IMG/VR virus record: IMGVR_UViG_3300012007_000007
Location: 99,434 to 163,433 of that record
Strand: one strand, 5' to 3'
Length of the DNA stretch: 64,000 nt
Origin: a virus
Taxonomy: Duplodnaviria; Heunggongvirae; Uroviricota; Caudoviricetes
A model generated the notes under the pieces. The model had not been told where the DNA came from, made no database searches, and saw only the letters and a program-made list of their open reading frames with translations. Positions 1-64,000 of the stretch are shown piece by piece. The number at the start of each line of letters is the position of its first letter. Positions within the stretch are counted from its first letter, which is position 1. A program made the position numbers and the translations under genes.

Positions 1-4
1 CCAG

Positions 5-40
5 CCCTCCCGTGGAACCACGGGAGGAATTCTTTTTTTC
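5..40 (+). terminator. intrinsic terminator (hairpin CCTCCCGTGGAACCACGGGAGG + T-run)
   Basis: GC hairpin followed by aattcttttttt; same architecture recurs after most early genes. Confidence 0.5.
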
Positions 41-80
41 TGAAGGCGGAGCAGCGGCACCTCCGCGGGGACTTCCCGGT

Positions 81-118
81 GTCTATCGGGTCAGGGATGG
101 GATGGCGGGTTATCCGAG
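81..118 (+). promoter_or_regulatory. class-I repeated early promoter/operator-like element (degenerate copy)
   Basis: GTCTATCGGG-tcag-GGATGGGATGG; ~40 nt upstream of RBS of CDS 155. Confidence 0.5.
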
Positions 119-154
119 AGATAGCCATATAGGGAGTGGATAAAGGAGGTTATT

Positions 155-511
155 ATGTTAGGTATTATGAAGACTATTCGGGACGATTTCCTGGACTTTG
201 TCCGTGTGATGTTCCCCGATGGACGGATTGTAAAGCCGTCCAACGACTCACTGTATGAAGCGGACGCAGAAGCCATCGGCCTTGCCGTCAGTTCCAACTG
301 TGTAGATGTGTTCGCAAGAGTGTTGGTGGGCACTACCCCCATCTACATTGAACGGAGCTACAGCCTGGGGCAGGAGAGCAAGGTTCTGTATTTCGCAAAG
401 CTCTACGAGAGTTCCGATGAGTCCGGGGATGTGTTCGGGAGTTACATTGCCGAGACCGAGAGCGAGGATGTCCGGGAGTTCCTGCGTGCCGTGCGTGCGT
501 GGGTGAAGTAG
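155..511 (+). CDS. hypothetical early protein (118 aa)
   Basis: ORF track; AAAGGAGG RBS 8 nt upstream; own upstream element and terminator. Confidence 0.6.
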   Translation: MLGIMKTIRDDFLDFVRVMFPDGRIVKPSNDSLYEADAEAIGLAVSSNCVDVFARVLVGTTPIYIERSYSLGQESKVLYFAKLYESSDESGDVFGSYIAETESEDVREFLRAVRAWVK

Positions 512-550
512 CCATAGACCCCATACCCTGCGGGGTCAGCCCGATGAGAA

Positions 551-586
551 CCTCCCGTGGGAACACGGGAGGGATTCTTTTTTCTC
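551..586 (+). terminator. intrinsic terminator
   Basis: CCTCCCGTGGGAACACGGGAGG hairpin + ttcttttttct. Confidence 0.55.
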
Positions 587-626
587 CGGAGGCCCGGGCA
601 GCGGCGTCCCCGCGGGACTTCCCGTC

Positions 627-668
627 ATCTAACGGGTGCGGGATGGGATGCCCGGGAGGTGCGGGAGT
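627..668 (+). promoter_or_regulatory. class-I element
   Basis: TCTAACGGGtgcGGGATGGGATGCCCGGGAggtgCGGGAG. Confidence 0.55.
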
Positions 669-714
669 TGCCTATCGGTGTATATGGCGAAATTGCCATA
701 AAAGGAGGTATGCT

Positions 715-1062
715 ATGGGATTGCGTGCGACTGTAATAAAGAAGTATGAGGTTTCCTACGGGGACACCCAGGGATTCAACTACGATTCGGAGGTCTTGGC
801 TGACCTGCTGAACCATTTCTGCGATTCGGCATATTGTGGCGGGGGCTATCACTCCACAAATGCCATCTGGGAAGTCCCCAGGGGGGAAATTCAGGGAATG
901 GTGGACAGGATTTCCTCTATGACCGACACCGAATTTGCCGAGGCTTGCGAGAAGGCCACGGGAACAGACAACTACACCCGGGAGGAAGTCCTGGACGTGT
1001 TCCGGGGCTGGCTTGCGGAAACGCCCGCCGACAGCCCGTATGTGCGATTCGGCTGGCTGTAA
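715..1062 (+). CDS. hypothetical early protein (115 aa)
   Basis: in-frame ATG (residue 73 of ORF 499..1062) 8 nt after AAAGGAGG. Confidence 0.6.
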   Translation: MGLRATVIKKYEVSYGDTQGFNYDSEVLADLLNHFCDSAYCGGGYHSTNAIWEVPRGEIQGMVDRISSMTDTEFAEACEKATGTDNYTREEVLDVFRGWLAETPADSPYVRFGWL

Positions 1063-1163
1063 GAGGCCTCCTGGCCTGGCGGAAGCTCCCGGTGAATGCC
1101 GGGGGCGTTCCTTTTTGCCCGGGTGGCGGGGCGACGGAGCCCTTCCCGGCGGGAACTCCCGGT

Positions 1164-1205
1164 GTCTATCGGGTTCGGGATGGGATTCCCGGGAGGGCGG
1201 GGCCG
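1164..1205 (+). promoter_or_regulatory. class-I element
   Basis: GTCTATCGGGttcGGGATGGGATTCCCGGGAGGGCGGGG. Confidence 0.55.
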
Positions 1206-1238
1206 TAGCCATTTTTTCTTTGGAAAAAGGAGGCCATT

Positions 1239-1637
1239 ATGCTGATAAGGATAGACCAGGATGTATTCAATGCACTGAAGGCAAAGCTTGACGGCAGCCG
1301 TGCGGCCGATGAATACGTGCAGGCGAAGGCTGCGGAGAGCGGCGAGGTCATCGGCTTGCCAATCCGAGCTGCCGAGGTTGCCGAAGCTGAAGGGCTAGTC
1401 GGGCATATCAAGACCACCGGGGAAATAGACCCGTGGCACGGCCCGAGAGACCCATACATTGTCGTGACCTACGACAGCGGGGACACCGAGCTGGACGCCG
1501 AGAGGTGCGAAACCCTGGCGGACGCCGTATGCTATATGGTGAACACGGTAAAGGCCGGGGGTTGTTCCTATGCGGAACTGTGCGTGGACAACAACACGGG
1601 CGAAGCCATATATGACGTTATGAAGTGGAGTAATTGA
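1239..1637 (+). CDS. hypothetical early protein (132 aa)
   Basis: ORF track; AAAAAGGAGG RBS. Confidence 0.6.
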   Translation: MLIRIDQDVFNALKAKLDGSRAADEYVQAKAAESGEVIGLPIRAAEVAEAEGLVGHIKTTGEIDPWHGPRDPYIVVTYDSGDTELDAERCETLADAVCYMVNTVKAGGCSYAELCVDNNTGEAIYDVMKWSN

Positions 1638-1653
1638 CCCTGCCGAGCACCTC

Positions 1654-1690
1654 CCGGGAATTCCCCGGGAGGCCTTCTTGTTTCCTGGCG
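1654..1690 (+). terminator. intrinsic terminator
   Basis: CCTCCCGGGAATTCCCCGGGAGG hairpin + ccttcttgtttcc. Confidence 0.55.
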
Positions 1691-1742
1691 GCCTGAAGCT
1701 CCAGATGGCGGCTTCCTGAGTCTTCCGCCGGGAGCTCCCGGT

Positions 1743-1775
1743 ATCTATCGGGTGCCGGATGGGATGCCCGGGAGG
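1743..1775 (+). promoter_or_regulatory. class-I element (truncated, palindrome missing)
   Basis: ATCTATCGGGtgccGGATGGGATGCCCGGGAGG with no gene directly downstream. Confidence 0.4.
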
Positions 1776-1807
1776 AGAGTTGTAAACAAACTTTTACAGA
1801 AATGGTA

Positions 1808-1836
1808 TTGACAATTACACAATTTTTATCTATATT
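1808..1836 (+). promoter_or_regulatory. near-consensus sigma70 promoter (TTGACA-17-TATATT)
   Basis: exact -35 TTGACA, 17-nt AT-rich spacer, TATATT; AT island in GC-rich DNA. Confidence 0.55.
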
Positions 1837-1937
1837 TATAAATACCTTCCCGGAGTCTCCCGTCAAATCCAATCCCGATACTTGGGAACTCCCGGGAAGA
1901 ATTCTTTACCGCGTATCGCCGCCCGTGTGGTATGCCA

Positions 1938-1975
1938 TCTATCGGGTCGGGGATGGGATAAGCGGCGGTTCGGGG
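1938..1975 (+). promoter_or_regulatory. class-I element (degenerate)
   Basis: TCTATCGGGtcgGGGATGGGATAAGCGGCGG. Confidence 0.45.
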
Positions 1976-2013
1976 GTATAGACCATATTATGGGTGAACT
2001 TATGGAGGTATCT

Positions 2014-2253
2014 ATGATAAAGGTTGCAGTAAGGGATTGGTTCGGGACTCCGTATCTCGTAAAGCTGAATTCCGTCCCCTCGGTCGGGGAGGACTTCCAG
2101 GTCGGGGGGAAGGGTGACAAGCACGTCCGTGGAATCGTTTCCCGCGTGGAGAGGACGGTTACGCGGGAGGGCGACTCCATCGAGGTGTACCTGAACGACG
2201 ACCGGAACGAGGTCAACGACGAATCCGACTTCAGGAGCGTGGATTGGTGGTAG
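2014..2253 (+). CDS. hypothetical early protein (79 aa)
   Basis: ATG 6 nt after GGAGGT (residue 45 of ORF 1882..2253). Confidence 0.55.
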   Translation: MIKVAVRDWFGTPYLVKLNSVPSVGEDFQVGGKGDKHVRGIVSRVERTVTREGDSIEVYLNDDRNEVNDESDFRSVDWW

Positions 2254-2301
2254 TCTAACGGTAACAGGATGGGTTTCCCGGGTGTTCCCGGGAGTTTCCC
2301 A
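2254..2301 (+). promoter_or_regulatory. class-I element (degenerate)
   Basis: TCTAACGGtaacaGGATGGGTTTCCCGGGtgTTCCCGGGAGTTTCCCA. Confidence 0.5.
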
Positions 2302-2332
2302 TTTTTCAATGGCAACAATAGGAGGTTACGAT

Positions 2333-2626
2333 ATGCCGGAAGCTGGATTTTCCACCACGTTCCGTATGGACTTCACGATAGCAGACCGCTTCGGGGTATC
2401 CGCCGTTAAGGATACCTTCAACCGGGCGTTTGCCGAATGGAAGGGCGACTACAGGTACCTGACCGACCTGGTGATTACCCTGAACCACAAGATTTGGGAG
2501 CACTACGAGGCTGGCCACGAGTCCCTGGCAGCTTTGTACGACAGCCTCTGGAAGCAGGCTGACGGATACGCCTGCGAGCACTTGACGGGTGACGAGCTGG
2601 CCTACTTCTACCGGGAAACCGACTAG
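2333..2626 (+). CDS. hypothetical early protein (97 aa)
   Basis: ATG after ATAGGAGGTTACGAT; residue 18 of ORF 2282..2626. Confidence 0.55.
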   Translation: MPEAGFSTTFRMDFTIADRFGVSAVKDTFNRAFAEWKGDYRYLTDLVITLNHKIWEHYEAGHESLAALYDSLWKQADGYACEHLTGDELAYFYRETD

Positions 2627-2720
2627 CTGTATGGCGATGGATTGCGGAGGGCCTCCCGGGAACCACCGGGAGGCCCTGCCGTATCTGCCGGGAGGCGGCT
2701 GCGGAAACCGGGCCCGAGTC

Positions 2721-2750
2721 CCAGCGGCCCGCTGGAAATTTTTTTATTCG
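2721..2750 (+). terminator. intrinsic terminator
   Basis: CCAGCGGCCCGCTGG hairpin + aaatttttttatt. Confidence 0.5.
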
Positions 2751-2795
2751 TCTATCGGGCCGGGGATGGGATGCCCGGGAGAACCGGGGGTATGC
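2751..2795 (+). promoter_or_regulatory. class-I element
   Basis: TCTATCGGGccgGGGATGGGATGCCCGGGAGAACCGGGGG. Confidence 0.55.
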
Positions 2796-2866
2796 CATAG
2801 GTTGAGTGTAAACGGGCGGCCCGTCTGGCCCTGGATAGGCGGAGATAGTTACCTAGGGGGTAAGCT

Positions 2867-3067
2867 ATGATTAGGACACTGATTGTCACCATCCTGGTGG
2901 CCTTTGTCGCAGGTCTCGTTGCCGAGACCGCAGTGGTTGCCGTCGGCCTGGCCGGTGGCGTTGTTCCCGCCATTCACACGGGTGTTGAACTCGTGGTATG
3001 CTGGGCGGTCTGCCTGGCCGGGTTCGTGGGGAGCGTGCTCCACACGGTGCTCGGCAGGCGGTTCTGA
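2867..3067 (+). CDS. small hydrophobic membrane protein (66 aa)
   Basis: ORF track; two predicted TM helices; GGGGGTAAGCT upstream. Confidence 0.5.
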   Translation: MIRTLIVTILVAFVAGLVAETAVVAVGLAGGVVPAIHTGVELVVCWAVCLAGFVGSVLHTVLGRRF

Positions 3068-3221
3068 CGCAGTAGCGTTTACCCGTGCCACAGGGAGCCC
3101 CGGTCACCCCGACCGGGGCTTTCCCGTATCCTCCCTGGGATACGCCTGGGAACTCCCTGGGAACTCCCGGGAGCAGTCCCAGATGGCGTCAGGCGAAGCC
3201 TTCCGGCCGGAACTCCCGGTG

Positions 3222-3268
3222 TCTAACGGGACGGGGATGGGATGCCCGGGAGAACCGGGAGTGTCCTA
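3222..3268 (+). promoter_or_regulatory. class-I element
   Basis: TCTAACGGGacgGGGATGGGATGCCCGGGAGAACCGGGAGtgTCCtATATT. Confidence 0.55.
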
Positions 3269-3295
3269 TATTGTAGGTAGCTTATGGAGGCTATT

Positions 3296-3694
3296 ATGGA
3301 AATGGTGGAAATGTGCGGTATGTTCAATGTCGTGGCTACAACAATGCCCGTTGACGATTTTTCAATGGATGACCCGGAAATCAGGTTCGTCCAGGCCGGG
3401 TGCGAGGTCATCCTGAAAGACCTCGGGAGTCTCGGCCCGAAGGCCGTTGTCACCGAGCAGGGCCCGAACGAATGCGACTTCGGCGAATGGGATTGCGACT
3501 TCCGCGTGGATGGGGACACAGATACCATCTACCGCCTCGTGGTAGTCCATACGGACGATACCGTAGGCATAGGTATCCAGGCCACCGTGAGCGAATGGGA
3601 TACCTGCTCCACCATTCATTCCCTGGGTGACGTGACGGAACTGGATGCCTCCCTCCCGGTGGTGAAGGCCGAGGCTGTGAAGGCGAGCCTCTAG
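3296..3694 (+). CDS. hypothetical early protein (132 aa)
   Basis: ATG 8 nt after conserved cTATGGAGG leader. Confidence 0.6.
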   Translation: MEMVEMCGMFNVVATTMPVDDFSMDDPEIRFVQAGCEVILKDLGSLGPKAVVTEQGPNECDFGEWDCDFRVDGDTDTIYRLVVVHTDDTVGIGIQATVSEWDTCSTIHSLGDVTELDASLPVVKAEAVKASL

Positions 3695-3711
3695 CCCGGG
3701 AGGCCCTCCCG

Positions 3712-3740
3712 GGGAACTCCCGGGAGTTTTCTTTTTCTAA
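3712..3740 (+). terminator. intrinsic terminator
   Basis: CTCCCGGGGAACTCCCGGGAG + ttttctttttct. Confidence 0.55.
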
Positions 3741-3785
3741 CGGGACGGGGATGGGATGCCCGGGAGAACCGGGAGTGTCCCATAT
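3736..3785 (+). promoter_or_regulatory. class-I element
   Basis: near-identical to copy at 3222 (tandem paralogous cassettes). Confidence 0.55.
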
Positions 3786-3809
3786 TGTAGGTAGCTTATG
3801 GAGGCTAAT

Positions 3810-4340
3810 ATGGCTATGAAATACCATTACAACGTTCACGTCATTCCTACTACCCCGGGGACTGACGCAACAATCTGGGTCGGGGTCACCATCAGCGAGA
3901 AGTATGTGTCCGATGACAGCTTCGTCACCCGGGACAGCGTGCTGTGGAACGCGGCCATCGCCCGTGCCAATGAGCTGTGCCCGGACATTGGCGAATGCGT
4001 CTGCGAGGAATGGAACGGCGGCGAGCCGGTGTATCCCTACACCCGCATTACCGAGGAACAGCGACTTCTCGCCCAGCGTCTGTGGAACGAATACAACGCA
4101 ACACTTGCCAAGAACGGGATGAAGCTCCACTATGACGTGGCTAACGGTGGCTTTTTCGTGGCAAGCACTGACCTTGAGAACGGTATGCTAAAGGACGGAA
4201 AGGGTGCTACTCCCGATGACCTTGATGCCGATGAGCTGGAACGTGTCGTAAACGATGGGGGTTTTGATGACGGTGCTGTAAATAACCCCCCTTGGTTCGT
4301 GGATTTCTACTCTTACACCCTAAAGGTGAAGAGGGCATAA
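3810..4340 (+). CDS. hypothetical early protein (176 aa)
   Basis: ATG after cTATGGAGGctaat; ORF track. Confidence 0.6.
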   Translation: MAMKYHYNVHVIPTTPGTDATIWVGVTISEKYVSDDSFVTRDSVLWNAAIARANELCPDIGECVCEEWNGGEPVYPYTRITEEQRLLAQRLWNEYNATLAKNGMKLHYDVANGGFFVASTDLENGMLKDGKGATPDDLDADELERVVNDGGFDDGAVNNPPWFVDFYSYTLKVKRA

Positions 4341-4348
4341 TTCAAGAA

Positions 4349-4385
4349 CCTCCCGGGGAACTCCCCGGGAATTTTTTCCTTTCCC
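4349..4385 (+). terminator. intrinsic terminator
   Basis: ACCTCCCGGGGAACTCCCCGGGAAT + tttttcctttcc. Confidence 0.55.
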
Positions 4386-4421
4386 GGGAGCTCCCGGGGC
4401 TGTTCCGGCCGGACTCCGGTG

Positions 4422-4468
4422 TCTATCGGAGCCGGGATGGGATGCCCGGGAGAACCGGGGGTCACCCA
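4422..4468 (+). promoter_or_regulatory. class-I element
   Basis: GTCTATCGGagccGGGATGGGATGCCCGGGAGAACCGGGGG. Confidence 0.55.
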
Positions 4469-4509
4469 GGAATATGACAGGACAACAACATTAACCTATG
4501 GAGGAAAGT

Positions 4510-4824
4510 ATGAAGAAGTTTTTTATCGCCCTTGCCGTAGCCGGGATTCTCGTCGGCTGTGGTGAACAGACCAAGGATGCGGCCAAGGAAACGGCACGCA
4601 GTGCGGGAAAGCTGGCCGTCACCGCGGTATCCGAGGCAGCCAGGGGCGTTGCCGATGTCACCGCTGACGCCGCGAAGGCGACCGCTGACGCCGCGAAGGC
4701 GAAAGCCGCCGAGCTGAAGGACTCCGCTGTCGCCAAGGCAACCGAAGCGAAGGACTCCGCTGTCGCCAAGGCCAAGGAAACGGTAAAGGCCGTGGCCGAC
4801 TCCGTTTCCAAGGGGGTGAAGTAA
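4510..4824 (+). CDS. putative lipoprotein with Ala/Lys-rich tandem repeats (104 aa)
   Basis: signal peptide + LVGC lipobox; repeated AKATADAAKAKAAELKDSAVAKA units. Confidence 0.55.
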   Translation: MKKFFIALAVAGILVGCGEQTKDAAKETARSAGKLAVTAVSEAARGVADVTADAAKATADAAKAKAAELKDSAVAKATEAKDSAVAKAKETVKAVADSVSKGVK

Positions 4825-4851
4825 TATGGGACGTATCGGAGGATACCACGG

Positions 4852-5016
4852 ATGACCATTGAGCAGATTATGGAAGCCCAGCGTCTCCTGAGACGCTCCC
4901 GGAAGTCCCTCCCGGCACTGAAGGGAAAGGTAAAGGAAGCCTGCCTCGCGTGGGCGGAAACCTCCCGCAAGTACGGGGTGATTCCGCTGAGTTCAACGTT
5001 CAGCCTCGGGAGGTAG
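4852..5016 (+). CDS. small basic protein (54 aa)
   Basis: ORF below track threshold; GGAGGA RBS 9 nt upstream of ATG. Confidence 0.3.
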   Translation: MTIEQIMEAQRLLRRSRKSLPALKGKVKEACLAWAETSRKYGVIPLSSTFSLGR

Positions 5017-5167
5017 GATATGCCGATTGAATGCTACAAGAGACCTTTCTAAAACAAAATTTTACAATATCCGCACTTGACTGCGGATATTTTTTTATCT
5101 ATCCGGTTTTGTGGAGTTGTCACTGGCAGCCTGGCGGAATTCCCGGGGAAGGCTGTTATGCCCGTTA

Positions 5168-5215
5168 TCTAACGGGTCCTGGATGGGAGAACCGGGAGAA
5201 CCGGGATACCCGCAT
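5168..5215 (+). promoter_or_regulatory. class-I element (degenerate)
   Basis: TCTAACGGGtcctGGATGGGAGAACCGGGAGAACCGGGATACCC. Confidence 0.45.
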
Positions 5216-5257
5216 TGGGACGATACACAGATACACATAAAAATGGAGGCAAATACT

Positions 5258-5614
5258 ATGGCACAGAACAACGAAATTTCCACCCTCGCAAAGGTCACCA
5301 TCGGACGCTACGATGTCTCCGAGGGGAGCAGCGGCCGCTTCTGCATTGAAGTGGAGTTCCCCGGCGAACCTTCCCTCGTCGTGACCGAGGAAGACCCCGT
5401 GGCTTCCCTGGAATCCCCGGACGATACCTTCGTCACCCCCGACCTCTGCGACGAGGTGTACGACGTCCTGGAAAAGTCCGGGCTGGCAACCTACCTGGGC
5501 GGGGAATACTGCGACCCGAACCAGAACGGGGGCTTCTCGTGTGCGGTGTACCGGGTGAAGGCGGGAGAGGGCACTTTCATCGTCCGCACGGACTACGGCG
5601 TAACCGCCGAATAG
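5258..5614 (+). CDS. hypothetical early protein (118 aa)
   Basis: ATG after aaaATGGAGGcaaatact. Confidence 0.6.
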   Translation: MAQNNEISTLAKVTIGRYDVSEGSSGRFCIEVEFPGEPSLVVTEEDPVASLESPDDTFVTPDLCDEVYDVLEKSGLATYLGGEYCDPNQNGGFSCAVYRVKAGEGTFIVRTDYGVTAE

Positions 5615-5630
5615 CCATTCGGCAACTCCA

Positions 5631-5668
5631 GGGCCTCCCGGGAAATCCCGGGAGGCTTTCTGTTTCCG
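5631..5668 (+). terminator. intrinsic terminator
   Basis: GGCCTCCCGGGAAATCCCGGGAGGC + tttctgtttcc. Confidence 0.55.
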
Positions 5669-5696
5669 GCCCGGGTTCTTTCGGGAGTTCCCGGTG

Positions 5697-5745
5697 TCTA
5701 TCGGGGCGGGGATGGGTTGTCCGGGAATACCGGGCATCCTTCATT
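5697..5745 (+). promoter_or_regulatory. class-I element
   Basis: TCTATCGGGgcgGGGATGGGTTGTCCGGGAATACCGGGCATCC. Confidence 0.5.
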
Positions 5746-5773
5746 GTATAACTGCGAACCATAGGAGGACATT

Positions 5774-6343
5774 ATGCAAGAATTCCGTGTAACTGCTACC
5801 ATTGACACCCGCAGGGCGACCGGAGACCGCACCACACAAATTCTCGGTGTCGTAGTCACGCTCGACTACCCGCAATCCGGCCACCACTTGACCGTCCATC
5901 TTTCCGGGGTGAGGCTGGAGAATTTCCACGCCTGCAACCCCTCGGTGAAGCTTCCGCCCGACATCATCTTTGAAGGCGAAGGCATACACGAGGCCATCTG
6001 CACTGCCATTCTGGAAGAGGTGGTGAAGGCTGCCAATTGGAGCATCCCGGAGGTTGACGTGGTGAACGAGGCACGTGCCCGCATGAAGGGGCTGATTGAC
6101 TTCCTTGCCGCCAACGGTCAGAGCCTCGGCTTTGACGATGACAGCGACACGCTGTTCATCGCCCCGAAGGGACTGCAATGGGATAACCAGGGTAAGGGCG
6201 GAAATGATTTAATCCCGGTAACGGCTGAGGAACTGGAATACCGTTCTGAACACTGCGACATCTGCTCGGAAAAGATTTGCTTCTGCCGTCCGAATGACGG
6301 GAGCGAATTCCTTGAGAAGAACGGCCTCCGCAAGGCAAGATAA
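5774..6343 (+). CDS. hypothetical early protein (189 aa)
   Basis: ORF track; ATAGGAGGACATT RBS. Confidence 0.6.
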   Translation: MQEFRVTATIDTRRATGDRTTQILGVVVTLDYPQSGHHLTVHLSGVRLENFHACNPSVKLPPDIIFEGEGIHEAICTAILEEVVKAANWSIPEVDVVNEARARMKGLIDFLAANGQSLGFDDDSDTLFIAPKGLQWDNQGKGGNDLIPVTAEELEYRSEHCDICSEKICFCRPNDGSEFLEKNGLRKAR

Positions 6344-6365
6344 TCTTTAACCCTCCCCACGGAGA

Positions 6366-6400
6366 CTCCCGGGAAACTCCCGGGGGTCTTTCTTTTTTCC
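6366..6400 (+). terminator. intrinsic terminator
   Basis: CTCCCGGGAAACTCCCGGGGG + tctttcttttttcc. Confidence 0.55.
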
Positions 6401-6461
6401 TCCCGGACTGTACCTGCCGACTCTGAAGCTTCTGGCGGCCGCCCGCGGGAACCTCCCGGTG

Positions 6462-6510
6462 TCTAACGGGTTACGGATGGGATGCCCGGGTTTCCCGGGA
6501 GTGGACCATA
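6462..6510 (+). promoter_or_regulatory. class-I element
   Basis: TCTAACGGGttacGGATGGGATGCCCGGGTTTCCCGGGAG. Confidence 0.55.
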
Positions 6511-6552
6511 TGCGAAGCAGGAATTCAACTTGAACCTATGGAGGATTGAACT

Positions 6553-7014
6553 ATGAGTATGGGATATGGTGCTAACTTTGCCGAAGTGGTAACTAAGGAA
6601 AGTCTGGCGAAGGTTATTGGCGACCGTGGCTGCCGCAGGGTAAACGCTTTCATTAAGGCGTTCAAGAACTATGAACTGGATGAAGGCGAATACGGCTGTC
6701 GGGATGAGCTGTGCGATGCCATTATGGGTATTGGCTGTACTCCGGCAGGTATTGACACTGACCGGAAGGAGTTTAAGGCACTGAAGGCAAAGTGGGATGC
6801 TATCGCCACGAAGTTTAAGGAAGCGACAAAGATTGCCCTCTGGTGCAACTGGCATTCCATTGATGAGGATGGCGACCGATACGATGAGGTGGACGGACTC
6901 TACTTTGATGTCGGCCTGAAGTCCATCTGGCAGCCAACGAAGGCTTACCGGGAGGCGATGGCAAAGTTCGGAAAGAACTTCATCACTCGTAAGTTTTTCG
7001 TAACATTTGGCTAA
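6553..7014 (+). CDS. hypothetical early protein (153 aa)
   Basis: ORF track; cTATGGAGGattgaact leader. Confidence 0.6.
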   Translation: MSMGYGANFAEVVTKESLAKVIGDRGCRRVNAFIKAFKNYELDEGEYGCRDELCDAIMGIGCTPAGIDTDRKEFKALKAKWDAIATKFKEATKIALWCNWHSIDEDGDRYDEVDGLYFDVGLKSIWQPTKAYREAMAKFGKNFITRKFFVTFG

Positions 7015-7023
7015 AAAAGTAAG

Positions 7024-7062
7024 GAAATCCCTCCCGCTACCCTCCGGGAGGGATTTTTTGTA
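7024..7062 (+). terminator. intrinsic terminator
   Basis: AATCCCTCCCGCTACCCTCCGGGAGGGATT + ttttgtat. Confidence 0.55.
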
Positions 7063-7099
7063 TAAACTGCGGAAAACAACCAGGAACATAGGTTACGAT

Positions 7100-7666
7100 A
7101 TGATGGGCGACATTATCCAGTTCCCGAACGCATACCAGGGGAACAACCAATACGCAATGCAGAAACGGCAGGAACTTGCCTGGCTGAGGGAACGCCTGGA
7201 CAACATCAAGCAGAAGCTGGCAATGGCGAATATTTCCGGGACAAGGGATGACATCTACGACCTGGAACTCCAGGCCCGCAACCTCCTGCGACGCAGGCGA
7301 TTTCTGCTGGGCGGGGGAGACCCTGCGGACAATTCCGTCCAGGAAGATAACCATTACCCGGACGAGCTCGTCATGCTGGACGATATGCTTGAGCTGAAGA
7401 TGGAGGAATACGAGGAATGCGAGGGGGACGAGAATACCAACCCCGAGAAGGCGAGGATTGGCCGGGAATACGAGGAGATTGACGGCCTCAAGAGCTCAAT
7501 GAAGAAGGCTTGGTTTGCGGACGAGGAGTTTTCCGATGCCGACCTTGACAAATACTACAAGCTCCTGGCGAAGTACGTCGTACCTCCCGGGTTCAATAAC
7601 GGGAACAGCGAAGGCCTCACCAACGAAGAATTCATCGCCAAGTACGGCAAGGACCTCCAGGACTAG
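7100..7666 (+). CDS. hypothetical acidic protein (188 aa), no class-I element of its own
   Basis: first ATG after terminator (residue 32 of ORF 7007..7666); weak RBS AGGTTACGAT. Confidence 0.5.
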   Translation: MMGDIIQFPNAYQGNNQYAMQKRQELAWLRERLDNIKQKLAMANISGTRDDIYDLELQARNLLRRRRFLLGGGDPADNSVQEDNHYPDELVMLDDMLELKMEEYEECEGDENTNPEKARIGREYEEIDGLKSSMKKAWFADEEFSDADLDKYYKLLAKYVVPPGFNNGNSEGLTNEEFIAKYGKDLQD

Positions 7667-7674
7667 CCCGGCTC

Positions 7675-7735
7675 TCTAACGGGTTACGGATGGCTTCCCC
7701 GGGATTTCCCGGGGATTTCCCATATATTGGGCGAG
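7675..7735 (+). promoter_or_regulatory. class-I element (variant with duplicated palindrome)
   Basis: TCTAACGGGttacGGATGGCTTCCCCGGGATTTCCCGGGGATTTCCCATATATT. Confidence 0.5.
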
Positions 7736-7792
7736 GGCTTTCCCAGGGCCCTACCGGGGGTTTCCCGGGAAACCGTAATATGGAGGTTAGAT

Positions 7793-8113
7793 ATGTTCGT
7801 TCTTATGTTCTCGAGTTCCGACCCGAACGAGATTGACTGCCAGCGGCCGAGCGTAATCGCCCACGGGGATACCGTGGATGACCTCATCCAGGCACTGACC
7901 GACGAGGTGGCGTCCGAGGCCTGCATCCACGACGGTGCGAAGCTGTACGCCTGGGGCTACAGTGCCGGGGACGAGATTGACGCGAATGACATCGCTGGGC
8001 TCTGCGACGCGGTGTCCGAGGGAGTCACCCACATCACACTGAAGATTCCCGAAGGCCCGTTCAACGCGGAATACTGCAACAACTGGGCCATTGACGAGAT
8101 TGACCTGGACTAG
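7793..8113 (+). CDS. hypothetical early protein (106 aa)
   Basis: ATG after aATATGGAGGttagat. Confidence 0.6.
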   Translation: MFVLMFSSSDPNEIDCQRPSVIAHGDTVDDLIQALTDEVASEACIHDGAKLYAWGYSAGDEIDANDIAGLCDAVSEGVTHITLKIPEGPFNAEYCNNWAIDEIDLD

Positions 8114-8261
8114 GCAAGACTTCTGCATAGCAACCTCCTAACACCTCCCGTAGCGATACGGGAGGTTCGTCGTATGGAGGAGGATTTTTTATTATATTTC
8201 CTGAAGCTTCCCCGCCGAGCAGTTCAGGAATTCCCCGGAGGCTTCCCGGTGTCTAACGGGA

Positions 8262-8300
8262 CGGGGATGGGATGCCCGGGAACTCCACGAGATAACCACC
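8262..8300 (+). promoter_or_regulatory. class-I element (palindrome half lost)
   Basis: TCTAACGGGacgGGGATGGGATGCCCGGGAACTCCACG. Confidence 0.5.
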
Positions 8301-8334
8301 TGACAGACAACGGATAATTAACCGAGGAGGCAAA

Positions 8335-8715
8335 ATGATTACCATTCCCAAGAACACATTACCGCAGGAACTCGCAGAGAAGGATTCCCGTTGCGATGAA
8401 AAGGTTGTCCAGCGTATCGTGGACGCATTCCTGCATGGCGGTGCGTGGAAGACTTTCCACCCGTTTTCCGACGGCCCGTACCGCAGGGTGAACAACTTTG
8501 TCGCCAAGGACTACTTCTGGGATGACTCGGACGACGGAAAGTGCGTGAAGTTCACCAACACAGAACTCGACCGTGCGGTAGAACTGCTGAAGGATGCGGG
8601 CTACTTCTTCTACCGCAAGTATGAATACGGCACTTGGCTCGCCTACTTCTGCTCCCCGCGTCCCTCGTGCGAGAACGCAGTGAGGGTGGACATCGTGGAG
8701 CACTTCAACCCGTAA
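8335..8715 (+). CDS. hypothetical early protein (126 aa)
   Basis: ORF track; GAGGAGG RBS. Confidence 0.6.
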   Translation: MITIPKNTLPQELAEKDSRCDEKVVQRIVDAFLHGGAWKTFHPFSDGPYRRVNNFVAKDYFWDDSDDGKCVKFTNTELDRAVELLKDAGYFFYRKYEYGTWLAYFCSPRPSCENAVRVDIVEHFNP

Positions 8716-8760
8716 CCCAACTACCTGTCCACCGTATCCCGCATCCCACCGCCCGTTATG

Positions 8761-8808
8761 TCTAACGGGCTACGGATGGGATGCCCGGGAGAACCGGGAA
8801 TCCTTCAT
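8761..8808 (+). promoter_or_regulatory. class-I element
   Basis: TCTAACGGGctacGGATGGGATGCCCGGGAGAACCGGGAATCC. Confidence 0.55.
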
Positions 8809-8895
8809 TGATACTATGCAACAAAAAATGTAGATTTACGCTATAAACCGTCATATAGCGAGACCATCAAAAGAACCTTTAATCGGAGAACAGAT

Positions 8896-9912
8896 ATGCC
8901 CAACGCAAACCTCAACAAGGCCAAGGCCGCCAAGAACGATGAATTTTATACCGTAATCGCGGACATTGAACGCGAAATGAACGCCTACTACGACCGCGAC
9001 CCGGATGTTTTCCGTGGCAAGACCATCCTCTGCCCGTGCGACGACCCGACTTGGAGCAACTTCACCAAGCACTTTACGCAGAACTTCGTCCGCTACGGCC
9101 TGAAGAAGCTCATCTGCACCGGCTACCACAAGGGCGGCAAGGGCATGAAGTATGTCCTTGAAGGCGACACGGACGGCAACGGCAAGGTCGAAGCAGCCGA
9201 CATCGTTGCTACCGAAATGGAAGGTGACGGCGATTTCCGTAGCGAGGAAGTCCAGGAACTGCTCGGAGAAGTGGACTTCATCATCACGAATCCCCCCTTC
9301 TCGCTCTTCCGCGAATTTATCGCTTGGATTATGGAACACGGGAAAAAGTTTGCAATTATCGGAACACAGAACGCCGTTTCTTGTTCCGAAGTGTTCAGTC
9401 TCATTAAGAGCAACCAAGTGTGGCTCGGTGCTACCGGGAACAACACCGACATGGTGTTCCGCGTTCCCGAAGGTGCCGAAATCAAGCCTTCCGACCGTGC
9501 CAAGGCAGAACGCCTGGGCTACAAGGGCAGCTATACCCGTCTCGGGAACAGCTGCTGGTTTACCAACATCGAACACGGCAAGCGTCATGAGTTCCTTGAC
9601 CTCTGCACCAAGGCACAGCTGAAGAAGCGCGGGGTGGAGTTCCCGAAGTATGACAACTACAGGGCCATCGAAGTGTCCAAGGGGGCATACATCCCCAAGG
9701 ACTACAAGGGGGTGATGGGCGTGCCCGTCACATGGCTGGACAAGTATAACCCGGAGCAGTTTGAAATTGTGGGCCTTGACGAAGCCCACGGCACCGGGAA
9801 CTCCAACGGGTTGTGGACGGGCGGCAACAAGAAGGCAACCATCAATGGAGAAGAAAAGTACGCCCGCCTCTTCATCAGGCACAAGCCCGCCACCGAAGAG
9901 GCCGACGCATAG
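8896..9912 (+). CDS. DNA N6-adenine (amino) methyltransferase, NPPF motif IV (338 aa)
   Basis: VDFIITNPPFSLFREF catalytic motif; paralog of CDS 12150..13115 (about 55-60% identity over the N-terminal 60 aa). Confidence 0.75.
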   Translation: MPNANLNKAKAAKNDEFYTVIADIEREMNAYYDRDPDVFRGKTILCPCDDPTWSNFTKHFTQNFVRYGLKKLICTGYHKGGKGMKYVLEGDTDGNGKVEAADIVATEMEGDGDFRSEEVQELLGEVDFIITNPPFSLFREFIAWIMEHGKKFAIIGTQNAVSCSEVFSLIKSNQVWLGATGNNTDMVFRVPEGAEIKPSDRAKAERLGYKGSYTRLGNSCWFTNIEHGKRHEFLDLCTKAQLKKRGVEFPKYDNYRAIEVSKGAYIPKDYKGVMGVPVTWLDKYNPEQFEIVGLDEAHGTGNSNGLWTGGNKKATINGEEKYARLFIRHKPATEEADA

Positions 9913-9986
9913 GAATCACGGAAAATTTTCTTAATTTTCCAAAACTATCACATAGAAGGACTATCAAACGGAAAGGAGACCCGACG

Positions 9987-11237
9987 ATGGAACCGACAAA
10001 ACTTTTTGAAATTTTTGAAGAAGTGGCCCACGCAGAACAGCGCCCGGGCGAAATGGTGTCCCGCTACGCCACAGTCAAAATCCGCGACCTCGTGGACGGG
10101 GCCATCTTCGATGCAGCCGAAAACAAGGGCCTCTATGCCCTTGACGGCCACATCATCGTTCAACCCAAATATCAGCGTTTCTACATCTACGGGGACGGCA
10201 AGCGCGATGTCAAGGTCATTGACTCCATCCTCAAGGGCCTCCCCATCGGCATGATTAGCCTCTATCTCCCCGGCGACCTCGCCCGTGACGGCAAGCCGAT
10301 GGCCGAAGTTTTGGATGGTCAACAGCGCCTCACCACAATCATCCGCTTCTGCACGGAGAAGTTCTCCGTGGATATTGACGGCAATCCGTTCAATTTCTAC
10401 GCCCTCCCGGAAGAAATCAAGGCCAAGATTCTTGACACGGAAATCCCGGTGAGCATCTGCGCCGGGGGCGAAAAGATGCGTAACGATTGGTTCAAGACCA
10501 TCAATATGCAGGGTGTCGCCCTCACGGACATGGAAATCCTCAACTGCGTCTATTCCGGCGAACAGGTGGAAGCCCTCAAGGAAAAGTTCTCCCATGTCAC
10601 CCCTTACCTTTCCAATGTTGCCCTGCAATACATCAAGGGCGACCCGATGCGCCAGGAAATCGAGGAAACCGCTATCAAGATGGTCTGCCCCGATGTGGAA
10701 GCCTACCTTGCCGAACACCGCCACGATGCCGATGTCTCCAAGGTGGAAGCCAAGTTCCACGCCGTCATTGACTGGGTGGACAGCATCTTCCCGGAATACT
10801 ACAAGGAAATGAAGGGATTGGAATGGGGTCGCCTCTATGACGAATACCACGAAAAATTCTTCAATTCCGAAGAATTGGGAAAGATTGTGGCCGACCTCAT
10901 GGCGGACGAGCATGTGACCGCCAAGAAGGGCGCATTTGAATACGCCTTGCAGAAGGCATCCGGGGCTGACCCCGACCTCTCCCTGCTCCATATCCGTCTG
11001 TTCGAGGAATCAACCAAGCGCACGGTATTCTCCCGCCAGACCCAAGAAGCCAAGGAAAAGGGCGAATCCAACTGCCCGATGTGCGTATTGGAGAACGGTG
11101 CTAACCGTGCCAAGCTCTACGGCATCAAGGAAATGGATGCCGACCACGCCTCCGCATGGTCGAAGGGTGGCGCTACGGACATTTCCAATTGCGTGATGCT
11201 TTGTGCCCATCACAACCGAATGAAGGGAAACCGCTAA
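9987..11237 (+). CDS. DUF262 (ParB-like nuclease N-domain) + C-terminal HNH endonuclease, GmrSD-like architecture (416 aa)
   Basis: DGQQRLTT motif; C-terminal CPMC...DHASAWSKGG...NCVMLCAHHN HNH motif; AAAGGAGA RBS. Confidence 0.7.
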   Translation: MEPTKLFEIFEEVAHAEQRPGEMVSRYATVKIRDLVDGAIFDAAENKGLYALDGHIIVQPKYQRFYIYGDGKRDVKVIDSILKGLPIGMISLYLPGDLARDGKPMAEVLDGQQRLTTIIRFCTEKFSVDIDGNPFNFYALPEEIKAKILDTEIPVSICAGGEKMRNDWFKTINMQGVALTDMEILNCVYSGEQVEALKEKFSHVTPYLSNVALQYIKGDPMRQEIEETAIKMVCPDVEAYLAEHRHDADVSKVEAKFHAVIDWVDSIFPEYYKEMKGLEWGRLYDEYHEKFFNSEELGKIVADLMADEHVTAKKGAFEYALQKASGADPDLSLLHIRLFEESTKRTVFSRQTQEAKEKGESNCPMCVLENGANRAKLYGIKEMDADHASAWSKGGATDISNCVMLCAHHNRMKGNR

Positions 11238-11285
11238 CATCAAATTGGGCTTCCTCAACAAGTAACAGCCAATGCCTCCACAGAG

Positions 11286-11322
11286 AACCTCCCGGGAAAT
11301 CCCGGGAGGCTTTCGTTTTCCC
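11286..11322 (+). terminator. intrinsic terminator
   Basis: GAACCTCCCGGGAAATCCCGGGAGGC + tttcgttttcc. Confidence 0.55.
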
Positions 11323-11373
11323 CTGAAGCTTCCAGACGACTTCCGACACTGAGCCCGCGGGCATCGCCCGTCC

Positions 11374-11420
11374 TCTAACGGGACGGGGATGGGATGCCCG
11401 GGAACTCCCGGGGTTCACCA
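11374..11420 (+). promoter_or_regulatory. class-I element
   Basis: TCTAACGGGacgGGGATGGGATGCCCGGGAACTCCCGGGG. Confidence 0.55.
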
Positions 11421-11451
11421 TCAGTCCAATACGCTTATGGAGGAAAAGACT

Positions 11452-12009
11452 ATGGCACACGAAACTATCCCCACCGATTCCTATGACGAGAAGGGCGAAT
11501 TTGTCATCCTCGACAGTATGGCCAGCCCGGACTACGACCGTATAAAGGAGGACTGCGAGGCCAACGACTGGGACATCCCGGAGGTTGACTCGGAGGAATA
11601 CTGGGAACACTGGCACTGTATTCTGGATAGCGACCTGGAGCTTTTCCGGGATTCCTTCGCAGACCTCGGCCTCGTGGTGATGCGCGGAAAGTCTGGGCTT
11701 TGGTACGGCGACCGCGACTGCGGCAACGTGGCCAGGGTGGAGAACGGCGACCAGTTCCTGGCCATCGCCATGCACGGGGACGGGGTGGACGACTGCCGGG
11801 TCTACTTCACGAAGGAACAGGGGCTTTGTTCCGACGGATACCACCACGACGGGACGAACTCCTACGCCTACCGCCAGCTCACCGAGAAGGGAAAGGAACT
11901 CTATACCGCGTGGGACAACTATGAAATTGAGATGAGTGAACGGGAACTCCACGAGAAGCTGTGGGAACCCGAATACTCCACGAAGATTGACTGGTTCCTC
12001 GACACATAA
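11452..12009 (+). CDS. hypothetical protein (185 aa)
   Basis: ATG after cTTATGGAGGaaaagact. Confidence 0.6.
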   Translation: MAHETIPTDSYDEKGEFVILDSMASPDYDRIKEDCEANDWDIPEVDSEEYWEHWHCILDSDLELFRDSFADLGLVVMRGKSGLWYGDRDCGNVARVENGDQFLAIAMHGDGVDDCRVYFTKEQGLCSDGYHHDGTNSYAYRQLTEKGKELYTAWDNYEIEMSERELHEKLWEPEYSTKIDWFLDT

Positions 12010-12062
12010 ATTTTCCGATTGCCTCCCAGCTCCTCCCGGGAAACCCCCGGGAGGTTGCCTGT

Positions 12063-12095
12063 ATCTAACGGGGCCTGGATGGCTACCCCGGCCCG
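12063..12095 (+). promoter_or_regulatory. class-I element (heavily degenerate)
   Basis: ATCTAACGGGgcctGGATGGCTACCCCGGCCC. Confidence 0.35.
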
Positions 12096-12124
12096 TTGAC
12101 CCGGAAATTATTTTTTATTATAAT
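12096..12124 (+). promoter_or_regulatory. consensus sigma70 promoter (TTGACC-17-TATAAT)
   Basis: -35 TTGACC, exact 17-nt spacer, perfect TATAAT; 26 nt upstream of methyltransferase ATG. Confidence 0.6.
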
Positions 12125-12149
12125 TTTTTCATAAAAAAGGAAACCCCGA

Positions 12150-13115
12150 ATGCCCAACGCAAACCTCAACCGGGCGAAATCAGCCAAGAACGACGAATTC
12201 TACACGCTTCCAGCCGATGTTTCCCTGGAAGTATCGGCATACCTCCGCAGGAACCCCGACCTTTTCCGGGGAAAGTCCGTGCTCTGCCCCTGCGACGACC
12301 CGGACGACAGCGCGTTCGCGAGCCACTTCGCGGAACACCTGGGCGAATACGGGATAACCCGCCTGGTCTGCTCCTGCTACAACCGGGAATCCCACGGGAA
12401 GGTACGGGTCATAGAGAACGGTACTACCGTAGACTCCGAGCTCGAGGGCGACGGGGACTTCCGGGGGGAGGAGGTGGGACGGCTCATCGACGGCGCGGAC
12501 TTCGTGGTGACCAACCCCCCGTTCAGCCTGTTCAGGGACATCGTGGCCGTCCTGACGGCGAAAAATAAATTCTTTTCCCTGATAGGGAACCTCAACGCGA
12601 TAGGGTACAGCGAGATTTTCCCCCTTATAATGGAGAACCGCCTCTGGACGGGGGCCACCCACTTCAACACCGGGATGTACTTCCGCGTTCCCGGGGACTA
12701 CGAGTACGCACCCACCTACAAGTTCGACCGGGAGCGGGACGGCGTGAAGGTGATGCGCGTCCCGGCGACCTGCTGGTTCACCAACATAGACTTCGACTCA
12801 AGGCACGACACCCTGGAGCTCTCCTCCCGGGAAGCCCTGGAGAAGAAGGGGGTGTCGTTCCCGGTATATGACGACTACGACGCGATAGAGGTGTCGAAGG
12901 CGGTCAACATCCCGGGCGACTTCCCGGGGATAATGGGAGTTCCCATATCCTGGCTGGGCAAGTACAACCCGGAACAGTTCGAGATAGTGGGCATAGCCAA
13001 CCACGGCAAGGACAGCGAGTACGACCTGTTCGCCCCGAGCGTCCACGGGGAGACCGTGTACAAGCGGCTGCTCATCAGGCACCGGCATGCGCCCCAGGAT
13101 TCCCCCGTCCTCTAA
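12150..13115 (+). CDS. DNA N6-adenine methyltransferase paralog (321 aa)
   Basis: FVVTNPPFSLFRDI motif; N-terminus near-identical to CDS 8896. Confidence 0.75.
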   Translation: MPNANLNRAKSAKNDEFYTLPADVSLEVSAYLRRNPDLFRGKSVLCPCDDPDDSAFASHFAEHLGEYGITRLVCSCYNRESHGKVRVIENGTTVDSELEGDGDFRGEEVGRLIDGADFVVTNPPFSLFRDIVAVLTAKNKFFSLIGNLNAIGYSEIFPLIMENRLWTGATHFNTGMYFRVPGDYEYAPTYKFDRERDGVKVMRVPATCWFTNIDFDSRHDTLELSSREALEKKGVSFPVYDDYDAIEVSKAVNIPGDFPGIMGVPISWLGKYNPEQFEIVGIANHGKDSEYDLFAPSVHGETVYKRLLIRHRHAPQDSPVL

Positions 13116-13158
13116 CGGGTACGGGATGGGATGCCCGGGAACTCCCGGGGATAACCAC
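13111..13158 (+). promoter_or_regulatory. class-I element
   Basis: TCTAACGGGtacGGGATGGGATGCCCGGGAACTCCCGGGG; overlaps the methyltransferase stop codon. Confidence 0.55.
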
Positions 13159-13184
13159 ACCAATGTAAAAATGGAGGACATTAA

Positions 13185-13403
13185 ATGCTAGCATTTCCCG
13201 AATCCAACCCGAAGCCGGTAATTTCCCGCGACGGGGGGAACGTCCCCTGCCGTCGCCCGGACAAGACGGGTACGAAGCCGCCCTGCATCAACTGCGGCCG
13301 CCCGACCTACCGCTACATCGGGTCCTACCCGGTATGTTCCTACTGCACGAAGCTCGTAAAGCTGGACAGGTACGGCCAGCCGATAAAGGAGGCGAAACAA
13401 TGA
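13185..13403 (+). CDS. zinc-ribbon protein (72 aa)
   Basis: CINCGRPTYRYIGSYPVCSYCTK (4 Cys); aaaATGGAGGacattaa leader. Confidence 0.55.
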   Translation: MLAFPESNPKPVISRDGGNVPCRRPDKTGTKPPCINCGRPTYRYIGSYPVCSYCTKLVKLDRYGQPIKEAKQ

Positions 13404-13579
13404 CAGCCAAGAAGTTCTGCTACGAAGTACACGCCGACACTCCCGCAGGGAGGAAGGTGACATTCCCGGTAGCCGATACCGACGAGGAGGCCGTGGACAC
13501 GGCGCTCGCCGTGTTCCCGAGGGGCTCCCGGGTGACCAAGGTGGTAAACCAGGATACCGGGAAGGTCTGGGTACCCTAA
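13400..13579 (+). CDS. hypothetical protein (59 aa), translationally coupled (ATGA overlap)
   Basis: AAGGAGG RBS inside the upstream gene's end; in-frame ATG of ORF 13334..13579. Confidence 0.5.
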   Translation: MTAKKFCYEVHADTPAGRKVTFPVADTDEEAVDTALAVFPRGSRVTKVVNQDTGKVWVP

Positions 13580-13622
13580 CGGGGCCGGGATGGGATGCCC
13601 GGGAGTTCCCGGGAATTTCCCA
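13575..13622 (+). promoter_or_regulatory. class-I element
   Basis: CCTAACGGGgccGGGATGGGATGCCCGGGAGTTCCCGGGAATTTCCCA. Confidence 0.55.
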
Positions 13623-13653
13623 CGTCATAACCAGTCAAACAATGGAGGAAACA

Positions 13654-13929
13654 ATGAGAAAGACAATCTACATCGTCCACACCGCGCAGTTCTACGAATC
13701 TTCCGGCGAACTGATAACCTTCGCCCGGGCATTCCCGACACTGAAGGCTGCGGCGAAGTTCGTCGTGGCTGACTACAACGCACAGTGCCGTATCTTCGGG
13801 GACCCCAACACCCTCTCCGATACCGCCTGGAAGGGAATCTCTCAAACCCGTCAAATCGAATCTCCCGGTGAAATCTGGTCTGGCTGGCTCATCTGGAACA
13901 TCACGAAGCAGGTGCTGTCTATCGGGTAA
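13654..13929 (+). CDS. hypothetical protein (91 aa)
   Basis: ATG after cAATGGAGGaaaca. Confidence 0.6.
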   Translation: MRKTIYIVHTAQFYESSGELITFARAFPTLKAAAKFVVADYNAQCRIFGDPNTLSDTAWKGISQTRQIESPGEIWSGWLIWNITKQVLSIG

Positions 13930-13965
13930 CGGATGGGATGCCCGGGAACTCCCGGGGTTTCCCAT
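13918..13965 (+). promoter_or_regulatory. class-I element (overlaps the upstream gene's 3' end)
   Basis: TCTATCGGGtaacGGATGGGATGCCCGGGAACTCCCGGGGTTTCCCA. Confidence 0.55.
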
Positions 13966-13998
13966 TGGAACAACAGATAGCACAACAACGGAGGCAAT

Positions 13999-14247
13999 AT
14001 GTATATTCTCAACGTAGACGGAAACGCAGTATCTACCCACAGCACCCTGGAGGAGGCTTTCAAGGCACGCAACGACAAGGTGCGGGAAATCTGTCTCGAA
14101 CTGTACGACAACGACATCATCGACAAGTACGCCGTAGAGGACTGGTGCTTTGACCTCGGCAACAACAAGGATATGTCCTTCTGCATCGACGAGGGTTGCG
14201 GTTACACCATCGACATCGTGAAATCCAAGGACGAAAGAGTAGCATAG
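13999..14247 (+). CDS. hypothetical protein (82 aa)
   Basis: ORF track; ACGGAGGCAAT RBS. Confidence 0.6.
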   Translation: MYILNVDGNAVSTHSTLEEAFKARNDKVREICLELYDNDIIDKYAVEDWCFDLGNNKDMSFCIDEGCGYTIDIVKSKDERVA

Positions 14248-14273
14248 TCAGTTTTTAGTTAAATGGGGGAATA

Positions 14274-14321
14274 TCTAACGGGCCCGGGATGGGATGCCCG
14301 GGATTCCCGGGAGTTTCCCAG
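14274..14321 (+). promoter_or_regulatory. class-I element
   Basis: TCTAACGGGcccGGGATGGGATGCCCGGGATTCCCGGGAGTTTCCCA. Confidence 0.55.
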
Positions 14322-14352
14322 CGGAACCGCATAACCTATGGAGGAAAGCATT

Positions 14353-14775
14353 ATGGCAAGAGAAGCAATCAGCAAGATTACCCACGAATGGCTGGCTGAC
14401 GTAATCGCCCGTCTCGACCGGGAGAACCCGGACGGAACCAAGAGCAACGCCGTATACTGGCACAAGGTCGCCGAGACGGAAATGGGAACCGGCCTCTACA
14501 TCGTGGTGGGCTGGGGAAACGGCTTCGACGAGGCCCCGGAGCACACCAAGTTCGCCGACGGCACTTGGCGTATCTGCGCGAAGATAGGGTACGCCAGCGG
14601 GACTGCCGGGATTACCGGGTACGAGGATTTCTACATGCCATACGACCTTGAGGACGGGGAGGTGTGCGATACCGACTCCGAGGTAAGACCGTACAAGTAC
14701 TGTGCCGTCCGCCTGAACCGGGAAGCCCGGGATGTGTGGAACGAATACAAGGACACGCTGGACGAGCTCGGGTAA
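14353..14775 (+). CDS. hypothetical protein (140 aa)
   Basis: ATG after cTATGGAGGaaagcatt. Confidence 0.6.
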   Translation: MAREAISKITHEWLADVIARLDRENPDGTKSNAVYWHKVAETEMGTGLYIVVGWGNGFDEAPEHTKFADGTWRICAKIGYASGTAGITGYEDFYMPYDLEDGEVCDTDSEVRPYKYCAVRLNREARDVWNEYKDTLDELG

Positions 14776-14805
14776 AAAATTTTTTATTAAATGGGGGATA
14801 GCATT

Positions 14806-15171
14806 ATGGCAGGACGGAAGGACGCAAGCCGGGCAAAAATCTACATCACCATCGTTCCCGTAGATGGCGAAATCTGCGACGCTGGCGTGGACATCTTCAC
14901 CGACCGCAAGGCCGCCGAGGACTACGCCAGCATGTTCGATGGGATGAAGGTAATCGAGAAGCGGATTTCCGTGGAACCCCCGGAACCGAAGAAGGTGCCC
15001 GTTACAGTAACCTGCTACGGCAACACGGAAAACTGGCCCTGCGCGGAGGACGCGATACGCTACTACCGAGAAGCCGCGAATTGCAGCGACGGCTGCGAGC
15101 GCGACCGCTACCTGACCATCGTCTCGAAGCTCCTCGACGGCCAGACCGTCGTTGACGACCAGTGGGGCTAG
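14806..15171 (+). CDS. hypothetical protein (121 aa), no element of its own
   Basis: ATG after AAATGGGGGATAGCATT; follows 14775 directly. Confidence 0.55.
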   Translation: MAGRKDASRAKIYITIVPVDGEICDAGVDIFTDRKAAEDYASMFDGMKVIEKRISVEPPEPKKVPVTVTCYGNTENWPCAEDAIRYYREAANCSDGCERDRYLTIVSKLLDGQTVVDDQWG

Positions 15172-15174
15172 CTG

Positions 15175-15222
15175 TCTATCGGGACAGGGATGGGATGCCC
15201 GGGATTCCCGGGAGTTCCGCAT
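15175..15222 (+). promoter_or_regulatory. class-I element
   Basis: TCTATCGGGacaGGGATGGGATGCCCGGGATTCCCGGGAGTTCCGCATAT. Confidence 0.55.
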
Positions 15223-15250
15223 ATACCCAATGTAACAAGTGGAGGAAACC

Positions 15251-15682
15251 ATGATACACACGGGAAAGCTGGGACTGTCCAGCGATGAAATCAGGGCCGA
15301 ACTCGAGGAAATCAACTCGGCCATCTGCCGCCGGAACCCCTCCGTCTGCCGTTCCGGCATAGGCTTCGCCCACCTGGCGACTCCCGGGGAAACCCACCGC
15401 CGCAACGTCCTCCGGGCGATGCAGATGGCGATTTCCTGCATCGCCTACAACGACAAGGAAGGATGGGCCAACTACTCCCTCAGCTTCCAGCAACCCATGC
15501 CCCAGGCGAACAACCCGGAATACGAATGCTCACCCGAGCAGAAGGCCGCATACCCCCTCTCCGACGCGGAACTCGCCGCCGTGTACGCCGCGCAGAAGCT
15601 CCGTATCTCCCAGGGAACCGTGGTCAGGAACCTGGCTGAAGATGACGACGGAAGCTTCAGGTACGCCGGTGTGCGCTGGTAG
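15251..15682 (+). CDS. hypothetical protein (143 aa)
   Basis: ATG after AGTGGAGGaaacc. Confidence 0.6.
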   Translation: MIHTGKLGLSSDEIRAELEEINSAICRRNPSVCRSGIGFAHLATPGETHRRNVLRAMQMAISCIAYNDKEGWANYSLSFQQPMPQANNPEYECSPEQKAAYPLSDAELAAVYAAQKLRISQGTVVRNLAEDDDGSFRYAGVRW

Positions 15683-15730
15683 TCTATCGGGGCCAGGATG
15701 GGATGCCCGGGAGAACCGGGAGTTTACCAC
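15683..15730 (+). promoter_or_regulatory. class-I element
   Basis: TCTATCGGGgccaGGATGGGATGCCCGGGAGAACCGGGAGTTTACCA. Confidence 0.55.
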
Positions 15731-15761
15731 CTATCGGCTATAACCTATGGAGGAAAGGACT

Positions 15762-16232
15762 ATGAACTATCAGACGGTAAAGAACATACTCACATGTGCA
15801 CGGGAGAACGGCGTGGCCGAAATCATCTACACGGGAACCAACAGCGGCGGACTCTATTCCAGCAGCTCGGCCCGTGTCTACGTATTCCTGACCCGCTACC
15901 CCGACCTCGGGGAAAGGGAGGCGAAGGACTTCGCCGAATGCCTGAAGAGCGTGGGAAAGGAGCCCGAGGACTTCCTCGACACCGTGGAAGTCATGGACGG
16001 GTACATCAAGGTGACCATCAACCACCTCGAGAACCAGCGCTCCGAGAACCAGCGCGCAGACGACCTCGACTGCACCTTCTCTACTTACGGCGGCCATGCC
16101 GCACACCGTCACTACCGCCGCGGCTGCGTATCGCGAAACACCTACGGATACACGGGCTACACCGAGCGCAACGGGGAGGAACTCCACACAATCATGATTC
16201 CCTTCGAGAACATCGTGGCCATCGTCTGCTAA
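15762..16232 (+). CDS. hypothetical protein (156 aa)
   Basis: ATG after cTATGGAGGaaaggact. Confidence 0.6.
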   Translation: MNYQTVKNILTCARENGVAEIIYTGTNSGGLYSSSSARVYVFLTRYPDLGEREAKDFAECLKSVGKEPEDFLDTVEVMDGYIKVTINHLENQRSENQRADDLDCTFSTYGGHAAHRHYRRGCVSRNTYGYTGYTERNGEELHTIMIPFENIVAIVC

Positions 16233-16235
16233 TCA

Positions 16236-16283
16236 CCTATCGGGGCCAGGATGGGATGCCCGGGAGAACCGGGGAATTCCCAC
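16236..16283 (+). promoter_or_regulatory. class-I element
   Basis: CCTATCGGGgccaGGATGGGATGCCCGGGAGAACCGGGGAATTCCCA. Confidence 0.55.
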
Positions 16284-16314
16284 CCGGCCTGCATAACCTA
16301 TGGAGGACATCGTT

Positions 16315-16875
16315 ATGGGCCAGTATTTCCGAATCATTACCCGCAACGCCAGCGGAACCACCGTCTACAACCGCGCCATCAAGGGAGAAGGCGAATACGT
16401 CGCCGCGAAGCTCATGGAACATTCCTGGTGGGAGAACTCCACCTGCAAGGCGCTCGCCGCTTCCATCGTGGACAACCCGACGAAGGTCTGCTGGTGCGGA
16501 GACTACGCCGAGGACGAAGAGTGCAAGGCGCTCGGATTCTCCTATGGGGAGGTCTGTGGCGACGACGCGGATGACAGGGAAATCGACCCGGCGCCAGCCG
16601 ACTTCTCCCTGGACAACTACAAGTACCTGGTGAACCACGACAAGAACCAGTTCGTGGACCTCGCCAAGTACCGCACGGCTTCCACCGACGGCGACGGCGA
16701 TTGCGTATTCCCGGTGTCAATCCTGACCGCCCTCGGCAACGGCCGTGGCGGTGGCGACTACCACGGGGATGACCCCCTCGTCGGCTCCTGGGCCTTCGAT
16801 ACCGTCGAAATCACCAACGACGCCGCAAAAATCGATGGATTCGAGGAAATCGAACCCGTGTTCGTGGACCGTTAA
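16315..16875 (+). CDS. hypothetical Cys/Asp-rich protein (186 aa)
   Basis: ATG after cTATGGAGGacatcgtt. Confidence 0.6.
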   Translation: MGQYFRIITRNASGTTVYNRAIKGEGEYVAAKLMEHSWWENSTCKALAASIVDNPTKVCWCGDYAEDEECKALGFSYGEVCGDDADDREIDPAPADFSLDNYKYLVNHDKNQFVDLAKYRTASTDGDGDCVFPVSILTALGNGRGGGDYHGDDPLVGSWAFDTVEITNDAAKIDGFEEIEPVFVDR

Positions 16876-16937
16876 CCCCGGCTTCCCGGGAAACTCCCGA
16901 AAAATTTTTTGTTTTCCCGTCCGGACCCCGGACGTAA

Positions 16938-16985
16938 CCTATCGGGGCTGGGATGGGATGCCCGGGAACCCCGGGGAATTCCCAA
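16938..16985 (+). promoter_or_regulatory. class-I element
   Basis: CCTATCGGGgctGGGATGGGATGCCCGGGAACCCCGGGGAATTCCCA. Confidence 0.55.
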
Positions 16986-17016
16986 GTAGGCAACAGACAA
17001 GCAAATGGAGACAAGC

Positions 17017-17598
17017 ATGAACCTCAACTACATCACCGAACCGCTGCCCCAGTACGTCACCCGGACCAAGGGAGAGGGCATGAAGCACACCCGCACATCC
17101 TACCACTGCCCCCTGTGCCGGACCGTAATCCCGAAGCGCAACTTCGAGGACCACGTCCTCACCGAGCACGCCGTGCGCGCCCAGGAATGCTTCGCCATGC
17201 TCTACGGCGTACCCTGGCCCGCCAAGTGCAAGGTCTGCAACCGCGACCTCCATTACTCCCCCGCCCACAAGGGCTTCCAGAGGGTCTGTGGGACGTGCAT
17301 CATGGGCAGCGCCGTTCCGACCGGCACCGAATACAAGAACGCAGACGACGCCAGGCAGCACATCGCCAAGCTGGAAGCGCTGCTCGCCAACGCCAAGGAA
17401 GAGGCCAAGAGGCTCGACCGCGAGGCCGAACTCGACAGGATTCCCCTCAAGGAACTCCCGTTCCCCTCCCGGAAGGACCCGAGATTCCTGATGCGGGTAT
17501 CCAAGCTGATGCGCATGTACGCCATCAACAGCGAGAAGGAACGCCTCGTGGACCTCGCGAACACCATCGACGCCAAGCTGAAGGAAGTCACCGCATAA
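17017..17598 (+). CDS. zinc-finger protein with C-terminal coiled-coil (193 aa)
   Basis: CPLCRT...HVLTEH and CKVCNRDLHY C2H2/C4-like motifs. Confidence 0.6.
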   Translation: MNLNYITEPLPQYVTRTKGEGMKHTRTSYHCPLCRTVIPKRNFEDHVLTEHAVRAQECFAMLYGVPWPAKCKVCNRDLHYSPAHKGFQRVCGTCIMGSAVPTGTEYKNADDARQHIAKLEALLANAKEEAKRLDREAELDRIPLKELPFPSRKDPRFLMRVSKLMRMYAINSEKERLVDLANTIDAKLKEVTA

Positions 17599-17609
17599 TT
17601 TTTTCCATA

Positions 17610-17655
17610 GGTCCAAGGGGCCTCCCGGGGTAACCCGGGGGGTCCTTTTTTTCCG
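17610..17655 (+). terminator. intrinsic terminator
   Basis: GGCCTCCCGGGGTAACCCGGGGGGTCC + tttttttcc. Confidence 0.55.
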
Positions 17656-17706
17656 CAAGGTGAGGACATACCCGGACCGAGGTACCTCCCGCAAGGTTCC
17701 CCGCCA

Positions 17707-17753
17707 TCTAACGGGTACAGGATGGGATGCCCGGGAGAACCGGGGAATTCCCA
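17707..17753 (+). promoter_or_regulatory. class-I element
   Basis: TCTAACGGGtacaGGATGGGATGCCCGGGAGAACCGGGGAATTCCCA. Confidence 0.55.
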
Positions 17754-17783
17754 ACAGGAAAGCGTAACCTATGGAGGAAACCT

Positions 17784-18470
17784 ATGAAGATTGAAACCTA
17801 CCTTGAGACCCTGGTCCAGGTCCCAGGACGCAGCAACTTCGACACGACGGAACTGAACCGCCAGCTCGATATCGTCAAGGAATGCGTCCTTGAAGCCTCC
17901 CGGCCCTACCGCATGGGAACTTGCTGGGCAAACTGTTCAGCAGAATGGATTGACTTCCGCTTCACCCTCGTGAGCGACGACATCCGTTCAGAGGACACCT
18001 TCCGTCTGGACATTTCCGTGGACGCTACCGACCCCAAGTGGTATGTCCACCTGTTCGTCGAGGACAGGAACGGAAACCAGGCCCTCCCGGTGGAAGCCGA
18101 GTTCAAGTCCTCCGACGGCTCGTTCAAGTCCCTTGAGCAGTGCCTCGCCGATTTCCGTGCAGAGTACGACCTGAAGGTAGCCGACCTTGCCCGGGAACTG
18201 ATTGAAAACAATTTTTCCGACAAGGAGGAAGCAATCGAACAGATTCGGGCTTACCTGAAGGTAGCGACCGACCTCGCCAGGGAAAACGGGTTCAGGCTCG
18301 CCCTGGACACATCAATCGCAAGCGTCTGCGTCTACATCGTACCCGCATCGGCCACAATCCGTGAAATCGGTACTCCCGGGGAAATCGACCGCGAATCCCT
18401 GCCTACACTGGACTTCGACTCCGTAAAGTTCAACTCCGACCACGACGCCTTCTGCCTCGAAAAGGAATAA
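17784..18470 (+). CDS. hypothetical protein (228 aa)
   Basis: ATG after cTATGGAGGaaacct. Confidence 0.6.
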   Translation: MKIETYLETLVQVPGRSNFDTTELNRQLDIVKECVLEASRPYRMGTCWANCSAEWIDFRFTLVSDDIRSEDTFRLDISVDATDPKWYVHLFVEDRNGNQALPVEAEFKSSDGSFKSLEQCLADFRAEYDLKVADLARELIENNFSDKEEAIEQIRAYLKVATDLARENGFRLALDTSIASVCVYIVPASATIREIGTPGEIDRESLPTLDFDSVKFNSDHDAFCLEKE

Positions 18471-18598
18471 CTCCCGGCACTCCCTGGCCGGGACCCGGGA
18501 GCCCCCGTACCACGACACAATGACACGCGGGGGTTCCCGGGAATTATTTTTTTATTTTTTGAATTTGGCCCCAGGCGGCATTCCGATAAACTGCTTGC

Positions 18599-18709
18599 AT
18601 GAAGAAAGACGGATACAACCCCTTCGCAATCACATGCACCGACATACTGGTCATGGTCGGCGTGCTGTTCGTACTGGGGGTACTAGCCGCCGCGCTCGTC
18701 CTGGAATAG
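18599..18709 (+). CDS. possible small membrane protein (36 aa)
   Basis: short hydrophobic ORF in an AT-rich gap; no SD. Confidence 0.2.
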   Translation: MKKDGYNPFAITCTDILVMVGVLFVLGVLAAALVLE

Positions 18710-18728
18710 ATTTTTTGCCTCCGTAATG

Positions 18729-18770
18729 AACCTCCCGGAATTTCCCGGGAGGTTTTCTTGTCTTTCCCGG
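18729..18770 (+). terminator. intrinsic terminator
   Basis: AACCTCCCGGAATTTCCCGGGAGGTT + ttcttgtctttcc. Confidence 0.55.
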
Positions 18771-18816
18771 GTTTTTTCCAACGTCAGCCCCCGGGCCCGG
18801 GGCACGGCTCCCGTCC

Positions 18817-18863
18817 TCTATCGGGACCGGGATGGGATGCCCGGGATTCCCGGGAGATTCCCA
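18817..18863 (+). promoter_or_regulatory. class-I element
   Basis: TCTATCGGGaccGGGATGGGATGCCCGGGATTCCCGGGAGATTCCCA. Confidence 0.55.
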
Positions 18864-18892
18864 GCATATCCCGGCAAATACGGAGGAACCCT

Positions 18893-19285
18893 ATGGACAG
18901 GCAAGTATACGTACTGTACGGGACGCTGTGGACGGCGACCTCGTGCACCCCGTGGGTTCCCGTGCTGTTCGACGACTACGGCAGGGCGCGGGAATACATG
19001 GTGGGGGAGTTCAGGAACTACCTGAAGTCATGCGGATACCTGGGCAAGGACGGTGATACCGTCGTCCCGACCCGGGAGGTCGACTCCATCACCGTGAACG
19101 GCGTGAGCGTGACCGACCCCATATTCGGCAGGTTCCGCGTGTCGGAGCTGCTCGACGTCCAGCTGGAGACCCTGCGCGCGGCGGAGGAGTTCTCCGGCAT
19201 CGAATGGAGGCTCCGCAGCCTCCCGGTACACGCCGGGTCCGAAAGCACCGAAGGCGCCCCCGGGAGGTTCCGCATCGACGCCTGA
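18893..19285 (+). CDS. hypothetical protein (130 aa)
   Basis: ATG after ACGGAGGaaccct. Confidence 0.6.
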   Translation: MDRQVYVLYGTLWTATSCTPWVPVLFDDYGRAREYMVGEFRNYLKSCGYLGKDGDTVVPTREVDSITVNGVSVTDPIFGRFRVSELLDVQLETLRAAEEFSGIEWRLRSLPVHAGSESTEGAPGRFRIDA

Positions 19286-19287
19286 CG

Positions 19288-19335
19288 TCTATCGGGTCCG
19301 GGATGGGATGCCCGGGAACCCCGGGAGATTCCCAT
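19288..19335 (+). promoter_or_regulatory. class-I element
   Basis: TCTATCGGGtccGGGATGGGATGCCCGGGAACCCCGGGAGATTCCCA. Confidence 0.55.
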
Positions 19336-19370
19336 AGCAAAATTACGTGATTCAACCTATGGAGGAAACC

Positions 19371-19805
19371 ATGTCATACGAGAACATCATCATTTCCAAG
19401 CTCACCCCGGCCCAGAAGGACGAGGTAATCGCCGAGCTCATCGCCGAGCTGAAGGCGAAGGACAGCCTGCTCGGCGACACCGGCGAGGCCGCCACCGCCA
19501 CCGCCGACATGCGCCCGAGCGACTTCGACTGCCTCGCGGTCACCAGGGTGTCCGTGTTCCCGTTCACCCAGTCAGGAACCTGCTCCCGCACCAAGGGCAT
19601 CGCCACCGTCACCCTGAACGACCAGCTGGTACTCCGCGGCGTGCGAATCGTCGAGAACGGCAATGAACTCTCCGTCGAAATGCCGCCCGACCCGTTCTTC
19701 AAGGGGGAAGGAATCCGCAGTATCGTAGCGCCAGTCACACGCCAGCTCCGCGAACATATCGAGAACTGTGTGCTGGAAATGTACCGCCACCAGAAGGAGA
19801 TTTAA
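19371..19805 (+). CDS. hypothetical protein (144 aa)
   Basis: ATG after cTATGGAGGaaacc. Confidence 0.6.
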   Translation: MSYENIIISKLTPAQKDEVIAELIAELKAKDSLLGDTGEAATATADMRPSDFDCLAVTRVSVFPFTQSGTCSRTKGIATVTLNDQLVLRGVRIVENGNELSVEMPPDPFFKGEGIRSIVAPVTRQLREHIENCVLEMYRHQKEI

Positions 19806-19907
19806 TATATGATGTACCAGGACTATTACTCCGCCCCGATGCTCGTCATCGTGGACGGCAAGCTCGTCGTAGCGAAGGTCCAGCGGGAATACCGATAGCG
19901 GGAGCCT

Positions 19908-19955
19908 TCTATCGGGCCCGGGATGGGATGCCCGGGATTCCCGGGAGATTCCCAT
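19908..19955 (+). promoter_or_regulatory. class-I element
   Basis: TCTATCGGGcccGGGATGGGATGCCCGGGATTCCCGGGAGATTCCCA. Confidence 0.55.
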
Positions 19956-19994
19956 TGCTGCCATACGAAATACAATTAGATGGAGGATAACACA

Positions 19995-20483
19995 ATGTCT
20001 TTTTCTACCACTACCCGGGTTTCGGACCACTACAGCCTCGCAGACCTGCTGAACGCAGACTGCCTCGACTCGGCCTACCACCCGGAGGTCCTGGAACTGC
20101 TCCGCCGCTACTACCCGGACCCGGACCTCGAAGACGAAATTGACGCGGACCTGTCCCTGTCCGACCCCGAATACGTAATCAAGACCTGCGAGAACCTCTC
20201 CTACGACGACGCTGTATGCGTGGTCAACTACTTCCACGTCCACCTCCCTGGCGACGAGGTCGCCGAGGAACTCGCCGCAATCATCAACGGGGACGTGGTG
20301 GAAGGACTCCACGACACCGGAACCAGGTCCTTCGTCGTCAGCTTCGTCGGGAGGGTCACCATCCAGGCCGACTCGGAAAACGACGCGGTCACCAAGCTCT
20401 CCGGCCTCGACCTCTTCACGAGGGAAGCGCAGGACCACGGGGCGGAATTCGTCGCAGTCGACCAGGTAACTGAAGACAACTAA
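19995..20483 (+). CDS. hypothetical acidic protein (162 aa)
   Basis: ATG after AGATGGAGGataacaca. Confidence 0.6.
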   Translation: MSFSTTTRVSDHYSLADLLNADCLDSAYHPEVLELLRRYYPDPDLEDEIDADLSLSDPEYVIKTCENLSYDDAVCVVNYFHVHLPGDEVAEELAAIINGDVVEGLHDTGTRSFVVSFVGRVTIQADSENDAVTKLSGLDLFTREAQDHGAEFVAVDQVTEDN

Positions 20484-20509
20484 TTTTTTAATTAACTGGA
20501 GGAAACATC

Positions 20510-20743
20510 ATGGCAAAAAACAAGGAAAAGACCGACGGCCAGGAACTTGACGAAATCCTGTTCGACACACTGGGTGAGTTCATCAGTCCCAACAGATGGA
20601 AAATCATGGAACGCCCCGACGGCCACTATAATGTCCTCTGTAACGAAACGCCCGAATGCAACGCGTTCCTGGAAGATGTGACCCGCGGCCTCCGTGGAAC
20701 CAAGTTCGAGAACAAGGTCCATCTATATTATCTCACCAAGTGA
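20510..20743 (+). CDS. hypothetical protein (77 aa)
   Basis: ORF track; CTGGAGGAAACATC RBS. Confidence 0.55.
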   Translation: MAKNKEKTDGQELDEILFDTLGEFISPNRWKIMERPDGHYNVLCNETPECNAFLEDVTRGLRGTKFENKVHLYYLTK

Positions 20744-21017
20744 AAAACTTTCCTTGACCTCACGAAATAATTTTTTATTTTATTTCCCATGGCTACGGGT
20801 GTAGCCACGGGAATTCCCGGGAAAACACATCTCTTTCCCATGTTGTTTGCTGGCACAGCCCGGGAATTCCCTCATCTCTTATACCACATATTTTTACTTC
20901 CTCCAAGCAGGGCCCTTCCCGGTATCTCCCGGGAGGGGCCTCTTGCTTTCCCGGGTTCCTTCCGGGAGTTCCCCCAAGTTCTCCCGGGAGGTACCTTCGC
21001 GTAACCGGGTCCCTCCC

Positions 21018-21065
21018 TCTATCGGGACAGGGATGGGATGCCCGGGATTCCCGGGGATTTCCCAT
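21018..21065 (+). promoter_or_regulatory. class-I element
   Basis: TCTATCGGGacaGGGATGGGATGCCCGGGATTCCCGGGGATTTCCCA. Confidence 0.55.
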
Positions 21066-21095
21066 GCCGACAGTACACTTGCAGGAGACATACCC

Positions 21096-21368
21096 ATGAA
21101 ATTCGTACACAGCGCAAACCCCAGGATGTCCAACCCCACCGAAGCACAGCTCGACACGCTCGAGAAGGCCGTCCAGACCGTGGACAGGAACCTCTTCGTT
21201 TCCGAGGTCGACTTCGAGAAGGGAACCGTGTCCCTGGGAATGGTCTACAACCCGGGAGAACCCTCCCAGTGGAAGCAGGAGGACTTCCTCGTCGTCAACG
21301 TCGCGTGCGACTCCGTAGCCGCGCTCTTCCACGACGTCTACTCCGCCGCATACGACCGCTGCATCTGA
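21096..21368 (+). CDS. hypothetical protein (90 aa)
   Basis: in-frame ATG (residue 84 of ORF 20847..21368) after CAGGAGACATACCC. Confidence 0.55.
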   Translation: MKFVHSANPRMSNPTEAQLDTLEKAVQTVDRNLFVSEVDFEKGTVSLGMVYNPGEPSQWKQEDFLVVNVACDSVAALFHDVYSAAYDRCI

Positions 21369-21393
21369 CACTCCCGGATACTCCCGGGCCTAT

Positions 21394-21440
21394 CCTATCG
21401 GGACCCGGATGGGATGCCCGGGAAACCCCGGGAATTCCCA
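21394..21440 (+). promoter_or_regulatory. class-I element
   Basis: CCTATCGGGaccCGGATGGGATGCCCGGGAAACCCCGGGAATTCCCA. Confidence 0.55.
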
Positions 21441-21529
21441 CCAGGGAACCACACAGCCCGGCCCCGGGAACTCCCGGGAAACCGAACGGAAACTTTTTTT
21501 CTTACAAGAAACTTACAGGAGATACCACC

Positions 21530-21919
21530 ATGGCAAAGACAGCAAAGACAGCCAAGACAGCCAAGACAACCGCACCCAAGTACACCGCCAAGGAAACCAA
21601 CCTGGTCCTCGAAAAGATGTCGGACTTCGCCGGATACTTCAACAGGATGGCGAAGCTCCTCGCCACCGGGGTCGACGCGGTTATCGCATCCGCGACGAAA
21701 TGCCGCCTCCGCGTCAACACCGAGCACGTGTCCTTCAGGTCCTTCCCGGACAACGCCGTCAGGTTCTCCCTCACGGTCCACAAGGACTCCTCCGTACCCG
21801 TTCTGGTATATGCCCACCTCCCCGTCGGGAAGAAGGCGTTCTTTACCGGGAACGGGACCGAATACCCCATGACCTCCGCGGGTATCCGCCGCATGGCAAA
21901 GGACATCCTCGCCCTGTAG
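21530..21919 (+). CDS. hypothetical protein with basic AKTAK-repeat N-terminus (129 aa), possibly DNA-binding
   Basis: MAKTAKTAKTAKTTAPKYTAKE N-terminus; CAGGAGATACCACC RBS. Confidence 0.55.
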   Translation: MAKTAKTAKTAKTTAPKYTAKETNLVLEKMSDFAGYFNRMAKLLATGVDAVIASATKCRLRVNTEHVSFRSFPDNAVRFSLTVHKDSSVPVLVYAHLPVGKKAFFTGNGTEYPMTSAGIRRMAKDILAL

Positions 21920-21920
21920 C

Positions 21921-21967
21921 CTAACGGGTCCAGGATGGGATGCCCGGGAACCCCGGGGATTTCCCAT
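21921..21967 (+). promoter_or_regulatory. class-I element
   Basis: CTAACGGGtccaGGATGGGATGCCCGGGAACCCCGGGGATTTCCCA. Confidence 0.55.
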
Positions 21968-22009
21968 GGGTCCAACAAGAACTTTAAAACTTCAACAGGA
22001 GACATTCCC

Positions 22010-22522
22010 ATGAACAAGCTGCTCATCTACATCGTGGCAACCGCCATCGTCATCCTCCTCGGCTTCGACGCGTACCTCGCGCTCACCGGGCAGGCAACCG
22101 CAACCTCCCTCGTCGAGCTCGCCGTAGGCGCCGGGGCAATCATCGCGTTCTCCGCGGCCGCCCTCGTGCGTACCGTCGGCGGGTTCCGAATCGGGACCGG
22201 CCGCACCAACCCCGTCGAATGCAAGCTCGACGAAATACTGGAAGAACTCTCGGCATGCCGCGACACCATCGGCGAAACAAACACCGCCGTCGAGAACGCA
22301 CGCGAGGACTTCGACTCCCGTCTCGGACTGAAGCCCGACGCATGGGAAGCGACAGTCAACACCGTCGACGAACACGGGAAGCTCGTCCCGGTATACGCCC
22401 TCGCCCCAGAGGATTCCCAGGAAGAGGCCGTCTGCGCCGCCCGTACCTCCCTCGAGGCGCGTGACGCGGAAGGCAACCCCGTCGAGAACGCCCGAATCAC
22501 GCTCCGTCCCGTATTCTACTGA
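22010..22522 (+). CDS. membrane protein (170 aa)
   Basis: two N-terminal TM helices; ATG after ACAGGAGACATTCCC. Confidence 0.55.
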   Translation: MNKLLIYIVATAIVILLGFDAYLALTGQATATSLVELAVGAGAIIAFSAAALVRTVGGFRIGTGRTNPVECKLDEILEELSACRDTIGETNTAVENAREDFDSRLGLKPDAWEATVNTVDEHGKLVPVYALAPEDSQEEAVCAARTSLEARDAEGNPVENARITLRPVFY

Positions 22523-22537
22523 TTTCCTCCATAACCC

Positions 22538-22580
22538 CCCATTGGGGAACCTCCCGGTACCTGCCGGGAGGTTTTTGTTT
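22538..22580 (+). terminator. intrinsic terminator
   Basis: AACCTCCCGGTACCTGCCGGGAGGTT + tttgtttttc. Confidence 0.55.
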
Positions 22581-22800
22581 TTCTCCCGGGAAACCTCCCC
22601 GGAACCTCCCGGGAATTCCCGGGATTTTTTTCTTGTTCCCCCCGGGAACCTCCCACGGAATTCCTGCTTTCCCCCCGGGAACATCTCACGTAATTCCTGC
22701 TTTCCCCCCGGGAATCTCCCACGGAATTCCCGGGGTTTCCACCGGGAAACTCCCGGAAACCTCCCCGGGGCTTCCCGGGAATCCCGCGAAAAAATATTTT
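22560..22800. repeat. GC-rich tandem repeat tract (~38-bp units TTCCCCCCGGGAAnnTCCCACGGAATTCCTGCT, ~3 copies plus CCCGGGAA-type simple repeats)
   Basis: visible direct repetition; no credible ORF. Confidence 0.6.
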
Positions 22801-22858
22801 ATTTTTAACCCCGTGAGCCCAGCTCGGGAACGGTACCGGAAGGAAATGCCCCGCCGTC

Positions 22859-22905
22859 CTCTATCGGGACCGGGATGGGATGTCCAGGATTTTCCAGGTT
22901 TCCGG
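22859..22905 (+). promoter_or_regulatory. class-I element (palindrome mutated, CCCGGG to TCCAGG on both arms)
   Basis: CTATCGGGaccGGGATGGGATGTCCAGGATTTTCCAGG; no gene downstream. Confidence 0.4.
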
Positions 22906-22988
22906 CCCGTTTTCGCCATTTCCACATACCGGTCAGAGCAGTGTCCCCCGGGAGGTCCAGATGCTGGGAAGAACTGACCCCCGCCGCC

Positions 22989-23040
22989 CTCTATCGGGAC
23001 CGGGATGGGATGCCCGGGAGGACCTCCCGGATTCCCCCGG
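22989..23040 (+). promoter_or_regulatory. class-I element followed by a repeat tract instead of a gene
   Basis: CTATCGGGaccGGGATGGGATGCCCGGGAGGACCTCCCGG. Confidence 0.5.
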
Positions 23041-23340
23041 GTTCTCCAGGATGTTCCCGGGTTGCTCCCGGAGGCTCCCAGGTTGCTCCCGGAGCATTCG
23101 GGTTGCCTCCCAGGTTCCCCCAGGTTGCTCCCGGATTCCCCCGGGTTGCTCCCGGAGGCTCCCGGATTCCCCGGGTTGCTCCCGGGTTGCTCCCGGGAGG
23201 TTCCCAGGTTGCCCCCGGGGCATTCGGGTTGCCCGACATCGGGCTCCCCAGGTTCCCCCGGGTTGCTCCCGGGAGGTTCCGGGGAGGTTCCGGGAGTTAT
23301 CCGGGGGGTTCCTGGGAGGTTTCACGGAGTCCCGGGATGT
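23030..23340. repeat. degenerate 12-bp tandem repeat tract (GGTTGCTCCCGG-like, >15 units)
   Basis: read directly; the Pro/Gly-rich ORFs here (22875..23538) are judged spurious. Confidence 0.6.
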
Positions 23341-23420
23341 TCCACGGGAGGTACGGGTGCCGTTTTTCGCGAAATTTCGGGGGTGCCTGCCGGGAAAAGT
23401 GGCGGAAAGTGGGGAATTTT

Positions 23421-23520
23421 CCCCGATTTTTATTACTTTCCGCTTACAGGATACTTACAGAATACTTATGGAAATATTATTGAAATATTAAATTTTACTT
23501 GGAAAATACTTGCAGAATCC
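23421..23520. repeat. AT-rich island with iteron-like direct repeats (ATACTTACAG / ATACTTATGG / ATACTTGCAG, plus GAAATATTA x2); candidate replication origin
   Basis: about 75% AT in a ~62% GC context; 4-5 direct ~10-bp repeats; FtsK-like and RadC genes immediately downstream. Confidence 0.4.
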
Positions 23521-23743
23521 GGGAAGTGCTGTTTTTGAGCGAAAAACGCCATTTTTGCCTCTCGTTGAACGAGGGTTTGACCTCCCGGGGAACCCTGTTT
23601 CTCCCGTGGAATCCGGGGCATCCCGGCGGGCCCGTCCGTTCCGGGGCCGCATCCCGCGGGTCGGGGGCTGGCGCCGGGGTACCAAGTTGGTTTCCGGTTC
23701 CCGTTTCCTTCCCCGTTCCCGGGGGAGGCGGGGCTGTCCGCCA

Positions 23744-23790
23744 CCTATCGGGTCGTGGATGGGATGCCCGGGAGGACCGGGGGATTCCCA
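23744..23790 (+). promoter_or_regulatory. class-I element
   Basis: CCTATCGGGtcgtGGATGGGATGCCCGGGAGGACCGGGGGATTCCCA. Confidence 0.55.
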
Positions 23791-23852
23791 TGTGCATGGC
23801 GGGAATGAAACATTTACGTGCGCGGGGCATGGCCTCGCGGGAGGATAGCCGC

Positions 23853-24488
23853 ATGATGGCGAGGGAATTTGCTTTGGGCGTACTGGTCCTGGCGGGGAGC
23901 GCCGTGTTCGGGGTGGAGCCGGGGCTTCCGGCGGGTTTCGACCTGAGCTGGAGGCCTATGGGAGCCAACACCGGGAAGCTGGTGGAGGACGTGGAGGCGG
24001 TATACGAGGACGGTGATGGCAAGGTGCGCTGCCAGTACATCAGGGGGGTGGACCTCCCGGCGGTCCGGGAGTACGGGGAGTGGGTGTGCCCGGCGGTGAC
24101 GCTGTGGCACATCCGGGAGGTGGACATAGAGCGTTTCGGGGGGAAGTGCGGCGGTCTGCTGTGCATGTACGACTACACGATGCCCGGGGACCTCCCGACC
24201 GCGACCACGGTGAAGCGGGTGGCGTGGTGCCCGGACGTGGTTGTGACCCGTCGGGAGGGGGGCTACCTGCGTATCCGTGGCGGGCTCCGATTCGGACGGG
24301 GTGACAGGCCCGAGCCGTACTACAACAGCGGGGTGATACCTATGAGTTTCCCCCTGGACCCGGAGCTTGCGGAGTGCGGCGGGGAGAACTACCGGGAGCA
24401 GCGGAGGTTCTGGCTGGAGGAGTTCAGCGCGCCGGGGTACGGCGTGAGGGAGGAGGCCGGGGAGACGGACAGCTGGGACGGGACCTAA
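23853..24488 (+). CDS. membrane-anchored protein (211 aa)
   Basis: ATGATG after GGGAGGATAGCCGC; N-terminal hydrophobic helix FALGVLVLAGSAVFG. Confidence 0.5.
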   Translation: MMAREFALGVLVLAGSAVFGVEPGLPAGFDLSWRPMGANTGKLVEDVEAVYEDGDGKVRCQYIRGVDLPAVREYGEWVCPAVTLWHIREVDIERFGGKCGGLLCMYDYTMPGDLPTATTVKRVAWCPDVVVTRREGGYLRIRGGLRFGRGDRPEPYYNSGVIPMSFPLDPELAECGGENYREQRRFWLEEFSAPGYGVREEAGETDSWDGT

Positions 24489-24530
24489 CGGGTCCGGGAT
24501 GGGATGCCCGGGAGGTCCGGGGAATTCCCA
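24483..24530 (+). promoter_or_regulatory. class-I element (last copy)
   Basis: CCTAACGGGtccGGGATGGGATGCCCGGGAGGTCCGGGGAATTCCCA. Confidence 0.55.
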
Positions 24531-24568
24531 GGGGTATGGGCGTGAACAGTAACAAGATGGAGGACATC

Positions 24569-25720
24569 ATGGTCAAGGAGATGGAAAGGCGTTACTTCCG
24601 GGGACTCGGCGGAGACAGCGTGTCCGTCCCCTCCGGGAGCGACCGCGGGGAGCGGATAGAGGGCTTCTTCGCCGAGAACGGTGTCTCCCTCCGCGTGGAC
24701 GGGGTGGAGCGCGGCCCGGTGGTGACGAAGTACGTGGTGTCGCTGGGAAGCGACCGTGACCACGTGGCTAGGGTGGAGAACCTCCGCAGGGACCTGGGCA
24801 TCCGTCTCGGGGTCGGCGCGGGGAGGGTCTACATCGGCGAGACCCCGTGGAAGGGCGGCGTATCGCTGGCGATAGAGGTCCCGAACGCGGAGAGGGCGGG
24901 CGTGCCGGCGGGAGCCGTGATTCCGTCCGTGAGCGGGGACATTGCCAGGGACGGGCTGCGCGTGTGCCTGGGGGTGGACACCTCGGGCCGTCCGTATTCG
25001 GTGGACCTGTCCGTCGCCCCGCACGTGCTGGTCGCGGGCCAGAGCGGGAGCGGGAAGAGCGTGTTCCTGGACAGCCTGATATGCGGCCTCCTGGACAACT
25101 ACGGGCTTGGGGACTGCGAGGTGTCGGTGGTTGACCCGAAGGGCACGGAATTTATTTCGTTTTCCGGGCATCCCGGGGTTGTCCGGTACGGTCTGGGGAT
25201 TCCCGAGGAGGGCGCGGTGGTGAGGTCCGAGGAGGCCGCGGAGCACCTGGAGGCCCTGGTCCGCGTCATGCGTTCCCGCATGGCGGCGTTCGCGGGCGTG
25301 GGTGCGGGGAACATCCGGGAGTACCGGGAGGTGACGGGGTCGGCGATGCCGTACCACGTTGCGGTGGTGGACGAGTTCTACGACCTGCTGGTTAACTACC
25401 CGGAGGCGGAGGGCCCGATGGGCATCCTGGCGGCGAAGGCGAGGAGCGCGGGCATCCACCTGGTGCTCGCCACGCAGCGTCCGTCGGCGGACGTGGTGCG
25501 CGGTGCGCTGAAGGCGAACCTGTCCACTAGGATAGCGCTGAAGGTCGCGTCGAGGACGGACTCCCAGGTCATCCTGGACCGCGGCGGGGCGGAGACCCTG
25601 TGCGGCCGAGGGGACATGCTCTACATGGGCCCGGACGGGGATGCCCCGGTGCGCCTGCACGGGTGCTACGTGAGCAACGCGGACATCAGGGGCTTCGTCG
25701 CGAGCTGCGCGGGCCGGTAA
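24569..25720 (+). CDS. FtsK/SpoIIIE-family P-loop DNA translocase-like ATPase (383 aa)
   Basis: Walker A VAGQSGSGKSVF, Walker B VAVVDEFYDL, LVLATQRPSADVV motif. Confidence 0.7.
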   Translation: MVKEMERRYFRGLGGDSVSVPSGSDRGERIEGFFAENGVSLRVDGVERGPVVTKYVVSLGSDRDHVARVENLRRDLGIRLGVGAGRVYIGETPWKGGVSLAIEVPNAERAGVPAGAVIPSVSGDIARDGLRVCLGVDTSGRPYSVDLSVAPHVLVAGQSGSGKSVFLDSLICGLLDNYGLGDCEVSVVDPKGTEFISFSGHPGVVRYGLGIPEEGAVVRSEEAAEHLEALVRVMRSRMAAFAGVGAGNIREYREVTGSAMPYHVAVVDEFYDLLVNYPEAEGPMGILAAKARSAGIHLVLATQRPSADVVRGALKANLSTRIALKVASRTDSQVILDRGGAETLCGRGDMLYMGPDGDAPVRLHGCYVSNADIRGFVASCAGR

Positions 25721-25781
25721 CGGATTTATTTTTTTGATTTTTCGGATTTTCGAATTTCTACCCTCAAAAAGGAGAACTACC

Positions 25782-26396
25782 ATGGACAAGGAAACCTTAG
25801 CACAAATCAGTACAATCGTCGGCTCCAAGCGCATCGCGGAGGGGGCAGTGGCCTACCTCAGCATGTGCCGGGAGATACCGGACGAGGGGAAGGTGTGCAG
25901 GGCCCTCCACGTGAGCCCCCTCACAGCGAGGAAGATATGCGCCGTCGCCGCTCTCTCGGGCAAGTTCCTGCTCGACACGGTCCCGGTGCACGTGAACAAC
26001 CCGGCCCTGGTGGCGGGCTACCTGAGCGACCTGAAGTTCGCCCCCACGGAGCACGTGGTCGTCCTCAGCGTCGCTTCCGACAACACGCTCATCAAGCGCC
26101 ACGAGTGCTCGTCCGGCGCGAGCAACCGGGCCACGGTCGACCCCTGCACGGTGTTCAGCGGCCCGGTCCAGGACAAGGCGCGCTCCATCATCGTGGCCCA
26201 CAACCACCCGAGCGGAAGCGTCGAGTTCAGCAACTCCGACTACGACTTCACGGAACAGCTCGTGAAGGCCGGCCGCCTGCTGAACATCAGGGTCCTCGAC
26301 AGCATCGTAATCAGCCACCGCGGAATCAAGTCGATGCGTGCCGAACGCCCCGAGATGTTCGCCGAGCCGAAGCCCTCCCAGGAACCCAAGGCGTAG
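25782..26396 (+). CDS. RadC-like JAB/MPN-domain protein (204 aa)
   Basis: IIVAHNHPSGSVEFSNSDYDFTEQL (JAMM motif HxH...S...D); AAAAGGAGAA RBS. Confidence 0.7.
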   Translation: MDKETLAQISTIVGSKRIAEGAVAYLSMCREIPDEGKVCRALHVSPLTARKICAVAALSGKFLLDTVPVHVNNPALVAGYLSDLKFAPTEHVVVLSVASDNTLIKRHECSSGASNRATVDPCTVFSGPVQDKARSIIVAHNHPSGSVEFSNSDYDFTEQLVKAGRLLNIRVLDSIVISHRGIKSMRAERPEMFAEPKPSQEPKA

Positions 26397-26440
26397 TCCT
26401 TGGAATTCCCGGGAAACCGGGGCTGCCCATCTCGAATCCT

Positions 26441-26469
26441 GTTGACGGAGTTTTCAATTTTTATATTTT
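26441..26469 (+). promoter_or_regulatory. possible sigma70-like promoter upstream of the sigma-factor gene (TTGACG-16/17-TATTTT)
   Basis: good -35, weak -10 inside an AT-rich gap. Confidence 0.3.
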
Positions 26470-26557
26470 ATTTTTTGATTTTTCAAACAAACGGACAACT
26501 GACAACAATACAATAAGCCCTCCCGGGTACGGGAGGCGAGAACGGAGGAAATGGACC

Positions 26558-27334
26558 ATGGAGTTCGCCAAGGAGATATTCAAGAACGAGGTTCGGGCGG
26601 CATACCTAAGGGCATGCGGGATAATCACGAGCCCGGAAGTCGAGAACGCGCTCATAGCGAGGGCGAAGAGGGGGGACAGGGCGGCCAGGAACCTGCTTTT
26701 CGAGAAGCAGCTCCCTGCGCTGCTGGACATGGCGAACCACAGCAAGTACGGGGTGTACGGCGGGAACGCGTCGGAGCTGGTGTCCTCCGTGATGGGGATA
26801 ATGGACCGTGCTATAGAGCTGTTCGACCCGACGAGGGGTCTGCGGTTCTGGACGTTCCTGAGGAACCACGCGTTCAACGCGATGAACAAGGAGTCCTACG
26901 AGGACAGCCTCATCCACGTCCCGGAGAACTACGTGAAGGCCAACCGCCGCGGCGAGGTCGCCTCGGTGGAGTCCGGGGATACCGCCGTGGGCAAGAAGGA
27001 CGGGGTGACCGTGACCAGGTTCGACCTGATGGCCGGGGACGACGGCAACGAGACGGTCTTCGGCCGCCTGGTCGAGCGGGAGCAGGAGGGCATCGCCGGT
27101 AGGCTCCTGACCGCACTCGACAGGGACGAGCAGTACGTGGTGGAGAAGTGCTACCTGGAGGACGAGCCGGACGAAGCCGGGAATCCCGGGAGCAGGCCGT
27201 GGAGCGCCGCGTCGGTGGCGCGGTTCACCGGGAGTTCGAAGGAATGCATCAACCGTATCCGGAAGGCCGCCCTGGCGAAGATGCGGAAGGCACTGGACGC
27301 GGACAGGGACTGGTGCATCGACCAGAGCGTATAG
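26558..27334 (+). CDS. sigma-70 family RNA polymerase sigma factor (258 aa; regions 2 and 4 only)
   Basis: region 2 (RGDRAARNLLFEKQLPALLDMANHSKYGVY) and region 4 HTH (SVARFTGSSKECINRIRKAALAKMRK); ACGGAGGAAATGGACC RBS. Confidence 0.65.
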   Translation: MEFAKEIFKNEVRAAYLRACGIITSPEVENALIARAKRGDRAARNLLFEKQLPALLDMANHSKYGVYGGNASELVSSVMGIMDRAIELFDPTRGLRFWTFLRNHAFNAMNKESYEDSLIHVPENYVKANRRGEVASVESGDTAVGKKDGVTVTRFDLMAGDDGNETVFGRLVEREQEGIAGRLLTALDRDEQYVVEKCYLEDEPDEAGNPGSRPWSAASVARFTGSSKECINRIRKAALAKMRKALDADRDWCIDQSV

Positions 27335-27356
27335 GCGGGATTTAATTTTTATTTTT

Positions 27357-27374
27357 GGTTTTAACCGTGCTTCC
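27357..27374 (+). promoter_or_regulatory. class-II motif GTTTTAACCGTGCTTCC
   Basis: 4 copies (27357, 27641, 28100, 29584), each 30-120 nt upstream of a plus-strand gene start. Confidence 0.45.
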
Positions 27375-27414
27375 AAAACGAGGACTTAAAACTTAACAGC
27401 TATGGAGCAACATC

Positions 27415-27612
27415 ATGCCAAACATTGCAAGGAAACGCGAGCGTAAGCGCGTGAAGAAGCTGCGCAGTATTGAAAAGGCCAGGAAGGCCCGGAACCGCCT
27501 GCTTAATTGCCGCGCCAAGTGGCCGGAAGGGATGGATGCGCTGATGTCCGCCGCGTGGGACCCGCAGGTGTCCCTGCTGTATCATCACATCCCGGAGGAT
27601 ATTAGGGAATGA
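27415..27612 (+). CDS. small basic protein (65 aa)
   Basis: ORF track; ATGGAGC leader. Confidence 0.5.
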   Translation: MPNIARKRERKRVKKLRSIEKARKARNRLLNCRAKWPEGMDALMSAAWDPQVSLLYHHIPEDIRE

Positions 27613-27640
27613 GCCAGTTCGACCTGGACAATAAGATTAA

Positions 27641-27656
27641 GGTTTAACCGGGCTTC
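27641..27656 (+). promoter_or_regulatory. class-II motif (GGTTTAACCGGGCTTCC)
   Basis: variant copy. Confidence 0.4.
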
Positions 27657-27797
27657 CAATGAGACGAGGTAAAGCCGAATACCCGGACCTTCCGCGGTTC
27701 GACCGCATCGCCAACTTTGAACCGGAAATCTTCGACAATGCAGAAACTCTTTACAACCTGAAAGGTGCACAGGAAGCACTTAAAAAGGAGCCCACCA

Positions 27798-28106
27798 ATG
27801 AAGACATTTAAGTTCATAAAAGCGCTATATATCGCCGCATACCTCGGAATCATCGCGCTTGCAATTTTCAAGATTGTAAGCAAGGTCAATGGTTGTCTCT
27901 GCGACAAGTGCAAGGAGAAGCGTCCGCTGTTCGAGTCTGCCGAGAAGAGCAATGAAGCTGACCGCATGCTGACTATACGTGGTGGCTCCGGTATACAATA
28001 TGACCACTCCGTCATCTTGACCTCGGAAAATTCAGGCTGGCGCCGCAAAGAATTGAACTTCTTCGTCGGCGAGCCCAACATCGGCAAGAAGGTGCTGGCG
28101 GTTTAA
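27798..28106 (+). CDS. membrane protein with CxxC pair (102 aa)
   Basis: AAAAAGGAGCCCACC RBS; TM helix; CDKCKEK. Confidence 0.5.
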   Translation: MKTFKFIKALYIAAYLGIIALAIFKIVSKVNGCLCDKCKEKRPLFESAEKSNEADRMLTIRGGSGIQYDHSVILTSENSGWRRKELNFFVGEPNIGKKVLAV

Positions 28107-28116
28107 CCGTGCTTCC
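28100..28116 (+). promoter_or_regulatory. class-II motif
   Basis: GGTTTAACCGTGCTTCC, overlaps the stop codon of the previous gene. Confidence 0.45.
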
Positions 28117-28146
28117 GGCACAATAATTTAAAAGGAGAAATGCCAT

Positions 28147-28404
28147 ATGACGTTCTTTGAGATGGAAGGATATAAAGAGGGCGAACGCTATCCAGAATGC
28201 ACCGTTCGTTATACCACGTTCAAGGGAGCTGTCGAACATTTGTCCCGCTCCGTTGGGGGTCTCGGACACCTGTCCAGAGTGGTTGTATACTACGTTGGCC
28301 AGGCGCATCCTAGCGCCAAGCTCATCAGGCTTTCTAAATGGATGGTGTCATCCCGAAAGCTGTGTAAATTTATCTTGAACAATTGCCCGTTTATTGAGGA
28401 ATAA
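28147..28404 (+). CDS. hypothetical protein (85 aa)
   Basis: AAAAGGAGAAATGCCAT RBS. Confidence 0.5.
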   Translation: MTFFEMEGYKEGERYPECTVRYTTFKGAVEHLSRSVGGLGHLSRVVVYYVGQAHPSAKLIRLSKWMVSSRKLCKFILNNCPFIEE

Positions 28405-28416
28405 GGAAAAATCCGT

Positions 28417-28776
28417 ATGTTAAAAGACGGCAGATTTGGTAATAATCACGAATTTCTCGATGCATTGGCCGAGTTGGACCCGACTACGAAAATCCGCAGT
28501 GAATGCGATTCGCTTCATTATGACTATGTGTTCAAGTTGAAATCTGGAAGGACGTATCTAGCGGGAGACTTCAACTTTACACCGGGATTGTCCGTGTGCG
28601 AAGTACAAAATCTGTGGGGTGACAGGAAGATTGGCGAACCTGTACCGTGTACCCTCGAAACCCTTAAAAAGATTACTTCCGAACCAGCAAATACCGTCAA
28701 ATATTATGGTCCTAAGATTGGTACGGTTATAACCCAGTTTGACCGCGACCAAGACAAGAATATTGCTGGATACTGA
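28417..28776 (+). CDS. hypothetical protein (119 aa)
   Basis: ORF track. Confidence 0.5.
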   Translation: MLKDGRFGNNHEFLDALAELDPTTKIRSECDSLHYDYVFKLKSGRTYLAGDFNFTPGLSVCEVQNLWGDRKIGEPVPCTLETLKKITSEPANTVKYYGPKIGTVITQFDRDQDKNIAGY

Positions 28777-28818
28777 TATGACCGAGAAGGAAATCCCAGA
28801 AACACAAGGAAATTAAAA

Positions 28819-29088
28819 ATGCTATTGGAAGCCGTGCGTCATGAAACATTTGAAAAAGAAGGCCTGGTCAAGTACTATGACCGCCAGGACCGCATCGTGG
28901 AAATTTCATTCGTTCAATCGGGAAACGGCTGTACTATCCAGTACATTGAGCCACCCGTGCACGTAGGGGCGCAAACAAAGGAACGAGTGGTTCGATGGAG
29001 TAACGGGCAAGTGTATCGAACCTGGGTTGATGACGAAGGCAAAACAAAGTTCGTGAGGCTGAAGGATGAACAAGACTGGCACTATTGA
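28819..29088 (+). CDS. hypothetical protein (89 aa)
   Basis: ORF track. Confidence 0.5.
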   Translation: MLLEAVRHETFEKEGLVKYYDRQDRIVEISFVQSGNGCTIQYIEPPVHVGAQTKERVVRWSNGQVYRTWVDDEGKTKFVRLKDEQDWHY

Positions 29089-29314
29089 TGACAACACCAA
29101 TTCGAGCTGGAACGCATTCGTGACATATAACATGGCCGATGTGATGATGCTGAAACGATTGGAAGAATTTGCATACATGCAATGGCTGGCCGAACTGAAG
29201 CGTCGCTGGGGTATCTTCTGGCGCATCCCGTACTGGTGGCACCACGGCAGACATCCCGTACAACATATAACAAAAATTAATATTGGGTTAAAAGAAAGAA
29301 GGGAAGTTATATGA
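29066..29314 (+). CDS. hypothetical Trp-rich protein (82 aa)
   Basis: ORF track; overlaps neighbours by a few codons. Confidence 0.4.
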   Translation: MNKTGTIDDNTNSSWNAFVTYNMADVMMLKRLEEFAYMQWLAELKRRWGIFWRIPYWWHHGRHPVQHITKINIGLKERREVI

Positions 29315-29589
29315 TTATTCGGGACAAGAATGGCACTGAGCGCATCGCGATGGCGTCCGATTTCCAGGATGCTACCATTACATTCACTCCAGCCGAATGG
29401 AATGAACTGCATGACATATTCTGCTTCTATAAAAAGAAAATAAAACCGAACGAGTTCGCCAAGATTAACCAGCCAATCCTGGAAAAACTGGAAGCCAACC
29501 AACCGGTGCTTAAAGACGGCTACGAAAAGGTCCGGGACGGATGGCCTTCAATATCAAACGAACAAATATCAAACGAACAGGATGTTTAA
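29311..29589 (+). CDS. hypothetical protein (92 aa)
   Basis: ORF track; AGAAGGGAAG RBS. Confidence 0.5.
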   Translation: MIIRDKNGTERIAMASDFQDATITFTPAEWNELHDIFCFYKKKIKPNEFAKINQPILEKLEANQPVLKDGYEKVRDGWPSISNEQISNEQDV

Positions 29590-29599
29590 CCGTGCTTCC
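29584..29599 (+). promoter_or_regulatory. class-II motif
   Basis: TGTTTAACCGTGCTTCC. Confidence 0.45.
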
Positions 29600-29640
29600 G
29601 AAACAATGCGTTAAAAGCAACAATAAATACAGGAGTAGAT

Positions 29641-29916
29641 ATGATTAAACTGAGAGAATGGACAGCCAGCGAGATTGAAGAATATGATGACGCAAGGCTA
29701 GAACGTGCGGAAGACGGCAAGATTGCCTGCACCAGAGTGTATATCAAACCCGAAGTAGATGAATTAATATCGACTATTATGGCAGAGAAAGACAAGGCGA
29801 TTGCGGACTTGAAAGAAAGTCACAGGCAGAAAGTCAATCAACTTCTTGTGCAGATTGAAGACCTTGAACGGCGAGTGTATCGGGCAAATCGCGATGCACG
29901 GCGTACCCGCTACTAG
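29641..29916 (+). CDS. hypothetical coiled-coil protein (91 aa)
   Basis: ACAGGAGTAGAT RBS. Confidence 0.5.
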   Translation: MIKLREWTASEIEEYDDARLERAEDGKIACTRVYIKPEVDELISTIMAEKDKAIADLKESHRQKVNQLLVQIEDLERRVYRANRDARRTRY

Positions 29917-29990
29917 AGTACGTGGGCCGAACACATGAAACTTATAATATAATTTTCCAAAGAGCCAAGATAAAACAAAGGTTAATCATC

Positions 29991-30212
29991 ATGGCAGAAA
30001 GAGAACATTTCACCAAGGAACAGCTCCTTGAACAGTGCAAGAACGCGAAGCCCACTCCGGGAAGCAACCTAATGGGCTGTAGCGAATCGTGGTACGACCC
30101 GTTCTTCTGCTTGCAGCAAATCTTTACCGAGGGCGAACTCGGCGCCATGACAGAACAGGAACTGAACAACCTGTACCGTCTGGCCGACGAATTGACCCGC
30201 ACATTTTACTAG
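29991..30212 (+). CDS. hypothetical protein (73 aa)
   Basis: in-frame ATG of ORF 29922..30212. Confidence 0.45.
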   Translation: MAEREHFTKEQLLEQCKNAKPTPGSNLMGCSESWYDPFFCLQQIFTEGELGAMTEQELNNLYRLADELTRTFY

Positions 30213-30220
30213 GAGGAAAT

Positions 30221-30511
30221 ATGGAAACCCGTGAACAGAACGTTGATTGTCCGCTGTGCAAAGGTGAAACAATTCAGCCGTACGAAACCGTGTATGACCA
30301 CCATGGGCATTCAATTGGATTGAGGTCTGAAGTGAAATGGCGGCTAGACGGAACTACCCTCAATCAACTGGTTCATGCCGAATATATAACCAACAATGAT
30401 TTGCACTATGATGAAGACTTCACGCCTGAGCTGAGCTATTGCATTCCGGTTCAGGTAAGCCATTGCCCATACTGCCAACGCAAGTTGACCGAGACACCGG
30501 GAGATAACTAA
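30221..30511 (+). CDS. zinc-ribbon protein (96 aa)
   Basis: CPLCKG ... CPYCQRK; AGGAGG RBS. Confidence 0.5.
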   Translation: METREQNVDCPLCKGETIQPYETVYDHHGHSIGLRSEVKWRLDGTTLNQLVHAEYITNNDLHYDEDFTPELSYCIPVQVSHCPYCQRKLTETPGDN

Positions 30512-31035
30512 TGACTGAGCCGTTCTCATTCAAGCAGAAACAGCTGATATGCGTCAACAAGCGGGACTTCGAGCGAATTTGCCGGGACGAGGGGTGGTCG
30601 GACGACAACCCGCCCACGGATGCCGCGCTCATCTCGATATGCTGCAACGCGGAGGTCGCGAAGTGGGTCCTGTCCGACGGCGACAGGCACTTCTTCTCGT
30701 CGGACCACGACAACGTCCTCAACGTCGAGTTCGACGACGTCACCGAGGACGTCAAGGTGTTCGACGGAGACGAGTACGGGTTTCCCGGGAAAATCACCGC
30801 TAGGGGGATAACCCCGGAGACTGCCGAGAAGGTGGTCAGGTTCATCGAAGGGCACAGGGGGATGGATTTCCTCATCCACTGCCGGGCGGGCAAGTCGAGG
30901 TCCCAGGCAGTGGTCCGGTACGTGCTGGACTTCTACGAAGGCCCATTCCAGACTAACCAGAGCAATCCGTGCCGGTTCTACAACACCCACACCTACACTG
31001 CGCTGAGGAAGGCCCGGGAGAGGCTCGGTCTGTAG
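30511..31035 (+). CDS. dual-specificity / protein-tyrosine phosphatase (CX5R P-loop) (174 aa)
   Basis: HCRAGKSRSQAVV signature (HC-X5-R-S). Confidence 0.65.
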   Translation: MTEPFSFKQKQLICVNKRDFERICRDEGWSDDNPPTDAALISICCNAEVAKWVLSDGDRHFFSSDHDNVLNVEFDDVTEDVKVFDGDEYGFPGKITARGITPETAEKVVRFIEGHRGMDFLIHCRAGKSRSQAVVRYVLDFYEGPFQTNQSNPCRFYNTHTYTALRKARERLGL

Positions 31036-31080
31036 CTGGCGTATAAACTGTCGTTGGCTGAAACATTCCGGGTGGAACAC

Positions 31081-31494
31081 ATGAAACTCACAGACTACTT
31101 GAAGACATTCATCGGGCGTCCCTACATCTGGGGAGGCAACGGGAGCGGCAAGACTTCCGGCGGATTCGACTGCAGCGGCCTTGTCCTGGAGGGCCTGTGG
31201 GCCTTCGGGCTGTACAGCGGGACCGACACGACGGCCCAGGTCCTCTACGACCATCTCACGAAGACCGCCCTGTGGAAGGATGGCCGCATCGACCACGCCG
31301 GCGACGGCGACCTCCTGTTCTTCGGCAAGTCCACCTCCAAGATTACCCATGTGGCTGTAGCGCTGGGCGACGGGCTGATGCTCGAGGCCGGCGGTGGCGG
31401 TTCCTCCTGCAAGACGGCCGCGACATCAACCGGGTTCGTGCGCATACGCCCCATCCGCAAGGACGTCGTAGCCTGCGTGTACCAGGCGAAATAA
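31081..31494 (+). CDS. NlpC/P60-family cell-wall peptidase (137 aa)
   Basis: YIWGG...GFDCSGLV (catalytic Cys) and ITHVAVALGDGLMLEA (His). Confidence 0.65.
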   Translation: MKLTDYLKTFIGRPYIWGGNGSGKTSGGFDCSGLVLEGLWAFGLYSGTDTTAQVLYDHLTKTALWKDGRIDHAGDGDLLFFGKSTSKITHVAVALGDGLMLEAGGGGSSCKTAATSTGFVRIRPIRKDVVACVYQAK

Positions 31495-31585
31495 TCTCCA
31501 CCTCCGTGCAAATTTGCTATATTTGGTGTACGGGCAATTCCGCCCGTACATTTACATTTACATTATACACACAAAGGAATACCGC

Positions 31586-32533
31586 ATGAACAGCAACATC
31601 AAGATATTCGGCATCAGCGCCGCCATCGTGGCAATATTCGCACTCGCCCTCGGTTCCTTCACCATCGTGGAACCGACCGAAGTCGGTGTCGTCAAGACGG
31701 CAGGAAGCATCTCTGGCACGATTCCTCGTGGCAACGGTTACACATTGAAAATTCCGTTCATCCAGTCAATCACCACCATCGAACTGGCTCCGCAGAAGGA
31801 CGACTTTACTTACAAAGTTGGCGATGACGGTGCAATCACGAAGGACATGCAGACGGTCGGTGTTTCCACCTCCATCATCTACGTATTCAATGAAGATGAA
31901 GCCGAAAACTTCGTCCGCAACTACACCAAGAACGCCTTGGACAACTTCTTCAAGTCAAACATGAAGACTTCATTGAAGGTTGTCATCGGCAAGTATTCCA
32001 TCTATGACCTGACCAAGGAAACCGACAAGATTGCAGAAGAAGTTAAGAAGTTGATGGAAAAGAAGTGTGCCAATATGCCTATCACAATCCAGGATGTCAA
32101 CATCACCAACTGGGACTGGACTGACGACTTTGACAGCCAGATTAAGGAAACGATGATTAAGACCCAGAAGGAAAAGACCGCAAAGGCTGACGTGGAAATC
32201 GAACGTGCTATCAACGAGAAGAAGGTTGTTGCCGCACAGGCCCAGTTGCAGGCTGACTCAGCCACCTACCGAAATGAACTCAACAAGGCTCAAAACGAAC
32301 TCGAAATAGCCAAGAAGAAGGCAGAGGCACTCATCGTGGCAGCAGAGGCAGAAGCCAAGGCCATTACTGCAAAGAACAAGGCTATCGCGGCCAACTACGC
32401 AATCCAGCAGAGCGCATGGAAGCACGAAGAGACGATGGCCCGTCTCGAAAAGTGGAACGGCAAGATGCCTGGTGCAGAAGCCAGCACAATCACCCCGAAC
32501 TTCTCGGGAATCAACTTGAGCAAGGTGGAGTAA
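31586..32533 (+). CDS. SPFH/band-7 (prohibitin/HflK-like) membrane protein (315 aa)
   Basis: N-terminal TM; TIVEPTEVGVV ... band-7 core; C-terminal coiled-coil. Confidence 0.7.
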   Translation: MNSNIKIFGISAAIVAIFALALGSFTIVEPTEVGVVKTAGSISGTIPRGNGYTLKIPFIQSITTIELAPQKDDFTYKVGDDGAITKDMQTVGVSTSIIYVFNEDEAENFVRNYTKNALDNFFKSNMKTSLKVVIGKYSIYDLTKETDKIAEEVKKLMEKKCANMPITIQDVNITNWDWTDDFDSQIKETMIKTQKEKTAKADVEIERAINEKKVVAAQAQLQADSATYRNELNKAQNELEIAKKKAEALIVAAEAEAKAITAKNKAIAANYAIQQSAWKHEETMARLEKWNGKMPGAEASTITPNFSGINLSKVE

Positions 32534-32535
32534 CA

Positions 32536-32658
32536 TGGTTCTACTTTTCGGTATCTGCCTGGGGTTCGCGTGCGGGGTGCTCACCTGCACGCTGGTCGGC
32601 ATCCTCAAGGAAAACAGCCGGCTCAAGAAAGAGAAGAAGATTTCGGAGGACACATGAG
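32536..32658 (+). CDS. small membrane protein (40 aa)
   Basis: hydrophobic ORF between two genes; start overlaps the upstream stop. Confidence 0.3.
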
Positions 32659-33346
32659 CGAACTGAAACTGAAGGACATACTGGAACTGCTGACGAAAGT
32701 TCCTGCGCAAGAGCTGGGCAAGTACACCGAGCTCATCAAGGGCTCGCTGGTGGACGGGAATAGCTGCCGTGTTAGGGGCACCCACAGGGTCGACGTGCGG
32801 CCGTTTGGGTACTGTTCACAGGTCAGCTGCAGCACCTACCACAAGTGGATATTCAGTGGCTCCATTGACACGGACCGCATCGTGGACATCAGTATCACCG
32901 TCGGAAAGCCGAACGACGTGACCCGCAGCCAGTACAATGTGGTGGTGGAACTTGTCCCGGCCTTTACCCCGGGCCGCGGCCGCCTGTACGTCATGGAGGA
33001 CGATGACGACCCTTGCGACGTAATCGACATGATGTTCGCTCTCGCCAAGAAGCTCCCGGAGAAGTCCGTGAAGAAGTTCACCCTGGACGAGAAGAAGCGG
33101 GAGAAGGTAGTCGCCTCGCTGAAGGACCTGCAGAAAGTCCTGAAGGAGACCGGCACCAGGCTGGTCCGCACGAGCGAGGGGACCGTCACCGTCGTGCCGA
33201 AGAAGGTCACCGTGGAAGATACTGACAAGACCGGCGAGTTCGACTTCGTTGACAGCGACTTCTATCCCGAATTCAAGATTCAGGAAATCCCGGAGCTTGG
33301 CTGGGGGTTCTCCTACGCCATAGCCAAGCGGAAGGAGGGAAGATGA
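32654..33346 (+). CDS. hypothetical protein (230 aa)
   Basis: in-frame ATG (residue 29 of ORF 32570..33346). Confidence 0.55.
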   Translation: MSELKLKDILELLTKVPAQELGKYTELIKGSLVDGNSCRVRGTHRVDVRPFGYCSQVSCSTYHKWIFSGSIDTDRIVDISITVGKPNDVTRSQYNVVVELVPAFTPGRGRLYVMEDDDDPCDVIDMMFALAKKLPEKSVKKFTLDEKKREKVVASLKDLQKVLKETGTRLVRTSEGTVTVVPKKVTVEDTDKTGEFDFVDSDFYPEFKIQEIPELGWGFSYAIAKRKEGR

Positions 33347-33624
33347 CTTTCGAAGAATACGCAGAAATGAACGAGCGCTGCATCCTGTACAAGATGGGCG
33401 CAATCCGGGCAATATGCGGGATTACCGGGCAGGGAGACTTCGAGTCGGCCGTCCATGGCCAGTCCTGGCTGAACCGCGTGGCCGACGACAAGCTGAGCTA
33501 CCACATCCACTTCTGCAACGGGTACAACCTGGAAGGCGAGATGGAAACAAGGATTCTCGAACTTGCCATGGAAGGCAACATGTACCTGGCGAAGCTGGAA
33601 TACGCCGAAAAGGAGGGAAAATGA
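33343..33624 (+). CDS. hypothetical protein (93 aa)
   Basis: ORF track; ATGA overlap coupling. Confidence 0.5.
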   Translation: MTFEEYAEMNERCILYKMGAIRAICGITGQGDFESAVHGQSWLNRVADDKLSYHIHFCNGYNLEGEMETRILELAMEGNMYLAKLEYAEKEGK

Positions 33625-33923
33625 ACAAGCGGCATTACTACATCGCAGTGAAGAACCAATTCGACGCGCCATGCACCGTCTACGAGGGGACGAACCTCCC
33701 GAAGATGGCCAAGGCATATTCCGAGCTCCAGGATGTTCTCGCCCCGCACATCGAGGTGATTCTGGACATAGACGAGAACTACGACCCGGACCTGGGCGCA
33801 TTCCCTACCGTAAGCCAGCTCTTCGACGGCGAGGCGCTGCGGCCATGGATGGAGCGCCTGCTCCCGGCTGCCGACCGCACGCTGGAGAGGATAAGGGAAC
33901 GCTACGGCAATACTGCCGAGTAG
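33621..33923 (+). CDS. hypothetical protein (100 aa)
   Basis: AAGGAGGGAAA RBS. Confidence 0.5.
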   Translation: MNKRHYYIAVKNQFDAPCTVYEGTNLPKMAKAYSELQDVLAPHIEVILDIDENYDPDLGAFPTVSQLFDGEALRPWMERLLPAADRTLERIRERYGNTAE

Positions 33924-33931
33924 GGGGAACC

Positions 33932-34183
33932 ATGGCGAAGAGCGAATCGATGGAAGAGATAGCCGCCGGAGTCGTCTGCGGGCTTGTCAGGCTGAAGTAC
34001 GGGGAGAACCTCCCGGTAAAGGAAGTGCTTCCCCTGGTGAATATTTTAGAGGACGACAGGAAGGCCGCGGTAAACCTCCTGGAGATTTCCAGGAAGCTCG
34101 GGGTGTCTCCCGGGGAACTGAAGGAAAGTCTCGACAGTGCGCTGGTGATGTACTGGCGGGAGGATGAACGACATGCTGAGTAG
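33932..34183 (+). CDS. hypothetical protein (83 aa)
   Basis: in-frame ATG after TAGGGGGAACC. Confidence 0.5.
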   Translation: MAKSESMEEIAAGVVCGLVRLKYGENLPVKEVLPLVNILEDDRKAAVNLLEISRKLGVSPGELKESLDSALVMYWREDERHAE

Positions 34184-34565
34184 GAAGACCCTGGACAAGT
34201 TCTCTTCGCTTCTGGCGGAGATTTACAGGCAGGAGGACTGCAAGGACTTCACCCGGTGCCTGGCACCCGAGGTCGTGGACCAGGCCCGCGTGCTAGAGAA
34301 GTGCCTGTACGGGCTCCTGGACCGCGTGGCCTACTGCCATACCGGGAAGGACGGGAAGCCCCTGCACATCGACGGGAGGACATACCGGTCCTACCGGGCG
34401 GTCGTCCGCAGCATCCGGGAGAACGAGGGGGAGGACGGCAATTCCGAGACCCGCTGGTTCAACCTGCTGGACAGGCACCCGGAGGGGACCCTGGACGGAA
34501 TCCTGAGGGTGGAGAAGGCGATGGCGAATGCCGTATCCGCGGGGAAGGATGGCCTTCCTGGTTGA
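34164..34565 (+). CDS. hypothetical protein (133 aa)
   Basis: ORF track. Confidence 0.5.
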   Translation: MNDMLSRKTLDKFSSLLAEIYRQEDCKDFTRCLAPEVVDQARVLEKCLYGLLDRVAYCHTGKDGKPLHIDGRTYRSYRAVVRSIRENEGEDGNSETRWFNLLDRHPEGTLDGILRVEKAMANAVSAGKDGLPG

Positions 34566-34744
34566 TTGCGCACTGAAGGCCGCATGTGCCGCGGTGGCGC
34601 TCGTGTGTGCCTGGGTTGTCGTCTCGGCAGCGGTTGCCACCTTCACGTGGGCCTGCGACAGTCCTCCCCGGGACAGCTGGTGGAGGCACTTCAAGGACGC
34701 TTTCCTGCTGGCCTTCGACCTGTGACTCGAACATTCACCGAAAA

Positions 34745-34790
34745 AAAAGGAGCCGTTCCTGGGGAACGGCTCCTTTGTTTTCCCGTTTCC
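34745..34790 (+). terminator. intrinsic terminator
   Basis: GGAGCCGTTCC-tgggg-GGAACGGCTCC + tttgttttcc. Confidence 0.6.
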
Positions 34791-34876
34791 GGTGCCTACC
34801 GGTGCAAAGATAGCCTTTTTCACCAGCTGCCGATGCTATAAACTAGATGCAAACGACTTTAGACTTGGAGTATCCA

Positions 34877-35887
34877 ATGAACAAGATGTTCGACACGTAT
34901 CTGGCCATGCTGGAAAGCAAGGCCCCCGCCTCCCAGAAGGCTGACTTCCATGCCGCCAGGGAACTCTACCGTAAGGAAGGACTTCCTAAATTCGAGGGTA
35001 TCTGGGATATGGTCACCGGCAAGTTCGGAAAGGCACCCTCGCAGAGCACGTTCGGCGACCACAAGGACCAGAACAATGCGAAGCGCACACCCGAACAGGT
35101 TGCTCAGGACAAGGAAAACGCGACCAAAATTAAAACGGCTATTGAAAACTTCCCAAAGGCGGCCGAAACAATCAATACAGTTGCCGCCCACGACCCGGGT
35201 AAGGTGCATGCATGGGTAGACTTCAGGCTTACACCAGCAATCAAGCGTGCAATGAACACGCCGACCCAATTCAACACCGTCGATGAAATCAAGGCCGGTG
35301 CCAAGGAAGCCTACAAGGAATCGGCTAGGCAGTTCAAGGATGAAGATGCCGAGGCAAAGGCCGCAGAAAAGCAGAAGATGCAGGACAGTCTAGCCAAGGC
35401 CGACGAGTTCGAGAAGGAAAAGAAGGCGAAGGAGCTCGCCGCCAATTCAGAGAAGAAACTTGACGAAGTTGGAAAGAATCGTGACTACAAGTGGGACAAC
35501 AGCATGTCTGTGGGTGCCACTGATACCGACGTTAACCAGAAGATTGCCACCCGTCGCTCCGAAGACATGCAGAACAAGGAAAAGGCCGATGCCGACATTG
35601 CTGCCGCCCAGAAGTGGTGGGATGAGCACGGGGAGACACCCGCATTCCACAAGGCAATGACCGGCGAAGAAATGAAGAAGAATGAGGATTCACGCCAGAA
35701 GGCCGAAGCCGCGAAGCAGGCCGACGATGTCAATGACTGGATTAACGGCTGGGGACTCGACGAGTCCGTGAGCATCAAGGGACTCCGCGCCGCGTTCGAA
35801 AGTGTGTACGGTGACTCCAAGGAATTCAGCGACAGCGAAATCCGCGCCATCTGCGCATCCTGCTACGCCCGCAGGAATGCACAATAG
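34877..35887 (+). CDS. Lys/Ala/Glu-rich hypothetical protein (336 aa)
   Basis: ATG after GGAGTATCCA; ORF track. Confidence 0.55.
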   Translation: MNKMFDTYLAMLESKAPASQKADFHAARELYRKEGLPKFEGIWDMVTGKFGKAPSQSTFGDHKDQNNAKRTPEQVAQDKENATKIKTAIENFPKAAETINTVAAHDPGKVHAWVDFRLTPAIKRAMNTPTQFNTVDEIKAGAKEAYKESARQFKDEDAEAKAAEKQKMQDSLAKADEFEKEKKAKELAANSEKKLDEVGKNRDYKWDNSMSVGATDTDVNQKIATRRSEDMQNKEKADADIAAAQKWWDEHGETPAFHKAMTGEEMKKNEDSRQKAEAAKQADDVNDWINGWGLDESVSIKGLRAAFESVYGDSKEFSDSEIRAICASCYARRNAQ

Positions 35888-35909
35888 CCATATCGATTCA
35901 TGAAACAAC

Positions 35910-35943
35910 AAGCGCCACCAAAAGGTGGCGCTTTTTCTTTGGC
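35910..35943 (+). terminator. intrinsic terminator
   Basis: AGCGCCACCaaaaGGTGGCGCT + ttttcttt. Confidence 0.6.
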
Positions 35944-35968
35944 TATGTCCACCCAAAGTGTTGCTAGT
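35941..35968 (+). repeat. 28-bp repeat GGCTATGTCCACCCAAAGTGTTGCTAGTT (copy A, direct)
   Basis: inverted partner at 36719..36747; third copy at 54508..54533. Confidence 0.6.
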
Positions 35969-36083
35969 TTGAAAAATCGCTGAAGTTAGTCCAATTTCGA
36001 CATCATTCCACTGTTCCTTCTTGATGGCAACCCGGTTTGTTCCTTCTTCGTCACCAAACACTTCGGCCATCTTCGCCTGGGCA

Positions 36084-36602
36084 TTAAGGTAAGCCAGGTT
36101 GCCCATATTGCCTAGACTTCGGGCAGGACGCGAGATATTCGTCCTGTGCCTTGACACGGGAATACTTGGTGTTCAGCTCCAGGGAGAGCCACGGTGCCGT
36201 CCCGCCATTCGCGTCGATTGCGCGTTCGAGAAACCTTTTTGCCTGCATAACGAGATGGTGCCTGGTCTGCATCATCCGTTCGGATGACTGGCGGCAGTCG
36301 ATTATGAGCTGTTGCCCGCGGACCCGTCTTTCCACCAAGGTCGTCCCGGTGCATTCGTCATACTGCTTCCCGTCCTTCAACTGATAATTGTACAACGCGC
36401 ACTGCATTGCTGTCATCTTCGCTATACCGCACATGTGAGCAGCAGTCTGTTCCCATAATCTAGCGCGTTCATTTGCGACGAGCGCCATGAGATATAGTTC
36501 CCTGGCCGAGAACCCGTGGTGTTTCTTCCTCATTTTCGCTCCGTCACAAGCGTTCTTCATTTTCGGGTGTGGTGTCGCGACTATTTCTTTCATGCCAGCC
36601 AT
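36084..36602 (-). CDS. hypothetical Cys/His-containing protein inside the inverted-repeat-flanked cassette (172 aa)
   Basis: AAGGAG RBS 8 nt upstream of ATG (residue 17 of ORF 36084..36650). Confidence 0.5.
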   Translation of the reverse strand: MAGMKEIVATPHPKMKNACDGAKMRKKHHGFSARELYLMALVANERARLWEQTAAHMCGIAKMTAMQCALYNYQLKDGKQYDECTGTTLVERRVRGQQLIIDCRQSSERMMQTRHHLVMQAKRFLERAIDANGGTAPWLSLELNTKYSRVKAQDEYLASCPKSRQYGQPGLP

Positions 36603-36652
36603 ACTTATCTCCTTGGCTAATTTACTCACCCAATAAATTATATTTTTCAATA

Positions 36653-36664
36653 CAAATATAGCAA
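36653..36664 (-). promoter_or_regulatory. class-III motif (minus strand TTGCTATATTTG)
   Basis: ~45 nt upstream of ATG 36602. Confidence 0.45.
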
Positions 36665-36718
36665 TTTATGGGGGCTGCTGGTTAAATGCTGTTTTAGCCA
36701 ATTTTGGACGTTTATATC

Positions 36719-36747
36719 AACCAGCAACACTTTGGGTGGACATAGCC
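36719..36747 (-). repeat. 28-bp repeat copy B (inverted)
   Basis: reverse complement reads GGCTATGTCCACCCAAAGTGTTGCTGGTT. Confidence 0.6.
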
Positions 36748-36753
36748 TTTTCT

Positions 36754-37008
36754 TTAGTCGAGCATACCAAGCTCAACTATTTCCGGAACAGTCAGTTCGT
36801 GGTAGGAGAGCATACCTGCAGCGGAAAGTTCCTGTTCCTCGAAGATGCATTCCGAATCCCTGTACCTGTCGCAGCAGTCCGGGCCCCACGTTATTTCCAG
36901 TATAAGCCTTTTGCGGCCATCGGGTACCTGCCTTACCTTGACGGCCTTACCCAAGTTAAGCATCGTTTTGTCGTTCTTGTTTTTCTTCTTAGTTAGTCGC
37001 AGATTCAT
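36754..37008 (-). CDS. hypothetical protein (84 aa)
   Basis: ORF track. Confidence 0.45.
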   Translation of the reverse strand: MNLRLTKKKNKNDKTMLNLGKAVKVRQVPDGRKRLILEITWGPDCCDRYRDSECIFEEQELSAAGMLSYHELTVPEIVELGMLD

Positions 37009-37025
37009 GTCCGCTACCCCCTTCG

Positions 37026-37556
37026 CTATCCTGCGAGCGCCTTGTACGCTTTCATGAGCTTTTCGACTTTCTTATCGTCGACACGCTTCTCCGGTTTCGT
37101 TTCGGCGCGGTACCTCTTCACGCGAGCGTATACGCACTGCTTCGACACCCCTATCCTGGCGGCAATCTCGTCGTAGGTCAGACCCTCGGCGTGCATCTGG
37201 AACAGCAGCGCATCGCGTGCCATGACCTTTTCATGCCTGAAAGTTCCCTTCTCCATCGGAACGCACCGGATATTCCCGGAATCATCCCGCATAACCCGGA
37301 TACCCATCATGTATCCACGGTGGAAACAGGCCGCGAAAGAGCGTCCTTCCGGGAGCTTCCCGCTGCGCAGGGTGTCCATTTCCTTCTTCGTCCATTTCTT
37401 CCTCCCGGTCGGCGGGTCCGGTGGCTCGATGCCGAGTGCATGCGCCTTCAGGTAGCACTGCCCGTACGTACGCTTTGCGGGTATCTTGCCGCGGCCGAGA
37501 AGTTCAAGTTCCTTGTCCGTCCAGCGACGGTACTTGCGTTTAGTGAATGTTGACAT
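37026..37556 (-). CDS. HTH DNA-binding protein with two SANT/Myb-like repeats (176 aa); putative transcription regulator
   Basis: duplicated W-x-(K/D)-E..L/R units; C-terminal LTYDEIAARIGVSKQCVYARVKRY (sigma region-4-like HTH). Confidence 0.5.
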   Translation of the reverse strand: MSTFTKRKYRRWTDKELELLGRGKIPAKRTYGQCYLKAHALGIEPPDPPTGRKKWTKKEMDTLRSGKLPEGRSFAACFHRGYMMGIRVMRDDSGNIRCVPMEKGTFRHEKVMARDALLFQMHAEGLTYDEIAARIGVSKQCVYARVKRYRAETKPEKRVDDKKVEKLMKAYKALAG

Positions 37557-37575
37557 AGTTAATTGTCTCCTGTTT

Positions 37576-37812
37576 TTAACATTGCCTGTTGCACTGTATC
37601 TCGTTTGAGTGTTCCGGGTAGTCGTAACCGAAACGGTCCTTCAAGTACTTAACCATCTGTTCGCGGAAACCGAGGTACTTCCCGGCATCAAGACGAGAGA
37701 TGACCTGTTCCTTTGTCGCGGGGGTGTAGTAATCATCACCATGTCCCGCGATGCACCCGCCACCGCAGCCACATACGCAGCAGTCGCCGCTGCAGTCGCT
37801 ACACATCTTCAT
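37576..37812 (-). CDS. Cys-rich small protein (78 aa)
   Basis: MKMCSDCSGDCCVCGCGGGC N-terminus; internal start of ORF 37576..37983. Confidence 0.4.
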   Translation of the reverse strand: MKMCSDCSGDCCVCGCGGGCIAGHGDDYYTPATKEQVISRLDAGKYLGFREQMVKYLKDRFGYDYPEHSNEIQCNRQC

Positions 37813-38467
37813 TCTCGGCCTCCTCGGAAATTGCCATAACCTCATCCAGGTCGCCAAATTCCATCTCGGTATCGAGCCTCTGGAGCTGGTCGATTGTGGC
37901 CACGTCGAATCGGACTTCGACAACGGTAGGCACGCCGTCGTGGTCGATACGCTCGATGAGACGGGTAATCTTGCCACGGTCACTCGGCTTGAAGGAGTTC
38001 ACCGGGATATACACGGGAGCGTCCGGCTGCTTGCCGGCTTCCCAGTCGATGCCGCTCATCTGCATGTAGTGAATGAATTTCTCGCGGACATCCCTGCGCA
38101 TTTTCTTGATTTCATCGGGGTCGTCGTTGCGGGTCTGTGGCCATACCTTGCGGTCCTTGCAGCGTGATGCGAAGTGGGCCTCGTGGTCGTCACTGCACAG
38201 GAAGTAGGCGAGGTCGAACTTTTTTCCAATGTAATGGTAATACGGCTCGGGGTCCGGCTTTCCGGTGCCGTCCTTGTATGAAAACATGATACTTTTGATG
38301 TTGGTTTCGCTGCCGTCACAGTCGCGAAGGGGCATATCGGACTTGTTGTCGCTGAACACCACGGAAACGTCGAAGTCCGTCTCGGGATACTTCTTCAGGA
38401 TGACGTCGATGTCGCTCTTGTCAATCCACTTGGCTCCGAACACCGAGAAGATGTTTCTGTAAGACAT
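37799..38467 (-). CDS. hypothetical acidic protein (222 aa)
   Basis: ORF track. Confidence 0.55.
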   Translation of the reverse strand: MSYRNIFSVFGAKWIDKSDIDVILKKYPETDFDVSVVFSDNKSDMPLRDCDGSETNIKSIMFSYKDGTGKPDPEPYYHYIGKKFDLAYFLCSDDHEAHFASRCKDRKVWPQTRNDDPDEIKKMRRDVREKFIHYMQMSGIDWEAGKQPDAPVYIPVNSFKPSDRGKITRLIERIDHDGVPTVVEVRFDVATIDQLQRLDTEMEFGDLDEVMAISEEAENEDV

Positions 38468-38604
38468 GGTAAGTTCTCCTTTAATTGTATTGTTCTTGTC
38501 TCTTATACCCTAAATATACATTAATTTCGGCAAAAAGTCAATACTTTTATTGTAAAATTTAGTTTACTTACCATTTCCGCATCATATTTATGGGATTCAT
38601 AATT

Positions 38605-38619
38605 AAATATAGCAAAAAA
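38605..38619 (-). promoter_or_regulatory. class-III motif
   Basis: TTTTTTGCTATATTT immediately after the terminator hairpin. Confidence 0.45.
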
Positions 38620-38643
38620 CTCCTGTTGCGGTCAACAGGAGTT
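38611..38643 (-). terminator. intrinsic terminator (minus strand)
   Basis: AACTCCTGTTGACCGCAACAGGAGTT + TTTTTT. Confidence 0.6.
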
Positions 38644-38665
38644 ACGAACATTTAATTGCGAAACG

Positions 38666-39082
38666 TTACTTGATTAGTTCGAACACGAGGTTCCTGAATA
38701 TTTCCCAGTTATTGTCCAGCTGCGTGTACACGTCTATCTTTTTCTCGACTTCCATGTCCGGCCATCCCGTAACTACGACCTCGTACTCGCATTTTGCCCA
38801 GAAATAATACTGGCACTTGTGGCGGAGTTCCATCTCTACAAGTTCATCGACAGTATATTTGCGCTTGCGCTTGCGCTCGGCCCATACCACGGTGTCTACA
38901 ATTTGCCGGTACTTGTCAGGGTCCTTTCCGTAGGCGGCATCAAGACGTTTCTTGAGTTTTTTAAGCCCTTTCAGTACGACGCCCATCTGGCTGAATTCGA
39001 ATATGTTTTCGAACACGATGCCACGGCCGAATGCGTTGTGTATGACAAAAAATTCAGGCTTCTTTTTTCCCTTTCGTTTCAT
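38666..39082 (-). CDS. hypothetical basic protein (138 aa)
   Basis: AAGGAGG RBS 5 nt upstream of ATG. Confidence 0.55.
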   Translation of the reverse strand: MKRKGKKKPEFFVIHNAFGRGIVFENIFEFSQMGVVLKGLKKLKKRLDAAYGKDPDKYRQIVDTVVWAERKRKRKYTVDELVEMELRHKCQYYFWAKCEYEVVVTGWPDMEVEKKIDVYTQLDNNWEIFRNLVFELIK

Positions 39083-39135
39083 AATGCCTCCTTGGCTCGG
39101 TTCAAAAAATACCACCACCTACCGGCGGTGGCCTA

Positions 39136-39876
39136 TCAAGGATAGTATCTCAACCCGTCGTAGTTGAACTTGGTCGTCGGGTAGTCCATGTTCCCCACGT
39201 CGACCAGGCGGTCAATCCACTCGGAAAGCGGTACGTCGTTCTTCAGGAGGACGTTCGCGTCACGCCAGAACTTGCATGTCTCGTCCACGATGGTCTGGTT
39301 CGGGACTCCCGGGAAACCGCACGCCCTCGCCTCGCCACTGTTCGAGATGAACATGGAGGACCAGAACCCGTACAGGTGGTTCGCCTCGGCGAACTCGGAT
39401 GCGTGGCACCATACAGCTATGACGCGCCTGGCGTGGATATCCTTTGTCATTGAGGAATTGACGACTGTATCCATGACGTGCCGCGTATATTTCCTTGGCT
39501 TGGGTTCTTCGGCCTTCTTTTCCGCCATCGGGCCGATTTCACCGGGCAAGGCCTCGTTCTGCTTCAGCTTGGCGTATTCCTCCGCCATGCTTAGCACCTT
39601 GCCGCCGCGCTTCATGCCGTAGTCGAACCCCCATGAGCTGTAGGGCCTTTCCTCGTATTCCTGCACGACGAAACCGAGCAAACCGCGCGGCGTCCCGTGG
39701 CCGCACATGATGAGCGTGTCGTCGGCTTCCTTGATTGCGTTGTGCACGTCTTCCTTGGTGTAGTTCGTGTCATCGGCCAGACGAAGTACGTCCACGTCCG
39801 GGATTCCTTTCCACAGAAGCGGGATGCTGGCACAGTCCACGTCACCCAGGTCAGAATATATAACTTTGATTGACAT
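39136..39876 (-). CDS. hypothetical protein (246 aa)
   Basis: ORF track. Confidence 0.55.
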   Translation of the reverse strand: MSIKVIYSDLGDVDCASIPLLWKGIPDVDVLRLADDTNYTKEDVHNAIKEADDTLIMCGHGTPRGLLGFVVQEYEERPYSSWGFDYGMKRGGKVLSMAEEYAKLKQNEALPGEIGPMAEKKAEEPKPRKYTRHVMDTVVNSSMTKDIHARRVIAVWCHASEFAEANHLYGFWSSMFISNSGEARACGFPGVPNQTIVDETCKFWRDANVLLKNDVPLSEWIDRLVDVGNMDYPTTKFNYDGLRYYP

Positions 39877-39908
39877 CGTGTCCTCCGATTCAATAGTTTA
39901 TGGCATAT

Positions 39909-40121
39909 TCAGTTGAATTCTTCGGCCAGATAGACACGTTGCTCGGCCGGAATCCACTTGACGAAGCCAGTTTCCACCTTCTCCAGTTTCACTATAAGCA
40001 GCCCGGTTTTTGTGGATACCACCGGATTGGCAACTTTCATATAGGTCCACTTGGACTTAGGAGTAAGCTTGATGTAAGTTCCGCATAATAGGTCGCCGAT
40101 TAGTGCTGTTCGGTGCGGCAT
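39909..40121 (-). CDS. hypothetical protein (70 aa)
   Basis: ORF track. Confidence 0.45.
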   Translation of the reverse strand: MPHRTALIGDLLCGTYIKLTPKSKWTYMKVANPVVSTKTGLLIVKLEKVETGFVKWIPAEQRVYLAEEFN

Positions 40122-40140
40122 GAAGTCATCCTCGAATATA

Positions 40141-40167
40141 AATTAAAAAGCAGCGGTTCCCGCTGCC
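40141..40167 (-). terminator. intrinsic terminator (minus strand)
   Basis: GCAGCGGGAACCGCTGC + TTTTTAATTT. Confidence 0.55.
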
Positions 40168-40173
40168 GGTAAT

Positions 40174-40314
40174 TCAGGTTTTCCTGGGAAGGTCCGCCAG
40201 GTCCGCCCGGAGCTTGTACATGATTTTGCGTTCCCGGGCAACCAGGGCCGACACTATGCCAACCCCGAACAGGGCGAGCAGCTTCCACAGTATCTTGCGT
40301 TTCTTTCCGCTCAT
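40174..40314 (-). CDS. small membrane protein (46 aa)
   Basis: MSGKKRKILWKLLALFGVGIVSAL; ATGA overlap with the upstream gene. Confidence 0.3.
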   Translation of the reverse strand: MSGKKRKILWKLLALFGVGIVSALVARERKIMYKLRADLADLPRKT

Positions 40315-40544
40315 CGGGTGGTAGCCCTCATGGCGCAGTCGCAGGCGCAGTCGCTGACTTCCTGTTTGCAGGCGTCCTGTTCGACGTGTCGAAAGCCGTG
40401 GTTCAGGTCGATGGACTGCTCGGAGCCGCAGTCCTTCTTCTGGTCGGGCTCCTTGGCCGTGATAAGTGTACGAATCTTGCGGAAAGCGAATACGCTCCCG
40501 GCTACTGCCAGTGCCGCGATGGCTACTTTTGTCTTTGTTGTCAT
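40311..40544 (-). CDS. small membrane/Cys protein (77 aa)
   Basis: AGAGAGG RBS; TM helix then DCGS...CACDC. Confidence 0.45.
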   Translation of the reverse strand: MTTKTKVAIAALAVAGSVFAFRKIRTLITAKEPDQKKDCGSEQSIDLNHGFRHVEQDACKQEVSDCACDCAMRATTR

Positions 40545-40574
40545 GTTGTGACCTCTCTTTTGGAATGTTTGACA

Positions 40575-40590
40575 CAAATATAGCAAAAAA
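40575..40590 (-). promoter_or_regulatory. class-III motif
   Basis: TTTTTTGCTATATTTG ~30 nt upstream of ATG 40544. Confidence 0.45.
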
Positions 40591-40641
40591 CTTCCGAAAC
40601 GATGCATAAACTGTTTGAAAATTACCGCCAGGAAACCGGAC

Positions 40642-41067
40642 ATGGACCAGAATCTTGAAACTACGCTCGCCGAGGGATATTCACGAATCGCAGGCAGGCC
40701 ACTCAGCGAGGGCATTTTCAGCTGGCTGTTCGGCAAGAAACTGAGCCCGTCGGACGAGCTATTCAACCGGGTGAGCGACCTCTTCGAGCGGTTCTACGAC
40801 CGCGAGGTAGCCCGTGACGGGCGCACCTACCGGGGAACGCCGGGGGAATACAGCACGCAGGCCCTGCTAGACCGCGTGGACACCCTGAAGAACTCCGTCC
40901 TGTCGGAAATCCGCAGATTTAGCAGCAAGTGCGACAAGGCGTTCAAGGAACGCGACAGGGCGTTCAAGATGCGCGACAGCTACAACGAAAAGCTGAACTA
41001 CATGCGCGACGCCCGGGACGACTACAGGAGCCGCCTGTACGAGCAGCGGAGGAACCGAAACAAGTAG
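40642..41067 (+). CDS. hypothetical basic coiled-coil protein (141 aa)
   Basis: in-frame ATG of ORF 40615..41067; the only plus-strand gene in this block. Confidence 0.5.
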   Translation: MDQNLETTLAEGYSRIAGRPLSEGIFSWLFGKKLSPSDELFNRVSDLFERFYDREVARDGRTYRGTPGEYSTQALLDRVDTLKNSVLSEIRRFSSKCDKAFKERDRAFKMRDSYNEKLNYMRDARDDYRSRLYEQRRNRNK

Positions 41068-41388
41068 CTACAGAAGGTCAAGGTTGCCTTCTATGTCGGC
41101 ATCGCCTATCCTTTCCGCCGTGCTGTCCGCCGGTTTTCCGTCCGCCACCCTCCCGGCGCACTTCAGGAACGTCTCCTTGGCCTCGCCGGAAACAGTCGCC
41201 GGCCCGGTGGACACCAGCACGGCCCCGACCAGGGCTTTGATGTCATCCGGCACCAGGGTGTAGTCCGGCCCTCCCGGCATATCCGGCGGCTGGATTCCCA
41301 TCGCAGCAATGACGTTGATTATCGGTGCCTCGCTGCCGTTGTCCTGGCAAGCGGACACCAGCTCGCTAAAAGCCTCGTTCGTAGTCAT
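41068..41388 (-). CDS. hypothetical protein (106 aa)
   Basis: ORF track. Confidence 0.5.
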   Translation of the reverse strand: MTTNEAFSELVSACQDNGSEAPIINVIAAMGIQPPDMPGGPDYTLVPDDIKALVGAVLVSTGPATVSGEAKETFLKCAGRVADGKPADSTAERIGDADIEGNLDLL

Positions 41389-41656
41389 ATCTCGCCCCCG
41401 TTTCCACTATCTTGGCGGACACCACTTCCCCGGGAACCCCGACGCCGTAGGAGTCTACCTTCCAGTCATGTACCAGCTCGATTACGTCGGCATTCTCGTG
41501 GTGGCCGCGTACGAACTTCACCTTGCGGTTCTTCTTCCCGTCGGCACGCACCGTCATCATGCGTCCGCGGATGAACCCGTCCTTTATTAACTCGCTCTCC
41601 ACGAACCCGTACGGTCTTCCCGGGAGGTGGTCGACGTAGTATTCGACATCAATCAT
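41366..41656 (-). CDS. hypothetical protein (96 aa)
   Basis: ORF track. Confidence 0.5.
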   Translation of the reverse strand: MIDVEYYVDHLPGRPYGFVESELIKDGFIRGRMMTVRADGKKNRKVKFVRGHHENADVIELVHDWKVDSYGVGVPGEVVSAKIVETGARYDYERGF

Positions 41657-41988
41657 CTTATCTCCTTCTTCAGCCTGCGTCTGTATCCTTTCAGCAGTTT
41701 AAGTTTTTCCCGGCTGGCGGCAACCCGTACCATCCTGGCCGTGGCCTCGGCAACCGTCAGGTAGTCCTCGTACCCGTCATCCGTCTCGGCCCGCTTGTCC
41801 CGGAGCCTCACCGGCAGTTCCCTTTCCTCCAGTTCCCTCTCGACTTCGCCAATCTGGCCGTCCACCCATTCTACAGCTCCATCAAGCTGTCCAGTTCCCT
41901 TCCGGTTTTCCGGTCGTCTATCTGGTCTATCTGACCCGTTATGCTGAGGGTGTACTTCATTAGGTTTCTTAAATCTGTGTATGCCCAC
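41653..41988 (-). CDS. hypothetical protein (111 aa as drawn; true start probably nearer 41880)
   Basis: ORF track; 5' third overlaps the next gene. Confidence 0.3.
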   Translation of the reverse strand: MGIHRFKKPNEVHPQHNGSDRPDRRPENRKGTGQLDGAVEWVDGQIGEVERELEERELPVRLRDKRAETDDGYEDYLTVAEATARMVRVAASREKLKLLKGYRRRLKKEIR

Positions 41989-42473
41989 GTTCCGCTCCTT
42001 GTCCTGTCGGAATACTTGACCACCTTGCAGTACTTGATTTCCGACGTGGTGACTTCTATCCTGCCGTACTCGCCCTTGTCGACCATGAGGCGCAGGTTGC
42101 CCGCCGAATCGGTAAGCACGGTAGGCCAGGTCCTCACCAGCGATTCCAGGTAGGCGACCTCCCCGCAGAACTTCCCGTACTTTTGCTGGCCCCTTTCCTC
42201 GTCCAGCATGCTGACCCCGGTCAGCCTAATCGTCGGGGGGTTTATCTCCCTGTTGTACGTGATGGCCACTTCCTTCACCCCTAGGGTAAGCGTGGCCATG
42301 CTGAACCCCCTCCACATCAGCACGGTGTTCCATTCGTCGCCCGCGGGGACCTCCGCGGTGCATACCGGGGAAATGTCCCGCCACATCTTCAGCGCGTCGT
42401 CAAGTATCTTCCTGGCCCCGTCGGTGGAACCCTTGGGTTCGCGCTTGTTTTCCTTTTTCTTCCTGCCGAACAT
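41871..42473 (-). CDS. hypothetical protein (200 aa)
   Basis: internal ATG (residue 33) of ORF 41871..42569, tightly packed with the neighbour. Confidence 0.5.
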   Translation of the reverse strand: MFGRKKKENKREPKGSTDGARKILDDALKMWRDISPVCTAEVPAGDEWNTVLMWRGFSMATLTLGVKEVAITYNREINPPTIRLTGVSMLDEERGQQKYGKFCGEVAYLESLVRTWPTVLTDSAGNLRLMVDKGEYGRIEVTTSEIKYCKVVKYSDRTRSGTWAYTDLRNLMKYTLSITGQIDQIDDRKTGRELDSLMEL

Positions 42474-42477
42474 CAGC

Positions 42478-42780
42478 CTACCTGTCGTGATTGTACCAGG
42501 CGAAATACTCTTCCCTGTCGGGTGACTTGGCGAAGGAATTGTACTCGCCGTACACCTTCTCCATGTCATTGAACGACGCTCCTATGTCCTCGAGCATGTC
42601 CAGGAAGATTTCCCTGGATATGGTAACGAGCCTTTCCTGCATACGGTTCCTGATTGCGGAAATGTGCTCGTTCTTGACTGTGTTTCCCGAGACATGCATG
42701 AACACGGACGTGCCGTGTATCCCGTCGCACATCTGCATCATCGCGTCGCCCAGTACCATGTCGGAATGTTCTACTGGCAT
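42478..42780 (-). CDS. hypothetical protein (100 aa)
   Basis: internal ATG (residue 74) of ORF 42478..42999; the N-terminal extension is Pro/Gln junk. Confidence 0.45.
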   Translation of the reverse strand: MPVEHSDMVLGDAMMQMCDGIHGTSVFMHVSGNTVKNEHISAIRNRMQERLVTISREIFLDMLEDIGASFNDMEKVYGEYNSFAKSPDREEYFAWYNHDR

Positions 42781-43322
42781 GGCTGGGCCTCGTCGATATC
42801 CAGCTCGTCGAGCTTCACTAGTTCGTACTTTTTCGGACGCGCGAAGCCGTACGGGATGAGACGGTCCGTTACGAGTTCCGGCTCGGATGTTTCCGGTATC
42901 GGCAGGAAACCCGTTACTAGGTTGTACGTAAGGTTGGGGCTGTTGCGGCGGTTGTAACGGTCGACACGGGCAAGCAAAGGCACTCCCAGGAAGTCGCATT
43001 CGTCGAACACGCCGTCCTTGAAGTACTCATTGCGTTCCAGCCACTTGTACAGTTCGTCGCAGTCATTGCTCTCGGTGAGCCCGCACAGCAGCTTGCACAG
43101 CGGGCTGCCCTCGTTGATTGACACGTCGAACGGCTTGGTGCTGACGTAGCACACGCTGTCACCGCGGTGCACCTGCAGCAGGTACTCGCCGTACGTCCGG
43201 CGGGAAACCCCGCCCGATTCCTTCGGGTACACCATGCCTACGATGTGGGCGGGATATACGCCCGGGGCGAGGTCCAGCCTGGGAGTACCCAGCTTTTTAA
43301 GTCTTGAAATTGATACTGGCAT
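42771..43322 (-). CDS. hypothetical protein (183 aa)
   Basis: ORF track. Confidence 0.55.
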   Translation of the reverse strand: MPVSISRLKKLGTPRLDLAPGVYPAHIVGMVYPKESGGVSRRTYGEYLLQVHRGDSVCYVSTKPFDVSINEGSPLCKLLCGLTESNDCDELYKWLERNEYFKDGVFDECDFLGVPLLARVDRYNRRNSPNLTYNLVTGFLPIPETSEPELVTDRLIPYGFARPKKYELVKLDELDIDEAQPCQ

Positions 43323-43333
43323 TGAATTTTCTC

Positions 43334-43708
43334 CTATACAACCTTGATTCTTGTCACGAGGCCGCTGAAAGTGGCCCCGTCGTTCCTAGTATGGGTAAGC
43401 TCGACGGTTCCAGGGCTCAGCTGCACCTGCCGCGCCGATTGCTTGCCCTTCACCGTCTGGTCCCCGGTCTCGGCGAAGAATTGCTCCATGCTCCAGTTGA
43501 GGTCGTGCACCGCGTCCTTCTTGGAATGGTAGAAAGTTCGAGTGGTACTGGCAAGGGTCGACATGTCGTCGCTCCTGTATGTCGTCACGGTGAGCATGTA
43601 TATGTCGTTGTTCTTGCGCACGGCGGACAGGGAGGACTCAAGCTCGCGCACCTTCTTGCGGAGCTCATCCACTTCCTTGGTTTTCTTGTTAGTTACTGTT
43701 CTTGTCAT
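43334..43708 (-). CDS. hypothetical protein (124 aa)
   Basis: ORF track. Confidence 0.5.
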   Translation of the reverse strand: MTRTVTNKKTKEVDELRKKVRELESSLSAVRKNNDIYMLTVTTYRSDDMSTLASTTRTFYHSKKDAVHDLNWSMEQFFAETGDQTVKGKQSARQVQLSPGTVELTHTRNDGATFSGLVTRIKVV

Positions 43709-44670
43709 TATGCGGCAATCCTGGAGAATGCGAGGTCGAACGCGGGAGTGCTGGTCTTCTCGTAGCCACGGTCGACCATGTCCACGATATTGTTGAGGGC
43801 CATGCGGCTGCGACCGGCGATGTTGCCACAGAGAACGGAGCGTGGCTTGTTGGCAGTGTTCCGCGTGTCGTGCTGGTAGGTTCCCTGGATTGCGTTGTAC
43901 AGGTTCCAGGCAGTCATCTTCTCGGAATTGCCGTGGTCGGCGGACTCGAAGCGGTTGACCATTCCGGTGAGCAGGTTGACAAAGTGAGTACTCGGCTCCT
44001 GCGGGTCGTCATCGGAAGCCTTGTATGTCAGGCAACGGGCAATACCCTCGCGGACGAAGTCCATGTCGATTACATTGTCGGCAAGCCGGCTATAGATTTC
44101 GGAAGTCTTCTTGAACACGCCGTCGCAGATTCGCATCGTCTCGCCGAGGATGCGGAGGCGGCTTTCGGCCATGGAATCGTGGCGCACACGGAAAAGGCTG
44201 GCCTGGTCAGCATGGCTGAGCGCGGGTGCAATCTGGTTCTCGCACCAGAAACGGTACGGGGTGATGAGGATGGCGCAACCGCGTGTCCCGTCGTGGGAAT
44301 TGACCACCGAGATGTACCTACCCACGTGGTCGTCGCCACCGCCTACGACCATGTCGTCACCGATTGCAATCTGGGCGAACACGCCGGCACCGTTTCCCCA
44401 GCTGCCCACGTTGCGGAACTCGATATCGGCAACGTTGGCAATGTCGGCAATCACCTTGAAAGCGTCGCGGTTCTGTATTGGCCGGTAAGCCCTTGTGAAC
44501 GTATGCTCGGAAATGATTGTCCCGTCGTCGCTACGGACGGGGGCGAACATCTTGGTGCCGTGGAATTCCCCGTCGGCTCCCATGAAGGACACGGGTCTCA
44601 TCTCGGTGTCGAAGTCGAGGCGGTTGGCGCGGAGCGCGTCCATTACGGATTCATAGGCTGTATTGGGCAT
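43708..44670 (-). CDS. conserved phage/plasmid-type protein of unknown function (320 aa)
   Basis: long, well-formed ORF; AAAGGAACAATCACC upstream; no motif recognised with confidence. Confidence 0.55.
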   Translation of the reverse strand: MPNTAYESVMDALRANRLDFDTEMRPVSFMGADGEFHGTKMFAPVRSDDGTIISEHTFTRAYRPIQNRDAFKVIADIANVADIEFRNVGSWGNGAGVFAQIAIGDDMVVGGGDDHVGRYISVVNSHDGTRGCAILITPYRFWCENQIAPALSHADQASLFRVRHDSMAESRLRILGETMRICDGVFKKTSEIYSRLADNVIDMDFVREGIARCLTYKASDDDPQEPSTHFVNLLTGMVNRFESADHGNSEKMTAWNLYNAIQGTYQHDTRNTANKPRSVLCGNIAGRSRMALNNIVDMVDRGYEKTSTPAFDLAFSRIAA

Positions 44671-44717
44671 GGTGATTGTTCCTTTTATTAAGTTTTAATT
44701 GTATTGAAATTGTATTC

Positions 44718-44733
44718 CAAATATAGCAAAAAA
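44718..44733 (-). promoter_or_regulatory. class-III motif
   Basis: TTTTTTGCTATATTTGG right after terminator 44726..44754. Confidence 0.45.
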
Positions 44734-44754
44734 CCGCGCCGGTGACGCGGTTTC
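44726..44754 (-). terminator. intrinsic terminator (minus strand)
   Basis: AAACCGCGTCACCGGCGCGGTTT + TTTT. Confidence 0.55.
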
Positions 44755-44776
44755 CTGGAAAATGCACAATTTTGGA

Positions 44777-45274
44777 CTAAATTTGGGTATTCTTTCCCGC
44801 GCCGGCCACCTTTTCCAGCTTCCTGTCCATCAGCCAGAGGTATATCTTCCACCACAGCCAGGAGAACGTGCTGTTCACCCGGAACGGAACCGAATGGTCG
44901 TCCAGGTACACGTCGGCGCATATTTTCCTCCCGAACCTCCCGGAGCCTTCCTGGTATTCCCCGGGAGTCTCCCCTATGTTCCGGTTGACCGCGTCGAAGA
45001 ACATCTGGTGCCGGGTGCAGTACTGTACCGCCATGTTCAGGTATTCCCGGTCCTCGTAATCCCTCCCGCCGTAGTTCTCCCGGCATGTCCAGAGCACTAT
45101 GCGGTCGCCCATGAGCCTGCGCTTCCTGAGCCACCCGGCCACGACCTGGTTCCAGACTGCGTCATCCCCTATGTCGGGCCACGTGCCGGTTGCCAGCGTG
45201 CCGTCGAAATCAACGGCTATGGTGAGCGGCCTTCCGCCCTTTTGGATTCTTACCGCGTTTCCTCTTTTGGCCAT
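44777..45274 (-). CDS. HAD-superfamily phosphatase (165 aa)
   Basis: motif I IAVDFDGTL near the N-terminus. Confidence 0.6.
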   Translation of the reverse strand: MAKRGNAVRIQKGGRPLTIAVDFDGTLATGTWPDIGDDAVWNQVVAGWLRKRRLMGDRIVLWTCRENYGGRDYEDREYLNMAVQYCTRHQMFFDAVNRNIGETPGEYQEGSGRFGRKICADVYLDDHSVPFRVNSTFSWLWWKIYLWLMDRKLEKVAGAGKNTQI

Positions 45275-45803
45275 TCTTGCCCCCTGAGTGCATTACGCCT
45301 ACGACGGCCTCGCCGGATGCGAGCCTAATCTGCGATATCTCGTGTTCGGCCGTCTCCTTGAACGTGGCGAGGAGTTCGCCGAGCTTGTCCATTGTGGCCT
45401 TCCCGGTACATACCAGGCTGGCGATGTAGTCGTGGTCTACGCCGAACAGCGCGGAGCCGTCCACGACGTAGTAGAACTTCTTGTCCTGCTCGTCGTATGT
45501 CATGCCGAACTTGGCGCATGCCTCGTTTATCTTCCTGATGTTCGACTCGTCCTTCAGGAACCTGTACACCTGCTCGTCCATCCTGGCGGACTTCATCATC
45601 GCATTGAGCTGGTTACCGACCTGGTCGGCCGGGTATACGCCGTCCCGGTTGAGCCATGGCAGTGAAAACTCCATCGAGAACCCCACCGGAGAAGCGTACA
45701 CTAGCGACTCGCCGCCCACCTTATTCTTCTCGTACCGGAAGCCCATGCGGGTCGCCGCGGCTATTACTCCTTCGTAATCAATTAGCGGCTGGCTACTCAT
45801 CAA
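45210..45803 (-). CDS. hypothetical protein with basic C-terminal tail (197 aa)
   Basis: ORF track; C-terminal 20 codons overlap the HAD gene. Confidence 0.5.
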   Translation of the reverse strand: MMSSQPLIDYEGVIAAATRMGFRYEKNKVGGESLVYASPVGFSMEFSLPWLNRDGVYPADQVGNQLNAMMKSARMDEQVYRFLKDESNIRKINEACAKFGMTYDEQDKKFYYVVDGSALFGVDHDYIASLVCTGKATMDKLGELLATFKETAEHEISQIRLASGEAVVGVMHSGGKNGQKRKRGKNPKGRKAAHHSR

Positions 45804-46257
45804 GGAACCCCCTCCACCTGTCGCTGTCCACCATGAACCCGCTGATAATCACGGGGGCGTTCTTCCCTATGTACGGGAGAGTCCGCAGAGTGTTGTACTC
45901 GAACCACTCCAGGGCGGCCTCGTAGGCCTCGTCGTAGTCCTTGTACTCGTCGCTCTTGACGAACCTGTTGGCTATCGCCTTTACGCACAGTTCCCTCTCG
46001 TATACCGCCACGACGATGCCGTCCGCGTTCTCCATGGTCCCGACCATCGCATCCTCCATGTCGTGGAGCATCACTATGTTGGCACCCCGTTCATCGTCAG
46101 TGTCGCACGCCTCGTCGTAGCGCTCCTTCACAGTGTCGCTGTAGTCCGCCTTTATCCTCTCGCGGTCGGCGAGGATTTCGGCGTCGGTCATGCTACTCCC
46201 TGGAGATACGGTATTCTCCTCCTCAGACACCCCTCCTGACAGGTTCTCGTTTTCCAT
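45793..46257 (-). CDS. acidic hypothetical protein (154 aa)
   Basis: ORF track. Confidence 0.5.
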   Translation of the reverse strand: MENENLSGGVSEEENTVSPGSSMTDAEILADRERIKADYSDTVKERYDEACDTDDERGANIVMLHDMEDAMVGTMENADGIVVAVYERELCVKAIANRFVKSDEYKDYDEAYEAALEWFEYNTLRTLPYIGKNAPVIISGFMVDSDRWRGFLDE

Positions 46258-46302
46258 AGTTCCTTCCTAGTTAATAGATTTTCCCTTCCGTGGCTAGCTT
46301 CG

Positions 46303-47562
46303 TTAATCTGTCCTCACGGTATTGTCGAACAGTTCCTTTATCTTCGGTACGGCCAGGCACATGAGTTTTTCCCATTTCGGCCCGTCGTCCTTCCCGAATC
46401 CCTTCTTCGCCTGTTCCTTCCTGCGCTCCGCCTCGGCATTGGCCGGGCGCACCTTCGTGTAGTACAGGCTGCTCACAACCTCTTCCGGACACAGGTACAG
46501 GAACTTGTAGATGTTCAGCCCGTATGCCTTCGCCTTGTCCGACGGCCCGCTGTGGAACTCGTTCCACATGACATCCTCGTTCCTCGCCGTCAGGTCCATC
46601 AGTTCCTCGCCCAGGGCGGTCAGGCCGGGTATGTCCACCTTCGCCATGCGTTTCAGCTCGGCGACCATCTTCCCCTTGGTGGACCAGTCGGCATCGGAGC
46701 CGAACAACAACTTGTCGGCAGTAATACCGCTCAGGTTGTTCTTGAAGTTATAGTAGAAACGCACGAACCTCCCGGCGACCCCGACTCCCACCCGTCCGGC
46801 GACCAGCGCGTACAGGAAGTTCTCGGCATCGTCGTACAGCCTCATGTCGAACCGGGACTTGCCGGTCCCGCGGAAGTTCTCCCCGCGGGTGATGTGTTTC
46901 CCGAGAATATGGAACTGCCTGCGGCATGGCAGGACGTGGTGGTAGTACTGTCCCTTGGCCTCGTTAACGTTCGACTCGTTCTTGAAGGTATCGAGGTCAT
47001 CCGGGTGCTGCCTGATGTATTCGCGTATCACCGCGGGAACTCCTTCCTCGGCGGCATACGCAAGCCATTCGTCCACGGTGGGCTCCAGCTGCATCACCTG
47101 GAACCTGGCCCGGTGGGCCGGGTCCATCTCGATTACCTGGTAGAGGTTTCCGAACTCCGGGTTTATCGCAGCCATCACGTAGCTGCCGTCCGGGAGAACC
47201 AGGTCGCCCACGCGGTGGTCGGTCGCGAGTCGCATCAGCCCCTTCATCACGGTCTTGTTCCTGTTCACCTCGTCGAGAAGCAGGACGCACTTCGTATCCG
47301 GCCCGAGATACCAGGATGGCGGCTTGTACACCGTCCTCCCGCTGTCGAAGTCGGGAAGCCCGAACACGTCGACCATGTCCGTGTTCTCGGACACCTGTAT
47401 CACGCAGAACGGCAGCTTCACTATGTCGTCCGCGAAGTGCCTGGATATCGTAGTCTTTCCTATGCCGGTGTCGCCCTCGAGCAGCACCGCCGATTCCGAC
47501 CCGCACACTTCCATCATGTCATAGAACTGTGCGAAACTGATTCCCTTTCTTTCAGTAATCAT
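46303..47562 (-). CDS. MoxR/CobS-like AAA+ ATPase (419 aa)
   Basis: Walker A LLEGDTGIGKTT, Walker B CVLLLDEVNR, sensor AAINP. Confidence 0.7.
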   Translation of the reverse strand: MITERKGISFAQFYDMMEVCGSESAVLLEGDTGIGKTTISRHFADDIVKLPFCVIQVSENTDMVDVFGLPDFDSGRTVYKPPSWYLGPDTKCVLLLDEVNRNKTVMKGLMRLATDHRVGDLVLPDGSYVMAAINPEFGNLYQVIEMDPAHRARFQVMQLEPTVDEWLAYAAEEGVPAVIREYIRQHPDDLDTFKNESNVNEAKGQYYHHVLPCRRQFHILGKHITRGENFRGTGKSRFDMRLYDDAENFLYALVAGRVGVGVAGRFVRFYYNFKNNLSGITADKLLFGSDADWSTKGKMVAELKRMAKVDIPGLTALGEELMDLTARNEDVMWNEFHSGPSDKAKAYGLNIYKFLYLCPEEVVSSLYYTKVRPANAEAERRKEQAKKGFGKDDGPKWEKLMCLAVPKIKELFDNTVRTD

Positions 47563-47570
47563 ACCAAAAA

Positions 47571-47586
47571 CAAATGTAGCAAAATG
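47571..47586 (-). promoter_or_regulatory. class-III motif variant (TTTTGCTACATTTG)
   Basis: only ~10 nt upstream of ATG 47562. Confidence 0.35.
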
Positions 47587-47622
47587 AAGATGCCCCGGAA
47601 CCGGTCCGGGGCGTTTTCGCCG

Positions 47623-47907
47623 CTATTTCTTGTATATCCGTCGCATCACCAGCAGCCCCGTCGTCAGTATCGTCGCTACCGTGTAGTTGAAGTACAGCGG
47701 CCACTGCCATTCCCCGGTCACGCAGTTGGTGTACAGGACGAAAGCGCAGCTTCCGAGGTTACCTACGTAGGCCAGCGCGAAGAACCCGTACGATAGCCCG
47801 GTATCCTTCTTCTTCCACGCCTTGCGGACCTGAGGGGCCAGGTTGAATGCGAATGCCACCGCACCCGCACCTCCCAGAAGCCAGAACAGAATCCCTACCG
47901 CGTCCAT
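47623..47907 (-). CDS. PQ-loop / SemiSWEET-like small membrane protein (94 aa)
   Basis: 3 TM helices; PQVRKAWKKKDTGLS motif. Confidence 0.4.
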   Translation of the reverse strand: MDAVGILFWLLGGAGAVAFAFNLAPQVRKAWKKKDTGLSYGFFALAYVGNLGSCAFVLYTNCVTGEWQWPLYFNYTVATILTTGLLVMRRIYKK

Positions 47908-49154
47908 CAGCCCGCCTTGATTTCCCCCACGAGTTTATCGAACCACTCCCGCGTCATCTGCCGCCTGTCCTTGCGATGGCGGTACACGGCCAGCCGGAGC
48001 TTTCTGAGCGTATGTCCAAACTCCTTGCCCTGCTTCACGCCGGCATCGAGCAACGCCCTCGTCATGTCCTTCATTGTGGGCCACTCGGTCGCGTGCTCCC
48101 GCAGCTTTATCTCGTCCGTCCGAGAAATTACCAGGTAGCCCTGTCTCGAGAACACGTAGGCCCTGAACAGTTCCCATCGGTCGTCGGTAACCAGGTCGAC
48201 AAGGTCTACAAGGTCGAGCGTACCGGCGAGGTACTTCTTGAATCTTTCGGTAATATACTCGACGTTCCTCGCGTCCTCCCTGGTGCACTTCAGGGCCTGC
48301 ATCGAGTACTTGTCCGGGAGTATCAGCGGGAACAGGTATTCGGGCTTCCACTGCACGTCACTACCCAATGTCGCGCACGCCGTAGCCAATCTTGCAATGC
48401 ACTGTCTGGCAAAGTCCCAGTCGATATTCAGGCCAGTTCCCTTCCCGATGTCCCATGACGCCATCCAGCCGAGCATCGCGGCGACCTGCTGCACTCCGTA
48501 CTCGGCACACTTGGCAAGCTCGTCGTGAATCCTTTCCTTCGATATGTTGGCCAGCCTCGGCGCAAGCACCCTCGCGGCATTCAGCGTGGCAACATCTATC
48601 TTCATGCCGAAACGAGCGGCGAACCGGCACATCCTCACTATCCTTAGCGCGTCCTCGGTGAACCGCTCGGTAGCATCGCCGACGGTCCGCAGGTGGTTCT
48701 TCGTAATTGATTCAACGCCGCCGTGGTAGTCGACCACACGGTAATCGCCGTCCAGTCCCATTGCATTGGCGGTGAAGTCCCTTCTCGCCGAATCCTCCTC
48801 AAAGCTCCCGGCCCACTCTACGCTATCCGGGTGCCGTCCGTCGGTATAGTCCCCGTCCTTCCTGAACTGGGTCACCTCGAACATCGTGTCCTTCCACTCG
48901 ACCAGCACGGTACCGTGCGCCTCGCCGTTGTTGCTCTCGCACCTGAACGCCTTCTTCAGCTCCTCGATTGGCATGTTGGTCGCTATGTCCACGTCGTGTA
49001 TGCCGGGATGCTTCTCCAGCCCCAGCTCCCAGCGGACAAGGTCCCTCACGCAGCCCCCGGCAAGGAGTGCGTCATATCCGTGTTTACCAATCTCCCTGAC
49101 TAAACCGAGCCCCTTCTCGACGAGGGGGATGGTCCTTGCGTTCAATATAATCAT
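47907..49154 (-). CDS. tRNA nucleotidyltransferase (CCA-adding enzyme / poly(A) polymerase head + HD domain) (415 aa)
   Basis: GGCVRDLV ... HDVDIAT nucleotidyltransferase motif; C-terminal HD-like LRIVRMCRFAARFG. Confidence 0.7.
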   Translation of the reverse strand: MIILNARTIPLVEKGLGLVREIGKHGYDALLAGGCVRDLVRWELGLEKHPGIHDVDIATNMPIEELKKAFRCESNNGEAHGTVLVEWKDTMFEVTQFRKDGDYTDGRHPDSVEWAGSFEEDSARRDFTANAMGLDGDYRVVDYHGGVESITKNHLRTVGDATERFTEDALRIVRMCRFAARFGMKIDVATLNAARVLAPRLANISKERIHDELAKCAEYGVQQVAAMLGWMASWDIGKGTGLNIDWDFARQCIARLATACATLGSDVQWKPEYLFPLILPDKYSMQALKCTREDARNVEYITERFKKYLAGTLDLVDLVDLVTDDRWELFRAYVFSRQGYLVISRTDEIKLREHATEWPTMKDMTRALLDAGVKQGKEFGHTLRKLRLAVYRHRKDRRQMTREWFDKLVGEIKAG

Positions 49155-49168
49155 TTGGCCAGAATCCT

Positions 49169-49184
49169 TTCGAGTTGCGCAAAT
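49169..49184 (-). promoter_or_regulatory. class-III motif variant (TAAGCTAGATTTGCGC)
   Basis: ~30 nt upstream of ATG 49154. Confidence 0.35.
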
Positions 49185-49189
49185 CTAGC

Positions 49190-50974
49190 TTATTTCCCGA
49201 TAAAAGTGTCAAGGTCCTCCTTGAACACGCACCAGTCGGGGAACGCGTAATCCCCGTGCGACCGAAGTATCATTATCTGCCTCGGCCTCGGAGGCTCCGG
49301 CCAGTTGAATATGCAGTCCGTCAGGTATATCAGACCGTCATACTTGTAGCGCTCCGGACCCAGCTTCCGCAGGACGCAGTCGGGGTCGGTCCGGCCGCCA
49401 CCGTATATCGCCATGTCCCTTATCGACCTCGGGGTGTCGAATACCGGGCTGCACACGGCGTCCCAGTACACTATGTCTACCGAGAGCCCGTTCACGATGT
49501 TCTCCATCACCGTCAGACAGTTGAGTATCGCGTCGCCCTGGTACATCGAGCCGCTCACGTCTATGCAGAACAGTATCCTCTGCGTCTCCTCGTACAGGTT
49601 TCCCGGGGCAATCATCCCGTACCTCAGGTACTTCCTGTTGCGGCGGCTCCAGCTCGGGTTGAACTCCTCGTCCTGCACGCTCGTCATGAACCGGCGGAAC
49701 ATGGCCTCCCGGTCGACCTTCACACGGTTCGCGTTCCTCAGCATCAGTGGCAGGGGGCCGCGCATCCTGTCGAACATTCCCTTGTCCAGCGCATCCAGCA
49801 CCTTCGCCGTGGTGTTGTCGCTCGCCACCGAGTCGTTGTCCCACCTGGCCAGGTCGCCCGCCGCGTTGGACAGCGAGAAGTACTGCGACATTCTCTCCAT
49901 GTCGTCCTTTGGAGAATCTCCCCGTCCTTCGCCGGAAGACCCGTCGTCGACCGGCTCGCCGCCTTCACCCTCCTCGGTACCGCCGTCGGAATCGCCACCT
50001 TCCGTAGAGTCGCTGCCGCCGTCCGAATCACCCTCGCCGGAATCTCCCGGGGAACCGTCGGGAACCGAGCCACCGTCCTGGCCCTCGCCGGATGAACCGT
50101 CCGCGTCTTCACCGGGAGAACCTTCGCCGCCATCGTCGAATGGTTCGCTGCCGGACTCTTCACCGGGTTCTTCCTGGCTTTCACCGCCTTCATCGGGTGA
50201 ACCTTCGCCGTCGCCATCGCCGCCGGACTCCCCTTCGCCGGAATCACCCTCGTCGCCTCCCTTGCCCTTCTCCTCCCGGCTCTTGCCCTCTCCGCCGGGC
50301 TCGTCGCCGGTTTCCTCTGAGTCGTCCCCGTGCTCGCCGGATTCGCCATGGCTTCCGCCCGACTCTTCCTGCTTCTGCTCGGTCTTCTTCCCGGATTTCC
50401 CCGGGCTGTCCGAGGTTTCCTTCCGGGTTTCCCGGGAGGTTTCCCGGGAATTCTCCTCCCGCTCCTCGTCGTCGGACTCCTCGGGTTCCTGGGAGGCGTA
50501 CTCCTCCTTCAGAATCTCGAACAGCTTTTCCAGCGTAAGGTCGGTTTCCGGGTGGAACCCGTGCTTCTTCAGCACCGGCCAGTGGTTCCAGTAGCTCGGG
50601 AATATGCGGTTGACTATCTCCAGGTTGTTTCCTATCGAAGTATCGACTACCTTCCTGGCATACTCGGCGACGACTATGTCGCTGGCCAGCTTCAGCATGG
50701 ACAGCGGTTCCTGCTTGCGCTTGTCGCAGTGGTGCAGCGCAATCTTCAGGCACTGCATGTACACCACCGCCCCGAGCAGGGAAGGTTCCAGGCGGGTGAC
50801 GAAGTCCACGTTGTACTCGAGCACCGGCATTCCGCCGTCAACGCCGGTACGGACGGTAACGGAAGTGTCCTCGGTAGGTATGCAGTTCGCCGACATGTAC
50901 ACCGGGAGAAGCCCCGGTGCCGTCTTCGACATCAGCAGCACTGCCTGTCTCATCGCGGCGTTGGCCGCTTCCAT
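49190..50974 (-). CDS. CobT-like von Willebrand factor A domain protein with long acidic linker (594 aa)
   Basis: C-terminal vWA MIDAS motif FCIDVSGSMY; ~200-aa D/E/G/S-rich linker; start set at MEAANAAM, since the upstream 87 codons are Arg/Gly junk. Confidence 0.6.
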   Translation of the reverse strand: MEAANAAMRQAVLLMSKTAPGLLPVYMSANCIPTEDTSVTVRTGVDGGMPVLEYNVDFVTRLEPSLLGAVVYMQCLKIALHHCDKRKQEPLSMLKLASDIVVAEYARKVVDTSIGNNLEIVNRIFPSYWNHWPVLKKHGFHPETDLTLEKLFEILKEEYASQEPEESDDEEREENSRETSRETRKETSDSPGKSGKKTEQKQEESGGSHGESGEHGDDSEETGDEPGGEGKSREEKGKGGDEGDSGEGESGGDGDGEGSPDEGGESQEEPGEESGSEPFDDGGEGSPGEDADGSSGEGQDGGSVPDGSPGDSGEGDSDGGSDSTEGGDSDGGTEEGEGGEPVDDGSSGEGRGDSPKDDMERMSQYFSLSNAAGDLARWDNDSVASDNTTAKVLDALDKGMFDRMRGPLPLMLRNANRVKVDREAMFRRFMTSVQDEEFNPSWSRRNRKYLRYGMIAPGNLYEETQRILFCIDVSGSMYQGDAILNCLTVMENIVNGLSVDIVYWDAVCSPVFDTPRSIRDMAIYGGGRTDPDCVLRKLGPERYKYDGLIYLTDCIFNWPEPPRPRQIMILRSHGDYAFPDWCVFKEDLDTFIGK

Positions 50975-50988
50975 TCTGCGGGAATCAA

Positions 50989-51306
50989 TCAAAACACTTT
51001 CCTGTATGGCTGAATTGTGTACTGCACCCTGCGTGTTCCGATTCCCGGCCGTCCGCCGGAATAGTATACCTCGCTCTCGATTGCGGCCACCCTTCCCGGA
51101 TACAATTTCTTGTTTCCCCTGACGGCCCTCACGGCGCGCTCGAACATCGGCTCGTAGTCGTAATCCTTGTATCCCGGGTATGTCTTGACCGGCTGGTACC
51201 AGATTGTAACCCCGCGCCTGCGGTGGCATTTCCATCCGAAAGTAATCTGGCGCAGCCTATTGCTTATAGCATTATGGAAAAGTATTCTCTTTATCTTGTT
51301 CAGCAT
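50989..51306 (-). CDS. hypothetical protein (105 aa)
   Basis: AAGGAAAGACTAT RBS; internal ATG (residue 20) of ORF 50989..51363. Confidence 0.45.
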   Translation of the reverse strand: MLNKIKRILFHNAISNRLRQITFGWKCHRRRGVTIWYQPVKTYPGYKDYDYEPMFERAVRAVRGNKKLYPGRVAAIESEVYYSGGRPGIGTRRVQYTIQPYRKVF

Positions 51307-51351
51307 ATAGTCTTTCCTTGCAACAAAAAATGTGGCCTCGGTGGCCACATT

Positions 51352-51364
51352 CAAATATAGCAAA
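51352..51364 (-). promoter_or_regulatory. class-III motif
   Basis: TTTGCTATATTTGAA; here the hairpin TGTGGCCACCGAGGCCACA follows the motif. Confidence 0.4.
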
Positions 51365-51378
51365 TTTGCAAGGTTCCG

Positions 51379-51678
51379 TTAGAATATGTATGCCTTGCTG
51401 AGTCCGAGCTTGTCGCAGCCTTTCGCCACGTATTCCTTCATGAAGAGCACGTCGCCCAGGTAGACCTTCTCGCCCAGGTACTTGCGGAGCATGTGCTCGA
51501 TGCACTCGTCGACGGTTCCTATCTGTCTCACGCGTGGACCGGTGAAGCCCCACTCGGCGAACTCGCTCACGCCCAGCTGGACAAGCCCTTCCTTCAGGCA
51601 GTCCGACATTGTCATTATTTCACCTACGCTCGCATTTCTTCCGATAATGCAGGCTGCCGCTTCTTCTACGCACATCAT
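51379..51678 (-). CDS. hypothetical protein (99 aa)
   Basis: ORF track. Confidence 0.5.
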   Translation of the reverse strand: MMCVEEAAACIIGRNASVGEIMTMSDCLKEGLVQLGVSEFAEWGFTGPRVRQIGTVDECIEHMLRKYLGEKVYLGDVLFMKEYVAKGCDKLGLSKAYIF

Positions 51679-51682
51679 ATCT

Positions 51683-52042
51683 CTACCCCTTTATATAGTC
51701 TGCTGGAACAGCACCCGCTTTCTCTGGCGGCCATTCAGTTGTTCTTGTTGCCGTAACCACCGGCGTGTCCACCGACCAGTGGTCTCCTAGCCAGACAGGG
51801 TTCTGCGCCGGTTTCCCGGTACCGCCGTCTCCTGATGGAATCACCCTGGTAAAATCCACCACGCCCCCATTGCTCGCCTGCTTACCGGAAAGCTCATCGA
51901 GAACGGCCAGCTTCGCCTTTGCCTCGATTAGTCCATTGGTGAAAGAGTCAGGACAAGTCCCAATCCTGGTCATCGGCTCGGCAACCGCTATCAAGTCCTC
52001 CAGCGCATCCCTGGCGCACTTGAACATCAAATTGTATTCCAT
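51683..52042 (-). CDS. hypothetical protein (119 aa)
   Basis: ORF track. Confidence 0.5.
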   Translation of the reverse strand: MEYNLMFKCARDALEDLIAVAEPMTRIGTCPDSFTNGLIEAKAKLAVLDELSGKQASNGGVVDFTRVIPSGDGGTGKPAQNPVWLGDHWSVDTPVVTATRTTEWPPEKAGAVPADYIKG

Positions 52043-52073
52043 ATGTCCAAATATCCCATGTTAAGTTATGCCA

Positions 52074-52088
52074 CAAATATAGCAAAAA
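52074..52088 (-). promoter_or_regulatory. class-III motif
   Basis: TTTTTGCTATATTTG ~30 nt upstream of ATG 52042. Confidence 0.45.
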
Positions 52089-52178
52089 CCACCTACCGTG
52101 AATTGCCAGATGCAACCTGTCAGAAGAAGGAGCATGAGCACCATCCCCGCTACCAGTATCGCATACGCTATCTTACTT

Positions 52179-53024
52179 TCAGGCATCCGGCACCTCCACC
52201 AAGTAAGTTCCCGCTTCCCTGTTCAGCATGAACGCGTTCCTTTCCTCGGGATAGCCGAGCGGGTTGCACACTATCCTGACGCGGTTCCCGGTAGGAGCGG
52301 TGTACACCGTGTCGAACTGGTTGTGCGTGTGGCCACACTGCCATACCGTACCGTCGTCCAGCATGTCGAGGAACCTCTGCGCGTCGAAATAGAACATCGC
52401 CGTCACCGGGTCATCCCGGTACACCTCGGCAACCCCCATCTGCAACGGGCAGAAGTGCGTCATGACTATCCGGGGCCTCGCCTTGCATACAACCTCGAGA
52501 TTCTCCAGCTCCCTCGCCAGGATGTCCGGGAACACCTGGTTCCTGTAGTTCCACAGCCTGCCGTCGAACCACCGGTTGCTCCAGAAGTCGAGCGCGTTGA
52601 ACGGCTCTCCGTTGTCTACGCGGTAGCCCAGGTCGCATACGCCCATCGTTCCTCCGAACAGCCCTGACTCATCGACCTGTCCGTCAAGGATATGGACGTT
52701 GGGGCAGCTTTCCGAGATGCTCTCCCGGACATACTCCATCCTCTCCTCGCTGGTGTCGAACAGCCTTCCCGGGAAATCCCGCTTCACCACCAGGTCATGA
52801 TTGCCGAACACCACGTAGACCTCCCGGTACTTCCGGGAGATGAACCGCAGGAACGAAAGCTGTACCCCCTCGTAGTTGGCGACATCGCCGGCTATGCATA
52901 CCGCGTCGGCAGGGGTGAAGTAGTTGCCGTACAGTGCTTCGAACATAGGGTGGAGAACGGCATCGCTGTCGCTCAGTGCCGAATAGAAATCTACATGTAT
53001 ATCCGAAATGAGGAATACTTTCAT
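52179..53024 (-). CDS. calcineurin-like metallophosphoesterase (281 aa)
   Basis: ISDIHVD, GDVANY, GNHD, GHTH motifs; GGAGG RBS 9 nt upstream. Confidence 0.7.
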   Translation of the reverse strand: MKVFLISDIHVDFYSALSDSDAVLHPMFEALYGNYFTPADAVCIAGDVANYEGVQLSFLRFISRKYREVYVVFGNHDLVVKRDFPGRLFDTSEERMEYVRESISESCPNVHILDGQVDESGLFGGTMGVCDLGYRVDNGEPFNALDFWSNRWFDGRLWNYRNQVFPDILARELENLEVVCKARPRIVMTHFCPLQMGVAEVYRDDPVTAMFYFDAQRFLDMLDDGTVWQCGHTHNQFDTVYTAPTGNRVRIVCNPLGYPEERNAFMLNREAGTYLVEVPDA

Positions 53025-53060
53025 GGATGCGCCTCCGGGAACATTGCTTGCCCCAGGATG

Positions 53061-53076
53061 CAAATATAGCATTTTT
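53061..53076 (-). promoter_or_regulatory. class-III motif
   Basis: AAAAATGCTATATTTG ~40 nt upstream of ATG 53024. Confidence 0.45.
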
Positions 53077-53080
53077 CTGG

Positions 53081-54184
53081 CTAGAGGCTCTTCAAGGGAG
53101 TCAAAATTCCGTCCTGGACCCAGTCGTTCAGGTAATTGGCATCGATGACATTGTACGGGAGGCTCCCGGATACGGAATTGACTGCCGGCTTTCCCCAGTC
53201 AGGGAAGTATTTCACGATGTTGTATACGGCGATATCGGAATCGAGCGACATGCTCTCCAGCTTCCAGGAAATCACCTCGGTGGCATCGGGAATTGCGTTG
53301 TCCGATACCAGACAGTATCCAATCTTGTTTCCCGGTAGGTGCCAGGCGAGTAGCTTGCCGGCCTGCGGAGTGCGGGCCTCTTCGACCAGTCCGTTGTCCT
53401 CCACGAGTATGCCGCCCTCCAGCATGTCCTCTATCATGGAGTTGGGGAACAGCTGCGCACTGAGCCTGCTCCTGTTCAAGGTCAGTCTGCGCTTGAAGTT
53501 GGCGTCGTTGCACTTGCAGCACTTCGGCTCTATGCCGAACCACCGGGAGAACCCGTAAAGCGCCCACTGGAGGTTGTCCTTGTGTACACGGGATACCGCG
53601 GTAACTCCCGGCTTGGCGTTCGGTGCAAGCAGCAGGACGGAACCGTCGTTGTCGATACGGTTCTTCATGCCGTTGTTCAGTGTCAGCGGAGTGTCGTTAA
53701 CGACGGTAATCTTGTAGTTGGAACTCGAGTTGATGCGGTCGCACCACCTGGTGAACCTCGGGCCGTGTGTCTCCTCGTTGTCCTCCCGCTCGGGGGAGTA
53801 GGCGAGGTAGGCGTGAATCATCTCGTGGATGAGCACCTCGTCGAGTGTCTTCGGAGTATAGTCGAAGGCGTTGGACAGCTTGATGCCGCAATCCACCAGT
53901 GATGACTGGTTGAATGGCCCACGCCTCCAGGTGGTGGCACAGTATCCGAGCTTCTTGGTGGAATTGCAGAATCCTATCGGCATTGTCCTGGGAAGATACC
54001 CCTGGTCGCCCCCGAAGAATTGATTGCGGAACTCGGTATACTTCCGGTCCAGGTAGTCCTTGCCGTACTCGGCGGGTGTCTTGGCAATTTCGGGTTCAGC
54101 CATTTCGAGCAGGGTAAATTCCCTGCATTCCATGTAGCCCTTCCTGAGGGCCTCCATCAGCGATGTGTCGATTGTATTGGCCAT
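53081..54184 (-). CDS. SprT-like zinc metalloprotease domain protein (367 aa)
   Basis: LIHEMIHAY (HExxH) followed by ETHGPRF, typical SprT spacing. Confidence 0.6.
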   Translation of the reverse strand: MANTIDTSLMEALRKGYMECREFTLLEMAEPEIAKTPAEYGKDYLDRKYTEFRNQFFGGDQGYLPRTMPIGFCNSTKKLGYCATTWRRGPFNQSSLVDCGIKLSNAFDYTPKTLDEVLIHEMIHAYLAYSPEREDNEETHGPRFTRWCDRINSSSNYKITVVNDTPLTLNNGMKNRIDNDGSVLLLAPNAKPGVTAVSRVHKDNLQWALYGFSRWFGIEPKCCKCNDANFKRRLTLNRSRLSAQLFPNSMIEDMLEGGILVEDNGLVEEARTPQAGKLLAWHLPGNKIGYCLVSDNAIPDATEVISWKLESMSLDSDIAVYNIVKYFPDWGKPAVNSVSGSLPYNVIDANYLNDWVQDGILTPLKSL

Positions 54185-54223
54185 TTCTAGCCAGTTTATC
54201 TGTATGCACCATACGTATGGTAC

Positions 54224-54481
54224 TTACACGTCGATTATTGTGCCGTATGCACCTACGGCCTGCATACGCTGCTCGGGACAGCGAGTATTTACTGTCTTGT
54301 CGCAGGAATAGCCGCAATGCGGGCACCTGCATGTATAGTTCACATAGTCAAACGAGCCGTGACCTTGACGGGTGACCTTGGCCTCCCCGAGGTCGGCATC
54401 GAAAATGCAGTCGCATTCCATGCACACGAAACGAATTTTCTTGGTAATACCTTCGCGAACGATTTCCATGTGTTGTTTCAT
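54224..54481 (-). CDS. zinc-ribbon protein (85 aa)
   Basis: CMECDC ... CRCPHCGYSC; internal ATG of ORF 54224..54523. Confidence 0.45.
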   Translation of the reverse strand: MKQHMEIVREGITKKIRFVCMECDCIFDADLGEAKVTRQGHGSFDYVNYTCRCPHCGYSCDKTVNTRCPEQRMQAVGAYGTIIDV

Positions 54482-54507
54482 CCTTTTGGACACACCGTTA
54501 AACAATA

Positions 54508-54533
54508 GGCTATGTCCACCCAAAGAGTTGCTT
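54508..54533 (+). repeat. 28-bp repeat copy C (GGCTATGTCCACCCAAAGAGTTGCT)
   Basis: 24/25 identical to 35941 copy; direct orientation. Confidence 0.55.
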
Positions 54534-54561
54534 GCAGGATTATTGCAGCCCCGTTACACCT

Positions 54562-54852
54562 TTATTTCTTTTTCCAATGGTCTTGACCTACTTCATGATA
54601 TCCAAGAGATTCCAAAACCTGTCTGTGTTCGGGGCTACTAACGTGCATAATAATACCATTGACATGTCCCCTGCGTGAAGCATTAGTAATAGTCTCCGAT
54701 GCTTCCCTAACACACTGCAATATACTTTTCTTCTTCACTGCATCTACAATGGCATTAACGATGCCATCATACTTGAAATTGGACTTGTCTACACGCTTTC
54801 CAGATTTCAATTCCTCTAAGATTTCATTATCAACGGCATCTGCGCTAGTCAT
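54562..54852 (-). CDS. hypothetical protein (96 aa)
   Basis: ORF track. Confidence 0.5.
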   Translation of the reverse strand: MTSADAVDNEILEELKSGKRVDKSNFKYDGIVNAIVDAVKKKSILQCVREASETITNASRRGHVNGIIMHVSSPEHRQVLESLGYHEVGQDHWKKK

Positions 54853-54946
54853 TTGTTACTCCGATGTATTGAAGTTGATAGATTTCATTTTTCAGCAGCA
54901 CGTTGGGTTAACATACCCAAACAATATCTATTCCGGATGCGTGTAG

Positions 54947-55029
54947 CGGAAGGCGAGGGACTCGAACCCCCAAGCGTTTTACCGCGGCGGATTTCAAGTC
55001 CGCTGACTTACCAGTTAGCCTAGCCTTCC
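54947..55029 (-). tRNA. tRNA-Ser (anticodon UGA), long variable arm
   Basis: hand-folded cloverleaf; acceptor GGAAGGC/GCCTTCC; anticodon loop CTTGAAA; T-loop GGTTCGAGTCC. Confidence 0.65.
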
Positions 55030-55036
55030 TGTTTCC

Positions 55037-55225
55037 CTAGTAGTGGGCGTGCGAAGAGAGAAGTTCAGCCTTCTCCCTCTCCATGCGCTCCCTCTGCCGG
55101 GCAAGCTTCTTGATGTCTATTCCGCAGGACTTGGCCATGCTCCTGGCCTTCTTCTGCTGCTTGGCCCAGCGGGCCTGCTTCTGCTCCTCGGTTTCCTCCG
55201 GGAGCTCTTCCCTGTGCTTCTTCAT
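55037..55225 (-). CDS. small Lys/Glu-rich protein (62 aa)
   Basis: ORF track. Confidence 0.4.
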   Translation of the reverse strand: MKKHREELPEETEEQKQARWAKQQKKARSMAKSCGIDIKKLARQRERMEREKAELLSSHAHY

Positions 55226-55233
55226 ATGTCCCC

Positions 55234-55701
55234 CTAGTCGTTCACCCCGACGACCACAATCTCGTCTTCGGTAAAATACTCGTTAAGTTTGTCCCTGTTG
55301 GCCTGCATAGTGTTCCACATGCGCTCGACCACGTCAATAGGAACCTTGCGCTCCCTGCCTTCCATTCTCCGCATGGCGACCTCGGGCGGAATGTCGAACC
55401 AGTAGGCCCTGGACATTGAGCCGGCCGGGCAAAGGCCCAGGTAGGTCCTCCAGTCCCTCACGTGGATATTGGTGGCGTCGCACACCACGTCGCCGCGCAG
55501 CATGCCCTCCGATACCCTAGAACGGAATATGGCGAATACCTTGGAATCCAGCTCCGGGTAGAGGTATTCCTCCGTACCGGTCAGTTCCTTCCGGATTCCA
55601 TCGGACGACACTACGGTAGCCCCGGTAGATTCCGCGAGCTTCCTCCCGTACGTAGACTTGCCGCACCCGGGAATGCCTATGAGAAGATGCAGAGTATTCA
55701 T
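55234..55701 (-). CDS. polynucleotide 5'-kinase (T4 Pnk kinase-domain-like P-loop kinase) (155 aa)
   Basis: GIPGCGKST Walker A; RKVPIDVVERMWNTM closely resembles T4 Pnk KAVPIDVLRSMYKSM. Confidence 0.65.
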   Translation of the reverse strand: MNTLHLLIGIPGCGKSTYGRKLAESTGATVVSSDGIRKELTGTEEYLYPELDSKVFAIFRSRVSEGMLRGDVVCDATNIHVRDWRTYLGLCPAGSMSRAYWFDIPPEVAMRRMEGRERKVPIDVVERMWNTMQANRDKLNEYFTEDEIVVVGVND

Positions 55702-55719
55702 CTGATTGTTCCTTTTTAG

Positions 55720-55792
55720 TAGTCCTACCCGGATTCGAACCGGAGTTACCGGAATGAGAATCCGGCGTCCTGGGCCTCTAGACGATAGGACC
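55720..55792 (-). tRNA. tRNA-Glu (anticodon CUC)
   Basis: hand-folded; strong similarity to bacterial tRNA-Glu backbone; loop TTCTCAT. Confidence 0.6.
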
Positions 55793-55807
55793 GTGTGTTA
55801 AATTTAG

Positions 55808-55881
55808 CTCCGGTGGACAGACTCGAACTGCCGAATCTCCTGATTACAAATCAGGCGCTCTACCAACTGAGCTACACCGGA
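55808..55881 (-). tRNA. tRNA-Thr (anticodon UGU)
   Basis: hand-folded; loop TTTGTAA; T-loop TTCGAGT. Confidence 0.6.
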
Positions 55882-55887
55882 ATGGAA

Positions 55888-55961
55888 TCGGGGTAGCCGG
55901 ATTCGAACCGACGACATCCTGCTCCCAAAGCAGACGCTCTACCAGGCTGAGCTACACCCCG
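55888..55961 (-). tRNA. tRNA-Pro (anticodon UGG)
   Basis: hand-folded; loop TTTGGGA. Confidence 0.6.
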
Positions 55962-55967
55962 GGAACC

Positions 55968-56228
55968 CTAGTCTTCTTCGACTGGTTCCGTCAGCTTGGT
56001 AGCGATTACCTTCGCGTAGTCGGCCACCGTGCGGATACGTTCGAGCTCGGAATCGAGAATCTCAATCTCGAACTCGTCTTCCATCGCCATCACGATTTCC
56101 ACGATGTCGAGAGAGTCCGCGCCGAGGTCGGCAGCGATTTCGGAATCGTCGTCGATGTCGGAAACGTCAAGTTCCAGCTTGGCGGAAATTACGTTCTTCA
56201 CGCGTCCGAGAAGTTCATTGCTTGTCAT
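55968..56228 (-). CDS. acyl carrier protein (86 aa)
   Basis: GADSLDIVEIVMAMEDEF phosphopantetheine-attachment motif; AGGAGA RBS. Confidence 0.65.
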   Translation of the reverse strand: MTSNELLGRVKNVISAKLELDVSDIDDDSEIAADLGADSLDIVEIVMAMEDEFEIEILDSELERIRTVADYAKVIATKLTEPVEED

Positions 56229-56244
56229 ATACTCTCCTTGTAAA

Positions 56245-56541
56245 TCACTTGACTTCTTCGACTTTCTGCGGTCCGGCCAGGCGGTGCATGTCCGCATACA
56301 GTCTTTCCCGGTATAGTCCGAGGTCCTTCAATGTCTTTTCCAGTTCGTCGAACCTGCATTCGACGACACGGTCTCCGGATTCGATGCGGGCCTTCTCCTT
56401 ATCCATGTCGTACCGTATCCATGTTACGGCCAGGTCCTTCGGGTTGACGTACTTGGTCGTCGTAACGTCGTACGAGTGCATGTTTTGGAGGTAACCTTCG
56501 ATGAACCGGAATTTCCAAAGAGCAAAGTTTGTCAAGTCCAT
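56245..56541 (-). CDS. hypothetical protein (98 aa)
   Basis: ORF track. Confidence 0.5.
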   Translation of the reverse strand: MDLTNFALWKFRFIEGYLQNMHSYDVTTTKYVNPKDLAVTWIRYDMDKEKARIESGDRVVECRFDELEKTLKDLGLYRERLYADMHRLAGPQKVEEVK

Positions 56542-56562
56542 TGTTCATTATCCCCAAATTGC

Positions 56563-56651
56563 CAGTTTATGTAGAAGAGGGAGCAGGATTCGAACCTGCG
56601 AGGGCCCGTGAGGGCCCCACCGGCTTAGCAAGCCGGCGCCTTTAGCCTCTC
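56563..56651 (-). tRNA. tRNA-Ser (anticodon GCU), long variable arm
   Basis: hand-folded; loop TTGCTAA; 89 nt. Confidence 0.6.
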
Positions 56652-56670
56652 GGCCACCCCTCCGATGAAA

Positions 56671-57450
56671 TTAGTTCAGCGACAGGTCGGGAACTACCCT
56701 TTCCACGGAGCGGCTGTCGTTGAACTCGCTGCCACGATAGCGGTGAGTGTCGTACTTCGGGTCCTGCCCTATGATGCCGTAAGTCATGGAATCGGCCATG
56801 CCGGATGTCTTGCACACGCTGAACAGCGCGTCGCTCATGAACGGGTACCGCTTCAGCTCGTTGAGGAGACCGTCGAGTATGAAGTCGGCGAACCTGGTGT
56901 AAGCGCCGCTGTAGCACAGCAGACCCTTGTTCAGCCCGACCAGGAACAGCTTCATCTCGGAATGGTGGGCGAGGTACTCGTAAACTCCCTCCGTAATCTG
57001 CGGATAGGTCGGGGAATACATGTCGTCGAGCACCACTACACCGTCCGGCTGCAGTACCTTCGACGCGATGTCGAGGTCGCACTTCACCCCTTCCAGGGAA
57101 TGGGCCCCGTCGATGTGGATGAACTGCATGCACTTTCCGTATTCGCGGGTGAACGGGGTGTAGCATGAAAGGTTGAGGTATCCCTTCACGTGCTCCCCGT
57201 CCAGCGTGGTATGCGAAAGCACGTTCTCCCTGGTGGTCTGGTAGTGTCCGGCGTCGCATTCGACGTAGTGGAACGTGTCGGAAGTGCTGCTCGCTATGAT
57301 GACGGCCGTCTTCCCGTCCCACGTCCCTATCTCCATCGTGTTCGCCGGCTCGATGAAGCGTAGAAAACAGTCCATCAGGACCATGGCCTCGTAGTTGTTG
57401 AAGCCCTCTATGTCCGCGACAGTGTACATGTTGAATATATCGTTCTTCAT
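56671..57450 (-). CDS. class I SAM-dependent methyltransferase (TylF/MycF-like fold) (259 aa)
   Basis: EIGTWDGKTAVIIA (motif I-like), IHIDGAHSLEG, DGVVVLDDM. Confidence 0.5.
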   Translation of the reverse strand: MKNDIFNMYTVADIEGFNNYEAMVLMDCFLRFIEPANTMEIGTWDGKTAVIIASSTSDTFHYVECDAGHYQTTRENVLSHTTLDGEHVKGYLNLSCYTPFTREYGKCMQFIHIDGAHSLEGVKCDLDIASKVLQPDGVVVLDDMYSPTYPQITEGVYEYLAHHSEMKLFLVGLNKGLLCYSGAYTRFADFILDGLLNELKRYPFMSDALFSVCKTSGMADSMTYGIIGQDPKYDTHRYRGSEFNDSRSVERVVPDLSLN

Positions 57451-57484
57451 CGGGAATCTCCGGGAGATTGGTTGTTTTTGCTAG

Positions 57485-57557
57485 TATCCCCACCAAGACT
57501 CGAACTTGAATCGGCGGTTTAGGAAACCGTGGCTCTATCCTGTTGAGCTATGGGGAC
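57485..57557 (-). tRNA. tRNA-Arg (anticodon CCU)
   Basis: hand-folded; loop TTCCTAA. Confidence 0.55.
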
Positions 57558-57582
57558 TCATACTCGTACTTACGGAAGTGGA

Positions 57583-57666
57583 GGGACTCGAACCCCCAAG
57601 CCGGTAAAGGCTCGCGGTTTTCGAAACCGCTCCGCCACCACTTGCGGGACACTTCCTGTATAGGGT
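57583..57666 (-). tRNA. tRNA-Ser (anticodon CGA), long variable arm
   Basis: hand-folded; perfect acceptor GGAAGTG/CACTTCC; loop TTCGAAA. Confidence 0.6.
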
Positions 57667-57673
57667 GGAAGAC

Positions 57674-57747
57674 AGGGCTTGAACCTGCAACAGCCGGCTC
57701 CACAAGCCGGGGCTCTACCAGTTGAGCTACTTCCACCGTAAATGGCC
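57674..57747 (-). tRNA. tRNA-His (anticodon GUG) with genomically encoded G-1
   Basis: hand-folded; loop TTGTGGA; extra 5' G pairing with C73. Confidence 0.6.
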
Positions 57748-57864
57748 ATGCGGCCCGGGAGCGCCGGGATATCCCGCGGCGTTTTCCCGGTTGCCCCGGG
57801 AGCATACCGCCGGCATGCTGAGCATCCCGGGTATTGGCCGGGACTCACTTACATCACCGCATAG

Positions 57865-57939
57865 TGCCCCTGGATGGGCTCGAACCACCGACCACTCCCA
57901 CCAATGGCGGGAGATGCTCTACCGCTGAGCTACAAGGAC
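57865..57939 (-). tRNA. tRNA-like gene with non-canonical anticodon arm (8-bp stem / 3-nt loop, or 9-nt loop)
   Basis: acceptor, D-arm and T-arm (GGTGG-TTCGAGC-CCATC) fold; anticodon region CTCCCGCCATTGGTGGGAG does not give a 7-nt loop. Confidence 0.4.
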
Positions 57940-58184
57940 ATGGACCGGGGTACTAGCTAGCTCTCCCCCGGCGATTGAAGCAGCCGGCTGCCATGCAGGC
58001 TGACGGGCCCACATGGCCCGCCTTCACGATTTCCCTCCAATCAATTGGAAACCGGGAACGGTAGGCGGGCGCAGTCCGGTATCCCGGATGGCTGGCCCCT
58101 GGGCTGTTCCATGCCCGCCATGACTTTGTGCCTCATGGTGGCGACCATCGCATTTCCCGCGGTCGACGGGGCATGCGGTAGTAG

Positions 58185-58260
58185 TGGACGGTCTGGGGCT
58201 CGAACCCAGGGCCTAGTGGTTATGAGTCACCTGCTCGCATACCAACCGAGCTCACCGTCC
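58185..58260 (-). tRNA. tRNA-Met (anticodon CAU; elongator, or Ile2 lysidine type)
   Basis: hand-folded; perfect acceptor GGACGGT/ACCGTCC; loop CTCATAA. Confidence 0.55.
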
Positions 58261-58266
58261 GTAAAC

Positions 58267-59025
58267 TTATGCTTCAATTAACACATCATCTGATTCAATA
58301 TATCGATAGAACGTGCAACCTAGCAGCTCTTTGATGATACGTGTTCGTTCGATATCCTTGTCCTGACATACGCCATTAGTGTAATGGTGCCTGTGTTCAT
58401 CGTATTCAACGACTATATTACGTTCTTTATCATAAGCATCCAATGAATAACGGCCAACTCGAATCTCACCACCATTCATTGCATGCTGTAAATTCCAGCC
58501 ACGCTCAGCATTGAGCCTATCGAAATATTCACACGCTTTGATGCTGTATCGCGGACCAGCATTGGTTGCGTTTATATATTGCCGCGTCGATTCGCTAATT
58601 TTCTTCTTGGTTTCATCAGAATGGGTTCTTCCAGTGAATGTTCCCTTCAACTCTCCGCTAGCATATCGGTTTTCTAATGTAGTCACATACTGTTTGACCC
58701 TGGCATCAGTGAATTGTGTCAATCCCTTGTTCCATGCACTTCCAATCAGCTTTCGCTTTCCATCAACTACAACGAATCTAATCGCCTTATCGGGGTGAAC
58801 ACTCTTCTTATGTGCATCGAGAAGCCGTCTGGTTTCCATTACGCAATCACAGAATGGACACTTCCAGTCATTAGACCTGCGCCGACGAGTTGCTGGAGGA
58901 TGTCCTGTCAGTTTACCGTTCTTGTTTGATTGCTTGCCAATATTGCGATATTGGCAAGCTCTCGAGCAGAACCTCCCAGACCCGTACGAACCATCATGCT
59001 CAGCACCACATTCTTCGCATATCAT
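58267..59025 (-). CDS. putative freestanding homing endonuclease (N-terminal zinc fingers + NUMOD3-like motif) (252 aa)
   Basis: CEECG...CSRAC and CPFCDC...H..H fingers; FTGRTHSDETKKKISESTRQY NUMOD3-like; embedded in the tRNA cluster like T4 segB. Confidence 0.45.
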   Translation of the reverse strand: MICEECGAEHDGSYGSGRFCSRACQYRNIGKQSNKNGKLTGHPPATRRRRSNDWKCPFCDCVMETRRLLDAHKKSVHPDKAIRFVVVDGKRKLIGSAWNKGLTQFTDARVKQYVTTLENRYASGELKGTFTGRTHSDETKKKISESTRQYINATNAGPRYSIKACEYFDRLNAERGWNLQHAMNGGEIRVGRYSLDAYDKERNIVVEYDEHRHHYTNGVCQDKDIERTRIIKELLGCTFYRYIESDDVLIEA

Positions 59026-59042
59026 ATCTTTTATCCTTTTAG

Positions 59043-59119
59043 TGCCACGGGGTGGATTCGAACCACCATCTCACCTGGTCGCGAACCAAGGATGCGCTCT
59101 GCCGTTAAACTACCGCGAC
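59043..59119 (-). tRNA. tRNA-like gene with insertion between D- and anticodon stems
   Basis: T-arm GGTGG-TTCGAAT-CCACC and acceptor fold (2 G-U pairs); the standard anticodon stem does not pair. Confidence 0.35.
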
Positions 59120-59120
59120 A

Positions 59121-59774
59121 TGGTGGGAACAGCGGTATCCTAGCTTCTAGAAAGCGTCACCGCCCGGTTCCCTCTCGGTGTCCTTGCAGGGACTGTACTC
59201 ATTCCGCCGATGCGGAAACCATCCGGCTATCTGCCAACCGGCTAGGCCACTGTAACCAGTGTGGCCAACGGGCCCTTAATGCTCCACGTTACCAGGACGT
59301 GGCCGCACTCTGTCTTGTTTTACGTCGTTTCGACGGGCGCACCCGACGGCCGGACTTGCGAGAGCATACCTCGCTCGTCCATATTTGGCTTCCCCGCAAT
59401 TTACACCTAGGCTAATCACGGTTACCCAAAATCATAATCTCGCTGGCGCATTACCGGGCTTCCCCGAACGGTACCCCGGCCATTATTCCGCCACTTATGC
59501 TACGGCACAGCCCCATAGGATATACCTGCGGGCATCTTCCATCATCTCCGTCGAGACTTTTCAAACACACTGGGCCTATTAGCGGGCCCTTACCGCTTTA
59601 CGCTCGCGTGGCCGGTACGCGGCTGCACGCATGCAACCTTTCCCTGAACGGGATTGGCATTATGGCACTTGGCCAAGCTCATCAAATGCATGACCCCAGA
59701 TTCCTGTCGGGCCAAGAAACTTACCGCACGAATATCCAGGAATCTCAGTCGGGCGGCAGCAATCCAATGTCCTA
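59121..59774 (-). ncRNA. candidate structured ncRNA (GC-rich, ORF-free, ~650 nt) with RNase P RNA P3/P4-like motifs
   Basis: minus-strand hairpin GCGAG-guaugcu-CUCGC followed by AAGUCCGGCC; later ACAGAGUGCGGCC, CCUGGUAACG; near the 3' end GGGAACCGGGCGG complementary to GUCCGG; ends ...CCCACCA. Confidence 0.3.
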
Positions 59775-59847
59775 CTCCGGCTGCCGGACTCGAACCAGCG
59801 ACCCCGTCATTACGAATGACGCGCTCTACCAGCTGAGCTAAGCCGGA
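59775..59847 (-). tRNA. tRNA-Thr (anticodon CGU)
   Basis: hand-folded; perfect acceptor TCCGGCT/AGCCGGA; loop TTCGTAA. Confidence 0.6.
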
Positions 59848-60135
59848 AAAATGGTGGAACGCCCCGGTCTCGATTGTTCACAGGAAGTACCAGAGCCTTG
59901 ATAATGCCGAGCGGCCTTGCGTCCACCAAATGGTTTCCCGGCGGGGCGTAATATCTTCAATGTAAAAATAGGAACGCCGTTTGCCGGGAATAAAGGGGGC
60001 ACCTCCCGGGGAGTAATAATTTAACCCGTAAGAAGGAACTCCGTATGGGAGGTGCTAATGTCTTGGCGCGGGCCCAACCGGAGGAGAAAGGGCCCGCGCC
60101 GTCGCCGCGGCATGGAGGGACCGCGGACTTGTTCG

Positions 60136-60208
60136 TAGCGGGAGGCGGATTCGAACCGCCGACCTCGAGGTTATGGGCCTCGCGAGCTACCAACTGCTCC
60201 ATCCCGCG
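60136..60208 (-). tRNA. initiator tRNA-fMet (anticodon CAU)
   Basis: C1 x U72 mismatch, A11:U24, GGAGCAGTTGGTAGCTCG closely matches bacterial tRNA-fMet; loop CCCATAA. Confidence 0.6.
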
Positions 60209-60439
60209 TCGTAAAAAGGTTGGTACGGGACTGGCAAGGAGTTTTCGTCGAATCAACCAAATAAGGAGTATCATGGCAATGAATGAACCATGATGTATGG
60301 CACCTCGCCCGTCCCGTACCGAAAAGGTATTGCCTGGATATCGTATCCAGGAACGCACGGCTTAACCTGAGCCGTGTGAGAAAAAACGCATCCGGACTGT
60401 CAATCTGCTTGGGAAACTCTGGGATTTCCCGGTATGCCA

Positions 60440-60455
60440 TAAATATAGCAAAAAA
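60440..60455 (-). promoter_or_regulatory. class-III motif, likely promoter of the tRNA operon
   Basis: TTTTTTGCTATATTTA ~230 nt upstream of tRNA-fMet on the minus strand. Confidence 0.4.
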
Positions 60456-60604
60456 TGACGAGCGTGACAATAAATTGAGTAATATTTCAGAAAAATATGG
60501 CTCAAACACTTGTCAATACGCTCATTACGCAGAGTGAGCTTGGTGAATCAGCACTGTTTAATGAATGCGGAATCACCTTGCTCGTGCTGTTGACGATTAC
60601 TTAA

Positions 60605-61565
60605 ATGTCACATGTCCACTGAATGGGGCACGGTTCATCCCGGTAATGTTCACTTTTAACTACCCTGAAGTGTTGCCATTCCTCTGAATGGGAACGGGTC
60701 CACTAACATATTGCCCGTATCGGGGGCCGGACTGGTGTTGCTACCTCACAAAATGGAGGTAGGACCACCTATTTAATGTTGCTGGCTCAATCTTGTGCTG
60801 GTGTAGTCACCCCTCAAAATGGGGGTGGGTCCACCCTGGGCTTTCTCGCCGCTGGCGCCCTTGTCGGTGTAGCCACCCCTCAAAATGGGGGTGGGTCCAC
60901 CAGAGAGAGTAATTGCCGTATGAATTTGTACGGTGTAGTCACCCCTCAAAATGGGGGTGGGTCCACCAACATCGGTACGCTGAACGTAACGAGCGAGGGG
61001 TGTAGTCACCCCTCAAAATGGGGGTGGGTCCACCATCCTACAATAACGGGGCAATTACCGTCAAGGTGTAGTCACCCCTCAAAATGGGGGTGGGTCCACC
61101 GGTTATCCAGCCATTTATCCATGCCCTTCTGGTGTAGTCACCCCTCAAAATGGGGGTGGGTCCACCCGCAGGTGAAATAGTATTCTTTTCCTGGTTGGTG
61201 TAGTCACCCCTCAAAATGGGGGTGGGTCCACCCGACACAGCAGCCGTTGTAGGCGCCGTCATGGTGTAGTCACCCCTCAAAATGGGGGTGGGTCCACCAA
61301 GCCGGGGGTCATTAAAAACCTTACTAGAGGTGTAGTCACCCCTCAAAATGGGGGTGGGTCCACCTATGACTTCCTTGGTATAGTCTTCGATGCCGGTGTA
61401 GTCACCCCTCAAAATGGGGGTGGGTCCACCACTTACACGAGAAGATGCGTTCAAGCTCCTGGTGTAGTCACCCCTCAAAATGGGGGTGGGTCCACCCGGG
61501 GGCGAGTACAATTACTATGGCCTCTAGGTGTAGTCACCCCTCAAAATGGGGGTGGGTCCACCTTG
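60605..61565 (-). CRISPR. CRISPR array: 12 intact 36-bp repeats (GGTGTAGTCACCCCTCAAAATGGGGGTGGGTCCACC as read on the plus strand) + ~3 decayed repeats at the low-coordinate end; 11 spacers of 30-31 bp
   Basis: exact 66-bp periodicity from 60803 to 61565; repeat 2 has a T-to-C variant; decayed units at ~60611, 60677, 60743 keep the 66-bp phase; internal hairpin CACCCC-TCAAAAT-GGGGGTG in the repeat. Confidence 0.9.
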
Positions 61566-61575
61566 GTTTTCATAA

Positions 61576-64000
61576 TTACTTGCACTTCAATGCGTTAACG
61601 AACTCTGTGTCCTTAAATTTTACCCTATTCCTGATACAAAAGGCTGCATTGACATCGGCATTTTGAAGCTTACCATGCAAGGAACATTCCGGATTTCCAC
61701 ATACAAACTTTCGTCCGTCACGGAAATTCACCTTCTTAGTTAGGCACTGTTCCTGGGTCAGTTTTACATCCTTCTTTGCACATTTACCATATCCACATGC
61801 ATGACATGTTTGAGATGTCTTTTTAGCGGATACTTCCTTGTACAGGGTTCCTCGACGAGTTACGATACGTTCGACATCATGCTTTAATAGGGCAAGGTGC
61901 ATAGCGTTCTTGGTATAATGGTCGGACCATTCGCTGTCGCGTCGACGCAAACCTTCCTTAGTCGGTTCACAGTACAATGTAACGATTGAGCCGTTAATAG
62001 AGATTTCCTTTGGAGCATGCCAATCAGTCGTATCCTTGCAATTCGACATGATTTCCTGCTTCGTTACCGTTCGACCAAAGTCAATGACAGCCGTATTGCT
62101 GTTCTTGGAAGCAGTTAACTTGTAACCTTCATTAGGACCCATGTGCCATGTCTTAGAAACCGTTGTATACAGCGTTGTGAACTTCCCGGTCTTCTCCAAT
62201 TCATTGAGGTTAAGATTTTCCATGGAAACAATATCGGCCTTGGAGAATGTCTTGGTGTTGAGCAACTCGCATGACAGGATGAAGGTGCTTTCCGAGCGAA
62301 TCTTTTTGGTCAGTTTAGCGTATTCATCATTCAGTTCAGCCGCAATCTTGGACCGCTTTGCGAAGATTTCCGTCATGGTATCGTGCTTGCGGTCCCACCT
62401 GGCCTGCTCATAGAAATAATGTCGACGATTCGCAATGAGCTGACGGTGGAACTTGCGCCACAGCTTGGTGTGACCGATAATGGCAATCTGCCGGTCCGTA
62501 TAGAAAGGAGTGCCGTCGGCATTGGTCCTGTGGATAAGCCAGGCGAACATGGGGGCACATGGGTCGCTTACCGGAATCCAGTCGTGCTTCGCATCAGTCG
62601 GGGAGCCATCACGCATAGCAATAGACAGCATGGCGATAAAGTTGTAATCACCACTCTCGTATTCGTCTACGAGACGCTTCAGGTCATCCCGGGTCGACAC
62701 AGTTGATGTCGTGGTGAACAGTTTCGTCTCCGAATGGTCCTGATAGTAGGCGTGCACTGCTTCGTGCCAGTCTACCATGTCTGGCCCGATGTCCTTAGCC
62801 TTGATTGTAGTAATGAGGCCAGCGACTGCGATGCCGGCGTCAATGCCTACCGTCTTGGCCAGGTCAATATCCTGGATATGTTCCTTGTCGAGCGAAGGTA
62901 CCTTGCGAGGTACATCGTATGGTATGTTCAGTGTCATCGGAGGAATCCCCGGATGGTGCATATCAGTGCACACCATTTTAGACACATTCACGTCACCATT
63001 GAACACGATAGTGCCTTTCGGACACACTTTCGATAGGGCGAACAGATTTTCGGGGTAATAGTTGGTACCCTTATCCGAATGAGCCCTGATTAGAATGTCA
63101 ACAGTTCCTCCCGGTAAACCGCGGGCAGTCACTTTCCAGTCGAAGTAGGTACTGTCAAGCGTGGAGCCACGGTCGACCACAAGTTCAGGGAGGGTGATGG
63201 GAATGACTTTGTTCGGGTTTGGTACGTTCTCGATTACTGCCTTCTTGAATTCGGAATAGGCATCGAGATAGATTTCGAGCGCCTTGTCAGCTAGCTTTTC
63301 GAATTCGTCAAACGTAATATCGAGTGCTTCACCTTCAACCTTAGTTTTTAGTGTTTTCTTGTTGTCCTTCCCGAACGCCTTCTTCAATTCCGGCATCTCG
63401 CCATTGATTGCTTTCAGTGTCTGCGGACCGCATACAGTCAATACTTTAACTATCTTTCCGTAGTTAAAAACATCCAGGCAACTTTTCTTGGCTACAGACC
63501 GTACAGCAAACGCCCACTTCGTATCGGCATGACCGTTGACTGCCTTGGACAGCATGGAAACTCGCTGAGTATAGCCCTTCATCATGCCGTCGACCTTGGC
63601 ACAGACACATTCATTCCAGTATGTGGCAGGTGTTTCTACCGTGATTCCGGTCTCTTCGGAAATAGCATTGTCAATCATGGAGATGAATTCGGCGCGGTCA
63701 CCGAGTATAGGGGAATTCGGGTTGAACAATTCCCTGGTCGGGCGTGCATTGGGACCGTTTCCGATAGAAGCATTCACCGTATATTCAGTGGTACCGCGAA
63801 TAATAGTATATTTTTTCTCGGCATTCAGGTATTCTTCGGGAATGCCCTCACAGTAGATATCGAACACGGTCATATTCACTGTGCCGTCGTTTGTAATGAC
63901 GGTGAGCTGGTCGAAGAGTCTTTCCTTGATGCGTTCGAATGCAGCCTTGATTGCCTTGTTTGCACCGATAACACAGGATGCCAGACGCTTGGCTCCCCGT
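61576..64000 (-). CDS. cas12: type V CRISPR effector, Cas12/TnpB-like RuvC nuclease (at least 807 aa; 5' end beyond window)
   Basis: RuvC-I TVGIDAGIAVAG, RuvC-II IVSMENLNLNEL, zinc finger CHACGYGKC...CGNPEC, RuvC-III NADVNAAFCIRNR (D-x-NAA-x-N-I class); reading frame stays open to the window edge (no stop upstream of the GTG at 63879); the array starts 10 bp after the stop. Confidence 0.8.
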   Translation of the reverse strand, partial: RGAKRLASCVIGANKAIKAAFERIKERLFDQLTVITNDGTVNMTVFDIYCEGIPEEYLNAEKKYTIIRGTTEYTVNASIGNGPNARPTRELFNPNSPILGDRAEFISMIDNAISEETGITVETPATYWNECVCAKVDGMMKGYTQRVSMLSKAVNGHADTKWAFAVRSVAKKSCLDVFNYGKIVKVLTVCGPQTLKAINGEMPELKKAFGKDNKKTLKTKVEGEALDITFDEFEKLADKALEIYLDAYSEFKKAVIENVPNPNKVIPITLPELVVDRGSTLDSTYFDWKVTARGLPGGTVDILIRAHSDKGTNYYPENLFALSKVCPKGTIVFNGDVNVSKMVCTDMHHPGIPPMTLNIPYDVPRKVPSLDKEHIQDIDLAKTVGIDAGIAVAGLITTIKAKDIGPDMVDWHEAVHAYYQDHSETKLFTTTSTVSTRDDLKRLVDEYESGDYNFIAMLSIAMRDGSPTDAKHDWIPVSDPCAPMFAWLIHRTNADGTPFYTDRQIAIIGHTKLWRKFHRQLIANRRHYFYEQARWDRKHDTMTEIFAKRSKIAAELNDEYAKLTKKIRSESTFILSCELLNTKTFSKADIVSMENLNLNELEKTGKFTTLYTTVSKTWHMGPNEGYKLTASKNSNTAVIDFGRTVTKQEIMSNCKDTTDWHAPKEISINGSIVTLYCEPTKEGLRRRDSEWSDHYTKNAMHLALLKHDVERIVTRRGTLYKEVSAKKTSQTCHACGYGKCAKKDVKLTQEQCLTKKVNFRDGRKFVCGNPECSLHGKLQNADVNAAFCIRNRVKFKDTEFVNALKCK

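Follow-up and report, generated by a model that had tools for sequence, protein, structure and literature searches.

CCA-adding enzymes, tmRNAs and large numbers of tRNAs have been described in huge phages (PMC7162821), and the large ornate RNAs GOLLD and ROOL are known from phages and prophages (PMC12286853; Weinberg 2017, PMC5737381). Phage tRNAs have been proposed to evade anticodon nucleases by loop mutations (PMC10264068, PMC11555353). The combination described here, a tRNA island with a CCA-adding enzyme, a polynucleotide kinase and a HAD phosphatase, is largely of a known kind.

A large island of tRNA genes from a huge phage ends in the window, that is, the whole 64-kb stretch of phage DNA analysed. 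In the preferred reading, to which we assign a probability of roughly 0.6, the region is the promoter-distal end of the island together with co-directional auxiliary genes, with CCA maturation performed by the phage itself and end-healing by the kinase likely. The features are collected in Table 1, where promoters and terminators are called solely by consensus match and regional promoter counts are not above chance.

Table 1 Positions in the window of the tRNA genes, structured RNA and auxiliary genes.
Feature	Position	Strand	Basis
Promoter-like site TTGTCA-17-TATATT with TG extension	60442..60470	-	consensus match 10/12
Initiator-type tRNA-Met(CAU)	60135..60208	-	ARAGORN, Rfam
tRNA-Thr(CGU)	59774..59848	-	ARAGORN; Rfam 63 bits
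Structured non-coding RNA, ~640 nt	59037..59680	-	conservation, covariation
Zinc-finger/NUMOD3 ORF, 252 aa	58267..59025	-	NUMOD3 match, weak
tRNA(CAU), elongator Met or Ile2 type, 77 nt	58184..58260	-	ARAGORN, Rfam
Aberrant tRNA-like "tRNA-Asn(ATT)"	57864..57939	-	ARAGORN; Rfam 43 bits
tRNA-His(GUG, G-1 encoded), tRNA-Ser(CGA), tRNA-Arg(CCU)	57484..57736	-	ARAGORN, Rfam
Methyltransf_24 class I methyltransferase	56671..57450	-	Methyltransf_24
tRNA-Ser(GCU)	56574..56663	-	ARAGORN, Rfam
Acyl/peptidyl carrier protein (ACP), GADSLD attachment motif	55968..56297	-	PP-binding; conserved in relatives
tRNA-Pro(UGG), tRNA-Thr(UGU), tRNA-Glu(CUC)	55719..55961	-	ARAGORN, Rfam
Stand-alone T4-Pnk-type P-loop polynucleotide 5′-kinase, 155 aa	55234..55701	-	Pfam, PHROG, PDB
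Lys/Arg/Glu-rich ORF after kinase, 62 aa, conserved	55037..55225	-	conserved in relatives
tRNA-Ser(UGA), final gene of island	54946..55029	-	ARAGORN, Rfam
Calcineurin-type metallophosphoesterase, PptH-like (phosphopantetheinyl hydrolase) fold	52179..53072	-	structure comparison
DUF2201_N protein (putative metallopeptidase/VWA-like), adjoins CCA enzyme, conserved	49190..51235	-	Pfam, synteny
Class II CCA-adding tRNA nucleotidyltransferase, Bacillus type, without HD domain	47907..49154	-	Pfam, NCBIfam, PDB
PQ-loop membrane protein	47623-47907	-	conserved neighbour
AAA_5 MoxR-like ATPase	46303-47562	-	conserved neighbour
Capless HAD phosphatase, BT0820 family, 165 aa	44777..45274	-	sequence and structure matches
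Intrinsic-terminator-like hairpin, strong, 14-bp stem and T-run, directly after HAD stop codon	44727..44757	-	consensus match

ARAGORN identified 13 tRNA-type genes between 54946 and 60208, all on the minus strand, and all 13 passed the Rfam tRNA gathering score (39–67 bits, E 1e-4 to 1e-12). Of these, 11 are canonical, the initiator included, and two ("Asn-ATT" and "Ala-CGC") are aberrant tRNA-like elements. The isoacceptors listed in an earlier sequence-only reading were all present (Ser-UGA/GCU/CGA, Thr-UGU/CGU, Arg-CCU, Glu-CUC, Pro-UGG, His-GUG, Met-CAU and initiator-CAU), but they number 11 with the initiator counted in, rather than 11 plus fMet. The same reading was correct that the tRNA genes do not encode CCA, which is absent from all 13 in the window as well as from 30 in L001 and 14 in L002, two related genomes; nine of the 13 carry an N73-C-U-A trailer (N73-C-T-A in DNA) instead. 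Islands of relatives hold 32–35 tRNAs and a tmRNA, alongside PTH2, and judged by these larger islands the 11 tRNAs of the window are the proximal end only.

In the initiator tRNA, positions 1 and 72 are mismatched (C1xU72), A11:U24 is present, two of the three G:C pairs of the anticodon stem are kept and position 33 is an unusual C; L001 and L016 share the 1:72 mismatch and C33. The promoter-like site lies ~235 nt upstream of the initiator gene, inside a 68-nt block shared with L001. A conserved A31xC39 mismatch is found in the other tRNA(CAU). The anticodon arm of "tRNA-Asn(ATT)" is 3 nt longer than normal and forms an 8-bp stem with a 3-nt loop; this element occupies the tRNA-Arg(ACG) slot of relatives, and elsewhere it resembles only the tRNA-like domain that the structured RNA carries in L084.

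The element labelled "tRNA-Ala(CGC)" by ARAGORN is not an ordinary tRNA but the 3′ domain of an RNA of ~640 nt that is conserved and covaries; this RNA is undescribed and is the main surprise of the region. The ARAGORN call spans 59042–59119; the tRNA-like domain comprises the last ~77 nt (59043–59119), and its "anticodon" varies between genomes. The RNA was detected by nhmmer in nine genomes, so far limited to one phage clade, and is 86–95% identical to its counterparts in L001, L016, L017 and L018, whereas the flanking proteins are only 50–75% identical. RNAalifold gave 95 pairs, 17 of them compensatory, compared with 5.7 ± 1.6 in shuffles (0 of 500 reaching 17) and 1–7 in slid controls. There was no coding signal in the region and no match among 4227 Rfam families at E ≤ 10, GOLLD and ROOL models included. 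The RNA occupies the niche of GOLLD and ROOL (PMC12286853; PMC5737381), which it resembles in its length (~600 nt or more), many conserved helices and phage tRNA-island location. Its strongly conserved 3′ part, variable 5′ part and covalently attached tRNA-type element are GOLLD-like, as is a ~300-nt insertion in one member (L081). It differs from both in falling outside their Rfam models and in having been found so far in one clade only.

The block is syntenic in about eight related genomes (contigs up to 455 kb), in the order tRNA island, ACP, kinase, 62-aa ORF, tRNA-Ser, metallophosphoesterase, DUF2201, CCA enzyme, PQ-loop, AAA_5, two ORFs, HAD and DUF932. This order is kept in L001, L016, L017, L081, L084 and L088 and in part in L002, L015, L018, L082 and L083; protein identities across these relatives are 46–78%, and the synteny, which lies within one clade of fairly close relatives, is no proof of functional coupling. 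The CCA enzyme is flanked by the DUF2201 and AAA_5 pair, and further terminator-like hairpins (consensus matches) occur within the block at 47592–47612 and 51328–51352. Two genes are specific to the window: the Methyltransf_24 gene is absent from relatives, which also have no gene at the position of the NUMOD3 ORF. The latter, low in GC3 and inserted between the tRNA-like end of the structured RNA and tRNA-Met, is probably a free-standing homing endonuclease. The sequence-only reading had passed over the structured RNA, the ACP, the PptH-like metallophosphoesterase, the methyltransferase, the homing-endonuclease-like ORF and the DUF2201/AAA_5 pair.

M. tuberculosis PptH (Rv2795c; structure 6UNC) is a phosphopantetheinyl hydrolase of carrier proteins (PMC8557913). 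The model of the phage metallophosphoesterase (pLDDT 94) matched 6UNC with TM 0.66–0.70 and E 4.5e-10, and its metal-binding motifs are all invariant. Its candidacy as a Pnkp-type phosphatase was rejected on account of this fold, with lambda phosphatase only at rank 47. A DSL-motif carrier protein lies 3 kb away, and the modelled fold suggests that the two form a separate carrier-protein pair outside tRNA maintenance and RNA repair. The phage protein differs from PptH in sequence (~20% identity) and in its context beside a tRNA island, and no PPTase was seen.

The assignment of the CCA-adding enzyme was confirmed by matches to Pfam PolyA_pol (1e-25), NCBIfam CCA nucleotidyltransferase (2e-59) and PDB 1MIV (9e-42). 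Among solved structures the CCA-adding enzyme of B. stearothermophilus is the closest relative (E 9e-42), far ahead of poly(A) polymerases and of A-adding enzymes in score. The motifs GGxVRD...DxD, RRDFTxNA and EDxxR are aligned and intact, and the enzyme is kept in the co-directional block in all relatives examined. Support for the earlier proposal of 3′-end completion comes from the absence of CCA from every tRNA gene, combined with the conservation of a complete class II enzyme in the block. The island would be transcribed as long precursors, from which tRNAs would be released and the N73-CUA trailers removed by host RNase P together with RNase Z or exonucleases; the phage enzyme would then finish the 3′ ends, providing functional tRNAs whatever the condition of the host pool. 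The set is not "self-contained", as had been claimed: RNase P, RNase Z, a ligase and aminoacyl-tRNA synthetases are all missing.

The proposed Pnk-type 5′-kinase was likewise borne out by matches to AAA_33 (1e-21), phrog_505 ("polynucleotide kinase") and T4 Pnk, its top PDB match, with whose kinase domain it aligns over its full length; PSTK and the bacterial Pnkp/Pnkp1 kinases follow. Its P-loop corresponds to K15/S16 of T4 Pnk, and Asp34, Arg37 and Arg112 correspond to D35, R38 and R122. Across 10 homologues GIPGCGK, D34, R37 and D75 do not vary, and R112 hardly does. The gene always lies between tRNA-Glu(CUC) and tRNA-Ser(UGA). Distant homologues are found in L004/L005, at a locus with RlaP, a CCA enzyme, an RNA ligase (PF09414) and a kinase-HD fusion, and in L086, 2 kb from a T4 Rnl1-type ligase. 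These neighbours link the family to RNA repair and make an end-healing role plausible, in which the kinase would most likely phosphorylate 5′-OH ends of cleaved RNA or tRNA; its PSTK/KTI12-like scores leave another tRNA-directed activity open.

The separate phosphatase is indeed a HAD protein, whose only sequence match is BT0820 (57.7 bits, below the equivalog cutoff of 165). All four catalytic motifs (DxDxT, T63, R116/K117, D125/D126) are invariant across 30 homologues, and alignment thus showed catalytic residues kept in kinase and phosphatase alike. In structure, the T4 Pnkp phosphatase resembles it weakly and at superfamily level only (Foldseek rank 6, TM ~0.4), about as much as HisB-N and a sugar-diphosphate phosphatase from a phage do. 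The HAD gene, a candidate for the 3′-phosphatase, lies 10 kb from the kinase in the window and within 3 kb of it, at the island head, in L015. Its family is broad and occurs in bacterial genomes too, and fusion to a kinase was never found for it or for the metallophosphoesterase family.

Pfam analysis of all called ORFs found no RNA ligase or RtcB domain in the 64-kb window, and tblastn with a phage Rnl1 query found no ligase there, in agreement with the sequence-only reading; none lies within ±10 kb of the kinase in eight clade genomes. RtcB joins 3′-P or 2′,3′-cyclic-P ends to 5′-OH ends. The suggestion that host RtcB serves as the sealing partner is ruled out because RtcB requires the 5′-OH ends that a 5′-kinase removes. 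Sealing would need a classical 3′-OH/5′-P ligase, which is not encoded in the window, and the repair arm is plausible but incomplete.

Repair of anticodon-nuclease damage, as originally proposed, could still proceed by a split T4-type pathway, in which the kinase, the HAD 3′-phosphatase and a ligase elsewhere in the >270-kb genome reseal cut tRNAs while the CCA enzyme mends 3′ ends. The T4-like catalytic residues of the kinase, the capless HAD fold with T4 Pnkp among its top structural neighbours, the kinase homologues adjoining Rnl1-type and PF09414 ligases and CCA enzymes in other phages, and the HAD linkage to island and kinase that persists despite the L015 rearrangement all hint at such repair. 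However, no ligase occurs in any ~20-kb clade neighbourhood, and the distant HAD gene belongs to a broad family annotated only as BT0820-like, which leaves the pathway doubtful. It is possible, though short of an even chance, that the island replaces rather than repairs, supplying nuclease-resistant or abundant substitutes for depleted or cleaved host tRNAs. The CCA enzyme would then only mature these, and the other enzymes would serve elsewhere: the kinase could speed 5′-P-dependent decay of 5′-OH RNA fragments, and the HAD protein could act in nucleotide or sugar-phosphate metabolism. The near-complete tRNA sets with tmRNA and PTH2 in relatives and the lack of a nearby ligase are consistent with replacement, as are the conserved loop oddities (initiator C33, Met A31xC39) that recall the published escape idea, although resistance arising from them is putative. 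Replacement leaves unexplained a Pnk-type kinase fixed inside the island in every relative and the clustering of its homologues with RNA ligases elsewhere.

The kinase, CCA enzyme and HAD protein might instead be independent auxiliary genes sharing one conserved, co-directional, non-structural block, given the ~10 kb and more than ten unrelated genes between them (SprT-like, PptH-like, DUF2201, PQ-loop, AAA_5, unknown ORFs), the single clade from which the synteny comes and the internal terminator-like hairpins. This is unlikely in view of the invariant kinase position and of the renewed pairing of kinase and CCA enzyme in unrelated phage L004/L005, with no tRNAs nearby. Codon-usage compensation, whereby tRNAs are kept for codons poorly decoded by the host, appears quite improbable. 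AGG makes up 27% of the phage's Arg codons, GAG 52% of its Glu codons, ACG 25% of those for Thr and UCG 16% of those for Ser, and encoded C34 tRNAs read each of the four, but these percentages describe phage usage alone. Moreover, tRNAs for rare phage codons (UCA 7%, CCA 8%) are also encoded, and the relatives' tRNAs for nearly all amino acids fit general host independence better. Because relatives' islands hold 32–35 tRNAs plus tmRNA, any compensation read from this fragment is conjectural.

The locus resembles the T4 Pnkp/Rnl1 tRNA restriction-repair system in its kinase domain (P-loop, Asp35 and Arg38 equivalents) and in having a capless HAD protein in the same block. It differs in that the kinase and the BT0820-type HAD protein are separate genes and in that Rnl1 and Rnl2 are absent from the window and from the vicinity of the kinase in relatives. 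The RNA-repair cassettes of L004/L005 (HD-Pnk-like, RlaP, RNA ligase) share a homologous kinase (34% identity) and CCA enzyme (43% over the head domain), whereas near the kinase the clade of the window is without their HD domain, RlaP and PF09414 ligase. With the translation-support sets of huge phages (Al-Shayeb et al. 2020, PMC7162821) the locus shares large tRNA arrays, a CCA-adding tRNA nucleotidyltransferase, phage-borne compact type V CRISPR-Cas, contigs of 270–455 kb and, in relatives, a tmRNA, which has been lost from this window. What sets it apart is that a Pnk-type kinase, an ACP and a large structured RNA of no known class are fixed in the island as well.

Thirteen tRNA-type genes, all on the minus strand, were identified in the window by ARAGORN, and all of them lie above the Rfam tRNA gathering score (39–67 bits). 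Eleven are canonical cloverleaves: initiator-type CAU, Thr-CGU, Met/Ile2-type CAU, His-GUG (with G-1 encoded), Ser-CGA, Arg-CCU, Ser-GCU, Pro-UGG, Thr-UGU, Glu-CUC and Ser-UGA. The set is identical to the isoacceptors given in the earlier, sequence-only reading. The remaining two are aberrant elements. The "Asn-ATT" element carries three additional nucleotides in the anticodon arm and resembles only the tRNA-like domain of a large structured RNA in the related genome L084; the idea that it is a mutant form of the tRNA-Arg(ACG) found in relatives was rejected, as alignment shows no orthology. None of the 13 genes encodes CCA, as had been claimed, and neither do any of the 30 and 14 genes in two relatives. 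The discriminator is followed by C-T-A in 9 of the 13 window genes and in 20/30 and 9/14 of those in the two relatives.

The initiator tRNA has a CAU anticodon and an unpaired 1:72 position (C1xU72 in the window and in the related genome L001, U1xU72 in a second relative, L016), and its D-stem, GAGC/GCTC, gives A11:U24. In the window and L001, A29:U41 is followed by only two G:C pairs, such that the 29-31:39-41 triple is absent, while all three anticodon-stem G:C pairs are kept in L016. C33 replaces the universal U33 in this tRNA and in its orthologues in L001, L016 and others, and the elongator CAU tRNA contains a conserved A31xC39 mismatch. The initiator C33 and G:C-pair oddities, together with A31xC39, could be nuclease-evasion features.

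The CCA-adding enzyme proposed from sequence is real and belongs to class II (Pfam PolyA_pol, 1e-25; NCBIfam CCA nucleotidyltransferase, 2e-59), with the Bacillus enzyme 1MIV as the best solved relative (9e-42). Motif A, GGCVRD (GGxVRD), and the DxD carboxylates (HDVDIAT) align to their 1MIV equivalents, as do motif B, RRDFTANA, and motif D, TEDALRIVR (EDxxR). RRD of motif B and EDxxR of motif D form the protein template for CTP and ATP. Matches to solved structures run from full CCA enzymes (1e-36 to 9e-42) through PAP (6e-21) to A-adding enzymes (2e-9), and the score is below the NCBIfam equivalog cutoff (201.6 vs 290 bits). In every relative, the gene is flanked on one side by a DUF2201_N (metallopeptidase/VWA-like) protein and on the other by a PQ-loop membrane protein and an AAA_5 MoxR-like ATPase. 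A HEARO (IscB-type omega) RNA (122 bits) lies between the PQ-loop and AAA_5 genes in L001, at 17782–18011 of that locus.

The kinase is likewise real: it is a 155-aa P-loop kinase whose best solved relative over the whole domain is T4 polynucleotide kinase. Its P-loop, GIPGCGKST (residues 9–17), aligns to T4 GCPGSGKST, and SSD34GIR37 aligns to T4 NRD35DYR38, in which D35 is the catalytic Asp, with R38 three residues later, after strand 2. GIPGCGK, D34, R37 and D75 are invariant in 10 homologues and T77, N78 and R112 nearly so; these residues map to the T4 Pnk P-loop, D35, R38, the DTN strand and R122. R122 is the first of two lid arginines in T4; at the position of the second, R126, the alignment places Gly, with Arg116 of the kinase one residue off. 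The sequence-only reading had made its case dependent on catalytic motifs in the kinase and the phosphatase; on alignment, the P-loop, D34 and R37 of the former and motifs I–IV of the latter are intact. Dephospho-CoA kinase (CoaE) was considered as an identity because of the carrier-protein and PptH-like neighbors described below, and was rejected: the DxxR spacing is that of Pnk, and no CoaE appeared among the PDB matches. In contrast to T4 Pnkp, the protein consists of the kinase domain only and lacks a fused C-terminal HAD domain, and 42 of 42 database homologues are stand-alone proteins of 150–213 aa.

No RNA ligase or RtcB domain was found in any called ORF of the 64 kb, in agreement with the earlier observation. 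A phage Rnl1 tblastn probe gave only noise against the window and all loci, and RNA ligases are absent within 10 kb of the kinase in 8/8 neighborhoods of the window's clade. The kinase family's link to RNA repair comes from distant members. On an unrelated 156-kb viral contig (L004/L005), a homologue with 34% identity is fused to an HD phosphohydrolase domain, with an RNA ligase (PF09414 plus a PHA02142 OB domain) at a distance of 1.2 kb. This compact RNA-repair cluster (419–10930 of that locus) comprises an RlaP "RNA repair pathway" nucleotidyltransferase, a CCA-adding enzyme, an NT5C-type HAD, MT-A70, the RNA ligase and the kinase-HD fusion. In L086, a second locus outside the clade, a homologue with 39% identity has a T4 Rnl1-type ligase 2 kb away.

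The HAD phosphatase of the sequence-only reading is also real and belongs to the BT0820 family. Across 30 homologues there is no variation in its motifs I–IV, aligned to 2OBB (D22, D24 and T26 of DxDxT, T63, R116/K117 and D125/D126). Since its 57.7 bits against NCBIfam NF046079 fall below the cutoff of 165, it is a BT0820 relative and not an equivalog. BT0820 (2OBB, E 6e-7) is the only strong fold match of its AlphaFold model (pLDDT 86). The next tier comprises HisB-N, 1XPJ, the T4 Pnkp 3'-phosphatase, phage arabinose-diphosphate phosphatase (AfhF) and mammalian PNKP, with the T4 Pnkp phosphatase 5UJ0 at Foldseek rank 6 (E 0.016, prob 0.99, TM 0.39–0.45, 25% identity). No sequence match to the Pnkp phosphatase domain was obtained at E<=1. 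The predicted model thus places the protein, like the Pnkp phosphatase, in the broad group of capless HAD enzymes, a placement that allows no specific relationship to be claimed. In L015, a related genome, the HAD gene has been relocated and stands at the island's head, where 3 kb separate it from the kinase; this is a weak indication that the two are linked.

The metallophosphoesterase beside the kinase was considered as a Pnkp-type 3'-end-healing partner and rejected. Its model (pLDDT 94) matches PptH 6UNC best (TM 0.66–0.70, E 4.5e-10) and lambda phosphatase 1G5B only at rank 47 (TM 0.27), so that it lacks the fold likeness expected of the lambda-phosphatase-like phosphoesterase of Clostridium thermocellum Pnkp. 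The binuclear metal-site residues D24, H26, D63, N91, H92, H206, H248 and H250 are invariant, and there is no kinase fusion in its family. PptH of M. tuberculosis removes phosphopantetheine from holo-carrier proteins (PMC8557913). A PP-binding carrier protein (ACP) with a GADSLD attachment motif is conserved 3 kb from the metallophosphoesterase, and because of the PptH-like fold and this conserved partner, the pair is best read as having a separate carrier-protein function, as judged from the predicted fold. Neither a phosphopantetheinyl transferase nor an acyl/aminoacyl ligase was seen in the window, and a carrier protein and a PptH-like hydrolase beside a tRNA island form an unexplained pairing.

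With the whole region as megablast query, 50,697 phage records yielded no close DNA match to deposited phages, and CCA-enzyme peptide patterns gave no match in IMG/VR. Relatives were recovered through kinase-based searches of IMG/VR and metagenomes. The closest proteins are 66–78% identical, their contigs range from 75 kb up to 270, 284, 326, 372, 431 and 455 kb, and two of the relatives are classed as viral by IMG/VR. In the literature, huge phages are marked by large tRNA sets, a tmRNA, CCA-adding enzymes and compact type V systems of their own (PMC7162821). Finding a CCA-adding enzyme with the tRNA island of such a phage is not new; the present data confirm that such huge phages carry CCA-less tRNAs together with the finishing enzyme.

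One gene order is common to L001, L016, L017, L081, L084 and L088 and partly kept in L002, L015, L018, L082 and L083; L088 is a near-identical strain contig that begins at the kinase and covers no island. The island ends with Thr(CGU), tmRNA, large RNA, Met, Arg(ACG), His, Arg(CCU), Ser(GCU), Pro, Thr(UGU) and Glu(CUC), and this final stretch includes the ACP and a 98-aa ORF. The order continues with the kinase, a 62-aa ORF, tRNA-Ser(UGA), the metallophosphoesterase, Band_7 and small ORFs, the DUF2201 protein, the CCA enzyme, the PQ-loop protein, the AAA_5 ATPase, two unknown ORFs, the HAD gene and DUF932. The relatives have 32–35 tRNAs and a bona fide tmRNA (Rfam, 101 bits), with PTH2 peptidyl-tRNA hydrolase in some, so that the window covers no more than the island's proximal end. 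By consensus match only, the co-directional block is bracketed by a promoter-like site in a conserved block at one end and a strong terminator hairpin directly after the HAD gene at the other.

Coordinates of the features in the window
Feature	Position	Strand	Remarks
GmrSD_N+HNH	9813-11237		
EcoRI-like adenine methylase	12150-13115		
SpoVG	19347-19805		
CCCGGG-rich tandem repeats	22546-23352		also at many intergenic sites in 1-27 kb
FtsK/SpoIIIE	24374-25720		
RadC	25734-26396		
NlpC/P60	31054-31494		
SPFH	31514-32533		
DUF932	43708-44670		
Terminator hairpin	44757-44727		
HAD phosphatase	44777-45274	-	
CCA-enzyme neighborhood with DUF2201_N protein	46303-51235	-	
CCA-adding enzyme	47907-49154	-	
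Metallophosphoesterase	52179-53072	-	
tRNA-type genes (13)	54946-60208	-	
Kinase	55234-55701	-	
ACP	55968-56297	-	
Elongator CAU tRNA	58184-58260	-	
Homing-endonuclease-like ORF	58267-59025	-	252 aa; low GC3
Large structured RNA	59037-59680	-	~640 nt
tRNA-like tail of large RNA	59042-59119	-	ARAGORN "tRNA-Ala(CGC)"
Spacer after tRNA-Thr(CGU)	59688-59775	-	~90 nt
Initiator tRNA	60135-60208	-	
Promoter-like site	60470-60442		
CRISPR array	about 60600-61571		66-nt period
ORFs on CRISPR array	60773-61009; 61038-61511		artefacts
Cas12-like protein	61576-63879	-	767 aa
Hairpin upstream of Cas12-like gene	63885-63902		

Gains specific to the window are a homing-endonuclease-like ORF, a methyltransferase, a SprT-like gene and the CRISPR-Cas unit. 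The homing-endonuclease-like ORF encodes zinc fingers and a NUMOD3 motif, and its C-terminus is Vsr/DUF559-like. Its insertion site falls precisely between tRNA-Met and the tRNA-like tail of the large RNA; in relatives, DUF559 endonuclease genes occur elsewhere in the island. In L083, a further relative, an IS605-type resolvase and TnpB are inserted between the kinase and the metallophosphoesterase. The CRISPR array lies directly past the right edge of the tRNA region and contains 12 near-identical and 2–3 degenerate 36-nt repeats (GGTGTAGTCACCCCTCAAAATGGGGGTGGGTCCACC on the plus strand). The protein abutting it has a Cas12f1-like TNB domain and a TnpB-like C-terminus and is a candidate compact type V effector; it has no sequence relative among solved structures and was left unclassified. 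A counterpart of 831 aa with a Cas12f TNB domain is located upstream of the tRNA island in the related genome L082. The hairpin directly upstream of the Cas12-like gene shows 89% complementarity to the anticodon arm of tRNA-Thr(CGU) and, read on the plus strand, looks like that of a Thr(TGT) tRNA; it may be what is left of the distal part of the tRNA island after its displacement. No recognizable virion genes were found in 1–44000. The tandem repeats at 1–27 kb have periods of 11, 21, 33 and 63 nt. A GC-rich motif also recurs between genes there and appears in spurious ORFs as "GMGCPGxPG" or "GPGWDAR"; these elements may be repeated regulatory or terminator elements.

Given the CCA-less tRNA genes, the complete CCA-adding enzyme, the in-island kinase with Pnk residues, the intact HAD protein and the conserved synteny, a pathway can be proposed in which the island would be transcribed polycistronically, host RNase P and RNase Z or exonucleases would process the precursors and remove the CUA trailers, and the phage enzyme would then add CCA. 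The outcome would be a tRNA supply independent of the host pool. The kinase probably heals 5'-OH ends and the HAD protein may take off 3'-phosphates. The sealing step has no candidate enzyme. Host RtcB, which the sequence-only reading had offered as a fallback, is the wrong choice: RtcB needs a 5'-OH end, to which it joins a 3'-phosphate or 2',3'-cyclic-phosphate end, and a 5'-kinase would take that substrate away. Sealing, if it occurs, needs a classical 3'-OH/5'-P ligase.

What the sequence-only reading observed is in essence correct. Repair of damaged tRNAs is plausible as far as the kinase is concerned, given its Pnk residues and distant ligase-linked homologues, but the pathway is incomplete because no sealing enzyme was found in the window, and calling the toolkit self-contained was not justified. 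The main rival is that the phage replaces tRNAs rather than repairing them (PMC10264068, PMC11555353), which is favored by the near-complete tRNA sets of the relatives and by the conserved anticodon-loop oddities, C33 in the initiator and A31xC39 in Met. Codon compensation by the island tRNAs is also possible, since AGG accounts for 27% of Arg codons. A T4-Pnk-type kinase that is fixed in the island throughout the clade with no ligase nearby provides a clean test case of whether phage end-healing kinases always pair with ligases or serve another role.

The most interesting content of the interval is an unclassified structured RNA that fills the gap between tRNA-Thr(CGU) and the homing-endonuclease-like ORF. 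It was detected by nhmmer in nine genomes, always within the island, and is 86–95% identical to its counterparts in four relatives, compared with about 50–75% for the neighboring proteins. The fold energy of the RNA strand is -273.6 kcal/mol (z = -2.8); the opposite strand gives -228.7 (z = -1.6). RNAalifold applied to the conserved 3' ~350 nt yielded 95 pairs, 17 of them kept through two-sided changes; column shuffles gave 5.7 ± 1.6 such pairs, with 0 of 500 reaching 17, and partner sliding gave 1–7. The 5' part is more variable, with a ~300-nt insertion in one member. A hidden protein gene was rejected, as each frame on the RNA strand contains 8–13 stop codons and the third-position substitution excess of the kinase control is absent.

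In the final ~77 nt of the large RNA, the acceptor, D and T arms are canonical, the discriminator is A and the trailer is the CUA of the real tRNAs (N73-CUA). These nucleotides also include C3:G70 with no G3:U70, an extended anticodon arm and four extra nucleotides between the D and anticodon stems. The "anticodon" differs by genome, orthologous elements being called Ala-UGC, Ser-GGA and Trp-CCA, and the tail is a tRNA-like domain, not a decoding tRNA.

A tmRNA was suspected in the gap at 59120–59773 because L001 has one at the homologous place, and was rejected: ARAGORN and Rfam were negative, and alignment to the relatives shows that the gene is precisely absent, having been lost from the window. 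In relatives, the tmRNA sits between the Thr(CGU) spacer and the large RNA. Conservation between the spacer in the window and the Thr-to-tmRNA spacer of L001 is 83%, and the window's spacer holds a 9-bp hairpin, AGATTCCTG...CAGGAATCT.

No Rfam family matched the window and L081 copies of the large RNA at E<=10 with relaxed filters, under which the search did recover the tmRNA used as positive control. Accordingly, RNase P RNA, a group I intron, two-piece tmRNA, Y-RNA-like RNA, GOLLD and ROOL were rejected, and the resemblances to RNase P motifs noted by eye proved to be in the wrong order. Exact-pattern scans of IMG/VR returned only the L001 contig, and pattern scans overall returned only the window's clade. 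The region is a conserved, covarying RNA with a tRNA-like tail and has no match among curated families. We give a probability of about 0.5 to the reading that it founds a new "ornate" class of phage RNA whose handle lets tRNA processing define the 3' end and whose role lies with the ribosome, tRNA or tmRNA. Because the handle carries N73-CUA, RNase P, RNase Z and the phage CCA enzyme would set, and possibly CCA-tag, this end, and the pairing of a phage tmRNA with the large RNA in most relatives points to a role in ribosome or tRNA/tmRNA biology.

GOLLD and ROOL are large phage RNAs found near tRNA islands, and in GOLLD the 3' region is conserved and the 5' region variable, while the linker sometimes contains tRNAs (PMC12286853). 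What the two RNAs do is a long-standing question, and hypotheses would be sharpened by a third, independent RNA of this sort in the same niche, next to a tmRNA and bearing a tRNA-like handle. The large RNA shares their multi-helix anatomy and phage tRNA-island niche; however, it is unmatched by their Rfam covariance models and ends in a built-in tRNA-like handle. A homo-oligomeric nanocage is a further feature of GOLLD and ROOL.

What the first reader, a model, noticed from the sequence alone, without database searches (positions are those of the whole stretch)
57865..59119. Two tRNA-shaped genes whose anticodon arms cannot form a canonical 5-bp/7-nt stem-loop
Both keep good acceptor, D and T arms, so they are likely processed by RNase P and RNase Z. 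One (57865) replaces the anticodon loop with an extended hairpin CTCCCGCC-ATT-GGTGGGAG. The other (59043) has a 4-5-nt insertion. They may be pseudo-tRNAs, decoys for host anticodon nucleases, frameshift or suppressor tRNAs, or processing punctuation signals.
Basis: seen in the sequence. Interest (0 to 1): 0.55.

Follow-up and report, generated by a model that had tools for sequence, protein, structure and literature searches.

The report
Conserved phage tRNA look-alikes, odd anticodon arms
Two genes in a gut phage-like element's tRNA cluster fold like tRNAs but have over-long anticodon arms that related elements also keep, so they are probably selected tRNA look-alikes that do not read codons, not decaying genes.

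Summary
Both features are real, on the minus strand: t1 at 57865-57939 and t2 at 59043-59119. ARAGORN and Rfam call both tRNA, but they are the two lowest-scoring of 13, and the deficit lies in the anticodon arm.

- **t1:** 6-bp stem plus loop CCAUUGG, which can close to 8 bp plus AUU.
- **t2:** it does have a canonical 5-bp/7-nt tip (CUUGG-UUCGCGA-CCAGG). That tip sits on 2-3 extra pairs and a 2-nt bulge, giving a 23-nt arm.

Independent assemblies rule out sequencing error. t2 has four orthologs. Its 8-pair arm is 95% paired, and four pairs show double compensatory changes. Between the window and one close relative, the acceptor/T half changed at 2/34 sites and the D/anticodon half at 20/47, about the neutral rate (45%), yet every stem still pairs. 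t1 has one ortholog, 95% identical including the hairpin, next to a spacer only ~70% identical.

Neither looks like a decaying pseudogene, a suppressor or a frameshift tRNA. My best reading (0.4) is non-decoding tRNA look-alikes processed by RNase P, RNase Z and CCA-adding enzyme. t2 would be a processing signal directly 3' of a conserved ~0.5-0.65 kb structured non-coding RNA. t1's sequence-level constraint is unexplained. No expression data exist. This is a new variant of a known kind.

The parts
57865..57939 (-). t1: tRNA-like gene with a normal acceptor stem (two G.U pairs), D arm (GCUC/GAGC, G18G19), T arm (GGUGG-UUCGAGC-CCAUC) and A73. No CCA is encoded.
   Evidence: ARAGORN, Rfam 43.3 bits and the ARAGORN drawing. 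The ortholog L044:1353-1427 is 71/75 identical.
57895..57913 (-). t1 anticodon hairpin CUCCCGCC-AUU-GGUGGGAG. It reads as 6 bp plus loop CCAUUGG, closable to 8 bp plus a triloop, with one extra U 5' of it.
   Evidence: Fold of -13.6 kcal/mol, z = -4.4. There is 1 change in 20 nt against L044, and it preserves the pair (C-G to U.G). P = 1e-4 at the neutral rate.
59043..59119 (-). t2: tRNA-like gene with acceptor GUCGCGG/CCGUGGC (G4.U69), D arm GUUU/GAGC, T arm GGUGG-UUCGAAU-CCACC and A73. No CCA is encoded.
   Evidence: ARAGORN and Rfam 39.2 bits. Orthologs are L044:567-645, L043:515-591, L052:199-275 and L037:2227-2304.
59072..59094 (-). t2 extended anticodon arm CAUCCUUGG-UUCGCGA-CCAGGUG: 7 pairs with a 2-nt bulge on the 5' strand and a 7-nt loop.
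   Evidence: RNAalifold and explicit pair counts on 5 orthologs give 8 pairs, 94.9% paired, with 4 pairs changed on both sides.
59120..59773 (-). S3: a conserved, structured non-coding region lying between tRNA-Thr(cgu) and t2. It ends in the hairpin GGGAAC...GUUCCC followed by ACCAUG, directly 5' of G1 of t2.
   Evidence: It is 90-95% identical to L043, L044 and L052, whereas 4-fold sites are 55% identical. The predicted fold has 9 compensated pairs. There is no Rfam hit and no GenBank phage or PLSDB match.
58267..59025 (-). Putative free-standing homing-endonuclease-like ORF (zinc fingers, NUMOD3, weak DUF559/Vsr-like C-terminus) inserted between t2 and tRNA-Met.
   Evidence: Pfam matches are weak. 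Homologs sit directly 5' of the same tRNA-Met variant in other arrays. The ORF is absent from this slot in L043, L044 and L052.
58185..58260 (-). tRNA-Met(CAU) variant (G8, long D loop) that travels with the endonuclease-like ORF.
   Evidence: Relatives without the ORF carry a different tRNA-Met.
54946..60208 (-). The tRNA array that holds t1 and t2: 13 tRNA-type genes, all on the minus strand, interleaved with small ORFs and GC-rich spacers.
   Evidence: A promoter-like site lies at 60470-60442 on the minus strand.

Best explanation
t1 and t2 are tRNA-derived genes that no longer work as ordinary decoders but are kept by selection as tRNA look-alikes.

**Proposed processing (inferred).** They are transcribed with the tRNA array. 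Because the acceptor/T minihelix and the D/T elbow are intact, RNase P would cut them at the 5' end and RNase Z or exonucleases at the 3' end. CCA would then be added, possibly by the element's own nucleotidyltransferase.

**t2.** Only the acceptor/T half is constrained in sequence. The D and anticodon arms need only stay helical. This is what is expected of a cis-acting processing signal. RNase P cleavage at G1 of t2 would define the 3' end (hairpin plus ACCA) of the conserved structured RNA S3 lying directly upstream. It would also separate S3 from what follows: the endonuclease-like ORF and tRNA-Met here, or other inserts in relatives.

**t1.** The whole sequence is constrained, including the closed hairpin. 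It must therefore do something sequence-specific beyond punctuation. That role is unknown.

**Shown here:** the anatomy, the conservation and the covariation.

**Inferred:** transcription, processing, CCA addition and the absence of decoding.
For: - **tRNA shape with an aberrant arm.** Shown.
- **t2 arm is maintained.** The extended arm is 94.9% paired across 5 orthologs, and 4 of 8 pairs changed on both sides. Of 500 shuffles, none reached the observed percentage of paired cells or the observed covariation score, and 9 reached the observed count of pairs changed on both sides.
- **Two halves of t2 evolve differently.** Between the window and L044, 4-fold sites differ by 45%. The top half of t2 changed at 2/34 sites and the bottom half at 20/47 (Fisher p = 2.7e-4). 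All 11 bottom-half pairs of the window gene have paired counterparts in L044, with P = 4e-4 in a neutral simulation.
- **The t2 loop is not conserved.** ARAGORN assigns the orthologs Ala-cgc, Ala-tgc, Ser-gga, none and none. C33 replaces U33 in L043, L044 and L052.
- **S3 abuts t2.** It is 90-95% conserved, structured, and separated from G1 of t2 only by the last nucleotides of ACCAUG.
- **Shared processing context.** No gene encodes CCA and most, including t1 and t2, share a CTA trailer. A tRNA nucleotidyltransferase, a polynucleotide-kinase-like protein and a metallophosphoesterase are encoded within about 10 kb.
- **t1 is constrained.** It has 4/75 changes against L044, while the adjacent spacer aligns at only ~70%.
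- **Precedent.** In MALAT1/mascRNA, RNase P cuts at a non-decoding tRNA-like structure to form the 3' end of a long ncRNA (PMC8457004).
Against: - There are no expression, processing or aminoacylation data of any kind.
- The sample is small: 5 t2 sequences, two of them nearly identical, and 2 t1 sequences.
- Canonical tRNAs also flank the spacers and could do the same job. Punctuation alone therefore does not explain why a non-decoder is kept.
- Punctuation does not explain the sequence-level constraint on t1's hairpin.
- Three of four t2 lineages keep G35-C36 (anticodon CGC or UGC, both Ala), a purine at 37, G4.U69 and A73. This could hint at a real identity.
- Two t2 copies look damaged. L037 has a broken D stem and an A6.C67 mismatch. 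L052 has U55 changed to C.
- The top half of t2 is more sequence-conserved than shape-reading enzymes should require.
Confidence: 0.4

Rival explanations
1. Anti-defence tRNA mimics. Once processed, t1 and/or t2 would bind or titrate a host tRNA-directed defence nuclease, or another tRNA-binding protein. Their altered anticodon arms would make them poor substrates or tight decoys.
For: - Phage tRNA clusters act as counter-defence loci, and phage tRNAs evade anticodon nucleases through loop changes (PMC10264068).
- Homing endonucleases associate with such clusters (PMC13096335, PMC2330249), as they do here.
- t1 is constrained along its whole length, including the hairpin, which fits specific protein recognition.
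- The D/anticodon half of t2 turns over fast while keeping its shape, as might happen in an arms race.
- Polynucleotide-kinase-like, phosphoesterase and CCA-enzyme genes lie nearby.
Against: - No defence system or host is identified.
- The t2 bottom half changes at about the neutral rate, not above it, so diversifying selection is not required.
- The loops do not mimic any one tRNA consistently across orthologs.
- Known cases such as T5 are still canonical decoders.
Confidence: 0.2
2. They are working decoders with unusual arms. t2 would be an Ala tRNA (CGC/UGC). t1 would read AAU with anticodon AUU, possibly carrying a non-cognate amino acid.
For: - ARAGORN assigns anticodons.
- The window t2 has a perfect 5-bp/7-nt tip with U33 and a purine at 37.
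- NGC, a purine at 37, A73 and G4.U69 recur in 4 of 5 t2 copies.
- tRNAs with A34, an AUU anticodon and no U33 do decode in E. coli (tRNAProN, PMC10404621).
- tRNASec works with a 6-bp anticodon stem (my own knowledge).
- t1 is strongly conserved.
Against: - The arm is 3-8 nt too long.
- In t2 orthologs the bulge sits 2-5 pairs from the loop, so the geometry of the anticodon stem-loop is not conserved.
- The anticodon loop is among the most variable parts of t2, the opposite of a decoder.
- L043, L044 and L052 have C33.
- G3.U70, the Ala determinant, is absent.
- In t1, C32/C33 can pair with G37/G38 and close the loop.
- t1 has G1:C72, not the C1:G72 of tRNAProX.
Confidence: 0.12
3. They are decaying pseudo-tRNAs, or by-products of endonuclease-driven recombination between tRNA genes, with no function of their own.
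For: - They are the lowest-scoring tRNAs in the array.
- The L037 copy has lost its D stem and is missed by ARAGORN and Rfam.
- L052 has U55 changed to C.
- L043 and L052 carry a normal tRNA-Arg(ACG) where t1 sits.
- The anticodon arm of the L037 copy resembles t1's (CCCGCCAU), suggesting chimeras.
- The endonuclease SegB cuts inside tRNA genes and drives rearrangement (PMC13096335).
- Aberrant anticodon arms recur in IMG/VR tRNA-like genes.
Against: - A neutral sequence would not keep 11 of 11 stem pairs at 45% divergence (P = 4e-4).
- It would not hold the top half of t2 to 2/34 changes (P = 6e-7).
- It would not hold t1 to 4/75 changes beside a ~70%-identical spacer.
Confidence: 0.1
4. The constraint acts on DNA. 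The conserved half of t2 would be the recognition or homing site, or the immunity polymorphism, of the adjacent endonuclease, or an integration (att) site.
For: - The endonuclease-like ORF is inserted 17 nt after t2 in the window and also directly after the t2 copy in L037.
- In L052 the same junction is intact, with 14 nt between t2 and tRNA-Met.
- Homing enzymes target conserved sequence.
Against: - Compensatory changes in the RNA helices point to RNA-level selection.
- The sequence differences that track presence of the ORF lie in tRNA-Met, not in t2.
- A complete cloverleaf, including the 5' acceptor strand, is not what an att fragment looks like.
- I did not look for an integrase gene.
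Confidence: 0.08

Closest known systems
mascRNA / MALAT1 (and the NEAT1 tRNA-like element): RNase P-defined 3' ends of long ncRNAs (PMC8457004)
   Same: A cloverleaf with good acceptor and T arms and a non-decoding anticodon arm sits directly 3' of a long, conserved, structured ncRNA. The expected order of events is RNase P, RNase Z and then CCA addition.
   Different: That system is eukaryotic and nuclear and has been shown experimentally. Here the setting is a bacterial virus-like element, processing is untested, and the element lies inside an array of ordinary tRNAs.
tRNA punctuation of polycistronic transcripts, as in mitochondria and the T4 tRNA cluster with its stable species 1 and 2 RNAs (my own knowledge)
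   Same: tRNA-shaped units separate other RNAs in a single transcript and are cut out by tRNA-processing enzymes. Non-tRNA stable RNAs lie between the tRNAs.
   Different: In those systems the punctuating units are working tRNAs. Here two of them appear to have given up the canonical anticodon arm.
Phage T5 tRNAs with anticodon-loop changes that escape host anticodon nucleases (PMC10264068)
   Same: These are phage-encoded tRNAs in clusters whose anticodon region departs from the host's.
   Different: T5 tRNAs keep the 5-bp/7-nt arm and decode. t1 and t2 have arms 3-8 nt longer, and the t2 loop is not conserved.
tRNAProX family (tRNAProA, tRNAProT, tRNAProN) of Streptomyces and Kitasatospora (PMC10404621)
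   Same: They are non-canonical bacterial tRNAs lacking U33 and carrying A34. tRNAProN has the anticodon AUU, as ARAGORN reads t1.
   Different: tRNAProX is defined by C1:G72, A33, an A15:A48 pair and a neighbouring ProRSx gene. t1 has G1:C72, C33 and G15/C48, no ProRS gene is seen next to it, and its stem is 6 bp.
tRNASec and allo-tRNAs (my own knowledge)
   Same: They have anticodon stems longer than 5 bp (6 bp) in functional tRNAs.
   Different: They also have 8/5 or 9/4 acceptor/T stems, long D stems and long variable arms. t1 and t2 have 7/5 stems, 3-4-bp D stems and 4-5-nt variable regions.
T4/T6 SegB homing endonuclease in the tRNA gene cluster (PMC2330249, PMC13096335)
   Same: A free-standing endonuclease-like gene lies between tRNA genes. 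It shows presence/absence polymorphism and carries flanking tRNA variants with it.
   Different: SegB is a GIY-YIG enzyme. The ORF here has zinc fingers, NUMOD3 and a weak DUF559-like match, and its activity is untested.

Membership tests
Canonical elongator tRNA (Rfam RF00005) | Score at or above the family gathering threshold (29 bits). | tested here: met
   t1 scores 43.3 bits and t2 scores 39.2 bits. They are the two lowest of 13.
Canonical elongator tRNA (Rfam RF00005) | 7-bp acceptor stem, D arm with G18G19, and 5-bp T stem with a UUCRANY loop. | tested here: met
   The same features are present in the L044 and L043 orthologs.
Canonical elongator tRNA (Rfam RF00005) | A 17-nt anticodon arm (5 bp plus a 7-nt loop with U33 and a purine at 37), with one nucleotide (26) between the D and anticodon stems. 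| tested here: not met
   t1 has a 20-nt arm, a 6-bp stem, C33 and 2 linker nucleotides. t2 has a 23-nt arm, and its orthologs have 22-25 nt with C33 in three of them. Only the window t2 has a canonical tip.
Canonical elongator tRNA (Rfam RF00005) | The anticodon is conserved among orthologs. | tested here: not met
   For t2, ARAGORN gives CGC, UGC, GGA, none and none. For t1, AUU is kept, but in only 2 sequences.
Frameshift-suppressor tRNA | An 8-nt (or 9-nt) anticodon loop on a normal 5-bp stem. | tested here: not met
   Loops are 7, 4 or 3 nt on extended stems.
Nonsense-suppressor tRNA | An anticodon complementary to UAA, UAG or UGA. | tested here: not met
   The loops are CCAUUGG, UUCGCGA, UCUGCAG, ACUGCAG and AUAG. 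None offers UUA, CUA or UCA at positions 34-36.
tRNAProX mistranslating tRNAs | C1:G72, A33, A34 and an A15:A48 pair (PMC10404621). | tested here: not met
   t1 has G1:C72, C33, A34 and G15/C48.
tmRNA | A tRNA-like domain formed by the 5' and 3' ends, plus a tag reading frame. | tested here: not met
   ARAGORN finds no tmRNA in the window and there is no Rfam hit.
mascRNA-type processing element | A tRNA-like structure directly 3' of a conserved ncRNA. | tested here: met
   S3 is 90-95% conserved and structured, and it ends 2 nt before G1 of t2. This applies to t2 only.
mascRNA-type processing element | RNase P cleavage at the 5' end of the tRNA-like structure creates the mature 3' end of the ncRNA. 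| not testable with these tools
   This needs RNA 3'-end mapping or in vitro cleavage.
tRNA-Ala | A G3.U70 pair in the acceptor stem (my own knowledge of AlaRS identity). | tested here: not met
   Position 3:70 is C-G in the window and U.G in the other copies. The conserved wobble pair is G4.U69.

The most novel reading that the evidence does not exclude
S3 plus t2 would be a phage counterpart of MALAT1/mascRNA. A structured RNA of about 0.5-0.65 kb would have its tRNA-like 3' end (hairpin plus ACCA) released by RNase P at a dedicated, non-decoding tRNA look-alike. t1 would be a second, sequence-constrained tRNA mimic that engages a host tRNA-binding protein such as a defence nuclease. Together they would form a new class of tRNA-machinery-dependent non-coding RNA module in phage tRNA arrays.
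Probability: 0.2. Interest if true: 0.7.

Novelty: new variant of a known kind. Interest (0 to 1): 0.5.

Why it matters
- **Annotation.** tRNA finders label these genes 'tRNA-Asn(att)' and 'tRNA-Ala(cgc)'. Those labels would mislead codon-usage and host-prediction analyses.
- **Selection on a look-alike.** The comparative data show that a tRNA-shaped gene can stay under selection after losing the canonical anticodon arm. In t2, only the half read by processing enzymes is held fixed.
- **A testable bacterial or viral case.** If the link to the upstream conserved RNA holds, it would be an instance of tRNA-like 3'-end formation of a large ncRNA. It would also point to an uncharacterised structured RNA.
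- **Possible link to defence.** If t1 is a decoy, it connects to the current picture of phage tRNA clusters as counter-defence loci.

Tried and rejected
**Searches that found nothing useful**
- Megablast and blastn of the array, of t2 and of S3+t2 against GenBank phages and PLSDB plasmids found no match. t1 gave only generic tRNA hits at 75-81% identity.
- Exact anticodon-arm and T-arm patterns had 0 hits in IMG/VR. Only one IMG/VR contig (L052) belongs to the clade.
- The methyltransferase search in IMG/VR and GTDB genomes found nothing. Its homologs lie on short or non-syntenic contigs.
- SprT-like homologs lie next to T4-like structural genes, with no tRNA array nearby.
- Rfam gave no family for any spacer.

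**Ideas rejected**
- **tracrRNA link.** The CRISPR repeat has no anti-repeat outside the array.
- **tmRNA.** None was found.
- **att site.** The cloverleaf is complete, including its 5' strand.
- **Suppressor or frameshift tRNA.** The loops do not fit.
- **Sequencing error.** Orthologs in independent assemblies show the same architecture.

**Points left open**
- t1 as an ortholog of the tRNA-Arg(ACG) occupying its slot in L043 and L052: no evident similarity by eye in the sequences; no alignment was run.
- t1 and t2 as paralogs is only suggestive. With model R1, t1 scores 40-42 bits and the best canonical tRNA 37.9. The L037 copy shares CCCGCCAU and the CCAUC T stem with t1.

**Caveat on folding**
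- RNAfold also closes canonical anticodon loops to triloops. A predicted triloop is therefore not in itself evidence of abnormality. The abnormal features are the arm length and the G-C closing pairs.
Full report
**What is there**

The window carries 13 tRNA-type genes, all on the minus strand between 54946 and 60208 (ARAGORN, Rfam). The two genes in the finding are the lowest-scoring.
- t1 is 57865-57939, at 43.3 bits.
- t2 is 59043-59119, at 39.2 bits. The gathering score is 29.

In both Rfam alignments the acceptor, D and T arms align cleanly. The excess sits in the anticodon arm: 10 nt against 6 model positions in t1, and 17 against 11 in t2.

Read on the minus strand, t1 is:
GUCCUUG UA GCUC AGCGGUA GAGC A U CUCCCGCC AUU GGUGGGAG UGGUC GGUGG UUCGAGC CCAUC CAGGGGC A.

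It folds at -13.6 kcal/mol with z = -4.4. ARAGORN's own drawing has a 6-bp stem, the loop CCAUUGG and two nucleotides between the D and anticodon stems.

t2 is:
GUCGCGG UA GUUU AACGGCA GAGC G CAUCCUUGG UUCGCGA CCAGGUG AGAU GGUGG UUCGAAU CCACC CCGUGGC A.

Its tip, CUUGG-UUCGCGA-CCAGG, is a canonical 5-bp/7-nt stem-loop with U33 and a purine at 37. What is abnormal is the base of the arm, where two more pairs (C-G, A-U) are set off by a 2-nt bulge. The arm is 23 nt instead of 17.

RNAfold also closes the loops of the window's normal tRNAs to triloops. A predicted triloop is therefore not the evidence. The evidence is arm length and, in t1, the two C-G pairs that can close the loop.

**Source and relatives**

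The window comes from a 95.8-kb wolf-gut metagenome scaffold (ENA ERZ28658117). GenBank phages and PLSDB plasmids hold nothing similar.

Searches built on neighbouring proteins gave no syntenic arrays. Relatives came from two other routes.
- **Homologs of the ORF between t2 and tRNA-Met.** led to L037 (ORF 70% identical, syntenic from the CRISPR array to tRNA-Glu), to L038-L041 and to L051.
- **DNA patterns.** The t2 T-arm/acceptor pattern and a pattern from the upstream spacer led to L043 and L044 (NCBI JAEEGL01) and to L052 (IMG/VR UViG_3300028832_000129).

L044 carries the neighbouring methyltransferase. Its protein is 92% identical, and 45% of 4-fold degenerate sites differ.

**The t2 family**

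Orthologs sit at the same place in L044 (567-645), L043 (515-591), L052 (199-275) and L037 (2227-2304). Their anticodon arms are:

| Copy | Arm | Length |
|---|---|---|
| Window | CAUCCUUGG-UUCGCGA-CCAGGUG | 23 nt |
| L044 | CACCUCUUGG-UCUGCAG-CCGGGGUG | 25 nt |
| L043 | CAUGCCUGG-ACUGCAG-CCAGCAUG | 24 nt |
| L052 | as L043, with A changed to G (U-A becomes U.G) | 24 nt |
| L037 | GCACCCGCC-AUAG-GGUAGGUGC | 22 nt |

Each arm folds into a 7-8-bp helix. Most have a 1-2-nt bulge on the 5' strand; L037 has a 1x1 mismatch instead.

RNAalifold recovers this helix. In an explicit count it has 8 pairs, 94.9% of cells are paired, and 4 pairs changed on both sides. That is more covariation than in any other helix of the molecule. 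Of 500 shuffles, none reached the observed percentage of paired cells or the observed covariation score, and 9 reached the observed count of pairs changed on both sides. Sliding the partners by 1-3 columns drops pairing to 38-52%.

The D stem also covaries: GUUU/GAGC in the window, GCAU/AUGU in L044 and GCU/AGC in L043.

The loop is not conserved. Three copies have C33, and the bulge lies 2 to 5 pairs from the loop. ARAGORN labels the copies Ala(cgc), Ala(tgc), Ser(gga), nothing and nothing.

**Rates in t2**

These figures compare the window with L044.
- The acceptor, T arm and positions 8-9 and 73 changed at 2 of 34 sites.
- The D arm, anticodon arm and variable region changed at 20 of 47 sites (Fisher p = 2.7e-4).
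- The second figure equals the neutral rate of 45% at 4-fold sites.
- All 11 bottom-half stem pairs of the window gene have paired counterparts in L044, and a neutral simulation reaches this with P = 4e-4.
- The 2/34 figure has P = 6e-7 at the neutral rate.
- tRNA-Arg(CCU) in the same pair of genomes is 97% identical.

The half read by RNase P, RNase Z, the CCA enzyme and acceptor-reading proteins is therefore strongly constrained. The other half is free in sequence but must stay helical. That is the opposite of what a decoder shows, where the anticodon loop is the most fixed part.

There are caveats. The sample is small, with two near-identical rows. The L037 copy has a broken D stem and an A6.C67 mismatch, and both ARAGORN and Rfam miss it. 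L052 has U55 changed to C.

**t1**

One ortholog was found, L044:1353-1427, with 71 of 75 positions identical. The four changes are:
- U2.G71 to C2-G71;
- C-G to U.G inside the hairpin;
- one in the variable region;
- one in the T loop.

The hairpin shows 1 change in 20 nt (P = 1e-4 at the neutral rate). The spacer just upstream aligns at only ~70% over 133 nt. t1 is thus constrained in sequence along its whole length, odd arm included. A recent transfer of this short segment cannot be fully excluded with two sequences.

In L043 and L052 the slot holds a normal tRNA-Arg(ACG). L037 has nothing there. The arm of the L037 t2 copy (CCCGCCAUAGGG) and its T stem (CCAUC) resemble t1. With model R1, built from the t2 family, t1 is the best match outside the training set, at 40-42 bits against 37.9 for the best canonical tRNA. 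A common origin or a chimera is possible but not shown.

**Surroundings that bear on function**

- **S3.** The 654 nt between tRNA-Thr(CGU) and t2 (59120-59773) are 90-95% identical to L043, L044 and L052, far above the neutral level. The region folds into a multi-helix structure with 9 compensated pairs. It has no Rfam match. It ends in the hairpin GGGAAC...GUUCCC followed by ACCAUG (ACCACG in L043), directly before G1 of t2. One pair in that hairpin covaries, GCGGU/ACCGC against GCGAU/AUCGC.
- **No encoded CCA.** None of the 13 genes encodes CCA, and most, including t1 and t2, are followed by CTA.
- **tRNA-maintenance genes.** A tRNA nucleotidyltransferase (47907-49154), a polynucleotide-kinase-like protein (55234-55701) and a metallophosphoesterase (52179-53072) are encoded nearby.
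- **A mobile ORF.** The ORF at 58267-59025 has zinc fingers, a NUMOD3 match just under threshold and a weak DUF559 match. It behaves like a mobile homing-endonuclease gene.
  - It lies between t2 and tRNA-Met in the window and in L037.
  - It is absent in L052, where t2 and tRNA-Met are 14 nt apart.
  - In L043 and L044 an unrelated conserved non-coding insert of about 340-400 nt occupies the slot.
  - Its homologs elsewhere always sit just 5' of the same unusual tRNA-Met variant.
  - This parallels T4/T6 SegB (PMC2330249, PMC13096335).

**Interpretation**

The best-supported reading is that t1 and t2 are retired tRNAs kept as tRNA look-alikes. For t2, the pattern of a fixed top half and a free but helical bottom half, the non-conserved loop and the direct abutment to a conserved structured RNA together fit a cis-acting processing signal. 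RNase P cutting at G1 would give S3 a defined 3' end with a hairpin and ACCA, and would free the downstream RNAs. The known parallel is MALAT1/mascRNA (PMC8457004). Transcription, cleavage and CCA addition are all inferred. No step has been observed.

For t1 the full-length constraint calls for a sequence-specific role that I cannot name. A protein-binding mimic or decoy is the most natural guess, given what is known of phage tRNA clusters as counter-defence loci (PMC10264068, PMC13096335).

Decoding is unlikely but not excluded. tRNAs with A34, an AUU anticodon and no U33 do work in E. coli (PMC10404621). Four of five t2 copies keep G35-C36, a purine at 37, A73 and G4.U69. Against this, G3.U70 is absent, the arm geometry varies, and t1 fails the defining features of tRNAProX.

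Simple decay is contradicted by the rate and pairing statistics. A DNA-level explanation, such as an endonuclease site, does not account for compensatory RNA pairs.

**How unusual this is**

A length-selected sample of IMG/VR tRNA-like genes sharing t1's D arm includes others with 6-8-bp anticodon stems or 9-nt loops. One pair, L010 and L018, shares a 7-bp stem and an ACGAG loop that differ by a compensatory change. Aberrant anticodon arms in phage tRNA arrays are thus a recurring, little-studied phenomenon. The specific t1/t2 family is confined to a narrow clade: 5 assemblies found here and one IMG/VR contig. I rate it a new variant of a known kind, of moderate interest. The conserved S3 RNA next to t2 may be the more novel object.

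Noticed in passing
window 59120-59773 (-); L043:1-514; L044:1-566; L052:1-197: S3 is a non-coding region of about 0.5-0.65 kb. It is 90-95% identical among relatives whose 4-fold sites are only 55% identical. Its predicted multi-helix fold has 9 compensated pairs, and it ends in a hairpin plus ACCA just before t2. It has no Rfam family and no match in GenBank phages or PLSDB. It is a candidate new structured RNA.
   Followed up: partly
window 60664-61562 and 61576-63879 (-): A CRISPR array has 12 intact 36-nt repeats (GGTGTAGTCACCCCTCAAAATGGGGGTGGGTCCACC) with 66-nt spacing, plus 2 degenerate copies. Next to it is a Cas12-type ORF with a Cas12f1-like TNB domain: 767 aa in the window and 835 aa on the full contig. 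It lies directly upstream of the tRNA array on the same strand. No anti-repeat occurs elsewhere in the window. L037 has a related array.
   Followed up: partly
window 58267-59025 (-) with 58185-58260 (-); L037, L038-L041, L051: An endonuclease-like ORF shows presence/absence polymorphism at the t2/tRNA-Met junction. It always travels with an unusual tRNA-Met variant (G8 instead of U8, long D loop). Relatives without the ORF carry a different tRNA-Met.
   Followed up: partly
L043:593-934; L044:647-1044; L037:1808-2226: A conserved non-coding element (about 250-285 nt aligned within spacers of 340-420 nt, 86-93% identical) occupies the endonuclease slot in L043 and L044. In L037 it lies upstream of t2. 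It is absent from the window and from L052. It may be a mobile non-coding element.
   Followed up: no
window 47907-49154 (-), 52179-53072 (-), 55234-55701 (-): A tRNA nucleotidyltransferase, a metallophosphoesterase and a polynucleotide-kinase-like protein are encoded in or next to the tRNA array. This looks like a tRNA maintenance or repair set. No RNA ligase appeared among the ORFs I scanned.
   Followed up: partly
window 55968-56297 (-) and 56671-57450 (-): An acyl-carrier-protein-like ORF (PP-binding) and a Methyltransf_24 methyltransferase are embedded between tRNA genes. In L036 a homolog of the methyltransferase sits beside QueC-like, CoaE and CTP-transferase-like genes.
   Followed up: no
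window 9813-11237 (+), 24374-25720 (+), 43708-44670 (-), 25865-27334 (+): The window also encodes a GmrSD-N plus HNH protein, an FtsK/SpoIIIE ATPase, a DUF932 protein and a sigma-factor-like protein. The element is not a textbook tailed-phage segment. IMG/VR lists a relative as viral, but a plasmid-like or hybrid nature is not excluded.
   Followed up: no
L051:455-530 and 671-749; L042:10762-10835: L051 has weak tRNA-like remnants upstream of the endonuclease homolog (16-19 bits with model R1). L042 has a tRNA just downstream of its homolog that ARAGORN missed.
   Followed up: no
L010:5684-5734 and L018:247-297 (IMG/VR): Two unrelated viral contigs share a tRNA-like gene with a 7-bp anticodon stem and a 5-nt loop ACGAG. 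The stems differ by a compensatory change (CCGGCUG/CAGCCGG against CCGGUUG/CAACCGG). This is another conserved non-canonical anticodon arm.
   Followed up: no
window 60470-60442 (-): This is the best sigma-70-like promoter match in the region (TTGTCA, 17 nt, TATATT, with TG). It lies between the CRISPR array and tRNA-fMet and may be the promoter of the array. The total number of promoter-like sites is not above the shuffled expectation.
   Followed up: no
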